Shown here: one piece after another, positions 1 through 64,000 of the stretch
How the letters are laid out: every line of letters begins with the position of its first letter
Numbering within the stretch: the first letter of the stretch is position 1
Assembly (NCBI GenBank): GCA_043228905.1
Contig: JBHGNT010000016.1
Coordinates: 10,912,001 to 10,976,000, forward strand
Source: Azolla caroliniana
Lineage: Eukaryota; Plantae; Polypodiophyta
DNA length: 64,000 nucleotides
Direction of reading: 5' to 3'
Program-made: the position numbers and the translations under genes
The notes under the pieces: model-generated
What the model was told of the DNA's origin: nothing
The model's database searches: none
What the model saw: the letters and a program-made list of their open reading frames with translations, nothing else

Positions 1-1117
1 TTTTGCCCCTGAAACATATTATTTTGGGTTCAAAAGCCTATGTGTATCTTTTCCCTCTCCTCTCTTTTAATTTGCATCCCCGCCATTTTGTCTCTCCTCT
101 CACTCCATTCAACTAAGGTGGCACCAAAACAAACCTCTTGGTTCCTCCTTTCACATCTCTGCACCATGTTGCATCTTGTAATGTTATATTTTGCCATGTG
201 CTCTCCTTGCCTATGCTCTATCAATACTTTCAAGACCCAATAATTATTGAAGCAAACCATTTTGAAGACAAATAAAAGCCAGTTTTGGAGCCATCTCAAG
301 ATGACCACATTTTTTGTGTAAAATATATGTAGTGTTATAACAATGAAAAAACAGATAGAAGATAATAATAATAAAAGATACTTCCAAAATCATTTATTTA
401 GTCACAGGTTTCTGCATGCAAAGAGTAGTCCTCCACTCATTCATTCAATGAAATTCAAGCTGCGTGGAATTTGGATGGTCATTGAATGCTCCAAGGGCAA
501 TTGATTGCAGAATATCAAAAATTGAAAATTAATTTGGGAGCTATGATGTTACGAGCCTATACATGTGAAGTGTTGTAGACAAAATGAACCAAAATATCAG
601 GTCTAAAGAAGTTAATAACCCTATGAATGTGAAACCCCTCCATGCCGGACTATCACTTGTCTGTGATGATGTGATGTGGCCGATTCAATAATGAAGGTTC
701 ATGAGAACATAATGTGGATGAATGAGAGATGTGTAAAAATGAAGAGAAAAAAGAGTGCAGATCATTGTATCCAAAGATATATCAGAAAGTGTCCAACTTC
801 CCCATCAAAACGCTTTGCTTTGCATTGTATCATTGCACAAAGACTCGGGCAGACATGAGCAGGTCTTGTGCGTGCAAAGTGGTAATCCTAACAAACCTAC
901 TTGTAAGGAACCCTAATGTAACTGAGAGCTGCAGACCAAGGAGAAGGGCATTTTCCCATTATATCGGAGGGAGGTTAGTTGAGAAATATGCATATCAATA
1001 AGGCCCCCCATATAAACTGGAAGAACCATTCTCCCCATACATTGCTTTATTAATTACTCAAGTGGAGACACGGACATATCTTTTGATCCTTAGCCAGTCA
1101 GGTAAATGATATGATAC

Positions 1118-2758
1118 CTGATGGATTCCACTTTCATGGGCAAATGCATTGGCTCCAACAATGGCCTTATGAGGCTGAACAAGCATACCAGTGTAATCTG
1201 CAACCTGGGATACAAATATCTCTGAATGATAACAGCGATGTTCATTTTTATTTAAATGGTAGGATTTTAATAGATGCTCAATTGCTTATCATACAAATAT
1301 TCAAAAATGCAACAGTTGCAACATACCATCTTGCTAGAAGCTGCAATATGCTTTGTTTGTATGCCTGTGTACAGACCACCCATTTGTCCTTGGCCACGAC
1401 ATTTGATGGCCATTACAATCTGCAATAATTATGTGCATATAGCATATAATATGACCATTAAGTATGATGGTAAGTTTGAAACATTCTCAGATTCAAGAAG
1501 ATCCATAATGATGATGAAGATATATGAGAAACAACAAGGATTTCTAAGTAATCGACATACTACAAACTCTTCACACAGGTAGCTCATTGTTTGAAGGAGA
1601 TAATCACAAGGGTTCTACCTCTTCAAGGGATGCATTTCCTGCTCGCTCCCCAATACCATTCAATGTGACTTCCAGCTGCCTTGCACCGTTAAGTGCACCC
1701 TGCATTGCCCAAATGTAAGAAACTCTGTTTTTTATTTAAAGATAAATATCTACAATTACAAAATAAACAGCACAATCAAAAAGGTCGAAAGACATGTCTC
1801 ACAGCCAAAGTATTCGCAGTTGCAAGTCCAAGATCATTGTGACAATGAGTTGAAATGATAATTCCATCAGCACCAGGAGTATTTGCTTTTATTTTTGCGA
1901 TTAATTGGCCAAACTCCTCAGGAAGATTGTAGCCAACTGTATCAGGGATATTCACAGTGGTGGCACCAGCTTTGATCGCTTCCTCAAGAACTCGGTACAG
2001 GAACTCTGGATCAGACCTACCACAATATAATGTCTCAAACACTTGAGAAAGGTTAGAGACGTTCATATCTACCCAATTCATTGTTAAATACATAACTTCC
2101 CAAAAAACTATACACACCTGCCTGCATCCTCAGGGCTGAAGTCGATGTCCTCACAACCGAGGCTGCGTGCATACAGAACCATTTCTCGGGCTAGTCGAAC
2201 AACCTCATCTGGAGACTTCCGAAGCTTGTACTGCATATGAATATCGCTGGTCGCAATAAAAGTGTGGACTCGAGGTCGGACAGCATATCGAACAGCCTCC
2301 CAAGCAGCATCTATGTCGGCTTTGTTACACCTAGCAAGGCCACATATGACAGGGACATAGCCATCTTCGCTCACATTGTTTCCTACCTCTTTGGCTATGA
2401 GCTTCACAGCTTCGAAGTCGTCAGGGGATGCGACAGGGAATCCAGCTTCGATGACATCCACGCCCAGCTTTGCGAGCTGCCTGGCGATGTCGAGTTTCTC
2501 CTTGCTAGTTAAGGTTGCACCGGGGGACTGCTCCCCATCTCTGAGTGTGGTGTCAAAGATGCGAACATAGTTGGGGTCATGAATCTTGTTGGGGATGTAC
2601 TGAGGTCTCTTGAGAGCGCTGCAGCATATATATGATGATGACCTTCTGTGGGTCAATAATGGTCTGCCTGTACTTCGGTGAATTAGAGAAGATATGGAAG
2701 ACGATGATGAAGGAGGAGGAGGAGGAGGAGGGAGCGAGAAGCACAGTGCGTTCGCCAT
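1118..2758 (-). CDS. IPMS: 2-isopropylmalate synthase (plastid-targeted), exons 1-5; gene continues beyond left edge
   Basis: Motifs [69 protein letters not shown]-bounded exons read in frame: 2758-2118, 2016-1803, 1699-1619, 1419-1327, 1204-1118. Ser/Pro-rich N-terminal transit-peptide-like leader. Next exon (DGMLK...) not found in 1-1117. Confidence 0.95.
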
Positions 2759-3429
2759 GAGCGGGCCCAAGCCACAAGGCCAAGGAAGGCCAATCAATCA
2801 CACAACAAAAAAGCAGAAGAACAAAATGCGTGCTCTGCTCTGCTCTGCCCTGCTTCTTCTACAAACAACACAAAAGTACATACATACATACATACGATAC
2901 AGTAGCACACCAAACCTTACCTGAATCTTTGTTACATGTATGTATGTATGTACATACATATGTCTTTCACGTAATGGTTTCTAAATTCTTCTTCTTCCCT
3001 GGCAATAGAAATCTTTTAGATTATGTATGGTTGGGTTGGTAATATTTTTTTTTACATACGCAATGTCGCCTCCTTGCTTTGATATGCATACATACACTCA
3101 CTCACTCTTCACAACGGTGGATGTTTTCCTCATATTTTGCACACACCCTCTCCCATTATGGCTCTTGCTTTATTCATCTTGAAGGAGGTGGGTGGTGTAC
3201 ACGTACAAATTCTTCCTAAGCATGACTTACCTCTGGTTTGTCCCCTAGGATGGATGATCATATGATTTCCTTGATCGGTTCACTATATAGGGCAAAGGCC
3301 TAAATAATAGTTTTGAAGAAGTTAATGTCTTCTAATATACCATCCTTTTGATCCATCATAGTCGCTTGGCAAGGTATACAAAATTCATACACCAAGTCTA
3401 TGTTAATCATGTGGAATGTTATAATAATT

Positions 3430-3715
3430 ATCATATGTGGAATGAAAGACCATCATCACTAAAGGTTTGAGATGAGTTCATGGGTTCAAGTCCACCTAAG
3501 TTGTGACATTTTGTATAACATGACATCATCCCCCTCCAACAACAAGTTTTTACAATTCGAAATTCGCAGGCTCGGATTTGGCTTATTAGGATATCCATGA
3601 AGAAATTATGTTATGTGAGTTAAGATGTTTGCAAGATTGTAAGTGGGTTCCCAACTCCAATCAGTAGTCATGCAATCTGACTAATCCACAAGGTAGTATA
3701 ACTTTTTATGCATGG
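3430..3715 (-). mobile_element. Remnant 3' end of chromoviral Ty3/gypsy (chromodomain tail, PPT, start of LTR at 3525)
   Basis: Minus strand reads YYLVD*..WSWEP..NL (chromodomain), then PPT GGAGGGGGATGA and TGTCATG LTR start; parallels 4140-4300. Confidence 0.7.
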
Positions 3716-6525
3716 ATATTGTCAGGGTCGTAGCCAAAGACAAGTTTAAAATGAAGAAAAGAATGAGAAGTAGAAAATAAGAAAGGAATGAGAGATAAAT
3801 AAGATGTTGAAAATGTATTAGCAATGAGAACAAGGGTTACAAGAGTATGCCGAAGATTGGCGTTGAACCGGAATGGTTCATCAATACTTCGATATAGCAT
3901 GCTTTGGATACATCCATGCGCGCCACCTCATAGGCATGCATGATCACCATTTGGCATTCATGCAAGCATGACACTTGGTAATAATGTGTTAGCCTATGCA
4001 ATGACGACATTTCATAATATTATATATGTTTCTTCATGATCTAATATAAGAATTTATAACTTTACATGTGTAATGTGATGTATTTTGGTGGTTAAAGCTA
4101 CACATTATCTTTGAGGAGGTCATGGGTTCAAATCTCCATTATGAGTTGTGGTATATGTTCATGACATTATCCCCTTCCTTTAACGACGAGTTCCACGTGT
4201 CGCAATGCACGAACTAGGAGTTGGCTTATTCGGATATCATTGATGAAATTCAGCTACAAGTTCTTTGGTATTATTGAGATTTTCAACTGGCTCTCACGTT
4301 TGATCTGTAGCTGTATAATCCAACCAAATCAACGAAATGATACAATTTGTTCTTCACAACTTTGGAGTCCAAATTCATATTCCACGCCTTCATCAAGCTC
4401 AATAAGAGGTGGAGGGGGAACAACACGATCTGGAATAGAGTTTGAAGCATAAGGTTCCAAGAGTGAGACATGAAACATTGGATGAAGATGCATATGAGGA
4501 GGGAGATCGAGATGAAAAGCAACTTCATTGATCTGTTTAGTGATTAAATATGGACCAAGATGGTGATAATCCAACTTGTTACAAGGCCTAGTGGTCTTCA
4601 CATTACACTGTAAGAGCCATATATGATCTCCAACTTGAAATTTGAGTTTTTCCGATGATGAGTTGAGTCAGTGGCGATCTGCAAATTTCTTATGGGTGGC
4701 TTGAGCATGATGTAAATGATGAGAAATAGCAACATGAATTTCCTGGATATAACATAGGTGATCCTCCGCAACAGGGTTTTTCAATATTTTTGGGTGGTCA
4801 AGCATTGTCCAATGGGGATGAACACCCATGTTGGCAAAGAAGGGAGTAAGTTTGGTGGACGAATGAACTGAATTATTGTAAGAAAACTCCGCAAAAGGTA
4901 AATAATCTAACCAATCATCCTATTGATAATTGATGACGCAACGAAGGTATTGTTCCAAGGTTTGATTGGTACATTTGGTTTGACCATCAATCTTTGGATG
5001 ATAGCTTGAAGAGAGTTTACAATCAATTTGGAGGAGCCCAAACAAGTGTTTCCAAAATGTCACGATAAATTGTGGTCCTTGATCACAAATGATATCATCA
5101 GGAAGACCACGATACCGAAACACTTCACACATAACCAAATTTGTTGTCTCTTGACTATTAATAGTCTTTGTGCAGGGTAGAAAATGTGTCATCTTAGTGA
5201 ACCAATCTACAACAGTAAGGATGGAATTAAAACCTTTGGAAGACAGAAGATCAATAATGAAATCCATAGGTATAGACTTCCACGGACCATCAGGGACTTG
5301 TAAGGGTTGGAGTAAACCATACGGTCGATGTCGAGGACACTTGGACTAACAACATGCATCACAACTGCGAATGTAGTCCTCAACATAATTACGAAGATGC
5401 AACCACCAATAATTTCTAGAAACTAATTCCAAAGTTTTGTGAACTCCAAAATGTTTGGCCATTGGCATGTCATGGCAGTGTTGTAAAATAAGGAGTTGAG
5501 AACGACCATCAGGGACATAAAGTAAATTATTTCGAAAAAGTAAATTATCATGTCAACTGAACTTATTATAAACTTTGTACAAGAATGCACGGACCTTGAA
5601 CAAGCAGCACGATCTGGAATGATATGATTCAAGACATCTTGTGCAAATTCGTTTGCTTCAAGTTTAGTACGAATCGTACTAATAAATATCCAGTTTGTGG
5701 GTGTCTTAAAAGCGTTAGCGACCATCACTTGTAAACGATCAGAACCAAGGAGGATCTGCTTTTGATGATCAAAAGCAGGTTCCCCTAAACAGGGTGCCAT
5801 GTAGGAACGCCGAGATAGCGCATTTACCTTTCCATGGTGTATTGCGGGGCGATACACCATCAAGAAATCAAAGCGTGTACGAAATTGTGCCCAACGAGCC
5901 TGTCGACGATTTAAGACTCGAGCATTTTGGAAATACGTTAGGTTCTTGTGATCATTATAGAAAATGATTTGATGGGGAGAACCTTCCAAGAAGTAGAGCC
6001 AATGCTCAAAAGATTCTACAATAGCCAAAAGCTCCTTGTTGTGAATCTCATAATTAATTTCCGCAGCTTCAAATTTCCGCGAATGAAAAGCAACTAGATA
6101 TAATAGCCCGTTTTCTTTGGGTTGTGAGAGCACACTCCCGAGTGCAAAATTTGATGCATAACTTTCCAAAATAAAAGGCTTTTCTTGGTTAGCATGGATC
6201 AAAATAGGAGTTGATGTGAACGCACATTTTAAACTTTCAAATGCCTCAACCGCACTAGGATTCCATATGAATGGTTGGTTTTTATGTGTTAATTGTGTAA
6301 GAGGAAAAACCTTATTTGAGTAGTTCCTAATGAATTTGCAGTAAGAATTCGCAAATCCCACGAAACACTGGACATCACACATAGATTGTAGTGTTTCCCA
6401 CTCTAGAATTGTTTACACCTTTGTTGGATCCATAAATATTCCTTCTGGTGATATTATGTACCCCAAGAATTCCACTTAGTTGAGATCAAAACTACATTTC
6501 TTGAGTTTAGAATAGAGACCATATT

Positions 6526-6937
6526 TGTCATAAACATATGCCACACCAAGATGGAAGGTAAGGGATCGAACCTAAGACCTCATGGTCTCCATTGGGCAAC
6601 CCTACCAACTAAGCTACATTCATCTATGCATTCTTGTATTACGAAAATCCAACTTCATGTATGGTAGATTGAACATTGGATGTTCCTAGCTTGCATGCAT
6701 TCTCATGCATTCTATATTCCTAGTTTGCTTACATGCATTCTCTTTTCCTAGCTTACATACATGCATTCTCTATTCCTAGCTATCATACATACCCCTACCT
6801 TCTTATATAAATACTCAGGTGCACCTTGATTCTAATCAAGGTGAACAACACCAGTTACGGAATCATAAGTCAAGTTCTTGTTCTTTTTCTCTCTCTTAGT
6901 TCTTAGTCTCGTCTTAGTTTTTTTTTTTTCCATAACA
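6526..6937 (+). mobile_element. Solo LTR of a Tcn1-like family with 5-bp TSD ATATT
   Basis: TGTCATA...ATAACA flanked by ATATT at 6521-6525 and 6938-6942; the host RT frame (EEYGLYSKLKKC) rejoins across it; TATA region and downstream sequence homologous to LTR 17019-17436. Confidence 0.9.
6550..6623 (-). promoter_or_regulatory. tRNA-like Pol III-type module (A box + B box) inside LTR
   Basis: Minus strand: TAGCTTAGTTGGTAG ... GGTTCGATCCC with tRNA-like spacing; anticodon arm decayed, so not a functional tRNA gene. Confidence 0.7.
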
Positions 6938-7155
6938 ATATTCTTCATTAGTATAAATTCTACATACATGAGAAAATGATTAGTCTGACAACATCATAAA
7001 AGCTATGGCCATGATAGGCCAATAAAAAACTCAAAGACTCAGAGTAGAAGACTACAAAGAGCGGTGGACACACATACATGACTCTTTTTCCCATCTCATG
7101 TGATCATTGGCTAAGACCCAATGTTCATCCATCTTCTTCCATTCTCGCATGTTGA

Positions 7156-7585
<430 letters not shown>

Positions 7586-7599
7586 AAAATACTAGTTCT

Positions 7600-8200
7600 C
7601 TATTAAAATCCACTCTCCTCAGACCCTCACTAAAATTTGCTTCTGCCTCCGCCACCATCTTCGCTCATCGTTGTATAAACTAAAAACAAAAAATGTGCTT
7701 CAAATATTTCCACATCAGCCATCTCTCCATTTTCCTTGAAATTCTTGCATAGACAACCAAGAAAAAATTAGTTGTCCTCATCCACTCATGACCTTTTGCT
7801 TCAGCCCTCGACAACATCCTCGCTCATCCTTTAAAAAATAAACAACTTCCTTTTCCACAACATCCATCTTGCCAGTCACTGCCCGAGTCGTGTTTCTCTC
7901 TATTTTCAACAACTTCTTGTACCTACACAAAACAGAATTAATCCACTCTCCTCACCCTCATAAAACCTTGCTTCTACCTTTGCCACCATCTTCACTCATC
8001 ATTCTGAAAACTAAAAATGACTAAAAATGCTTCGAAAACATCCACATCAACTCTCTCTTCATTTTGCATCAAAATCCTCTTGCCATTCATCACCCGAGTC
8101 CTGTACCTACAAAAAAACTAGAATGAATCCACTCTCCTCAAACCCTCATGAAATCTTGCTTCTACCTCCACCACCATCTTCACTCATCCTTCCAAAATTA
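7600..8200 (-). repeat. Degenerate tandem repeat (3-4 units), homologous to the array at 59040-60420
   Basis: ATCCACTCTCCTCA...CTTCT.CCT...CCACCATCTTC.CTCATC recurs near 7608, 7941 and 8127, with a partial copy near 7778. Confidence 0.7.
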
Positions 8201-8214
8201 AATTGCTTCCAGAA

Positions 8215-9514
8215 TGAGTCTCATCTTAGTTCTACTCTATTATACTCGTCCGTGATAGTTTGTTCACCTTCCTCTTCTTGCTACCATGTCCGACTCTGTT
8301 GACAACCTGAACCAAGTAATGGTAGCCATGCGACAACTTCAACTCGAAAATGAAATCCTTCGGGAGCTTCAATCCTTCACATCAAGAAACCCACCACCAA
8401 CCGAGCTACAATCGTTGTCGACACCTAGTCCAACCACTTCCTCTTCCCATCCATATGTCCTTGAACCAACCATTAGCCTACCCGACAAATTCAATGGCAC
8501 GAGGGCGTATCTTCGTGGCTTCATCAATCAAATTCGGCTTATAATCTGTTTACAACCCCAACGGTATGCTAACAACTTTTCTCGGGCCGACCTCGTCGGC
8601 ACCCTTCTCTTTGGGCTGGCACAAGCGTGGTTTGTACCCTCTCTTAGAAAACTTCACTGCTTTCCTTGCTGAGCTCGAAGCTACGTTCAGCGAGACAGAC
8701 CGACGACAAACGGTACTCACGAAGCTCTATTCCTTCCAACAAGGCTCATGTTCAGCCTCTATCTACACTTCAAAGTTCTGCCAGCTTGCCTACGATGTCA
8801 GTTGGGATGACCAAGCCTTATGCGATCATTTTCATCGCGGTCTCCGAAACGATGTCAAGACTCTTCTCTTGAACTTTCCAGAGCCCACATCATTGTCTCA
8901 AGTAATCTCCCAAGCCGTTCAATGTGATAATCGTCTATCCGAACTTCGTTAGGAAGAACGTGGGACTCGCGGGTTTCAATCTTCCTCCCGAAACGCATCA
9001 ATAGTCAGGCCTTACCTCTCAGTCCCCCCCCCCCCCACCCCATGCCAACCTTACCCTCACCCAATGATTCTCATCCTACGATGGAGGTCGATTCTCATAC
9101 CCCGATGGAGATTGACCACGCTTGGTTCCAACCACTAATTGATGTCCAACGCCAACATCGTCATGCCAATGGCCTTTGTCTCTATTGTGGTAACCCTGGC
9201 CATGTCATCCACCACTGCCCGGTGCAGGGCCCTCGACACCAATTCCACCGTGCACGTCTTGCGAAGGTTCCTTAACAACAGGAAAACGACCAAGTCTGGC
9301 TGCAGTAGGAGTCATGCCGTTGGACGCTTCCCGTTACCCACCTTTTCCATGCTCCTACAAGTTCATTCCACCATTAGGAGGGTTTGCTTTGCAAGTAATT
9401 CTTTGTTTTGGGTCAACATCAATACACTCTCATGCTTTGTTTGACTCTGGAGCATCTACTTGTTTTATCGATATATTGTTTGTCCACACACATAATATCC
9501 CCACCGTTCCATAG
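8215..9514 (+). mobile_element. Tcn1-like Ty3/gypsy 5' fragment (LTR end, PBS, gag with zinc knuckle, protease)
   Basis: LPDKFNGTRAYLRGF gag, CLYCGNPGHVIHHC knuckle, ALFDSGAST protease; LTR end CCGTGATA followed by GTTTGTTCACCTT. Confidence 0.9.
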
Positions 9515-10145
9515 GGGTGGTGGAGGGGCCCGACGTCTTGGGATTTGTCAAGGATAATGGGGCTCGAGGAGGGAGACATGAAAAACATCATGAATTAGAA
9601 ATTGGGATGGAAGGGCCAACCGAAAGGCGATGGGATTAATGTGCTCAACTATACTGAATGGTCCCAACTTCTTGTAATCAAGTTTCACACATGGATGGGT
9701 AGTAGAGATGTGACGTCATAACAACTAGGCCATGTCTCCAACGAGAAAGGGTGGAGTGACAGATCGATGGCAATCAACGTGCTTCTTGTATCGTTCACCA
9801 ACGAGACGAAGCTCCAAGGATAAGTCATGATGTAGCTCTTCTAAAACCCAGGCTCGACCATCTACCGAAGGGTTTGACAGGAACTACACGCTCCTGATGA
9901 ACAACGCTCGGCCACAACCGAGCCTAGAATAAAACACAGAAAATAGGGATTGGAAGGTCAACACGATAGAGAGAAGTGTACAAGATGTTTACGTAGAAAA
10001 CCCAAACACGGGAAAAACCACGGCAGTCCACTGACTGCTAACTATCACTATATCACAATGATTACAACAGTGAGTTCACGGAGGCAACAACCTCGTGCTC
10101 ACGATCTTCACCACAGGCGGCGGTTACAATAGAGGCAACGACCTC

Positions 10146-10189
<44 letters not shown>

Positions 10190-10349
10190 CACTGTTACGC
10201 GCTCTCTAGTCTTTTGCACCAACAAGAATGACATCAACAATCTATATTCTCTGTTTGCCCTAAGTCATATTTATACTAATATGACTTTTTCGGCTATTTA
10301 CAAATATAGCCCCGATGGACTCTCAGAAACATATTTACAAATATGTCCC

Positions 10350-10715
10350 TTCATCCGGTGAGCAGTTCTCACCGGGCCTGCATCATTCGGCGATTGCCGG
10401 GTACTCCTCATCCGGTTCACACCGGGTCTTCCTGGGCCGGGTACTCCTCATCCGGTTCTCACCGGGTCTTCATCATCCTATTCTCACCGAGTCATCCGTA
10501 GCCGGGTACTCCTCATTCGGTTTTCACCGGGTCTTCATCATCCGATTTTCACCGGGTCATCCGTAGCCGGGTACTCCTCATCCGGTTCTCATCGGGTCTT
10601 CATCATCCGGTTTTCACCGGGTCATCCGTAGCCGGGTACTCCTCATCCGGTTCTCACCGGGTCTTCATCATTCGGTTCTCACCGGGTCATCCGTAGCTGG
10701 GTACTCCTCATCCGG
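10350..10715. repeat. CCGG-rich minisatellite within copia LTR (second copy 15796-15997)
   Basis: Repeated CATCCGGTTCTCACCGGGTC / CATCCGTAGCCGGGTACTCCT units; unit number differs between the two LTRs. Confidence 0.9.
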
Positions 10716-11182
10716 AGGGACCTATTTCCTAACAAACTCCCCCTTCACTCCGGCATGGGGTGTCTTACTAGTCCGACCCGCTTTCGACATGGATCCAACT
10801 TGTCAGGTGTCAGTATTTTGGTCATCATATCTGACCCATTCTCGGCCGTGTGGATCTTCGTCAGCGCAAACTCCTGGTCATCTACTCTTTCTCGGATCCA
10901 GTGATACCTACGCTGGATATGCTTCGTCCGGGAATGGTAGGCCGCATTCTTAGCAAGGTGGATGGCACTTTGACTGTCGCAATAGAGCCGATATTCATCT
11001 TGCCGGATACCGAGCTCTCCGATGAAGTCCTTTATCCATAATATTTCCTTGCCGGCTTCCACAACTCCGTGGTTGACAGCGCTGTCGTAGTGTATTTTGT
11101 ACACTACGTGAAAAACGTATATAGTATTAGATTCAATAAAAAATGAAGAAATAGAAGAAAATAGCAAAATAAATGGAACATG

Positions 11183-11252
11183 CATAGGGCAAGATTCAAA
11201 CCTTGCACCTCCATGTTAATAATGTAATGTCTTACCATTACACTAGCATTTC
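11183..11252 (-). promoter_or_regulatory. tRNA-like module inside LTR (identical copy 13971-14040)
   Basis: Minus strand: TAGTGTAATGGTAAG ... GCAAGGTTTGAATCTTGC followed by T-runs. Confidence 0.6.
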
Positions 11253-11847
11253 ATTAGTGTTAAAGTATAGATGTCCCACATAGAAAGGTAAATTCACGCT
11301 AGGATAAACATTAGAAAAACGCATAACAAAAGAAAAAGCTACACATATACATCTAGCGTGCATGATAAAAAACGCACAAGTTAGAAAAAGCATGATCACT
11401 TTAGATAAAGCATATAGTCTATCTATAGGAAAAGCATGGGGTCTATAGTTAGAGAAAAAGCATGGATTACTAAGACTTCCTCATCACTACATAAGGATGG
11501 GGAGCACAATGTAATTGTGTGTGAAAAATATTTGGAAACTAGATATGTTTCTAAAAAACACCAATTAATAAACTATACTCGTGGGATTCACGAGAATTCT
11601 ATATCATTCTCTTTCAACCGAAGTTTATATTCTTATATTCATATTGATTAATCTAATACAATACACTCGTGGGATTCACGAGTTTGCTATAACTCTTTCT
11701 TATAACATATTTATATTCTTATTAGCCTTAAAACTCTCCTCTTCCTAGTCCAAAACCCCAGCGGTTCCCACCCGACTCACGCAACGATCTGGCGCCGAAA
11801 GGCACGACACAGTTGGTGAACCCGACGTGAAGACGGGTGGCAAGGAG

Positions 11848-13869
11848 ATGGAGAATCAACAAGAGGCGATGAACATGATGATGATAATGTTTGAGCGGAT
11901 GCAACAAGAACAACGTGCGATGTCGGAGATGAAGGCGGCAGTAGAGCGGCTTCTGCGACGAAACGGGGAATTCAACGGTAAGGGTGTGTCACGCTACCTA
12001 CGTGAATATAAGGCAGAGATGATGCAATATCGGATACCGAAAGGATTGCAAGTGATATCCTTTAGTCGGGTGGCCTCAGACGAACTACAAGAGAGAATCC
12101 ACAAGATACAACAACAAAACTCGACATGGGAGTCCTTTGAAGAAGCTTTACGGGAGGCATATGACTATGAGAGATGGACGGGACGAGATCGACGAGAATT
12201 CGACGAATGGGTGGCGTCGGAGAAGACTCACCGAAGTGCAACGCAAGCGTTCCTAGAGTTCGAGCATCGTTTTGCTCGACTCTCGGAGCGGGAACGAAGA
12301 TTGGTGGGAGAAGATAAAGTCCTAATGTTCGTAAAATCGATCGATCGAAAAGAAAGGATGGACATCGGGATCGAACTCGAAGACGATGAAGGTACGAATG
12401 GTCTTACCGAGGATTGGGCCAAAGTCGAAAGGGTATGCCGAAGACATGATGAAAGGAAGCTGAGAATCTCGTCAACAACGACATGGCCCATGAAGGATGG
12501 TCGATTGAGGAAAAACGATGAAGCCAATATGAAGGCCGAAATACAACATGATGGTACTACGGGAGAAAGAGTGGAACAAGACACCCACTCGTCTTGTGAA
12601 AGAACGATGGCGAAGGATAAGGCCGATAATTCAAGTGTAGAAGGAAATTTCGGGATACAAGTGCCCGAGACATCGGGTCAAAAAGGGGTAAGCATAATAG
12701 ATGTTTGCATAATTGATGCAGATAAAGAGTGTGAAGCGGATGTGATTAAGGAGGTAGCCACAAAAGACGAAATCGAATCGGAGGTGGCTATGGACGAATC
12801 AATGGCGGATTGCCATATCGAGACTTCCCCACCACTGATTCCAGAGACTCCGGCGGTTGCGATCGAAAGGCAACGTGAGACCGAAGAGACGGAAGGTGGC
12901 GGAGAGAAAACGAATGTCGAAGCCGACGAATACGATGAAGAGATAGCCGAGAAGAATGCTAAGGGTGAAACTACGAAAGAAGGTAATACCGAGGATTCAT
13001 GCCAACAATATCTAGAGACTTCGGCGGTTGTGTCCGAGAACCAACGTGAGACCGGAGAGACGAGAGATGGCGGCGAGGAAGGTAAAGTCGGAAGTCGGTT
13101 CGGATGGAAAATGATCCATCCGAAATTCCAATCTAAAAGAAAGTGCGACAATGCGGAGGTCGGGTCTACGACGGGAGAAGCGCGTAATACAGAGCACGCT
13201 CTACGGCGAATAAAGAAACGCGTGTTATGGCGAATAAAGAAGCACGCGCTACGGCGAGAAAAGAAGCATGCATTACAACCACACGAGGACCGAACAACGA
13301 GCACATATCGGAGGACCTACGTGGCGAACAACGGAAAGAAGTGCCGAAAGTCGAACCGGACAAGGCAGGTGAAAACGAAGAAAAGAAAGCAAATCTGGAC
13401 GAAAAGAAAAGAAAAGAAACCGACCCGAAAGAGCACTGAATCGGTAAAAACCGATCAACCGAGTCCAGATCGACCGAATACAAATAAAAAAGGAAGCCGA
13501 ACTAAACGAAAGACGATCCGACGAGACCGAATCGGAAGTAAGCTAATCCGACTAAACCGAAAATCCGAAAAGAAGTCGAGATTAATGAAGAAAAGAAAGA
13601 GGGCAAGAAAAGATACTACCACGGATGACAAGGACCAAGCGGGCCATGCAAAAAGCGAACGAAGACTATGGTGGATCGGATGTCGACAATGGTTCGGGTG
13701 GAAAGAATGGATGTGCTCCAAATGGAGAGACAAAGTCAACATAACAAGAGAAGTCGAGGGTACTACGAGCCGGCAACGAAACCAATCGGGTAGAGACCGG
13801 ACGGAGGAGACTAACAAACACCAACAACTTCGGCACATACCGGAGGATGTGCGGGTTTGGAGGGGGTGA
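11848..13869 (+). CDS. Intact ~673-aa Gag-derived protein with acidic, basic and Trp-rich C-terminal extension
   Basis: N-terminal ~210 aa align by eye with gag of the Trp-primed gypsy in this window (FNGKGVSRYLREYKAEM vs FSGKDATSYLEAYKSEM; FEHRFARLS vs FESRFARLS; GLTEDW vs GLTTDW). Open from first ATG to the PPT. Confidence 0.75.
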   Translation: MENQQEAMNMMMIMFERMQQEQRAMSEMKAAVERLLRRNGEFNGKGVSRYLREYKAEMMQYRIPKGLQVISFSRVASDELQERIHKIQQQNSTWESFEEALREAYDYERWTGRDRREFDEWVASEKTHRSATQAFLEFEHRFARLSERERRLVGEDKVLMFVKSIDRKERMDIGIELEDDEGTNGLTEDWAKVERVCRRHDERKLRISSTTTWPMKDGRLRKNDEANMKAEIQHDGTTGERVEQDTHSSCERTMAKDKADNSSVEGNFGIQVPETSGQKGVSIIDVCIIDADKECEADVIKEVATKDEIESEVAMDESMADCHIETSPPLIPETPAVAIERQRETEETEGGGEKTNVEADEYDEEIAEKNAKGETTKEGNTEDSCQQYLETSAVVSENQRETGETRDGGEEGKVGSRFGWKMIHPKFQSKRKCDNAEVGSTTGEARNTEHALRRIKKRVLWRIKKHALRREKKHALQPHEDRTTSTYRRTYVANNGKKCRKSNRTRQVKTKKRKQIWTKRKEKKPTRKSTESVKTDQPSPDRPNTNKKGSRTKRKTIRRDRIGSKLIRLNRKSEKKSRLMKKRKRARKDTTTDDKDQAGHAKSERRLWWIGCRQWFGWKEWMCSKWRDKVNITREVEGTTSRQRNQSGRDRTEETNKHQQLRHIPEDVRVWRG

Positions 13870-15999
13870 GTGTCGTAGTGTATTTTGTACACTACGTGAA
13901 AAACGTATATAGTATTAGATTCAATAAAAAATGAAGAAATAGAAGAAAATAGCAAAATAAATGGAACATGCATAGGGCAAGATTCAAACCTTGCACCTCC
14001 ATGTTAATAATGTAATGTCTTACCATTACACTAGCATTTCATTAGTGTTAAAGCATAGATGTCCCACATAGAAAGGTAAATTCACGCTAGGATAAACATT
14101 AGAAAAACGCATAACAAAAGAAAAAGCTACACATATACATCTAGCGTGCATGATAAAAAACGCACAAGTTAGAAAAAGCATGATCACTTTAGATAAAGCA
14201 TATAGTCTATCTATAGGAAAAGCATGGGGTCTATAGTTAGAGAAAAAGCATGGATTACTAAGACTTCCTCATCACTACATAAGGATGGGGAGCACAATGT
14301 AATTGTGTGTGAAAAATATTTGGAAACTAGATATGTTTCTAAAAAACACCAATTAATAAACTATACTCGTGGGATTCACGAGAATTCTACATCATTCTCT
14401 TTCAACCGAAGTTTATATTCTTATATTCATATTGATTAATCTAATACAATACACTCGTGGGATTCACGAGTTTGCTATAACTCTTTCTTATAACATATTT
14501 ATATTCTTATTAGCCTTAAAACTCTCCTCTTCCTAGTCCAAAACCCCAGCGGTTCCCACCCGACTCACGCAACGATCTGGCGCCGAAAGGCACGACAGCG
14601 CAACCGTCTTCTGCAGCCTCGACTGCCACGAAACAACTCCCCCTACATATGTCATTACATACCCGGATGTAGACCGGCTGGTATCCACATCAGCCGACAT
14701 GTCTGAATCTACTTCGGAGTCGGAGCTCGTATCCTTATCTTTCTGACGCGCCTCCTCATCTAGCAAGCTCGACTTCGCTCTTGCTAGGGATAACCGTTTC
14801 CCTTCCGGCCCGGCGTTGCCCAAAGTGACAACCAACGTCTCCTAGCTATCCGGGAGGGAACCGAGCAGGAGTAACGCTAGTACCTCATCGGCGAGAGGTT
14901 TTCCAATGATGTTGCCTGGTGTATCAGCCCCTAGAAGGCATTCATGTGCTCCGCCATGCTGGAGCCATCTTGGTACCAGAGTCTTACTAGCTTCCGGAAT
15001 ACCGAAACCTGATTAACAACATTTTTGTTTTGAAACATAATGCTGATCTTCTCCCAGAGCTCATGAGCCTTGCTCTCTTCATTGAAGTTGTTGTATAGGT
15101 TCATGTCGATGAAGCACCGTATGTACGCCGTTGTCTTCATGTGCATCACCTCCCATATCGTGGCGTCGATTTTGTCCGGTCTCTTGTCCCCGAACTGAAC
15201 CGGCAACCAAAGATCTTTAACTACGAGCATGTCCCTCATCTTCGACTTCCACACCGAATAGTTGGAGCCGGTGAGCTTGAACATGCCTCCCAACGAATCA
15301 TCCATTTTTTTGTGTTGCCTCGCTCTGATACCACTTTGACATGAACTACACGCTCTCGATGAACAACGCCCGGCCACAACCGAGCCTAGAATAAAACACA
15401 GAAAACAGGGAATGAAAGGTCAACACGATAGAGAGAAGTGTACAAGATGTTTACGTGGAAAACCCAAACACGAGAAAAACCACGACAGTCCACTGACTGC
15501 TACTTATCACTATATCACAATGATTACAATAGTGAGTTCACGGAGGCAACAACCTCGTGCTCACGATCTTCACCACAGGCGGCGGTTACAATAGAGGCAA
15601 CGACCTCTTCCTCTCTCTCTCTCTCTCTCTATACACTGTTACGCGCTCTCTAGTCTTTTGCACCAACAAGAATGACATCAACAATCTATATTCTCTGTTT
15701 GCCCTAAGTCATATTTATACTAATATGACTTTTTCGGCTATTTACAAATATAGCCCCGATGGACTCTCAGAAACATATTTACAAATATGTCCCTTCATCC
15801 GGCGAACAGTTCTCACCGGGCCTGCATCATTCGGCGCTTGCCGGGTACTCCTCATTCGGTTCACACCGGGTCTTCCTGGGTCGGGTACTCCTCATCCGGT
15901 TCTCACCGGGTCTTCATCATCCGGTTCTCACCGGGTCATCCGTAGCCGGGTACTCCTCATCCGGTTTTCACCCGAGTCTTCATCATCCGGTTCTCAGTC

Positions 16000-17018
16000 T
16001 TAGAGCCGATGTTCGGGCAAATGATTTGCATTATGTTTCTCAAATACATCGGAGAAGTCTTTATACTTTTCGGGAATAGTGTGGAGTGTGTTAGAAGTAG
16101 CTCCACAAACAACGAGCGGGTGATGAACTAAGGGTGGCATGGTTGAGTCGGAATCGACCATCTCCGGAGGATGTGAAACTGAATTAACCTTCATAGTTGT
16201 GTGCGAGCATCCTGGCTCGCTAATTGTGATCGAGTGATTGCACCAATCCACTATTGGATTGTGCGCCTCCAACCACGATAGTCCTAATCGGATGCCGAGG
16301 GGATGCGATGAGGTAAAAGGGGAGCCCACACGAAGCCCTAATGGGATTGTAGTCTCGGTAATTGGTCCTAACGAGAAGGCACACCCATCAATGGCTTCAA
16401 CAGGAATGGGTTTTGAGAGGCACATGATGGGTATCCCACGTGCTTGGGCAAATGCCTCATCGATGAAGCAAGAAGACGCTCCAGAATCAAGTAAAGCGAC
16501 AGACTGAATGGAACTGGAATTAAAAGAAAGACATACCTCCAATGTGAAATTTCTTGATGTTCTAGCAATGGAAACATGAGAATGTGGATGATGGGAGACG
16601 TCTAGCTACATGGCTCCTACTGCAACCGGACGATGTCGTTTTCCGGATGTTGGGGTTCGTTGGCTCGATGGAATGGTGGGCGATTACTCTTAGGACAATG
16701 GCGAAGGAGATGACCTGATGCACTGCAATATAGGCACAATCCATTAGCCCACCGAAATTGTCGTTCGCCATCAGTCAATGGCTGAAATCGAGCTTGATCA
16801 ATTTCCGTTGGTACTGGAGCATCTGCCAAAGTAGGGGAGCATGATGCCACTAGCGGGAGTGATACTAGGGGTTGTACAACTGGGGCGTGTCGTGGAAATG
16901 AATGAGTCGAACCCCAAGTCTGGCGCTCTTCCTTGCGAAATTCCAAAAGACGATTGTCACAATGGACTGCTTATGAAATCACTTGGGATAACGAGGTGGG
17001 CTTGGGAAAGTTCAAAAG
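16000..17018 (-). mobile_element. Tcn1-like Ty3/gypsy fragment (gag C-terminus, protease)
   Basis: CLYCSASGHLLRHC knuckle and ALLDSGASSCF protease; cut at 17018 by the next element. Confidence 0.88.
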
Positions 17019-20000
17019 TGTCATGGAAATGACAACAATCATGTCATGATTCAAACTCTTGACCTATTGTATTTAATCGATATGTTTTAACCAATACATC
17101 CAATACATAATCATGTTACTTTACTAGATTATTGTACATTATCTATTCTACATGTAGGATTTTAGAAGCTTCCAGAAAGCTCCAGAAGCTAGAACATTCT
17201 AGAAGCTTGTGCATGAAAATGAGTCTTTGCATGAGGCTACATTTAGAGCCCATAAACATCTATAAATACAAGGGTTCACCTTGGCCTTAGTCAAGGTGAA
17301 CAACGCCAATTATGGAATCATAATTCAGTTCTTGTTCTCTTGACTGCTTTCTCTCTCTCTCTCTCTTTCTTATTATCTTGTCTATGATCTCTCTCTCACT
17401 CTCTTAGTATTGAGCCTCGTCTACTTGTCCGTGACAGTTTGTTCACATTCCATCTCTAAAGCCTCATCATGTCAGGTTCTACCGAGAACATAAATCAACT
17501 ATTGGCAGCCATGCATCAACTTCAATTTGAAAGTTAGAATCTTCGGGAATCTCTCCAGAAACTCCAAGCTAGGACTCCAATGGAATTGGAGAATGAAGAA
17601 CCCAAGTGCCCTCCTACATCAAGGAATCTCCAATCTGTAGAGCTTGGCCCCTCGTCAATCCTCGCTCCAATTCCTCTTCACCCCACTTCAACTATAGAAC
17701 CCAATGTTAGTTTACCCGACAAGTTCGATGGCACAAGGGCGCGATTCCGGGGGTTCATAAATCAGATCAAGCTTATTATCTGGCTACAACCCCAAAGATA
17801 TGCGAATGATTTTTGCCGAGTTGGCCTCATTGGGACTCTCCTCTCAAGAGCTGCACAACGCTGGTTCGCACCTTTGGTCGAAACATCATCGCCACTTCTC
17901 GACAATTTTCCTGCTTTCCTAGAAGAGTTCGAGGCGACATTTGGGGATACGGATCGGCGTCGAACAAGCCTTGCCAAAATCTATTCATTACATCAAGGTA
18001 AGCGTCCAGTGTCTGTTTATGCATCTGAATTTAGACAATTGGCATGTGATGTTCAATGGGACGACCAAGCCCTTTGCGCCATTTTCATCGGGGCCTTGAA
18101 AGTGATGTTAAGAATCTACTACTAAACTTCTTGGAGCCGACTTCATTATCGCAAGCCATCAAGCAAGCAGTCAATTGTGACAACCGCCTTTTTGAACTTC
18201 GACAAGAGGAACGGGCGACTTCCAAGTTGTCGCCCTTTCTCCACGTTAGACCTATGGTACAACCCCAAGTGACTGCGAGATATTCTCCAACGACATCGTT
18301 CAATGATCCTATGGTGATGGAAATTGATTGAGCTCAAGCCCCACTCACCACAACCGAATGACACCATCGACGAACCAATGGGCTATGTCTATACTGTGGT
18401 GCCTCTACCCATCTAATTCATATTTGCCCACTCAAAAGTAATCTGCGACAAGTCTATCGGGACAATCCAATTAGTGGATCCTAGCATTCGGAAAATGATG
18501 ATGTCCAACTACAGTAGGAGCCATGCGGTTGGACAACAGACGTACATGTTGCTCCCAAAGTTCTACTAACGACTTTTCCTTCGAGGTAACTCTCTGTTTC
18601 CAATCTATTTCAATTCAGTCCTTAGTGCTACTCGATTCCGGGGCCACGACGTGTTTTATGGACGAAACGTTCGTTCGTAAACACAACTTTCCTGTTGTGT
18701 GATTGTCCAAGCCTATCCCAATCGAAGCTATCGATGGGCGAATGCTCTCCTCTAGCGCAGTCACCAAAGCCACGGTCCCCCTCATTTTGCAGCTCGGGAC
18801 CCATCAGGAAGCCTTATCATTTTACCTCATCACTTCACTGCGGCATCCAATCATACTTGGGTTGTCTTGGTTGAAAGTGAATGACCTTGTTATAGATTGA
18901 CACAACCACTCACTTACTTGTCAACCGCAAACACACATGGAGGTTGGAGCGGTTTCCAATGTCGTTGTGTCAAAATGGCCCAAATCGTTTTTTGTCGAGC
19001 ACTCCGCCATTCAACTCGGACCAATGCCCTCAGATGCTCATGCCCCAATCACAATGCACTCCATCTCAATGGGCAATAACGCAGAGTTGAGTACCCCAGC
19101 TTTGGTTCCTATGAAAGCCAATCTGGACTCGCTTCCATCCAAATATGGTGACTTTGCTTATGTGTTCGAGAAGAAGAATGCAGATCACTTACTGGAGCAT
19201 CAACCATAATGATTGTCTGATCGATCTACAGGAGGGCACATCTCCACCCTTTGGGCCCATCTATGGTCTTTCTAAACCAGAACTAGAGGCTCTTCGCACA
19301 TATCTCGATGAAAATTTGGAGAAGGGCTTCATCTAATCGTCTAAGTCACCAGTTGGGGCCCCCATCTTGTTTGTGAAGAAAAAGGATGGATCGTTGCGTC
19401 TATGTGTGGATTACCGTAGCCTCAATAAAATCACGGTACATAATCGATACCCTTTACCTCTCATCCTAGAGCTCCTCGATCTCCTTCGTTGTGCACAGGT
19501 CTTCTCCAAGATTGACTTGCGGGGGGAGCATACAACTTGGTATGGATTAAACTTGGTGATGAATGGAAGACTGCATTTCGTACGCGATACAGACACTTCA
19601 AGTACAGGGTAATGCCTTTTGGACTCACCAATGCTCCAACTTTTTTCAACATATGATGAACGACATATTTCGAGAATATCTCGATCACTTTGTCGTTATC
19701 TACCTTGATGACATTCTTGTCTTCTCGTCGAGCATTGAAGAGCATACTCACTACGTTCGATTGATTCTCTCAAACATCAGGGAGCATGGCCTCTATGCCA
19801 AGAGAGAAAAATGTGAGTTTGATTGCAATTCCATAGGATTTATTGGTTATGTTATCTCACCCCAGGGCATCACCATGGATCCAAGGAAAATCAAGACAAT
19901 TCAAGAATGGGCCACTCCAAAACGAGTAAAGGATGTCTAGTCGTTCCTTGGTTTCGCAAATTTCTATCGGCGATTTATCAAGGGGTTCTCTGTCACAGTC

Positions 20001-20222
20001 CAACCCTTGATTGAACTTACTCGTAAAGGGATGTCGTTTCAATGGACTCCGTCTACTCAACACGCCTTTGACCTACTCAAAGAAGTTTTTACCCGGGTTG
20101 TAGTCCTCCTTCACGTCGACCCTACTAAGTCTTTTCAAGTTGAAATAGATGCCTCTGACTTTGCCATTGGTGCCATCTTATCCCAACCCAATGATGATGG
20201 CATCCTACATCCGGTGGCGTAC

Positions 20223-20813
20223 TGTTGGGAATATGTCCCTCTAGTGGGAGGAAGAACCGACTGATCGGAAAGTCGACAATTGATGACAGGGAAGATCCGA
20301 TTGTTCGGAAAGCCGACAATCGAAGAGTCGAAAACAATGAGTCGACTGTTTGAAGATTTGACTATTATTATTATTACTATAATAATAATGATGATGTTAG
20401 GAAACAGGTCTCTCCGGATGGGGAGAGAGAGGAGCCGAGTTGATGAGGGACTCGACCGAGGCCGTTAGGCCGAGGCCGAAACCAGAAACGTGTAAATAGC
20501 CAACTCGGGAGACTATATTTGTAAATAGTCTAAGTGTGTGCCCCATGAGGGCTACGTATGTGAATGACCAAAAAGTTGCGTAAGTATATATGCAACTAGG
20601 GAAAACATGTTGTGTGTGGGGGGTGGAACAAAGAGTAAGAACAGAAATTGTAGTGTGCAGGAGAGAGAGAGTGTGTGTGTGTGAGCCGTGCCATAACTGT
20701 GTGAGTAACAACAGACGCGAAGAGCCCTGTGTGGCTGATACACTCGACAGAGTGTTGTATTCCTCTCGGTGTTGTATATCCACTTTGTATAGTGAAGAAA
20801 TTTGTTAACCCGT
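20223..20813 (+). mobile_element. Truncated Ty1/copia-family LTR
   Basis: Starts TGTTGGGAATATGTCCCTCTAGTGGGAGG; reverse-complement homolog of the copia LTR at 51973-52597 and related to 41556-42177. Confidence 0.85.
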
Positions 20814-23800
20814 TGTCGTGAAGATTCCGGGCCACAAGCAGAAACAAGGTGAAACGCGCAGGAACACCGGTATATGCAAGTGCACGCCTCGAGGGAATTA
20901 AATAGGATAAGTACTAGGCATGAGTATAAGGAGGGGTACTAGGTAGTTAGAGCATTAAAGAAGATATAGACATCGCATAAGTAGGGAGAGTTACAAGGAG
21001 AGAATCTAGGATGAAAAAGTGATGGGTCATGAATGCTTGTAACGGTCGCTCCTTGTGGTATAAAAGGGGCGACCTTTGACTGTCTTCGGGATGCCATCTA
21101 GAGGAAAGGATACATATAGAAAGACCGAGGACTGACCGCGGAAGAAGGCACTTCCCCTGCTCGCGTCAAACGCCCGAGTGCTCCTGACCTGGGGATCGAC
21201 CTTTTGTGCACTGACGTCTCTTTGTGCCTGGCTATTTGCCAAGCTCCGCGCTCCATCACCAGCTCTGATCCGGCTGTAACCACTCACAACACCATGCACC
21301 TGTGTTTTAATAGAACTCTTTCTACCTAACATACTTTGTTCTCAGTGTTTTCGTCCGTGTCCGTGTCTACGCGTGACACTCTTACTCTCTCTCGTTCGCT
21401 AGACTTACCCGCTCTCCCGTGGTCTCAAGACCTACGCGATCCCCAAACTCCTCCCTCCTCGTTTTCTTGATTCCTTGGTTCAAGACCCCCGTGGTCCTGT
21501 CCGACTTCTACGCATCCACGAGGATAACCTCGACATCTTTGGAGAACCCGACGTGAAGAAGGGCGGCAAAGGAATCTGGAGATGAGAGGAAGCGAACTTG
21601 CAGAAGCGATGGCGGTGGCGGTAGACCGCCTGGTTAGTGCTCACGAGGGCGCGAGTGCCCTCAACCGGGCTATAGAGGCAACAATGGGCAAGATAGGCCG
21701 GTTCGGCAAAAAGGACGCCACGCGAGCTACTTAGAGGCCTACAAATCTTAAATGCAGATGAGGAACATACCCGAAGATAGACGACTAGCGGAGTTTCCCC
21801 GGGTCGTAACACCACACATCCATACAAAGATGTTCAAGATACAAGCGGGTTGCCACGATTGGGCAGAGTTCACAGAGGAAGTTCTCGAGAGGTACAACTA
21901 CGATGATTCGCTCCGGCTATCGAGAAAGGATTTTATGGACTGGGTCAACAGCCCCGACAAGGGTCAGAACGCTTCTGCACTCCTCCAGGAGTTTGAGTCA
22001 CGGTTCGCACGACTCTCTAGGTTGGACCAAACCATGCTGGAAACGAGCAAGGTTCTATTTTTTGTCACTTCGTTCGACTCACGCGTCCGGGAAAGTGTGG
22101 GTCTTCTTCTAGAAACCAACCGAGGCCTCACGACTGACTGGGCGACCGTCAAGGAAGTAAGCAGTAGGATTGACAAACGCCGGAACTTGAAAGAAGAGGG
22201 GTCCTCGTCGGTCGGACCGGCTATCGAAATCAGGGCCAAACCAACGCCGACCCGAATGGAAGAAACAAGGAGGTGGCTCGAGCTAGGCCCACCCCCAGTG
22301 AACATAGTCACGGGACTTGCAGGTGGCGCCGGACTAGAAGAACTGACAAGGATGGTGCACGACCTCCAGATCGCCTAGGCCCGACGAAGTGACGAAGGTT
22401 AGCCGCGCGACCGGCGACCACCGGCCAATCAGAGGTGTGTATGGTGCAATGCCACCGGACATGCCTGGAGAGAATGCGCTGACTTCGGAGAAGCGCTCAG
22501 GAGTAATGTAGTCTACCTTTCGAACGACAGGGTACATGTGAGCGACACACGGAGATTGCTCGACACGAATTTCGGACGAGGTGGCATGAAGAGGCTAATG
22601 GAAGAAGCCGCGGCCCGGTACGTCGAAGCCGTCCACTATTCGGCTTCGGCCGGCATACGCGTAGGGGAGAAGGCGACCGAACCCGATTCCAAATCTGGGT
22701 TCTGGCCGGTCGTTCTCGAGACCTTGTCCGGAGGAAGGCTGTAGAGGGAGGAAGCGGAGCACGCAGAAGAACGTGTTCGCGGAGTTACCGGGTGGAGCGA
22801 CCCCGTTGAAGAAAGCACCGGCTTTGTGGAGGCCGCGTGCAGGAACTACGAAGCCCTGATCGACGAATGGCGAACAGGAAAAACCAGGGGAGCGGGCCCA
22901 TCGGGGAGGCATGACACACGAAGCGCAACCAAAAAGCACGATGCCGCTCCGACCGGATCCCAGGAGAAGGATTCTGAGCTTCCACTTAAACTCGGATATA
23001 GAGAAAACAACGAACCTACAAAAGGTTCTAGAGGAGCGAGTTCTCGACAGTCGCATAGAACTCACGCTTAGGGAAGTGCTCGGCATAGCAAGAAGGGAGT
23101 TCCACGACAACATCGTGGACCTCGTGAAGAGGAAGCGTCTCGCAACGGAACCGGAGCCCGAGAAGCCGTTTGAGGTAAGGGCAACACTCCTTGATGAGGT
23201 AGTCGTGGAAGACAAGCTCGTGGAGAACCACTACGCCAAACCGCATTGGGCAAGAGCTACTACAGAAACCCCGGTTCGTATTGGGAATGTCAAGGAACCG
23301 GTGGTGGCGTTAATCGACCACGGGTCGGAAATTAACCTGATGTCCATGGACTTCTACAAAAAGGGGAATTGGCCGATCAATACCAAACATGGGTGGAAGA
23401 TACGCGCAGCTACAAGAGCCACAGAAGAGCTACACAGGGCTTGCCCGAACGTCAGGGTGAGCGTCGGGGACGTCGACATAAACCAACACTTTTTCGTGCA
23501 AGAGACGTCCTCTCACCCAGTCATCCTTGGGGAACCATACATCACAATGGCTAGAATGGAAACGAAAGTGCTGGACAATGGTTCAGCCTACGCGAGGGTA
23601 AAAAGTTAGGACGTCCGTCACTCCGTTCAATTTTTGACCGTTCGGAAGAACCACGAACGAAATCGGGACACCCTCGAAAATGATAACAAGCCGGATTTTT
23701 AAAAAGGGCTATCAAGGCGTGGGGCAGCGAGAATCTGGATAACCGGAAAGCTCCCCACACCTGTAAAATAGGTAGGAAAGTTTTGTTCTCCGACAATGGA

Positions 23801-26800
23801 GGATGTACCATAGTCAGCATTAGTGGCCGAGAAAGAAAACGAGCTGAGATACGCTTAAAGGCGTGCGGAACCTTGAGCCGCGACGAAGGAATTGGGGAAG
23901 CCGTGGAGGCGGTCTCGTTCGATGACACCTTGGGAGAAATCGGGAAGGTAGTCGAAGGAGGTCTAAGCGAAGACCGAGTCATACCGGTCAACTCGATCAA
24001 CATGTATGAAGTCATTGCGGACTTCGAAAGAGGAACTCGGGCGCATCGGATCGCCCGAGTAGACACAAAATACAAGACTTTGGACCGGAAGGTGAAGCCC
24101 GTTGCGGCTCCCTTGCCGGAGGGCAACTGGGAACGAATAAAGGGGGTCGCTACCGACCCCAGCTTGCGGGATCCGACCGACATAGGGCACCATTTCATTG
24201 ACAAAACGCTACGAGAGCTGAAGATCGGTGGGGGTGGCTTCCTACTGCAGGCGGAAGAGGATCGGTTCAGAAGGATGCTCGAAAGGCACGAGAAGGCCTT
24301 CGCATTCTCACTAGGAGAGATCGGGTGCGTCGACCCGACCATCGTCGAGCCAATGGTAATCTTTACGGTGCTGCACATACCATGGAGCCTCAAGCCAATC
24401 CAAGTATCGAGGGCTCACATGCCGATGCTGATGGAGCTCCTTAAACAGAAAGTAGAGTTGGGCATCCTCGAACCGTCGAATGCCCCCTATTCTAACCGGT
24501 GGTTTACGGTACCGAAGAAGTACGGTACGCTGCGATTCATCCAGGACTTACAACCGGTCAACAAAGTGACCATCTGCAATACAGGAGTCAGACCGTTGAT
24601 CAATGAGTTCGCGGAAGCCTTCGCTGGAAGGTTCATATACTCGGTCAGAGACCTTTACTCAGGATACGACCAATTCCAACTGGCCGTGGAAAGCAGGGAC
24701 ATCACGATGATGCAAACCCCTCTCGGTCTAGTTCGGATGTGCACCTTACCATAAGGAGGAACCAACTCGGTTGCACACATGGTGAATGCTATGAACAGAG
24801 TTTTGAGGGACTGCATTCCGGACATCACCATGTCTTTCCTGGACAACATCCCTATCAAGGGGTGTCCGGAGGACACCAAGGATGAGTCGATCGGCGCGGA
24901 TGGGTGCCGAAGGTTTGTCACGGACCACATTGCCGACTGCGAAAAGATACTACAGAGGCTCGAAGGCGCGCGGCTTACCTTCTCGGGAGAGAAGTCGGCC
25001 TTCGGGCAACAAGAGATATTAGTGGTTGGCCACCTATGTGGGTCGTACAGCCGGAAGCCATCGCCGACTAAGGTAGAGGCTATCTCGGCAATGAAGGAGG
25101 AGTGCGAATCCGTCACAGAGGTCCGGCGATTCTTAGGAGCATGCGCCTTCTACCACATATGGATCCCTCATTACGCGCACGTCACCGAACCACTCTACGG
25201 CCTGTTGAAGAAGGGCAAAAGATTCGAATGGACGAAGGAACATACGGAGGCGGTCCGGAAGCTAAAGCGAGCGCTTACCGCGGACCAGCTTTGCGCAAAG
25301 CGGCATACGCACTGAGTACCCCGGTCTACATCACAATGGACACCAGCCCAACCGGGATCGGATGGGTCGTGAATCAAGAGGACGAAGACGACACGTGCTT
25401 CCCTATCCGGTTCGGTGTGAAGGTACTAAGTGAACGACAACGAGGATACGCCCAAGTGAAGCGCGAGCTGTGGGGTATCGTTTCGGCGGTTAAGGTCGAC
25501 AAAGACTACTTAATCGGGGCGGAAGTAATTATAGAAACGTACTGCCTGCCGATTCTTGGTATGGTCTCCGGATGCGCGACTCCCGACCTGGCCATGCTCA
25601 GGTGGATTGCGTACCTCAAGTCCCTGAACCCAGAGATATGACACATCTCGGGTAAAGACAACGCCATGGCCGACATGCTTTCTAGAGCAAGATTCGAGGA
25701 CGAGGACGACATGGTATCAGAGGACGAAGAAGTCGGCGCAGACTTCTTCAAATCGGCAAGGATGAGGATAAAAGAGCAAAGCGCCCCGCCCGTGAATGAG
25801 TTCGACGAAGACAGCTACAACGGGGAGTGGCTCCTAATCGGGAGATTCCTGAAGACAATGACGACGGACGCCACGATGACTAAGGAGGAGGCCGGATAGC
25901 GCTGGAAGAGGGCATATCGATATTTTCTATGGAACGGGAAAATCTGGAGGGTCCCGAAATGCGAAACGACATGCCTCTCCGGGTAATAACGCGGGCAGAT
26001 GACCAACAGAAGCTAATGTTGGAGTTCCACGAGAGCCCTTGGTCTGGACACCGGGGTACGTGGGCTACATTCGAGAAGTTAAAGGAAAAATACTAGTGGC
26101 CAGGCATGTACAAGAGCGTGCATGACTTCGTGTCTATGTGCGAAAGCTGCCAGATGCACTCGATGGTTCGGCACCGCGACGAACTACACCCGACTTATTC
26201 CCCGACCGTGCACTTCAAGTGGATGGTGGACTTAGTGATGATGCCGATGGGCGAAGGGTAGAAGCGATACCTAGTGCTGGCTAGAGAGGACCTAACCAAC
26301 CAGGTAGAGGGGCGAGCACTAACGAACAAGACCACTGCGTCAGTATGTAAGTTTCTGCTCGAGGATGTCATATGCCGATACGGGTGCGTGGGAAAAATCG
26401 TGGCTGACCGAGGAGAGCTAGATGCGGAAGAGGCCGAGGAACTGTTCGATCGGTTAGGCGTGAAATTGTCCCTCACAACAACGTACAACCTGGAGGCAAA
26501 CAGAAAGATTGAACATGGCCACAGTCCGATCGTAAAAGCCATTGTACGTGTGTGGAGGTCGAGTCGGCAACTGGTTGAGGATGCTCCCATACGCGTTATG
26601 GGCGGACAGAACCACCCACAGTTTGGTGACAGGGTACATGCCGGTGGAACTAATGTACAAATAGAAACCCATCATGCCCGTTGAGAGAATGATCGCCTCG
26701 TGGACGGCAATCGATTGGTCTAATGAAATGAGCAGAGAAGAGCTGCTAGCGGCACGGATCCGGCAACTCGAGCGAAGACCGGAAGACGTGGAACGAGCCA

Positions 26801-27745
26801 CGGCAAGGGTGAAAGAGGCGTGGATCCGAAACAAAGCCCGGTTCAACCAAACACACTGACTCCGACCAAGGAAGATTGAGGAAGGTGATTGGGTGTTAGT
26901 CTACGACAATAGCCTCGACAACCAGCATAGGTCTACACGTAAGTTTGCGATGTGTTGGTTCGGACCGTACATGGTAACTAGCGTCAACGACAACGCAACG
27001 TATCATCTCGCGGAGCTCGACGAGACACGAGTAGCGACTCCGATGGCTGGGAGGCGGATAAAAGCCTTCAAGAGGCCGAACGAAGCAGAACCTAACCCGG
27101 GAGCTGAAAGTGCCAGTTCAGGAGAGGATGACGAGTAACCGATGGCCCGGAATCCCTCATTAAATTCGCAATCCGGCACATACCAGAGGATGTGTGGTTT
27201 AGTGGGGGTGGATGTCGTGAAGATTCTGGGCCATAAGTGGAAACAAGGTGAAACGTGCAGGAACACCGGTATATGCAAGTGCACGCTTCGAGGGAATTGA
27301 ATAGGATAAGTACTAGGCATGAGTATAAGGAGGGGTACTAGGTAGTTAGAGCATTAAAGAAGATATAGACATCGCATAAGTAGGGAGAGTTACGAGGAGA
27401 GAATCTAGGATGAAAAAGTGATGAGTCATGAATGCTTGTAATGGTCGCTCCTTGTGCTATAAAAGGGGCGACCTTTGACTGTCTTCGGGATGCCATCTAG
27501 AGGAAAGGATACATAGAGAAAGACCGAGGACTGACCGCGGAAGAAGGCGCTTCCCCTGCTCGCGTCAGACGCCCGAGCGCTCCCAACCTGGGGATTGACC
27601 TTTGTTCCTGGCTATTTGCCAAGCTCCGCGCTCCATCACTGTCTCTGATCCGGCTGCAACCACTCACAACACCATGCACCTGTGTTTTAATAGAACTCTT
27701 TCTACCTAACATACTTTGTTCTCAGTGTTTTCGTCCGTGTTTTCT
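20814..27745 (+). mobile_element. Degenerate tRNA-Trp-primed non-chromoviral Ty3/gypsy (5' LTR 20814-21535; gag-PR, RT-RH-INT; 3' LTR from 27213, truncated)
   Basis: PBS TGGAGAACCCGACGTGA at 21540; protease LIDHGSEINLM; RT LRFIQDLQPVN, DLYSGYDQ, FLDNIPIKG; RNase H DTSPTGIG..KRELWG; integrase ADRGE; no chromodomain; PPT AGTGGGGGTGGA. Confidence 0.92.
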
Positions 27746-30700
27746 CAGGGGGGGGCACAAAACATGAAGGTTGATGATCTTTCACGATGGTCGGATTTTG
27801 AGTTGAGCCCCAGGGATGATGCCTATGCTCAACAATCTCAATGTTTGCTTAAACCAGATCAATTCCAGCTCTTCGCCACATGCATGTTGCATGATGACTC
27901 TTTGCTTGAGGAGATAACCAAAGCACTTCCCACCGACAAATTCTCCAATGCAATTCAGGAAGTTCTTATTGATCCGTCTAAATCCAAGACCAAGGAAGAC
28001 CTTGACCCTTCAGATTCGAGGGGGGATTGCTTTACTAAGACCAAATCTTATATGTTCCGGAGGGCCGATGTCGAACTCAAGTTCTCCAAAAGTGTCATGA
28101 TGACCCCTTGGCTGGTCATTTTGGAGTTAAAAAGACACTCGAATTAATCTCACGAGGATATTGATGGCCTCAACCATGGAAGTTCGTCAAGGAATTCATC
28201 AAGACATGTGATACTTGTGCTAGATCCAAAGTCGTCCACCATAGGCCATATGGGTTGCTCCAATCACTTCCCATTCCCAACCGGCCTTGGGCATCAAATT
28301 CCATGGATTTCATCACTGACTTGGCCCTTGTCCACGGATATGACACAATGCTCGTCATGGTAGATCAGTTTACAAAGATGGCTCATTTTGCCCCTTGTGC
28401 AAAGACTATTTAAGCAGAAACAACAACCGATCTATTTTTAAAGAATGTGGTGCGGCTTCATGGGGTCCCGGATGATGTCACCTCAGATCGTGGACCCCAA
28501 TTTGTCTCTCGTTTTTTGCGGTGAGTCCTTGAAACATTTGGCACAACAGTAAATTTGTCTTCGTCCTATCATCCTCAAACCAATGGCCAAACGGAGCGGG
28601 TGAACCAAATTCTTGAGCAATACCTTCGATGCTCGCTTAGCTACCAGCAAGATGATTGGGTTGACCTCCTACCCTTGGCAAATTTCACATATAATAATAC
28701 GCTACATGGTTCAACTGGGGTCACCCCATTTTTCGCCAACTATGGTTTCCATCCTCGTTTCAGTACTTCCATCCCTGGCAACTCTATCAACCCGTCAGCG
28801 GAAGGATGTGCTCGTATTTTAGCTGACATTCATCAAGACCTCTCCCTCGAACTCATCCTTGCAAGGGACCGGTATAAAGCGCAAGCTGATCGGCATCGTT
28901 CCGCTATACCCGCCTTTGTAGTTGGTGATCAAGTTTGGCTCTTACATCGCCATGTCGATACTACTTGACATTGCGGAAAGTTGGATTACAAAAAGCTGGG
29001 GCCTTTCTGCATCATTGAGTGTGTCAATCCCGTCACTTTCCAGCTAGAACTTCCTCCAGATTTCCGGATTCATAATGTCTTCCATGCCTCTCTTCTCGAA
29101 CGTTATCATCCATCCACTATTCCTGGAAGACACTCTCCACCTCCACCTCCACCTCCAATTGAGCTTTCCACAAGTGAGGAGTATGTGGACAAGATTCTGG
29201 ACTCTCGTTGGCATTGAAGACAACTTCAATACTTAGTCCTATGGAAAGGGTATCCCATTTCAAAGGCAACTTGGGAACCAACCCAACACTTGGAGAATGC
29301 ATTGGATGTTGTTCATGCATTTCATCACCAATATCCACAAAAACTGGGGACGCATCTTCGAACGCGGCCTTAGTAGGGGGTTAATGTTATGGATAGTCAT
29401 GTCATGATTCGAACTCTTGACCTATTGTATTTAATTGATATGTTTTAACCAATACATCCAATACGGCCTTAGTAGGGAGATAATGTCATGGATAGTCATG
29501 TCATGATTCGAACTCTTAATTGATATTGATATGTTTTAACCAATACATCCGATACATAATCATGTAACCTTCTAGATTATTGTATATTATCTATTCTATA
29601 TGTATGATTTTAGAAGCTTCCAGAAAGCTCCAGAAGCTAGAAAGGGTTTTATTGAACCCTCAAAATCACCAACAGGAGTTCCTATTTTGTTCGTGAAAAA
29701 GAAAGATGGCTCCTTACGCCTCTACGTTGATTATCAAGGTCTAAACAATATTACTGTTCGCAACCGATACCCACTACCTCTCATCCCAAGCTATTGGATC
29801 GACTCCGAATTGGGAGGATCTTCTCTAAGATTGACCTACGGTGTCGAGGAAATCCTCGCGGATGTGCAGAAGTTGGGCAAGACCACGGGGGTCTTGAACC
29901 AAGGAATCGAAAAGTGAGGAGGAAGAGTTTGTGGTTTACGAGAGCCCTGAGACCGTGGTTTAAACAGAAAAAAGATTAGCGAAACGAGAGAGATAGTGTA
30001 GGAGGATCGTGCGTAGACACAAGCGCAGACAAATATGCTAAGAACAACTTGCGTTAGGTGGATAAGCTTCTATTAATCAATATAGGTGTGTGGCACTGTG
30101 GGTGATTACAACCGGATCAGTGCCGGTGTTCGAGCGTAGGCTCTACAGTAGTCAGATATGGAGATGAGTGGGCACACAGAAGGTCGATCCCCTGGTCGGG
30201 AGCACTCGGGCGTCTGATGTGAGCAAGGGAAGCGCCTTCTGCTCGCATGTCGTAAGACTCCTCGTCTTCTTTTGTCTTGTCTCCTTTCTCCTCTCTCCCT
30301 CTTTTCTCCTCTCTTTCAACGACCTTTCTCTAAAAAACAGGACATCCCCAAAACAGTTGAGGGTCGCCCCTTTTATAGCACGAGGAGTGACCGTTACAGA
30401 GCATTCATAGCCTTGTCGCTTTAACTTCCTAAATTCTCCCCCCCCCTGATTCGCTCTCCTTGTAACTCTCCCTACTTACGCGATGTCTAAATCGCTATTA
30501 GAGCTTTAACTACCTAGTACACCTCCCTTTCCCTATGCCTAGGACTTACACTATCTAATTCACAAGGGGTGTGCACTCGTGCACACCAATGCTCCCACGC
30601 GTTTCACTTTGTTTCTACCGATGGCCCGGAATCTTCACGACATCCACCCCCACTAAACTGCACATACTCCGTTATGTGCCAGGCAATGATTTTAGTGAGG

Positions 30701-31564
30701 GATTCTGGGCCATCTGCTACTCATCCTCCCTTTTTGAACTAGCACTTTCGGCTCCTAGGTCCGGTTCCGCCTCATTCTGCCTTTTGAAGGCCTTTATCCG
30801 CTTCCCGACCATTGGAGTCATCATTCGGGTCCCGTCGAGCTCCGCGAGATTATACGTTGCGTTATTGTTGACGCTAATTACCACATATGGCCCGAACCAT
30901 CGTTTTGCAAACTTACGCGTAGACCTATGCTGGTTGTCGAGGCTGTTGTCGTAGACTAACCCCCAATCGCCTTGCTCGATCTTCGTAGGCCGAAGCCCGT
31001 GTCCGGTCGAACTGGGCCTTGCTCTGGATTCTCGCTTCTTTCACCCGTGCCATGGCCCGCTCCATGTCTTCTGGCCTTCACTCGAGTTGCCAGATTCGGG
31101 CCGCAAGCAATTCTACTCGGCTCATTTCATTGGCCCAATCAATTGTCGTCCACGAGGCAATCGTCCGCTCTACTAGAATGATGGGTTTCTGTCCGAACAT
31201 TAGTTTCGCTGGCATGTACGCTATCACCGAATTGTGGGTAGTCCTGTCTGCCCATAGCGCATAATGGAGCAACATTGTCCAGTCACTGACTCGTCCTTCG
31301 CATGTGCGTACAATGGCTTTTACGATCGGACCGTGGCCCTGCTCAATCTTTCCGTTTGCCTCCGAGTTGTATGCCATCGTGAGGGACAATTTTACGCCTA
31401 ACCGATCTAACAGTTCCTCGGCTTCTTCCGGGCCTAGCTCGCCTCGGTCGGCCATGATTTTAACCACGCATCTGTATCGGCATATGACATCTTCTATCAG
31501 AAACTTACATACTGCCATGGTGGTCTTGTTCGTTAGCGCTCGGCCCTCTACCTGGTTCGTTAGG

Positions 31565-33632
31565 TTCGGAAATATGGAAATCTCTTGCCAGGTCAATGGA
31601 GGCAGCTTTGGGTGCCTACAGTTGGTGATAATAGGCTAAAAGCTGGACTTTGTATAACAATAAACGATACCTGTTTGTTCTCTTTCTTACATTATGGAGT
31701 CTTGTCATGTAGTCGAGGTCAATATGCAAATTTTCAAATAGGTTTGAAGAAGTGGGGTTTATTGAATATTTATGCTCTGAATAATGCAAGAGATAGAACG
31801 ATACTTTGGAAGAGCATAATTTCACAGTTACCCACTATGGATCATTGGGCGATTGTAGGTGATTTTAATATGTTAGAGGATGGTTCAGAATTATATGAAT
31901 GGGAACGACTGATTTTTTCTTTGGGATTAATGGATTTGTGGCATGTATCTTCCTTTGTATCCTTTGTAAGGCTACAGGATTCTTTAGCGTACTCTAGATC
32001 GGATAGAAGAGAGGTATATACTAATTTGTCTAGGTTAGATAGATTCTATGCCGATAACTTTATATGGGACAAAGGAGGCTCCATTGGAATTTTACCTTCA
32101 TTTTCCTTTTCTGATCATGCACCACTTCGTATAATTATAGTTTTACAGGAACACTATAAAACTTCTAGATTTCGAATTCCGAATCATGTGTTCCTTAGAC
32201 AAGATTGTGTTCCTATTGTACATAATATTTGGAATAAGTATGTCTATTCTTATGATTATGCATTGTCTAGTGTTCAAAAGGCTATTATGGAAATACAACA
32301 ATTTTTTCACTATAAGGCCAAACAAGTAGTTCAGTCGTCTTTCACAAAAATAGGAAGACTTTGTGGGGGATTGAGGTCCTTGCAACATTTGCAAGAGAGA
32401 AGGCCATATTCGACTTATATAAGTTCCAGAGTGATACACGTAGGGAACCAGATATTAGAATTACAAAAGGTTTCTGCTGAATTTACTTACCACAATATAA
32501 CATCTGAATGGGCAGAGTCAGGAGATAAAGTAAATAAAATGTTTTTTAAAATGCATAATTACCATAAGTCGGTGGCTAGGATTTCTCATTTAAAATGTCT
32601 GGATGGCTCTCATACCAAATCCTAGTTAGATGCGGCAAATAGCCTCTGAATATTATGATAATTTGTTGAAGGCTCAATCCTTTTCTACTGATGATTTATC
32701 TAAACGAGATATTATATGGTCGAGGATTCAACATAGAGTGTCTGTTCAACTTTCCGAACGTCTTTTGCAGCCATTAAGTCCTTAAGAGGTTTTTAAAGTA
32801 GCAAAGGCCTTAACAAAGGATGTTTGTCCTGGATTGGATGGTGTCCAATGGTATTTACAATATTGGGATTTGATAGGTGAGGGACTAACTAAAGCTTATC
32901 AACAGGTTTTAGATTCTGGACATATGCCCCAAGAATGGAATGACGGTTTAATCTACATGATTCCCAAATCAAGTGGTCAGTTAGAGGAGCTTCAGCATTG
33001 GAGGCCAATTACTTTGTTGAATATTATTTATAAGATATTAGCCAAAACATTAGCTAGACGTTTACAACCTTATCTTTCTGAACTGATTCATAATTCTCAG
33101 ATAGGTTTTATACAAGAGCGAAGTATTTTTGATAATATTATTCTTTTTTGGGGAATGGTAGCTTTTGCTGAAGTGCAAAATCAACAGTTGGCAGTGCTAT
33201 TTCTGGATTTCGAAAAAGCTTATGACAGAGTGGATTGGAATTTCGTGGAGGGTACTTTGCTTAAGATGGGTTTTCCAAACAGATGGATACAGGGTGTTTC
33301 AGCATTATATCATAATGCACATAGTTCAATTTTATTTGCAGGGGATATTGGTAGGCGTTTCTCTATTTCAAGATCAGTAAGACAAGGATGTCCACTTGCT
33401 CCTTTTCTGTTTTTATTAGTATCTGAAGCGTTTTCTGTACACCCTCACAATTTAACTTGTTGCAGGTAAAAAAAGCTGTGGATGACTTCGCAGATGCATT
33501 GGGTGTGTTGATCAATTGGGATAAATCATCAGGTTTTTGGGTGGCTTTGGGAAATCCTCCATTTAATATTCCTAGCGCAGGTTTCACGTGGATTCCTAAA
33601 GGGCAGTCCATTAGGTATTTAGGATGTAGAGT
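31565..33632 (+). mobile_element. L1-type LINE ORF2 fragment (APE endonuclease, partial RT), copy 1
   Basis: GDFN, RLDRFY, SDHAPL endonuclease motifs; WRPITLLN, LDFEKAYDRV, VRQGCPLAP RT motifs; near-identical to 54838-56952. Confidence 0.92.
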
Positions 33633-34005
33633 ACCATTTTCGTCGGGGCCTTTGAAGCGAGATTAAAAATTTACTACTCAACTTTCCGGAGCCTATGTCA
33701 TTGTCACAAGCCATCATGCAAGCAGTTAGTTGTGACAATCAGTTGTTTGAGCTTTGTCAAGAGGAACGAGAAACTTCAAGGTGGCAACCCTCTTCGAGAT
33801 CTCCTCCATGGTCATGACCTTGTGCCGATGGAAATTGATCGAGCTCGCGCCCCGCCACTCACCGAAGCTAAACAGAGGTATCGCCGAACCAAAAGACTAT
33901 GTTTATATTGTGGTGCATCCACTCATCTAATTCCTTTCTGCCCAATCAAGAATAATCAACGACAAATATCTATAAACAATACGACAAGACCCCCCTAACA
34001 ACCGG
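33633..34005 (+). mobile_element. Tcn1-like gag fragment
   Basis: VPMEIDRAR...LCLYCGASTHLIPFCP knuckle, homologous to 18300-18430. Confidence 0.8.
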
Positions 34006-34646
34006 TGTCGTGAAAATCTGTCACTATATGCGGAACTGCCGAATCAGATGGATTCGAAGTTTGTACTAGTTTTAGCGAGAAAGTATTTAAGATAGATTGA
34101 TATGGACAGAGAGAGATTAAGCTCGAGATCGAACCCTTCACTTTAGATTTGTGAGACAAGATACATCACCAATTGGATAACGAATTTTCTCTTTATTAAT
34201 TTCTTGATTAGTACATAGTTTGCTTGATATCCTTTTCTTTTTCCTCCCCTCTTTTATAGATTCCCCCATGCATATGATGCGTGTGAGGGTACAAGACATG
34301 CATACAATGCATGTTTGCCATTCGGTGCTCATGCATTAGATGTGACGCATGATAACCATGTCACTCTTTCAAGCTCTCATGTATGAGAATTTACATATGA
34401 AGAATATAATGATGAAAATATAAGGGAATGGCTTGGCTTAATGGTAAGTTAATTGGCTCTTATCTACGAGGTGAAAGGCATATCAAGAATATAATGTTAT
34501 AAAAATATAAGGAAATGACTTGGCTTAATGGTAAGTTAATGGGTTCCTATCGAGGAGCTGCAAGGTTCAAATTCTTACTTGCACCCTTTCTTACACAATT
34601 ATTTTATTTTATTTTTATTTTACTAGGCTTTAGTCACGTCACGACT
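34006..34646 (-). mobile_element. Probable LTR (minus orientation) carrying duplicated tRNA-like modules
   Basis: TGTCGTGAAAATCTGTCACTATATGCGGA at 34006 is the near-exact reverse complement of the terminus at 50231-50259 (...GTGACAGATTTTCACGACA). The other end is uncertain (CACGACT at ~34646). Confidence 0.55.
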
Positions 34647-34799
34647 GAGCTGTGTGTCCATTGCGACTAAACCGTGACAGAGCCGTGCAAACCGAACCGC
34701 AACTGGACCGTGCGAACCCAGACCGAGCCGTGCGCCATGCGCGTCTCGACCGAGCCGTGCACAAACACGCATCCCGACCATGCCATGTGCATCCCGACT

Positions 34800-35443
34800 T
34801 AGCCAAAACCATTCCAAGCAATAAAGGGACGCGCAAGACCCATTGTGTTTTAGGGTTTAGTTGCAGGGACACAACACAATTGTTATTCCGCGGTTTATCG
34901 TGCTTTTGTTCCATGTGTTTAGATGAAGCTTGGGATGAATGCACCAATCTATCAATTGTGGAGCCATGGAAGCTACAGAAGCTTGAGATTGAACAATGTG
35001 TGGATATCCAGGAAGACGAACATGTAGAGAATATTGTATACTACAACCAATGTGAGGACTTGGCAGTATTATTCAAAGTTGGAGATCATTTTGCAGTGCT
35101 CAAATCTCCTCAAAATGAAGATTTTGAAGACTATTACATTGTGGTGTGCAAGCAAGGAAATACAATATTGGAAGAAGTCGTGAGGGATGGTTGGGACAAC
35201 GTGTTCAACGTTGGTGAGTGTGTTGTGTATGGAAACTACTATGCAAAGTTACCACAATGCAAGAACACGTATGCATTATTAAAAGATGCACCCACTGCAA
35301 TAATCTATGTTGACACTGTCATCGCAATCAAGTTCACTATGAGTCAAGCAAAGCACAAGGTTAAGGGATACAACATTGTCTACAAGGTCCCCAAAGAGGT
35401 TCACGAACACATATTGGGGGAGGTCTCCCTCTCTAATTCTTAG
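34800..35443 (+). pseudogene. C-terminal part of a probable DNA-transposon transposase (Sola2-like, tentative)
   Basis: KGTRKTHCV...R.LSCFCSMC...C motif followed by a beta-rich domain; resembles from memory the GTRxxH/SCFCxxC tail of Sola2-type transposases. The catalytic core is absent from the window. Confidence 0.45.
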
Positions 35444-36140
35444 AATGGTAAGCACTGTTCATATGTAACATTCGCATGTCTTGTAAACTCTGGCCTACAA
35501 ATGAATGGAAATATATCATCTTTGGTTTTCTTATGAGTTTGCATTGACAAAGCTCTTAATCTTGGTGTTTTGTTTAGATATGTATGCATCTTTTGCATAA
35601 AATTTATGGTGAAAAATATCTTTGGTTAGTACTAAAATTGTGTTAAGTGTTTCCTAACCTAGAGATATCTAAGATAGGAGTGTTCATTCCACACATGTTT
35701 TTAGTGTGTGGTACACTCATGAGGGTGTGGTTGACTAGATGAGGGAACAGATTGAACATGTTAATTGTTAGTACTAATGCAATGGTTCATTCAAGTATAC
35801 ATACCATGTTCATATGCATTAAAATATAGTACTAATACTGTGCTAAGCTTTTACTAACCTAGACATATCTTGTCTATATGTGTGCATAATAAGTGACATT
35901 CTTACTAAGATGAGACCTCAAATGGTATCAAATTCACATTCTTACAAATATATATGTATCAAAGTTAGTACATTGCATATCAAGTTGGTACTAAATTAGT
36001 CACTAAGATGAGTACTCAAATAGTATCAAGTTCAAATTTAGGATAAGTAAACCAAAATAGTGTCAAGAAGCAGTTAATCAAAGACTTGCTCATATGGTAA
36101 TCAATTACAAACAACGATCTAAATACAAAAAACTTTGTTT

Positions 36141-39100
36141 TTAGTTTTTTCTAGATCTTGTAATGCGCCTATTTTTTGTTACACTCTTCTCAGATTCCAC
36201 ACCCTTCTTCTTCATCATCTTAAAGCCACGAGGTAGTAGACTACTGAGTGGTAGTTCATCATCGGAGGGGGGGGGGGAGGCAAGCTTGAGGGAACCTTGT
36301 GCTCTACTGCAATTGCCTGAGATGCACACACTTCCAAGAAGATCTTGTTGATAGTATTAGCATTAATCTGCTCTTCATGGGTAGAACCGGTGTTCTGCAG
36401 TAACACGGTATTCGTAGTACAAACATGTTCCTCTTCTTGGGTGGTTGCCATCTTCATTGCAAACTCCTCGTGATTGAAGCTAGACACTTGGTTCTTTGTA
36501 CAATCTTGTTCCATGTGCAGGCTACTTGCGGTGTTTTGGTAAGACATGTGATTCGTAGTACCACCTTGTTCCTCTTCTTGGGTGGTAGCTACAAAATCCC
36601 CTTAATGATACAGTTTTGCCCCATGTTTACGGTACTGTCAAAGTTCTTCAGCTCCTCTTCTTGGGTGATTTCACATTCCTCATGTGTGGTGCTATCCGAG
36701 TCTGAAAAATCAAGATTGCTCCATAGACTACCTGAATCATCTGAATCTCCATGTTCTTCTATTCCTAAATAACAAGAACAATATCAATTCACATTCTTAC
36801 AAAGTGAAGGAACCTAGCCATATCAATTAACATACTAGATTAAGGGACAATCGTTTACCTACTGTTACATCTCCATCCAGAACTTTTGAAGATGATTGTG
36901 TTTGTCATGTGCTGCAAGACCTGGTTTGCATTGGTATCACACTCGTCATTATTGCTTGGGATGGTACCAGTCTCAGGTTGGGGCTCTGAATCATGCCAAT
37001 ATTTTACATCACTTTCTATATATTAATAGACCAAAACCATTATTGTCACTTGGGTGATATGGTCAAAATAACTATTATATAAGAGGGTTCACAACATGTA
37101 CCTACGAGGACAATAAATTCTTCTTCATGTTGTGGCTCTGAATCGGTATCTCCATTTTCATTAAACGTTTCTTCCTTGTCTAACAACAAAAGCACATGGT
37201 CTTAGTCTAACTCATTAACTTTACAGCTCTCAAAGTTTGTGAGAATTTGTATGACCCACCACTACAATGAACTCTGCATTTCTTCCCCTTTCCATACAAT
37301 TTCCTTGCAACATTATGCTTCTTCGTAGGCTCTTTGATAGAAACATAAGAAATTAGAAGTATAGCAACAATGCATTATTAAAAGTTCACACACAATTAGC
37401 ATTACCATCCACACAATCAAGGGGAGCTGAACTAGGAGAATTTGGTTGAAGCAACACGTCATCAACTATTCCAATGGCCCTTCTCATACATTCATCTTCA
37501 TCATAAATTTCCTCAGTTACCACTAACTAAGGAATGACCATGGACTTTGCAATTTGCAACAGACTCTGTACATAGTAGCGCAGGGGCTGGTTGGTCAGTA
37601 ACCTTCCCTGGTGTGGTGTTGCTTGATACTACAACATTCATATTTTAATCGTACATTAGTTCTAATATGACTACAATGTTACAAATATTATCAGGACTGA
37701 ATCAAGTGGACATTTAAGACCTTCAGTACTAAAAAATCAGTCTTGTTCCAACTGATCACCAAGGAATATGCATGTAACAGTAATATTAGTACTAAAACAA
37801 CAAAGAGGAACTTGAGAGCACAACACAAAACCATCTGGACATGCTGTCGATATTTGTTTGGTACTAAAGAAAAGACCCACATGCTATTTGTTTGGTCATC
37901 CAGAGCCTATTTGTCCGGTTCTCCTATTTGTTAGTACACATACAAGTGATACAACTAAACCCTACTAAATAATCAGTACTGAATCAACTCAGCACCAAAG
38001 GATACAATGTAATCAGTAAGTTGGTACTAAGACATCAATCAAGGAACTTGAGAGAACAGTACTGAACCACCTGGACACAAAAAGTACAATGTAATAGATA
38101 GTGTTAGTACTTATAAAAGTTATACAACGAATCAATTAAGACATTCAATACTAAATAATCAGTATTAAATCAATTGATCACCAAGGAATACAATGTAATC
38201 AGTAATGTTAGTACTGAATCCTCCAACAAGGAGCTTGAGGGCACATTACACAACCACCTGGACATGCATATTTCATGTAATGAACAATATTAGTACTAAA
38301 AAACCTAGACCTTCATGCCTATTTGTTCGGTCATTCAGAGCCTAAGCCAAGTGGACACAGAAAGTACAATGTAATGAATAATGTTAGTGCACATTCAAGT
38401 TATACAACTAAACATTTAAGATCCTCAGTACTAAATAAGATTCACATTGTCAACTGATCACCAAGGAATACAATGTAATCAGTAATGTTAGTACTGAATC
38501 ATGTAAAAATGATCACCAAGGAATAGTACTCATGGGTATAAGACTTGAACCAAATGTTAAAATTATAAAAGCAGAGTATAAAAATTACATATGTTCTTAA
38601 TCACATACCATGGGAATGTACTTTCAAACCCCAAGTTAAGTACCATTCGGTGCCAACTGTACTTTTACAGTGTAAACATATATTTTCTTTCTCAAAATGG
38701 TACTTAGCGCATAAACAATGATATGTGTGCAAGCATGGTGTAATGATAGCATCCATGGCCTCAAACTTGAATCCAAGGCCACAGAATACACACCTTCAAA
38801 TACTAGAAACAACATACACTATATTAGCAATGATGATATTTTATACAATAGAAGGTCAACTTGTAAAAATATAAACCATTACCTTGATATAGTAATTCTT
38901 GTAATGGTACTTTCATTGCAAGTGGGATGCTCAACTACTTCTGGCCATAGAGGATCTAAACCTTTATCTTTTAGACCCTTCATCAAACATGTTAGGTTCT
39001 CAGAGTGAATTTTTAAGGCTGATAACTTATCATCAATTTCAGATCGAGATGACCTCCATGTCTCCAGATCTTTCTTTTGTTTTCCCAGTTGAGTGCCCAT

Positions 39101-40400
39101 ATTTGTCAGCTCCTTCTTCAACTCTTTCAACACATCGCTTTCAGAATGTTGGATTGTTGATGTTATCCATTCGTATGTATTCGATATAGATGTGAATTGT
39201 TTCACTGCTGCCATCTCACTAGATGAAACTTCTTCCAAATCGGTGAGAAGTGCTTGCATTCTTGTTTGCATGGAAGCTATGTTACGCAACAATCGTTGTT
39301 CATGCTTTTCTGTCAGTGTACCTCTTTTTTTTGCAATCTGTTTAGTCAACACATATGTCCTAGCTGGGATTTCAATGTGAGAGGTACCCTCAGACTTCAT
39401 AGTAGTGTTGGTACTTGAGGACCCTCTATGATGTGATGATCGATGATGAGCAAAATCTTCCCAATCAACTTTAATGCCACCATGGAGTTCACATGCAAAT
39501 GCACGTGCAAAAACAGTTCCTACCTCATTGTTTAGGATATGTTTTGTATCATAAACTTGTTCATATCGTGATTTTAGTTCAGTGATATAATCCTTCTTCA
39601 ATTGATTGAGGTGAAAACCTCTCCTTTTGTGATGAGCCCCATGTTTTGATCATCCACATGTCTATGTCTTCATAACTGTCAGGTCGTGCACGAAGGAAAT
39701 ATCCCCATCCTAACTCTCTACCTCAAAGGATGTTTGTGAACATATTCTTGCCATGAGATGTTGACAACTTAAACTTCCCTGTGGTGGGGGTCATCTTACT
39801 TTCTTTGATGGGGGTCCTTTTTCTTTCCTTGCATGGTGTGTTGACATTTTCTTTGACCATTTTCGTCTTCGTGGGTATCTTCCTTGTCATTTGAGTCCTA
39901 TCTCTCTTCTTCACCTCACACACACAACAATAGAAAATAACAATAGATCAATCACAACTGTCTTTTTTCATCATATGATTAAATCACGCATAATAAGAAC
40001 AACAATGACACAAAAACATCAACAACAAATATAAAACCTACAACATAATGTTAACTCCCGAAACACAACATATATATGCTAAACCATGGAAAATCATTGC
40101 AGCGTACCATCATAGAACCATCTTCCAATATGTCAACATGTACCAAATTCTAAATCATGTAAAACACTCTCAATTTCAAGCATATGCATGTACAAGTGTC
40201 TGAAATGATCAAGGGAGAACAACCCGAACAACAACAACAAAACCCTAACATGTAGCAGAACATGAAGGTAAGCCTAAAACAGGATTACCTTTCTGAAGTC
40301 CTTGCAGAGGGGACACGTTTGAAGCACGGGTTGCAAGCAAACGAACACACCAGGTAGAGGGAACACAGTGACTTGAGAACACCTGGAGGTAGAGCAAAGC
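36141..40400 (-). pseudogene. Degenerate multi-exon gene convergent with the putative transposase (coiled-coil protein, unknown function)
   Basis: 240-aa ORF 38879-39601 (VY..NNEVGTVFARAFACE..VDWEDFA then heptad-rich), further exon-like blocks with GT/AG edges near 36141-36770, 36860-37630 and 39600-39900; TQEEE repeats; basic tail. Exon structure not fully resolved. Confidence 0.5.
37700..38530. repeat. Four degenerate ~180-280 bp tandem units rich in AGTACT palindromes
   Basis: TACTAAA.AATCAGT...ATCACCAAGGAATACAATGTAATCAGTAATGTTAGTACT recurs near 37725, 37963, 38148 and 38427. Confidence 0.8.
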
Positions 40401-40904
40401 AAAGGTCACAGCCAGCAGAGGGGACATGGCTAGCAGAGCAGAGGTGGAGTCTGTAGAGACCTGTGTAGAAGGTGGAAGAGAGATAGAGAGGGGTAGAGGA
40501 GGTACAAACAATGAGCAGTGATGTGCTTGGAGTCTGCAGAGATCTATACAGAAGGCAGAAGAGAGAAAGAGTGGGGGAGAGGAGGTACGAACCTCGGGAA
40601 TCAGCGAGTAGAAGGGGGGGAATGAGAGAGAGAGAGGGAGAGAGACTAACTAACAGTTCGAGATGAACATATGTGCTAAGAGAGAGAACGAGAGACAGAC
40701 ATACTTACTATATTCATAATTGAGTGACTACTCGAGATCTTCTACAGTTAAGATTTCCGTACAACATTACCTAGGACTATGAACCAACAACCTCAACTTT
40801 TTAAACCCAAATATTGGATTATTTTTCTTTCCTCATCGAATTAGTACTAAAATTTTGGCCAAAAGTTGGTACACCGTAGCGTGCTTTCACCCAACACTAT
40901 GTCT

Positions 40905-41555
40905 AGGTAGTGATTGATCATAAGAATTTAGTTTATTTTTCCACTACTCATACTTTAAATCGAAGGAAGGCTCATTGGTCGACATTTCTCACTGACTATG
41001 ATTTTGAGATCATATTCGACCTAGTGGCCAACATGGGAAGGCTGATGCACTTTCTTGACGAGCCGAATTTTCCATCCACCCTGGGGATGTTGCTCATGCT
41101 CAACAATCTCGATGTTTGCGAAAACCCAACCAATTGCATTTTTTTGCCATTTGTATGTTGTAGGATGATTCGTTACTCCAACAGATCACCGATGCATCCA
41201 CGATTGATGTATTTGCAAACAAGATTCGAGATAGTCTACAAAATCCCTCCAAGACGCCCAGAAGGACAGACCTTGACCACTTCACCAAACAAGATGGTTT
41301 GCTATTCCGATCATCTCTATACGTCCCGGAGGGCCCGTGTCACACTTGGGTGTTGCAAGAATGCCATGATGACCCCCTTGCGGGTCACTTCGAAGTTGCA
41401 AAAATCCTTGAACTAATCTCTCGGGGGTACTAGTGGCCACAACCATGGACGTTGGTCAAAGAATACATCAATACTTGTGAGGTTTGCACTCGCTACAAAG
41501 TTGCTCATCATCGGCCATACTCCAGCCACTTCCATGTCCTAATCGTCCTTGGGCC
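40905..41555 (+). mobile_element. Tcn1-like RNase H end / integrase zinc-finger fragment
   Basis: IDHKNLVYFSTTHTLNRRKAHWS; ECHDDPLAGHF; homologous to 46805-47445. Confidence 0.85.
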
Positions 41556-42735
41556 TGTTGAGAAACGAATCGTCAATCCACAAAAGGAAAGAAGGGAATA
41601 TGTTGAAATACACAAACTCTGAAGCACAGAATGCCCTATACACAGATTTAACGTGGAAACCCTAAAGCGGGTGAAAACTACGAAGAATGGAGCTTCACTA
41701 TACAATGGATATACAACAACAAGATCAGAGTACAACACTCTCTGCACAGAATGTAAACAACACCGAAGGACTCTTGGCGTATGCTGTTCTTATCACAGCT
41801 ATGGCGCCGCTCACTCACTCACGCTCCCTTACACTCTTTTCTCTTCTCTATATCGCTACGCTATAGAGGCTCATCCATATATCTATCTCTATGTTTTGTT
41901 TGCCTTAGGTGTATTTATACTAATAACAAAATGGTCTATTTACAATCATGGCCATTATTATTATCCAATAATAATAATAATAGTCTTACTAATCAGACAA
42001 CTCATTCGTCGATTGTCAGGTCAGTGTGACTAGTCGGCCTGGTAATCGACCATTCAGTTGGCCTGACTAGCTAGGTCGTGTCTTCAACCTCGACCAACTC
42101 TCTCTAAGTTGACTCCTCAACCGTCGGCTCTCGTCCGATCAGTTGGCTCCTCCCACTAGAGGGACATATTCCTAACAAACTCCCCCTTCACTCCAGTGGG
42201 GAGGAATCCGTTATTCATGTCCTTTGTCGACAAACTCTAACTTGATCCATCGGTAGGTTCTTTGTCAGCATGTTGGATCCATGGTTGTCAGTATGGATCT
42301 TCACAAGGGTAAACTCACCTTCTTTGATTTTCTCCTGTAACCAGTGATACCTTCTCTGCATGTGCTCGGTCTGGGAGTCGTATGCAACATTCTTGGCTAG
42401 ATACATGGCACTCTGGCTGGCACAGTGAAGCAAGAAATCCTTTTGCTTCATCCCCAACTCGCTGAGAAAGTTTCTCATCCAAATCAGCTCCTTGCCGACC
42501 TCTACCGCTACTATGTACCCTGCCTCTTTGGTCGACAAGGCCACAGACTTATGTAGTCGTGACTACCACAACATTGCTCCCCTTGCATAGGTCATCACGT
42601 ACCCTGACGTGGATTGGCTTTGGAATCTTCTTGGGTTCGACATTATTACTTTTCCCTTTTAAGGTGTCGGCAGTCCTTCTAGAAATGTCCATGCTTTCCA
42701 CAATGAAAGTACATTAGCTTTCCTCTGGACTGTGT
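41556..42735 (-). mobile_element. Ty1/copia remnant: 3' LTR 41556-42177, PPT, RNase H joined to a gag zinc knuckle
   Basis: LTR TGTTAGG...TCAACA (minus), PPT GGAGTGAAGGGGGAGTT, ALSTKEAGYI..RRYHWLQE, and FHCGKHGHF*KDC directly upstream of STSGYV. Confidence 0.85.
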
Positions 42736-45700
42736 GATGTCCCTGCTTTCCACGGCCAGCTGGAACTGGTCGTACCCCGAGTAAAGGTCTCCGACCGAGT
42801 ATATGGACCTTCCGGCAAAGGCTTCCGCGAAGTCATCGATCGACGGCCCAACTCGCGTATTGTGGATGGTCACCTTGTTGACCAGTTGTAAGTCCTTGAT
42901 GAAGTGCAACGTATCGTTCTTCTTTGGTACCGCAAACCACCGGTTAGAGTAAGGGGCACTCGATGGTTCGAGGATGCCTAGCTCCACCTTCTGCGTAAGA
43001 AGCTCCATCAACATTGGCATGTGAGCTCTCGGTACTTGAATTGGTTTGAGACTCCATAGCACGTGCGGCACGGTAAAGATCACCATTGGTTCGACAATGG
43101 TTGGGTCGACGCATCTGAACTCTCCCGACGAGAATGCGAAAGCTTTCCCGTGCTTCTCGAGCATCCTTCTAAACTGGTCCTCTTCCGCCGGCAGTAGGTA
43201 GGAAGTCACCCCCACCGATCTTCACCTATGCCGGCCGGATTTCGCAAGCTCGGGTCGGTAGCGACCCCCTTTATTCGTTCCTAGCTACCCTCCGGTAAGG
43301 GGGCCACGACGGGCTTCACCTTTCGGTCCACAGTCTTGTACTTGGTCTCTACTCGGGCGATCTGATGCGCCCTGGTTTTTCTTTTGAAGTCTGCAATGGC
43401 TTCATACATGTCAACCGAGTTCCGATATGGCTCGTTCTTCGCTTAGGCCTCCCTCGACTACCTTCCTGATTTCTCCAAGGGTATCATCGACCGAGACCGC
43501 CTCCACGGCTTCCCCAATCCCCTCGTCGTGACTCAAAGCTCTGCATGCTTTTAAGCGTATCTCGGCCCACTTTCTTTCTCGGCCACTGATGCTGGCAATG
43601 ATACATCCCCCGTTGTCGGAGAACAAAACTTTCCTCCCTAGTTTACAGATGTGGGGAATTTTCCGGCTATCCGGACAGTCGTGGCCCCACGCCTTGATAG
43701 CCCTTTCAAGAACTCCGCCTTGTCGTTATTGCCGAGGGTGTCCCTGTTCCGCTCGTGATTCTTCCGAACGGTCAAAAATAGGACAAAGTGACATCCGTCT
43801 TGACTTTTTACCCTTGCATAGGCTGAACCATTGTCCAACACTTTCGTCTCCATTCTAACCGCCGTGATGTATGGTTTGCCGATCAGGGCCTCGTAGTTCC
43901 TGCACGCGGCCTCCACAAAGCCGGTGCTCTCCTCCACGGGGTCACTCTAGCCGGTAACTTTGCGCACATGCTCCTCCGCGCGCTCCGCTTCTCCCTTCTG
44001 CAAACCTTCTTCCAGACAAGGTCTCGAGAATAACCAGCCAGAACCCAGGGTTTGAATCGGGTTTGGCCGCCTTTTCGCCTACGCGGATGCCAGGTGAAGC
44101 CGAGTAGTGAACGGCTTCGACGTGCCATGCCGCGGCTTCTTCCATGAGCCTCTTCATGCCACCTCGTCCGAAATTCGCGTCAAGCAATCTTCGCATGCCG
44201 CTTGCATATATCTTGCCATTCGAAAGATAGACTACATTACTTCTGAGCACTTCACCAAGGTCAGCGCAATCTCTCTGGGAATGTCCGGTGGCGTCGCACC
44301 ATATGCACCTCTGATTGGCCAGCGGCCGTCAGTCGCGTGGCAGACCCTCGTCGCTTCGCAGGGCCTGGGCTATCTGGAGGTCGCGCAACATCCTTGTCAG
44401 TTCTTCTAGTCCTGCGCCGCCTGCAGGCCCCGCCCGCGACTACGTTTTTCGGGGTTGGGCCTAGCTCGGGCCACCTCCTCTTTTCTTCCATTCGGGTCGG
44501 TGTCGGCTCGACTCTGGTTTCGACAGTTGGTCCGGCCGGTGAGGAGTCCCTTTCTTTCCAATCTTGATGTTTGTCAATCTTGCTGCATACTTCTTTGATG
44601 GTCTCCCAGTCAGTCGTGAGACCGCGGTTGCTTTCCAGAAGAAGACCTAGGCTTTCCCGGACATGCGAGTCAAACGACGTAACGAAAAACAAGACTTTGC
44701 TCATTCCGAGCACAGTTCGGTCCAATCTAGAGAGCCGCGCAAACTGTGACTCGAACTCCTGGAGGAGTGCCGAAGCATTTTGACCCTTGTCGGGGCTGTT
44801 GACCCAATCCATAAAGACCTTTCTCAATAACCGGAGTGAGTCGTCATAACTGTATCTTTCGAGAACTTCCTCCGCGAACTACGCCCAATCACGACAGCCC
44901 ACTTGTATTTCGGTCATCTCTGTATGGATGTGTGGTGCCACGACCCGGGTAAACCTTGTCAATTGTCTATCCCTAGGTATATTCCTCATCTGCATCTCAG
45001 ATTTGTAGGCCTCTAAGTAACTCGTGGCGTCTTTTCCACTGAACCGGCCTATCTTGTCGATCGTTGCTTCTATGGCCCTGTCAAGGGCACTCCCGCCCTC
45101 GCAAGCGCTAACCGGGCTGTCTACCGCCACCACCATTGCTTCTGCCAGTTCGCTCCCTCTCATTTTCAGATTCCTTTGCCGCCCTTCTTCACGTCGGGTT
45201 CACCAAATATGTCGAGGAAATCCTCGCGGATGCGTAGAAGTTGTGCAGGACCACGGGGGTCTTGAACCAAGGAATCGAGAAGTGAGGAGGAAGAGTCTGT
45301 GGTTTACGAGAGCCCTGAGACCGCGGTTTAAACAGAAAAAAGATTAGCAAAACGAGAGAGATAGTGTAGGAGGATCGTGCGTAGACAGCTATGCTAAGAA
45401 CAACTTGTGTTAGCTGGATAAGCTTCTATTAATCAATATAAGCCCGTGGCGCTGTGGGTGATTACAATCGGATCAGTGTCGTGTTCGAGCGTAGGCTCCA
45501 CAGTAGTAAGATATGGAGATGAGTGGGCACACAGAAGGTCAATCCCTTGGTCGGGAGCACTCGGGCGTCTGACGCGAGCAAGGGAAGCGCCTTCCGGTCC
45601 GCACGTAGTAAGACTCCTCATCTTCTTTTGTCTCGTCTCCTTTCTCCTCTCTTTCGATGACCTTTCTCTAAAAGAAATGACATCCCCAAAACAGTCGAGG

Positions 45701-48469
45701 GTCGCCCCTTTTATAGCACGAGGAGTGACCGTTACAAAGCATTCATGGCCTTGTCGATTTAACTTCCTAAATTCTCCCCCCCCTGAATCGCTCTCCTCGT
45801 AACTCTCCCTACTTACGCGATGTCTGAATTGTTATTAGTGCTTTAACTACCTAGTACACCTCCCTTTCCCTATGCCTAGTACTTAACACTATCTAATTCA
45901 CGAGGGGTGTGCACTTGTGCACACCAGTGCTCCCGTGCATTTCACTTTGTTTCTACCGATGGCCCGGAATCTTCACAACAACGGGGAGCATACAATCTGG
46001 TACGGATCAAAGCTGGAGATGAATGGAAAATCGTCTTTAGGACGCGCTACGGTCATTTCGAGTATAAGGTAATGCCTTTTGGCTTCACTTATGCTCCTTT
46101 AGTATTTCAGCATATGATGAATGACATCTTCCGAGAATATCTAGTTCACTTTGTTGTGATCTATCTAGATGATATCTTGGTCTTCTCTTCAAACATCAAG
46201 GAGCATACTCGACATGTCAGGTTGGTCCTCGCCAAATTTCGCGAGCATGGACTCTATGCTTAAAGTGAAAAATGTGAATTTGATCGTACTTCTGTAGAGT
46301 TTCTTGGGTATGTCATCTGGACACATGGAATCACAATGGACACATAGAAAGTCAAGACTATCCGAGTGTGGGCTGTCCCAACTTGGGTACGAGATGTGCA
46401 ATCATTCCTCAATTTTGCCAATTTTTATCATCACTTCATCAAAGGATTCTCAATGATTGCAAAACCTCTCATTGTTCTTACCCATAAGGATGCTACTTTC
46501 GAATGGATAACAATTGCGCAAAAGGTGTTCAACTTGCTGAAACAAGCCTTTACTATGACACCAATCCTTTTACATCCTGGCCCCACTAAGCCTTTCCAAG
46601 TCGAAACGGATGCTTCCGATTTTACCATTGGGGTGATCCTCTCCCAGCCAGATGAGGTCGGTGTACTTCACCCGGTGGCTTACTACTCCCGCAAATTCAT
46701 GGGCCCAGAAATCAACTACCCCATATACTACAAGGATCTTCTCACCATTATTGCTGCATTTGAAGAATGGAGACCCTATTTAGCCGGGGTGAAACACCGT
46801 ATCCAAGTGATTACCGATCACAAAAATCTAATATACTTTTCTACCACACGAACTTTAAATCGTAGACAGGTGTGATGGTCAACCTTCTTGACAGACGATG
46901 ATTTTGAGATAATCTTTCGACCCGACGATCCACACACGACGACTGATTTCTTATCTCGTCGGTCTGAGTTCGAGCTCACTCCGGAGGATGAAGCCTATGT
47001 CAAATAGTCGTAGAGTTTGTTAAAGCATGACCAATTCTACAACTTCACGACTTTCTTGCTCTGGGATGACTCTTTGCTCAAGCAAATAGCAGAAGCCACT
47101 ACGACTGACAAGTTCGCCACAGATGTAAAGACAAGTATCAGAAACCCCTCCCATGAACCCAAATGGCCCGATTTAGCTCATTTTACAATTCAGGATAATC
47201 TTTTGTATGTCCTAGAAGGTCCATGTCGGACCAAGGTGCTCCACGAGTGTCACGATGATCCACTTGTTGGTCATGTTGGCATTTCGAAAACCTTAGAGTT
47301 GATATCTCGGGGGTACTAGTGGCCACAGAAATTGGTCAAAGAGTTCGTTAAGTCATGTGACATGTGTGCTCCCTCTAAAGCATCTCATCATCGACCATAT
47401 AGTCTCCTTCACCCTCTCCCAATCACCAAACGGCCTTGGGCCTCTCTTTCCATGGATTTCATCACTAACCTTCCCTTTGTTGGTGGCTATGACTTGATAT
47501 TCATCATGGTTGATCGTTTCACCAAGATGGCTCATTTTGCTCCATGTGCCAAAACCATCACCGTAGAGGAGACAACTGATTTGTTTTTCAAAAATGTAGT
47601 TTAACTACATGGACTCCCGGATGATATCACTTCTGATCAACGACCACAATTTGTTTCCAATTTCTGGCGACGCCTTATGCAAACTTTCGGTTGTACTGTG
47701 AATCTGTCTTCCGCCTATCATCCGCAAACCAATGGACAAATGGAGTAGGTTAACCAAATCTTGGAACAATACTTGCAGTGCTCTCTTAGCTACCAACAAG
47801 ACAACTGGGTTGACCTTCTCCCACTCGTCGAGTTCGCTTACAACAACTCTCTGCATGCATCTACATGAGTTACTCCATTTTTCGCAAACTATGATCTCAC
47901 CCCCACTTCAACATGTCGCTTCCCTCTAACTCTGTCAATCCTTATGTGGAGGACCGGGCACATCTCTTGGACCTTTCCTTGGATCTCACCCTCGTCGGCA
48001 ACTGCTACAAGGAGCAAGCTGACTGTCTTCGCTAGATGCTCCCCAGTTCGAGGTAGGTGACTTTGTTTGGCTTCTCCGTTGCAATATTGCCACCACTTGT
48101 CCGTGTTCGAAGCTTGATTACAAGAAGTTAGGCCCTTTCAGAATCATCGAGAAAAGTGGTTCCATGGCTGTCCGCTTAGAGCTACCATCCCACTTTTGTA
48201 TTCATAATGTATTCCATGTCTCCCTTCTAGAACCTCACCATATATCTGAAATCACTGGTCGACACTCTTCTCCTCCACCACCAATCGAGCTTTTGACCAA
48301 AGAAGAATATGAGGTTGACCAAATTCTCAACACTCGTCTCTTCTATCGCCAGCTTCAATACCTTGTCCTCTAGAAAGGGTTACCGATCTCCGAAGCAACA
48401 TGGGAGCCGACACACCATCTCAAGCATGCCCCAGACATAGTTTGAGCATTTCATGAACACTATCCACGA

Positions 48470-51400
48470 ATCGACTTGCCAACCTTCACACATAAGCCAA
48501 CTAGACACTTAACTAGTATTAGAGAAAATCTTGGAACCAAGCAATATCAACACAATTACAAGAAGTAATTAGAAGGAAAGGACCAGGCCAGAATCAATAC
48601 CTCCAAAAGAACTATGGCTTCAACATCCAACACAGGTTGTGAAATTAGAAAGTTCTATTGCAAAAAAAAATCCGTTTGAAAGGAAATGATGCAGGACGTG
48701 TTGATCATTAGACACCAAATAGAGGCTATTCGGCACAACAACGAGCCGGCATCGATGAAAACAGAAGAATGTTGATCATCAGACACCAAATAGCGAGGTT
48801 GACCATCAAAATGCACTTGGCTGAAATTGTCTACTTCAACATGGGGCCCAAAGAGACGATGGCATTCGCCCCATGGGAGAAGCTACAAGCCGTATATGAG
48901 AAGAATGCGAGCTTGTCAAAACTCATATTTATTCAACAATTATTCAATATGAAGATGAGAGAAACCAAGCCGACAACCTCCCACATCAACACCTTCAACT
49001 AGGTGTTGATTGAACTCTCCTTGCAAGGTCTAATATTTTGAAGAAGAAATTCAGGCACTTGATCTTCTCTCGAGTCTCTCGACGAGTTGGGAAGTCTTCA
49101 GTATGACAATCACCCATAGCTCCACCAAGCTCACATTGGACAAAGCAGTTGGAGCGATGTTGTCGGATGAGTTCCTAAGGAAGTCGATGGGCCGAGCACC
49201 ATTGACGATAGTGTCAAAGCTTACTTCTCATGAGAAACAACTAAAAGAACCGGCCAAAGTCAGACTTGGTCGAGGAGGAGAAACGATCACCAACAGTCAA
49301 AATTGCGTAGCGGAACGTTGAATGCCCACTACACCCACTATAGGAAAGCCTGCCACAACATTGCCGATTGTTGGTCGATCAACACGAAGGGTAATGGTCT
49401 AAAATTTGATCGGAATATAGGCACGTGGAAGCTCTACTCAATTGGAAGGCAAAAGAAGAAGGATCAACAACATCGAGAGGCATCATCAACAAAGAATCAC
49501 CTTCTTCTATATTCCACTCTCTTCTTTCCTCCACCTCTCTTCCTCCTTCCTTCATAAATTATATTTGATATTCATATCAAACTCGTTGTAGAATTGATTC
49601 TTAGTTTATAAAAGAATCTATTATATTGTAATAAACTAATGTTTGGTTTCACCTACGTGTCTTATATGTTATTGTCATTTCTGCTTATTTGTTTGTGTTT
49701 CTTGTGACAAGGGAGCGTTTCGGGCTTGCCCATGCACCTCTCCTTTCACAAAGGCATTCAAAATTGTGTCTCCCGTGTGTAAACCTTGCTTGTGTGTCCG
49801 CGTGTCTTGTAACAAGGGAGCGTTTAGACTTGCCCATGCACCTCTCTTTTAACAAAGGCATTCGAAACTTTGTCTCTCGTGTGTAAGCCTTTTCCTTGTG
49901 TGTCCATGTATAAGCCTTTCTCATGTGCATTCGTTCGCCTTGTGACTAGGGATTGATTCGGGCTTGCCCATGCTCCTCTCCTTTTCACAAACGTGTTCGA
50001 AACTTTGTCTCTCGTGTGTGTAAGTAAGCCTTTTCCTTGTGTGTCTGTGTGTAAGCCTTTCTCACACGCATTCATTCACCTTGTGACTAGGGGTTGATTT
50101 GGGCTCGCCCATGCACCTCTCCTTTTCACAAACGCATTCGAATACTCGTGCCTTGTTTGTGTAAAACTTGTGTTGTGCGTGTGAGCCCTATTTCCTTCTT
50201 GTCCATAACCCCGATGGTTCCGCCTCATGATCCGCACATAGTGACAGATTTTCACGACACTAGCCTGATCTCCATTGACATGTTTGTTGAAGATAGGTAC
50301 AAGAGGACATTGTGTGAGTCGTCATAGCATATTACGAGAGGAGGAAATCTCCAATTCAGCCATGGTGTAACGGACAACAATTTGTACCCCTCACAATCAT
50401 TAGTAGGGAGGGATAACTGAATATAGCTGAATTGCCAATATTTTCACTATGGCATGGCTAACTTGGCCATATGTCAAAGCAGGGTTCGAAAGGCTTTCAT
50501 TAATCGGCTACATCCCAAAGCTTCACCATGCGGAGACTGACTTCCGTGAGCATTGCCGATACAAGAAATCACTCTCTTCATTATGAGACGATACAACAAC
50601 CCTTGTAGCTAATCCACTATGACATTTGTGGGCCAATGCCCAAAAGATTTCTGGGAGGCGCGGATACTTCATCACCTTTGTAGATGAATGTACACGCAAG
50701 GTATCAGCTTATTCAATTAAGTCCAAGGATGAAGCACTCGAAGTTTTCGATCGGTGGCTAACGGAAGTCAAAAACTGATTAGGCCATAAGGCGAAATCAT
50801 TACGGTCAGACAATGGAGGAGAATACACCTCCAGAGCCTTTGAAAAGTACCTATCCGAAAAAGGGATCCAGCATCAACGGGCCATTCCTTATACCCCAAC
50901 ACAAAACGGTGTAACCGAATGAATGAACTGAATAATCTAGGAACGAGTGATGGCAATGCTCTAGCAATCAAGTCTCAAGTTGGAATTTTGGGCCAAAGCA
51001 TTGTAGACGACAATTTACTTGATAAATCTATTGCCATCGAAATCAATCAAGCTTCAAGTGCCACAAGCATTATGGTCGAGCCAACAACCGAGCCACGATT
51101 GACTTCCCATATTCAAGAACCGAATGAATCTTGCTCCACGTTCGAGAAAATGTATCTTTCTAGGATCCGGAATGGAGGAGAATTTTGACTATCGGCTATA
51201 AGACCCAGAGAACAGGATGTTGATCCTTAGCAATGACGTAGTCTTCAATGAAGACTCATTTAGCTCAGTCCAAACAAAGCCCCGAACCGGCAAGAGAGTT
51301 AGTTTTGACTACTCCAACTAATTTTGAGTATACAATGCAGAATGTTGAACCCAAAGAGGCGAGCGAGTCGACTAGCCAATTCGAAAGAATAGTCATAGAG

Positions 51401-51972
51401 AAAATTCTAAGTAACTTTCCGATCGACTGATTTGAACCGGCATCGGCACAATCAAACTTGCCGAACACACTTGGGGTAGGGGTAGATACGACACGAACAC
51501 AAGCCAATTGCCATAACAGATCTGCATCTAGAACTCCATTGAGCAAGGTCTAAACAATGTCGGTCGAACACCCGCATTGGTCGAAGAATCCGACCCAATT
51601 AACTCGGCACCGCGGAGATTAGCTAGAGTCTTAAGGTCGACAAAGTTTTATCAACCGGGCCTGGACTATGTCAATTATATGGAACAGGAGAACCGAGCTC
51701 ATACAAAGAAGCCATTATTGTGCCGAATGCTGACATATAGCAAAATGCCATGTTATTTGAAATGACCTCGATCAACCAAAAAGACACATGGGAGTTGGTT
51801 GAATTGCCAGTCGGCAAGAAGTCGTTGCCTTGCAAATGGGTATACAAATACAAATATATATCTAGTTTGGATCAACCCAAATACAAAGCTTGACTCATCG
51901 CAAAGGGATTTAAACAAGAACATGGAGTCAACTACGACGGGATCTTCTCTCCTGTAGTCAACATGGTGACCT
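48470..51972 (+). mobile_element. Old, heavily mutated Ty1/copia (gag, integrase, RT start) with an internal LTR-like insertion
   Basis: Degenerate Met PBS TAGTATTAGAG at 48514; gag WEKLQAVYEK..LFNMKM; integrase DICGPM, SDNGGEY, PYTP.QNG; RT TWELVELP..CKWVYK. Confidence 0.8.
49480..50259 (+). repeat. LTR-like insertion with four ~105-150 bp tandem units
   Basis: CTTGTGAC.AGGG...GGGCTTGCCCATGCACCTCTC...CAAA.GCATTCGAA recurs near 49700, 49806, 49939 and 50080; ends in CACGACA terminus shared with 34006. Confidence 0.7.
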
Positions 51973-54742
51973 TGTTGAGAAATCGATGCGGAATTAATCA
52001 CAATAATTGAACTACGCGCTGAAATACGATTCACAGAAAGACAAGATAAACAATGGTGCACAGAGATTTACGTGGAAACCCTAAAACGGGAAAACCATGG
52101 GTGAACAGAATCTTCACTATACAAAGTGGATATACAACACCGAGAGGAATACAACACTATGTCGAGTGTATCAGCCGCACAGGGCTCTCACTTCTCTCTA
52201 TCACACTCTCTCTCATTCTACAACTACAGTTCTTACACTGTTCCACACATAACATGTTTGCCCTAGTTGCATATATACTTACGCAACTTTCTGGTTATTT
52301 ACATATGTAGCCCTCATGGGGCGCACTCTTAGACTATTTACAATTATAGTCTCCCGAGTTGGCTATTTACAGTTATAGTCCCTCATCAACTTGGCTCCTC
52401 TCTCTCCCCATCGGAAGAGACCTGTTTCCTAACATCATCATTATTATTATTACTATAATAATAATAGTCGAATCTTCAAACAATCGACTCACTATTTTCG
52501 ACCCTTCGACTGCCGGCTTTCCAAACAATCGGATCTTCCCAGTCATTGACTGTTGGTTTTCCGATCAGTCGGTTTTTCCTCCCACTGGAGGGACATCCTG
52601 TATTTTGTCGACTGACTCTAAGTCTGTCCATAGGTAGGTTCTTCGTCAGCATGTCAGATCCATTGTCGTCGGTATAGATCTTCACAAGGGAAAACTCTCC
52701 TTCTTCAACTCTCTCCCGCAACCAGTGATACCTTCTCTGTATGTGCTTGGTCCGGGAGTGGTATGTCGTATTCTTGGCTAGGTGTATGGCACTTTGGCTA
52801 TCACAATGAAGCAAGAACTCCTTTTGCTTCATGCCTAGTTTGGTGAGAAAATTTCTCATCCAAATCAGCTCTTTTCCGGCCTCTACCACTGCCATATACT
52901 CTGCCTCTGTAGTCGACAAGGCTACAGACTTCTGCAGTCGTGACTGCCACGACACTACTCCCCATGCATAGGTCATCACGTACCTTGACGTGGATCAGGT
53001 CGAGTCGACATCTCCTGACATGTCCGAATCAGTAAAACCTGCTAGCACAGGTTTTCTGACACCATACCTTAGGCACACCTTCGAGGTGCCTTTCAAGTAC
53101 CGGGGTATCCACTTCACCACTGCCCAGTGTTCTCTCCCTGGATTACTCATATATCGGCTTATTGCTCCCACATCAAATGCTATGTCTGGTCTCGTATAGA
53201 CCATAGCATACATTAGACTGCCGACGACTGAGGCATATGCTACCTTCTTCATCTCAGCCTTTTCCTTCTGCCCTTTCGGACACTGCTTCGCATTTAATTT
53301 GCAGTTTGTTGGCAACATAGAGCCAACCGGCTTTGCATCTGACATGTTGAACCTCTCTAGGATCTTCGTCACATACTTTTGTTGTGACAACCATAACACC
53401 TTCCGAGCTCTGTCTCGGGTTATGTGCATTCCTAGGATTTGCTTTGCCAGTCCAAGGTCTTTCATAGCAAATGATTTTCCGAGAGCTTTCTTCAAGCTTC
53501 CAATCTTCCTTGTGTCTTGACCAACTATCAACATATCATCAACATATAGCAAGAGAATTAAGAAATCTCCTTCTTCATACCTTTTGACGAACACATAGTG
53601 ATCGGCCTGTGTTTTCTTGAACTGATGTTCCATCATGAAGGACTCGAATTTCTTGTACCATTGGCGTGGAGCTTGTTTCAGACCGTACAAGCTTTTCCTC
53701 AAGTCGACACGCTAGATTCTCTTTCCCTTTCTCCTCAAAGCCTTCGGGTTGATGCATGTAGATCTCTTCGTCTAACGCCCTAGGCAAAAATGCGGTTTTG
53801 ACATCCAACTATTCAATCTCTAGGTCCATGTTGGCCGCTATGCTCAGAACAATTTGTATGGATGTCATCTTTACGACTGGTGCGAATATGTCGTCAAAGT
53901 CGACGCCCTTCCTCTGTTGGAAACCCTTTACGACTATGCGGGCTTTATACCTGGGCTCGTTGTCGACTTCTCCAATCTTCACCTTGTAGACCCATTTATT
54001 CCTGAGTGCTCTCTTACCTTTTGACAGCTCTACTAGGTCGTAGGTGTAATTCACGTGCAAGGATTCCATCTCCTCTTGCATCGCGTTCAGCAGTTTTCCT
54101 CTACTCTCATCAGCAATGGCTTCTTCATAGCACTCCAGTTCACCATCATCAGTCAAGAGGACGTATTGACTGGCATATCTAGTCGATGCCTTCCTTTCTT
54201 TGAGTGGGTACTTTGTCCACTCGTTGTTGGCTCTATTCCGGATGTCTCTGCCAACTCTTCTCTTTGCTCGGGATTCTGTTCATCAATCGGCATCTCCAGG
54301 TTGGACAACTCCAACTCATATTCCTCAATTGATATTAGCAAGTCTGTCGATTTTGATTCATAGTCTGTCGGTCTTTCCAAGTCGACCGATTTGGATTCGG
54401 CTCTGTCGGCTAGCTATCTCCTTACAACTGCCGGTGTCGACACATTTGGCCTTAAGTCGATGTAGTCGAGGTTGACTGGGGAGTCAGTTCTGACTTCTGT
54501 TGCTTCTAGTCTTCAATTGTCTTGTCTTCTAGAAAGACTACATCCCGACTTCTCACTACCTTCTTGTCGACTAGGTCCCATAGCCTGTAGCCGAATTCAT
54601 CTTCCGAGTATCCCATGAATATGCATGCTTTGGACTTGTTGTCGAGCTTTGACCTTTGATCCTTTGGTACATGCATATGCGCCAAACATCCAAACACCCT
54701 CAGGTGTTGGTAGGAGACATCCTTCCCTGTCCACACCCTTTA
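51973..54742 (-). mobile_element. Ty1/copia 3' half (INT end, RT, RNase H, 3' LTR 51973-~52597)
   Basis: [48 protein letters not shown]; the PPT/LTR junction is deleted. Confidence 0.93.
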
Positions 54743-54744
54743 AG

Positions 54745-57700
54745 AAGTCAGTTGAAGAAGTCGTCAGTTGAAGAAGTCTTTGGTAGGTAGGATTGATGTT
54801 CTTTTGATTTAGGAACATCATTTAAATGAACAACGGATTCGGAAATATGGAAATCTGTTGCCAGGTCAATGGAGGCAGCTTTGGGTGCCTGTAGTTGGTG
54901 ATAATAGGTTGAAAGCTGGACTCTGTATAACAATAAACGATACCTGTTTGTTATCTTTCTTACATTATGGAGTCTTGTCATGTAGTCGAGGTCAATATGC
55001 AATTTTTCCAATAGGTTTGAAGAAGTGGGGTTTATTGAATATTTATGCTGCGAATAATGCAAGAGATAGAACGATACTTTGGAAGAGCATAATTTCACAG
55101 TTACCCACTATGGATCATTGGGCGATTGCAGGTGATTTTAATATGTTAGAGGATGTGTGTGATAGGGTAGGAGGAAGGTCACATACAGTAGCTGGTTCAG
55201 AATTATATGAATGGGAACGACTGATTTTTTTTTTGGGATTAATGGATTTGTGGCATGTATCTTCCTTTGTATCCTTTGTAAGGCTACAGGATTCTTTAGC
55301 GTACTCTAGATCGGATAGAAGAGAGGTATATACTAATTTGTCTAGGCTAGATAGATTCTATGCCGATAACTTTATATGGGACAAAGGAGGCCCCATTGGA
55401 ATTTTACCTTCATTTTCCTTTTCTGATCATGCACCACTTTGTATAATTATAGTTTTACAGGAACACTATAAAACTTCTAGATTTCGAATTCCGAATCATG
55501 TGTTTCTTAGACAAGATTGTGTTCCTATTGTACATAATATTTGGAATAAGTATGTCTATTCTTATGATTATGCATTGTCTAGTGTTCAAAAGGCTATTAT
55601 GGAAATACAACAATTTTTTCACTATAAGGCCAAACAAGTAGTTCAATCGTCTTTCACAAAAATAGGAAGACTTTGTGGGGGATTGAGGTCCTTGCAACAT
55701 TTGCAAGAGAGAAGGCCATATTCGACTTATATAAGTTCTAGAGTGATACACGTAGGGAACCAGATATTAGAATTACAAAAGGTTTCTGCTGAATTTACTT
55801 ACCACAATATAACATCTGAATGGGCAAAGTCAGGAGATAAAGTAAATAAAATGTTTTTTAAAATGCATAATTACCATAAGTCGGTGGCTAGGATTTCCCA
55901 TTTAAAATGTCTGGATGGCTCTTATACCAATGATCCTAGTTAGATGCGGCAAATAGCCTCTGAATATTATGATAATTTGTTGAAGGCTCAATCCTTTTCT
56001 ACTGATGATTTATCTAAACGAGATATTATATGGTCGAGGATTCAACATAGAGTGTCTGTTCAACTTTCCGAACATCTTTTGCAGCCATTAAGTCCTTAAG
56101 AGGTTTTTAAAGTAGCAAAGGCCTTAACAAAGGATGTTTGTCCTGGATTGGATGGGTTGGGGGTCCAATGGTATTTACAATATTGGGAATTGATAGGTGA
56201 GGGACTAACTAAAGCTTATTAACAAGTTTTAGATTCTGGACATATGCCCCAAGAATGGAATGACGGTTTAATCTACATGATTCCCAAATCAAGTGGTCAG
56301 TTAGAGGAGCTTCAGCATTGGAGGCCAATTACTTTGTTGAATATTATTTATAAGATATTAGCCAAAACGTTAGCTAGACGTTTACAACCTTATCTTTCTG
56401 AACTGATTCATAATTCTCAGATAGGTTTTATACAAGAGCGAAGTATTTTTGATAATATTATTCTTTTTTGGGGAATGGTAGCTTTTGCTGAAGTGCAAAA
56501 TCAACAGTTGGCAGTGCTATTTCTGGATTTCGAAAAAGCTTATGACAGAGTGGATTGGAATTTCATGGAGGGTACTTTGCTTAAGATGGGTTTTCCAAAC
56601 AGATGGATACAGGGTGTTTCAGCATTATATCATAATGGACATAGTTCAATTTTATTTGCAGGGGATATTGGTAGGCGTTTCTCTATTTCAAGATCAGTAA
56701 GACAAGGATGTCCACTTGCTCCTTTTCGGTTTTTATTAGTATCTGAAGCGTTTTCTGTACACCCTCACAATTTAACTTGTTGCAGGTTCAAAAAGCTGTG
56801 GATGACTTCGCAAATGCATTGGGTGTGTTGATCAATTGGGATAAATCATCAGGTTTTTGGGTGGCTTTGGGAAATCCTCCATTTCATGTTCCTAGCGCAG
56901 GTTTCACGTGGATTCCTAAAGGGCAATCCATTAGGTATTTAGGATGTAGAGTAGGGTTAGGATTAAAGGTAGACGATATGATTGCGCCCTTATTGTTAAG
57001 ATTAAGGAATAAGCTAATATATTGGAATAAGGAAAAGTTATCGTTAGCAGGACGTGTAGTTGTTGCTAATTCCGTGCTTTTGTCCTCCATTTGGTATATA
57101 GCGTCTACATGGTTGTTTTCTAGATCAATAATGCTTAAAGGTCAACGCCTAGTGCGGAATTTTATTTGGGGAAATGATATGTTACACAATACTATAGCAA
57201 AGGTAGCTTGGTCGATTCTTATACAACCCAAACAAAAAGGAGGTTTAGGTTTGATTGATTCTTTTATGCAAAGTAAAGCATTACTTGTTAAACATGTTGT
57301 TAGGTGTTTATTGCGAGGACAGGAGTTATGGAAAAAGTTATGGATGTGTCATTTATATAAATTTAAACCATTGGTTGGTCGTCAATGGTGTGTTAGTCTT
57401 AGATGGTTCTTTAACTCATATTTTCCGTTGTCTAAATCGACAGTTGGGTCTTTACGTTTTCTTAATGGAAATCTAAGGGCATGGGAAAGTATTCATCGAG
57501 CACTTGTTTTCTTGCCACCAAAAACATATCATCAATTAATGTGTCAGCCGTTGTTATGGAATTCTTTGTTTACTGATGAAGTGGCATGTGTTTTGGGTTT
57601 GCGACCTTGGTTATCTTGGTCTGCAATGGATAATGGACCAACTCGTACGGTTGCGGATTGGGTAAATTTCCTACAGACTTCCCTGCAAGATCAAAAGACT

Positions 57701-59020
57701 AGGGTGTCTAATTTCAAAGGGGCAAACATTATGCTCTCTCAGTGTCAACGGTGTACCAGGTAACACTACCAACTTTGAGATTTGATCATTTTCAAAATTG
57801 GTATGGTATGTTTTCGACACTAAATATACTTATAGGAGGAGCTCGTTTTTATACTCAAAATGGTAGCCTCTAACTTTTATGAAGTTTTGGATAATGGTAG
57901 GTTGTTGTTAGTGGAGGAGGAGTCTTCAATTATGTCTTCTGCCAAGAAGCTGCCAGTGAAAGTAATTGTTAGGTTAGATAAAAAGATATTTATAGATCCT
58001 AATCTATTAATTGCTAAGTATTCATCTCATATGTGGGTTTTACACTCTAGACCAATTGCTGATCTGCAGTGGGATCCATTAGATTATGGTTGGAAGTTGC
58101 CCATGTCTGACACTACGCAAGTGAAAGTTCTTCCATTTTTCGCATATTCTGTGGCATTGGGTAGAAAGGTTTTGTTAAATGAGATAGGGTCAATTCCTGC
58201 GGGGAAAAAATATTGGGAGGAAGGTAATGTGTCATCTTCATATATGTTGAAGTTCTGGAAACAGTTTTGGTCACTTAAATGTATGAACAAGGTATTGCAC
58301 TTTTGATGGTTAATGATTCATTATGCATTGCTAGTAGGAGATTTATTGAGGGGAACAATACCTAATCGATCATGTGGTAGGTGTGGTTTTGCATTTGAGA
58401 CATTGCATCATGCTTTTTGGGAATGTGTTACGGCCAAATGTTTTTGGTCTCGTATTCTTAGGCTTTTAGGTTGTAAGTATAGGGCTGCTAAATTCACGTG
58501 GGGTACAATCTTTTGGGGTACGTTGGCTCAAGAAACGGTTTTTTATCATCATCATAATTCATTGTTGACTTTACATGTGAAAAGTTTTCAGGTGTACGTT
58601 ACAAATAGCTCCTTGCAAGGAGTCAAGTTCTTTTCCAGGTGTTATGTTTGGAACATTATCTCCTCTTTGGCGTTATGGATTATTTGGAAAGCAAGGTGTT
58701 CTAAAATATATAATGATGAACAAACTAATGTTGTGGATCAAGTTAAATCTTTCTGGGAATTATTGGTAAATATGGTTAAAGGTGAATATGATAGCTATAA
58801 GGGGTTTGGAAATGTACCTAACTGGAAAAGAAAGAGAATTAGAAGTGTCTGGTTAGCTATTCCTATTTTCTTGGATGCAACAGGTGAAGATGTTAAGTGG
58901 AATTATGTTCCACCTCGGTGGTTATTTCCACCACCAACGACATTTATATTGAATACAACATGACTAAATAGGAAGTCCACATTAATTTGTCATTAGGACA
59001 GTAGTGCATTAAGTTTGTTT
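54745..59020 (+). mobile_element. L1-type LINE ORF2 (endonuclease, RT with internal deletion, zf-RVT), copy 2
   Basis: EN and RT motifs as in copy 1, plus YLGC, LSLAGRVVVANSVL, GGLGL and CGRC..ETLHHAFWEC; several stops; no YADD motif. Confidence 0.93.
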
Positions 59021-59039
59021 GTAATCATGGAAGTAGTTC

Positions 59040-60420
59040 TAGTTGGTAAGGATGAATGATGGTGTTGGCGGGGGGTTGAAGCACATTTTTAGGAGGGGAT
59101 GCACACAATACATTTACTCTATTGTTGTTTGTACAGGTTTTAGGTGGTGAACGAACAGAGGGTTGATGTAGAAAATGAAGCAAATTGTTGATGTGGAAAA
59201 TGAAGCACATTCTAGTTTTGTAGAGGATGTTTCATGATGGTGTAGGGGGATGAAGCCAATTTCTTGAGGGGATTAGGAGAATAACTCATTCTGTTTTTGT
59301 TACAGGTTCGAAATGGTATAAATCGAGATGGGTGATGTGGTTATTGAAGCAAATTGTCTAGTTTTTAAGGATGAGAGAATCATGGTGGTGTTGCGGGTTG
59401 AAGCAAGGTTTGATGAGGGGGTAGGTTTTATTTTTATTATGATGATTGATGATGGCGGTGAGTGGTGAGAATTGAAGCATGTTTCCCATGAAGAGAGGAT
59501 AAGTGAAGATGGTGCGACGGCCGAAGTATATAATGAGGAGATGTGGAAATTGTTTACACCTAATTTGTTGTTGTTTATTACAGGCCCTTCATGGTAATCG
59601 GTGAAGTGTTGGATGGGACTGAATGAAGCAATTTTTTTTGTGATAAGGATGATGGTGGGGGGGTCGAAGCAGACTATCATGACTGGGTGAGGAAACTTTT
59701 AGAATAATTCTTGTTGTTAATACATGATTTTCGTGTACATTGGCAAGTTGCTTAGCGGTGAGATGGTTGATGTGGACTGAATGAAGAAATTTTTTGTGAT
59801 AAGGAGGAGTGAAGATGGTGGGGTGGTCGAAGCCGACTATGTTGAGTGGGTGAGGAAACTTTTAAGCTAATTTTGTGTTGTTAATACAGGATTTTCGTGG
59901 ACATTGTCAAGATGCTAATCGATGAGATGGCTGATGTGGATTGAATGAAGAATTTTTATGAGATAAGGATGAGTGAAGATGGTGGGGGGGTCGAAGCCGA
60001 CTATCATGAGTGAGTGAGGAAATTTTTACACTAACTTCTATTGATTATGCAGGATTTTTAGTGGACATTGGCAAGATGTTAATAGCATCGCCAAGATGGC
60101 TGATGTGGACTGAATGAAGAATTTTTATGAGATAAGGATGAGTGAAGATGGTGGGGGGGTCGAAGCCGACTATCATGAGTGAGTGAGGAAATTTTTACAC
60201 TAACTTCTATTGATTATGCAGGATTTTTAGTGGACATTGGCAAGATGTTAATAGCATCGCCGAGATGGCTGATGTGGACTGAATGAAGATTTTTTTCTGT
60301 GATAAGGATGAGTGAAGATGGTGGGGGGGTCGAAGCCGACTATCATGAGTGGGTGAGGAAATCTTTAGAATAATTTCTTGTTGTTAATATAGGTTTTTTG
60401 TGAACATTGGCAACATGCCA
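59040..60420 (+). repeat. ~155-170 bp minisatellite array, about 9 units, increasingly homogeneous toward the right
   Basis: GATAAGGATGAGTGAAGATGGTGGGGGGGTCGAAGCCGACTATCATGAGT at 59962, 60131 and 60301; diverged copies near 59798, 59642, 59495, 59368, 59224 and 59048. Confidence 0.9.
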
Positions 60421-60654
60421 AGATGGTATACAAAGAGTCTGACAAATCATCCCTACATGAACTCACCAAAGAAAATTGAAGAAATGTGTATATTGGGAGA
60501 GTAAGCTGATCAAGACGGTCATATTGGTCTATGGGGCTGTTTACCTCTATTTTCTCGTGCTGATGAACAGTATATAGGACTACCGTGGAGGAGATGTATA
60601 TATGTGGAGGAGATGTATATTCTCAATGGTCGTGGAGATGAAGGAGATGGTAGC

Positions 60655-60805
60655 TGTTGACATGGGTCCAAGGTGACCCACCACATTTTGGTCTTATTGG
60701 GTTGAACCCATGACCTTTTGGTCTTATTGGGCAACCTTACCAATTGAGCTACATCTATCTATGCATTATTGTATTGTATAAGATTCAACTTATTACATTG
60801 TAGAT
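60655..60805 (+). mobile_element. Fragment of a Tcn1-family LTR related to 6526-6937
   Basis: ATTGGGCAACCTTACCAATTGAGCTACATC..TATGCATTATTGTATT..GTAGATTGA closely parallels 6590-6672. Confidence 0.7.
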
Positions 60806-63800
60806 TGATCAGACAATTTGGTAAAAACACAGAAACGTAGAGATGGAGATGGAGATGGAGATGGAGAGGCAGAGAGAAAGAGAGAGAGAGAGCAGACAAC
60901 TCAGTTCTATTTCAAAATAATGACACTCTTTACATACTTCGTGGTCAGTGAGCACCTTTTATACAAGCCTTGACTATCGGATTGACACAGGTACTGACAT
61001 TACTTAACTGCTCATAAATGAGCCTACTACACTAACTCCCAAAATTATTCCTTACAAGGAATACCATACTAACGGCCTTTCGGTTTACGCACCGATACGA
61101 CCACGTTATGCGTACTATTTTACGCAGCCAGTCTACGCACTGTGTTACGCACCCAATGTTGAGCTTGTCACTCAACACTCCCCCTCAAGCTCAACTTGAA
61201 GTTCCACATGCACCCAGTCTACGCACTGGTTTACACAACCAACGTTGAGCTTATATCTCAACACTCCCCCTCAAGCTCAACTTGAGGTTCTGCCTGCTCT
61301 TCCGGATCTTTGCTCCGGCTTCTCCTGGCTTCACATCTTGCTCACGCTCCTTGACTCGTTCAATTCCAGGCGCTTCGACCCTTTCGGTCGGCTTGTCTGC
61401 TCATGTGGCCCTTCTCAGCTCCCTTGTTGTCGCGGTGTTGGCGCCTCTTCCGCTGCCCTTTCCTCTGCTTGGCCCTCAGTCAATTCGTAATATCTAAATC
61501 AAACATTTGGATTGAATTGGTCTCTTCTAATTCAATTCCACTTACATCCGAATTGGCTGTCTCCAATTCGTCTTCAGTCTTTCAGCCTTTGACAATGTCA
61601 GACCACGTCCTGGTCTTGGCCTTACCTCCCCCTGATTCGGCTGTCCTCGGCTCTTCCCTACGATTATGGTCCTTGCTCTCTTCATCAGCTTCTTCAGCCG
61701 GCCCGAAATTGAATTCTTCATCCAACTCCGCATCACGGTCACTTCCACTGCGATGATCACCTCTGCTCCTTTCACTCTCTTGTTCTTGTCTCCCCCTCAA
61801 GTTCGGCGTGTCGAGGTGACGCAACCCAAGCTGACCCGAGAAATGCCGCAACTTGTTGAGACCAAGAGGTTTGGTGAAGATGTCTGCAACCTGCTGATCC
61901 GTCAAAACATATGCTAGGTCGACTTCACCGGAAAGGACCCGCTCACGGACAAAATGGTTGTCCACCTCAATGTGCTTGGTCTGGGCATGGAATATAGGGT
62001 TTTTCGCAAGGTGGATACTGCTAAGGTTGTCGCAATAGATCATCCTCGGATCAGACACCTCCACGTGCAGATCCCGTAACAGTTGTTTCAGCCAAATGAC
62101 TTCGCACGTTGCAACAGTCGCCCCTCGATATTCGGCCTTTGTGCTCGACAGTGCTACTGTCAGTTGCTTCTTTTTGCTCCACGTGATCGTCGCACTTCCT
62201 AATGAGAAGGTGTATCCGGATGTGGATCTACGATCATTGGTGTTTCCGGCCCAATCGGCATCCGTGTGCAACCCATCAGTTCGGCTACACCTCCCCGATA
62301 CAACAATGCCATGTCTTTCATGCCGTTGACATATTGCAATATCCTTTGCGCGCATTGAAAGTGTTCGGCCGTAGGCTGCGACATAAACTGACTGATCAAT
62401 CCGACCAAGTAGCTAATCGTCAAATATATCAGGCTTTCGACAATCTGTCGAAACTGTGTCGAGTTGCATGCCTTTCTCGAATCTCGGCAAAGCTTTGCGT
62501 TTCTATCTAGAGGGGTCAAGATGGGCTTACAGTTTGCCATCCCGAACTTGAAGAGCATATTTAGTGCGTAATGACGACTGATCAATATGCCTTGGGGGCG
62601 CGGATCACTTCGATCCCGAGGAAGTAATGAAGGTCTCCAAGAAAGATCCTTCATTTCAAATGATGACGCAAGCTGAGACTTTACACGGCAGATTTCGTCC
62701 AGGGCGGCACTGGCGATGACTAAATCATCAACATACAGTAGAAGGCTAACCGGTCCATATTGACCTTGCCGAACAAATAGTGAAGAGTCTGATTTCGACG
62801 TCATAAATCCCATCCTACGCAACTGTTGCGAAATCTTCGTGTTCCAAGCTCTCGGGGCTTGCTTAAGTCCATAGAGTGACTTCTTCAGTCGGCAAACTGC
62901 CGAAGTGTTTCGTTCGGATAGAAATCCGGGGGGTTGTACCATGTACACGTTCTTTACATCCATCTGATGTAAGTACCACCCCTTTGCCACAGCTATGGCT
63001 AGCAGAACACACACGGTAGTCCACGTCATAGTCCACGCCGTGCTTCTGCGTATAGCCTTTCGCAACTAAACGGGCCTTGTATCGATTGACTGAGCTATCG
63101 GTATTGTATTTCACTTTATACACCCACCTACATCCAATCGACTTTACACCCTTTGGTGTGTCAACCAGGTCCCAAGTCTCATTATCAGTCAAAGCGTGCA
63201 TCTCTTCCTCCATCGCGACACGCCAGTTTGCGTCTTTCGCCGCTTCTACATAGCTCTCTGGCTCACGCACTTCTACCACTCGTGTCATGTACGCGTAATG
63301 GTGCGCCATGTACTCATTATACCCATATCTCTTTATGGGGTTCTTCAAGTGGGTAGATCGGCGTAATTCGTGATTACCCGATTTCACGACCTTTTCGGCT
63401 AATGTCAACCTCTTCCGTAGAGGTTCCTTTTTCAGTTTGCCCGTAGTCAGACTTGCTCTGATTTGACTTGGCATTATCAAAATTGTACTCCGACATCTTT
63501 TTCTTCCCTTTCTCCTTGCGCATAAACTGTCTCCTCAGTTCTTTACGCGAGGACATCACGGCTGAGTCTTCATTACTCGCCTTCTCTTCAATAGGTTGGC
63601 CATCTCGGCCCAACCCCTCATTCAACCCACTTAGCCGAAATGAGATCAGACTCTCTTAGAGCTCCGATGTCCTCATCATGCGGAGGCATCTCAACCTCGC
63701 TAACTTCTTCTTCAGAATTCGGAATGGGGTCATGAGGGGTAGTGGAGGGGAAGGCAAGTACCACAAAGCGGACTCGTAAAAACCGACATCTCGACTTACA

Positions 63801-64000
63801 CGCACTTCCTTTGTTCGGGGGTGATAACACTTATACCCTTTCTGCTCGTTTGGATAGCCGACTAAGACGCACTTTTTGATTTTGGCGTCTAGCTTCCTCC
63901 TCTTTTCGTTCGGCACATGCACATATGCAATGCTACTGAAAATCTTCAAGGGTGCCAAGTTCGGCTTCTTCCCGAAATACAATTGATGTGGCGACACTCC
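60806..64000 (-). mobile_element. Ty1/copia 3' portion (INT end, RT, RNase H, acidic extension, 3' LTR from 60806), continues off right edge
   Basis: [58 protein letters not shown]; PPT TTGAGGGGGAG followed by TGTTGAG. Confidence 0.93.

What the first reader, a model, noticed from the sequence alone, without database searches (positions are those of the whole stretch)
3432..60757. Antisense tRNA-like (A-box/B-box) modules built into the U3 end of LTRs from several gypsy families
Seen: a ~70-bp tRNA-shaped unit lies near the LTR 5' end, always opposite to element orientation, at 3432-3496(+), 4078-4140(+), 6550-6623(-), 11183-11252 and 13971-14040(-), 17040-17101(-), 29400-29460 and 29499-29550(-), 34430-34585(+) and 60695-60757(-). 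The A-box-like (TAGCTCAATTGGTA, TAGTGTAATGGTA) and B-box-like (GGTTCGATCC, GGTTCAAATC) parts are recognisable while the anticodon arm is scrambled. The module is in both LTRs of single elements, so it replicates as part of the LTR, and it occurs in both Tcn1-like chromoviruses and a Trp-primed non-chromovirus derivative. Known analogy: Cassandra TRIMs carry 5S Pol III units in their LTRs, and tDNA/TFIIIC sites act as chromatin barriers in yeasts and animals. Inference: these elements may carry their own TFIIIC-bound insulator or an antisense Pol III small-RNA unit, possibly acquired more than once.
Basis: partly seen in the sequence, partly recalled or inferred. Interest (0 to 1): 0.85.

Follow-up and report, generated by a model that had tools for sequence, protein, structure and literature searches.

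The report
Backward tRNA promoters in fern retrotransposons
Several families of fern jumping genes carry a worn-down, back-to-front copy of a tRNA gene's internal promoter at the outer edge of their end-repeats, and the promoter boxes rather than the tRNA fold are what persists, so the unit likely binds the tRNA transcription machinery and may shield the element's own promoter from silencing, a role not tested here.

Summary
A box model built from phage tRNAs puts reader sites in the window's top 7 (7 hits at 12 bits or more, 1.1 expected). All 6 Tcn1-like and 3 Trp-type LTR starts carry an antisense unit (p 0.007 or less); 10 control LTR ends do not. The units are not tRNA genes, and their stems pair at chance level, so the boxes are what is kept. 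The host is likely a fern. The unit sits in both LTRs of two elements and beside long intact gag-pol frames in metagenome contigs.

About 70 of 93 outside matches to one unit are a free ~200-bp SINE-like element with two facing tRNA-like units, sitting in (GA)n tracts; which gave rise to which is unresolved. And tRNA boxes in LTRs are published (Helenus), but sense, near the 3' end, in tiny non-coding elements.

Best reading (0.4): an outward-facing TFIIIC/Pol III site protecting the LTR's Pol II promoter. No binding or expression data exist. This scan noted similar LTR-borne boxes in fungal genomes. New variant of a known kind.

The parts
3435..3496 (+). Degenerate unit: good B box (3483-3492), A box lost; antisense in a minus-strand Tcn1-like 3' LTR that starts at 3525 after a PPT (3526-3543)
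   Evidence: p 0.007; A -6.5, B 18.8 bits; chromodomain remnant upstream
3721..4166 (-). Tcn1-like 3' LTR (TG...CA), PPT just upstream, after RNase H, integrase and chromodomain remnants at 4170-6526
4074..4145 (+). tRNA-like A/B unit, antisense, A box 86 bp from the LTR start
   Evidence: 17.1 bits; 10.9 bits; p 0.001
6527..6930 (+). Tcn1-like LTR without adjoining internal region (3' end approximate); TATA 6806-6813, R motif 6837-6849
6550..6623 (-). Best-preserved unit; exact tRNA spacing, anticodon stem unpaired; same head as the free SINE-like element
   Evidence: 24.7 bits; 25.3 bits, E 4e-5
11083..11809 (+). 5' LTR of a young gag-only element (TSD GCGC, tRNA-Trp-type PBS 11814-11831)
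11175..11252 (-). tRNA-like unit, antisense, A box 163 bp from the LTR start, T4 run 76 nt after the A-box start; 64-69% of laid depth carries the canonical B-box letter at 11198
11749..13869 (+). 705-aa gag-like frame, no Pfam hit; 36% identical over 142 aa to gag of the autonomous Trp-primed family, whose LTRs lack the unit
13871..14597 (+). 3' LTR of the same element (2 mismatches in 727 bp)
13963..14040 (-). Same unit in the 3' LTR
17019..17436 (+). 5' LTR of a nested Tcn1-like element; TATA 17261-17268, R 17292-17304, self-priming-type site 17437-17446 complementary to R, then gag
17044..17102 (-). Divergent, weak unit, antisense
   Evidence: 6.9 bits; p 0.005
29173..29384 (+). Chromodomain (broken) and PPT of the 17019 element
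29402..29460 (-). Unit in the 3' LTR (start 29385) of the 17019 element; canonical B-box core
   Evidence: 12.7 bits; p 0.002
29501..29550 (-). Tandem duplicate of PPT plus LTR start, with a spacer deletion
   Evidence: p 0.004
34006..34646 (-). Trp-type LTR without internal region; direction from the minus-strand TATA at about 34252-34258
   Evidence: (read by eye)
34514..34584 (+). Full unit, antisense, T-runs downstream; duplicate A-box half at 34434
   Evidence: 14.8 bits; p 0.001
60695..60811 (-). LTR fragment of the 6527 clan: unit with truncated T arm plus 60 bp of U3; LTR end lost; a copia LTR abuts at about 60811
   Evidence: (78% to 6568-6675)

Best explanation
The outer end of U3 in several fern gypsy LTR families holds a tRNA-derived A-box/B-box promoter pointing out of the element, which likely binds TFIIIC and the Pol III machinery and would keep the LTR's own Pol II promoter, 110-200 bp further in, open against silencing from the flank. 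Shown: position, antisense direction, tRNA-gene spacing of the boxes, copying into both LTRs, presence in coding-competent families, loss of the cloverleaf. Inferred: capture from or exchange with a SINE head, at least twice (Tcn1-like and Trp-primed lineages); selection on the boxes; protein binding; barrier function. The fixed antisense direction is inferred to be the one that does not send Pol III across the TATA box.
For: Boxes persist at tRNA spacing (B box 43-45 nt after the A-box start in 7 of the 9 window sites where located it) in LTR families whose units are only 41-57% alike and whose remaining U3 gives no BLAST alignment longer than 39 nt.

Between subfamilies of one clan the B box, which was not part of the search pattern, is 87-99% identical, like the TATA/R core (84-93%). 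It exceeds the rest of U3 (69-86%), the spacer (69-83%) and U5 (57-67%).

Stems outside the boxes pair at chance level in 14 of 17 units tested, which points to DNA-level recognition.

L270 has the unit between a 549-aa RNase H-integrase frame plus chromodomain and an 875-aa gag-PR-RT frame. The same head fronts a dispersed SINE-like element, which suggests a working Pol III promoter.

tDNA barriers need TFIIIC, Pol III and an intact A box in fission yeast (PMC2040200, passages). Tcn1 chromodomains keep the aromatic cage that binds H3K9me (PMC6317226, passages), so insertion into heterochromatin is plausible.
Against: No ChIP, methylation or RNA data. No animal- or yeast-type barrier element has been shown to work in plants (PMC9540200, passages). 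The yeast barrier is independent of orientation, so the strict antisense rule needs an extra assumption.

The B-box excess rests on 11 nt and three subfamilies and was not tested for significance. Several window copies have damaged boxes.

The window's autonomous Trp-primed family and copia LTRs do without the unit, and Selaginella SM-Tcn1 shows none by eye. One of the carriers is a non-chromovirus.
Confidence: 0.4

Rival explanations
1. The unit works through an antisense Pol III RNA. From the 3' LTR it would be complementary to the U3 end and PPT of the element RNA and could limit or steer replication, or seed small RNAs.
For: This explains the fixed direction directly. T4 runs lie 74-81 nt after the A-box start at 3435, 11245, 14033 and 34521. 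Subfamily b keeps a 7-of-7 acceptor stem (L296, 34.9 bits, p 0.0015). The 11173-11252 unit folds well (z -3.7).
Against: No shared fold: 7 of 8 window units have z above -1.8. In Tcn1-like LTRs at 4081, 6616 and 29460 the first T4 lies outside the LTR, so 5' LTR transcripts would end in random flank.
Confidence: 0.2
2. Passenger: SINE heads were captured into U3, copied along by reverse transcription and are decaying without function.
For: A free element shares the 6550-type head (75% mean identity). It also landed in the U5 (CT)n tract of an LTR in L288, so capture is easy. Many copies have damaged boxes; the B-box core was intact in 13 of 17 LTR-type and 36 of 57 free-type copies.
Against: Chance capture does not predict the same end and same direction in 9 of 9 LTR starts from at least five families, nor boxes surviving while the spacer and U3 turn over.
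Confidence: 0.17
3. RNA-level docking site: on the element RNA the unit reads as the complement of tRNA D and T arms and binds a host tRNA at U3, as the 3' part of the bipartite Ty3 primer site does.
For: In Ty3 the T-psi-C and D arms of the primer pair with U3 (PMC5371799, passages). This fits antisense direction, U3 location and box-only conservation.
Against: The Tcn1-like elements have a self-priming-type site complementary to R (PMC6317226). In the Trp element the unit's T-stem letters differ from those implied by its own PBS (read). No single tRNA isotype stands out among 539 phage tRNAs.
Confidence: 0.1
4. Landing pad: the unit makes each LTR a Pol III start site that attracts new insertions, as tRNA genes attract Ty3 or Ty1 (targeting recalled).
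For: One copia LTR abuts the 60695 fragment about 50 bp upstream of the predicted start. Unchecked notes e1-10420520 and e1-10420559 report such clustering in a fungus-like genome.
Against: Junctions upstream of the units do not cluster in the 20 aligned LTR sequences (by eye).
Confidence: 0.1
5. Helenus-type use: Pol III from the unit makes the element's genomic RNA.
For: Same kind of boxes in LTRs (PMC10886601).
Against: Wrong strand. The elements are kilobases long and keep a TATA box and R region.
Confidence: 0.02

Closest known systems
Helenus TRIMs (TRIMp3; Kojima 2024, PMC10886601; parts 1-4 of 6 of the text, searched passages, part 4 of 11 and passages of the supplement read)
   Same: tRNA-derived sequence in both LTRs; A and B boxes kept, tRNA function lost; proposed origin from a SINE in an LTR; several origins; one plant case (Selaginella).
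   Different: Helenus are 311-1263 bp non-coding elements. In the supplement sequences I read by eye the unit is sense and near the LTR 3' end. Here it is antisense, at the 5' end of U3, in elements with gag or gag-pol and a Pol II TATA box. The paper expects autonomous elements to use Pol II promoters and followed up only TRIMs under 1000 bp, though it says 'not a few LTRs' in Repbase resemble tRNA parts.
Cassandra and Ajax TRIMs (as described in PMC10886601)
   Same: Pol III promoter inside the LTR; Cassandra occurs in ferns and angiosperms.
   Different: 5S-type boxes; Cassandra transcription runs from the 5' LTR to the 3' LTR (sense); non-coding.
Tcn1 chromoviruses (PMC6317226 and PMC2864245, passages; SM-Tcn1 supplement read whole)
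   Same: gag-PR-RT-RH-INT-chromodomain, no tRNA PBS, self-priming-type site, PPT.
   Different: The passages read mention no tRNA-like LTR unit, and the SM-Tcn1 LTR shows none by eye.
tDNA/TFIIIC chromatin barriers (S. pombe cen1 tDNA-Ala; PMC2040200, passages)
   Same: An A/B-box unit next to a Pol II promoter at a possible heterochromatin border.
   Different: Those are host tRNA genes, tested experimentally and independent of orientation; nothing equivalent is shown in plants (PMC9540200, passages).
Ty3 bipartite primer-binding site (PMC5371799, passages)
   Same: tRNA-complementary sequence in U3.
   Different: Short segments matched to the primer tRNA; here a gene-length unit, in elements that appear self-primed or use another tRNA.
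tRNA-headed SINEs (SINE2)
   Same: The 6550-type unit is the head of a dispersed ~200-bp element with an A-rich end.
   Different: That element carries a second tRNA-like unit on the opposite strand and sits in (GA)n tracts; no partner LINE or TSD was established.

Membership tests
Helenus / TRIMp3 | tRNA-derived A and B boxes in both LTRs | tested here: met
Helenus / TRIMp3 | Short non-coding element (about 300-1300 bp) | tested here: not met
   3.5-kb gag-only element and full gag-pol families
Helenus / TRIMp3 | Unit in sense direction near the LTR 3' end, able to drive element RNA | tested here: not met
   antisense, A box 76-163 bp from the 5' end; Helenus direction read by eye
Functional tRNA gene | Cloverleaf with paired acceptor, anticodon and T stems; detected by ARAGORN or Rfam | tested here: not met
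   (0 genes in 15 loci)
Tcn1 chromovirus (host elements) | Chromodomain after integrase | tested here: met
   PF00385 in L270; window copies 70-86% identical to it
Tcn1 chromovirus (host elements) | No tRNA PBS; site after the LTR complementary to the R region | tested here: met
Tcn1 chromovirus (host elements) | Placement in the Tcn1 clade of an RT tree | not tested
   no reference set aligned; the label rests on domain order, priming site and host group
Type 2 Pol III promoter | A and B boxes at tRNA spacing | tested here: met
   A box lost at 3435
Type 2 Pol III promoter | TFIIIC/Pol III binding and transcription | not testable with these tools
   only contigs, no raw stranded reads
tDNA barrier insulator | Blocks heterochromatin spread in an assay | not testable with these tools
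   needs a reporter or chromatin data
SINE (free element) | tRNA-like head, 100-700 bp, dispersed, simple-sequence tail | tested here: met
SINE (free element) | Target-site duplication and a 3' end shared with a LINE | tested here: inconclusive
   flanks are (GA)n tracts, which hide a TSD; no comparison with LINE ends was made

The most novel reading that the evidence does not exclude
Fern gypsy retrotransposons carry their own tDNA-type barrier: at least two unrelated lineages fixed an outward-facing Pol III unit at the LTR edge to stay active in heterochromatin, and trade this unit with a two-headed, microsatellite-targeting SINE. It would be the first tDNA-type insulator in a plant.
Probability: 0.3. 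Interest if true: 0.85.

Novelty: new variant of a known kind. Interest (0 to 1): 0.6.

Why it matters
Barrier insulators are essentially unidentified in plants (PMC9540200). A very abundant mobile A/B-box unit at a fixed LTR position gives a direct test of whether TFIIIC/Pol III sites do that job, and of how heterochromatin-seeking chromoviruses stay transcribed. It also extends Pol III boxes in LTRs from tiny parasites (Cassandra, Helenus) to coding elements, in the direction that cannot make element RNA, so a different function is needed. The shared head documents traffic between a SINE and LTRs. In practice these units can confuse tRNA and SINE annotation in fern genomes.

Tried and rejected
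No whole genome is held, so family-wide LTR alignment was not possible.

No RNA holder was listed. The one guessed-RNA run laid (X18) gave 2 contigs, which says nothing on expression.

The depth peak over the 6550 unit in 4 of 4 runs (282k in X1, against 5-50k in the rest of U3 and 171k at TATA/R) first looked like conservation in LTRs. I set it aside, because about 70 of 93 pattern matches are the free element. The peak at 11190-11215 may be inflated the same way.

A viral-contig search with an integrase piece found nothing. The first phage tRNA set was selected with the finding's own A box and was not used for the models.

Direction of exchange: the tree of 64 units (16 loci with truncated or rearranged B-box sides dropped, plus duplicates and contig-edge copies) groups the 16 LTR-clan units (92/91, not starred). 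It does not reject a clade of free copies (AU p 0.92), so the direction is undecided.

Nearest-isotype matching was uninformative. A chromodomain-anchored sample free of pattern bias was too small: in the window 2 of 3 chromodomain hits are followed by an LTR with the unit and the third has no LTR.

A sense-direction box-like match in U5 of the 34006-34646 LTR (34122-34180, 8.9 bits) is within noise.
Full report
Setting. The window is a nest of gypsy, copia and LINE pieces beside an isopropylmalate synthase gene. Among single-length homologues of its first exon, the best named hits are the ferns Ceratopteris (84%) and Adiantum, so the host is likely a fern.

The observation. All ten places exist. 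ARAGORN and Rfam report no tRNA, so I built independent models from tRNAs lying beside phage tRNA-Phe genes. The two-box model ranks seven reader sites first to seventh on both strands of 64 kb, with 7 hits at 12 bits or more against 1.1 expected. The covariance model's top four hits are reader sites, best 25.3 bits. A test anchored on LTR starts rather than on the boxes gave antisense p 0.001-0.007 for 6 of 6 Tcn1-like and 3 of 3 Trp-type starts, and p above 0.1 for 4 LTRs of the autonomous Trp-primed family and 6 copia ends. Weak sense signals also appeared: p 0.03 in the two 11083-family LTRs and 0.004 when the 34006 LTR is read from its other end.

Anatomy. In Tcn1-like LTRs the order is PPT, TG, about 20-35 bp, B box, A box, 110-200 bp of U3, TATA, R, U5, CA, then a site complementary to R. 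That last feature matches the self-priming predicted for Tcn1 (PMC6317226, passages), so the unit lies in U3 and points outward. The element 17019-29642 has it in both LTRs. The gag-only element 11083-14597 has it in both 727-bp LTRs, and its gag is 36% identical to that of the autonomous Trp-primed family that lacks it. Laid contigs from three organisms bridge the 11083 LTR terminus and the unit at about 83-88% identity, and 64-69% of depth carries the canonical B-box letter where the window copy is mutated.

Outside copies. A 26-nt pattern from the 6550 and 60695 units found 93 matches in 92 metagenome loci; some are the same place assembled twice. The script classed 22 as LTR, 61 as free, 6 as both and 4 as unknown. 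By eye the 6 'both' are free copies whose (CT)n flank matched U5, and one unknown is an LTR, giving 23 LTR-type and about 70 free or unclear. LTR-type copies fall into three subfamilies with the same layout. L270 places the unit between long open pol and gag-pol frames, though that contig may be an assembly collapse of many copies. Coding pieces of these loci are up to 92% identical to window elements. A further family's LTR with its own unit turned up in L288.

The free element. It is about 200 bp: the same head, a short body, a second tRNA-like unit on the opposite strand followed by its own T4, and an A-rich end. (GA)n tracts precede 51 of 66 copies and follow 16 of 27 copies whose far end was found. 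It is absent from the window. Its head is 75% identical to the LTR-clan units and 48% to those of other Tcn1-like families; a tree cannot say which gave rise to which. Because of it, the depth peak is not evidence of conservation in LTRs.

What is conserved. Between subfamilies the B box is 87-99% identical, TATA/R 84-93%, the rest of U3 69-86%, the spacer 69-83% (small numbers, not tested for significance; the A box was fixed by the pattern). Across families U3 does not align and units share 41-57%, yet box order, spacing, end and direction hold. Stems pair at chance level in 14 of 17 units; the exceptions are the acceptor stems of two subfamily-b copies and the T stem of the free element's second unit. 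This favours recognition of DNA boxes over an RNA fold.

Mechanism. I put 0.4 on an outward-facing TFIIIC/Pol III site that keeps the LTR promoter open, by analogy with the fission-yeast tDNA barrier (PMC2040200). Against it: no such barrier is known in plants (PMC9540200), and the yeast barrier ignores orientation. Rivals are an antisense RNA (0.2), a passenger (0.17), a Ty3-like tRNA docking site (0.1; PMC5371799) and a landing pad (0.1). None was tested by binding or expression.

Prior art. Helenus is the nearest case: tRNA boxes in LTRs of short non-coding elements, sense and near the 3' end in the sequences I read. PMC13570524 (passages) only cites it. SM-Tcn1 shows no unit by eye; five .doc supplements of that paper could not be read. 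Ten searches (listings only, apart from the seven papers cited) showed no description of antisense tRNA boxes in LTRs of coding elements or of the two-headed element. The library lacks most subscription papers, and Kojima notes further tRNA-like LTRs in Repbase that were not followed up. Unchecked notes of this scan describe LTR-borne Pol III boxes in fungal genomes; I found none on this feature in this genome.

Verdict. Real, lineage-specific and recurrent; a new variant of the Pol-III-box-in-LTR theme; function inferred. Interest 0.6.

Noticed in passing
L306:2988-3185 (also L309, L312, L314, L316, L300, L288): Free ~200-bp SINE-like element with two facing tRNA-like A/B units and an A-rich end, sitting mostly in (GA)n/(CT)n tracts; not found in my literature searches; absent from the window.
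   Followed up: partly
L288:1470-1665: A copy of the free element sits in the U5 (CT)n tract of a Tcn1-like LTR that has its own U3 unit, a snapshot of how SINE heads can enter LTRs.
   Followed up: partly
L296 versus L270: U3 about 86% alike between subfamilies a and b while chromodomain-coding tails are only 64-72% alike, which suggests LTR swapping between lineages.
   Followed up: partly
window 11743-11809 and 14531-14597: The LTR 3' end holds a second PBS-like motif (TGGCGCC...) just inside the terminus, and this end has by far the highest laid depth.
   Followed up: no
window 34122-34180 (-): Weak sense-direction A/B-like match in U5 of the Trp-type LTR (8.9 bits, within noise).
   Followed up: partly
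window 60811: A copia LTR abuts the Tcn1-like LTR fragment about 50 bp upstream of the predicted Pol III start; a single case.
   Followed up: no
window 2108-3525: Tcn1-like LTR remnants lie within about 800 bp upstream of the isopropylmalate synthase start, with the 3435 unit pointing away from the gene.
   Followed up: no
window 7607-8202 and 59496-60421: Related ~165-bp tandem repeats on opposite strands (71-81% alike); the second array follows a LINE frame.
   Followed up: no
window 31565-33633 and 54838-56953: Two 96% identical copies of a LINE segment (endonuclease- and RT-like frames).
   Followed up: no
window 34649-35443 and 38879-39649: Two long open frames with no confident Pfam family, near ~200-bp repeats at 37710-38500; possibly a DNA transposon.
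   Followed up: no
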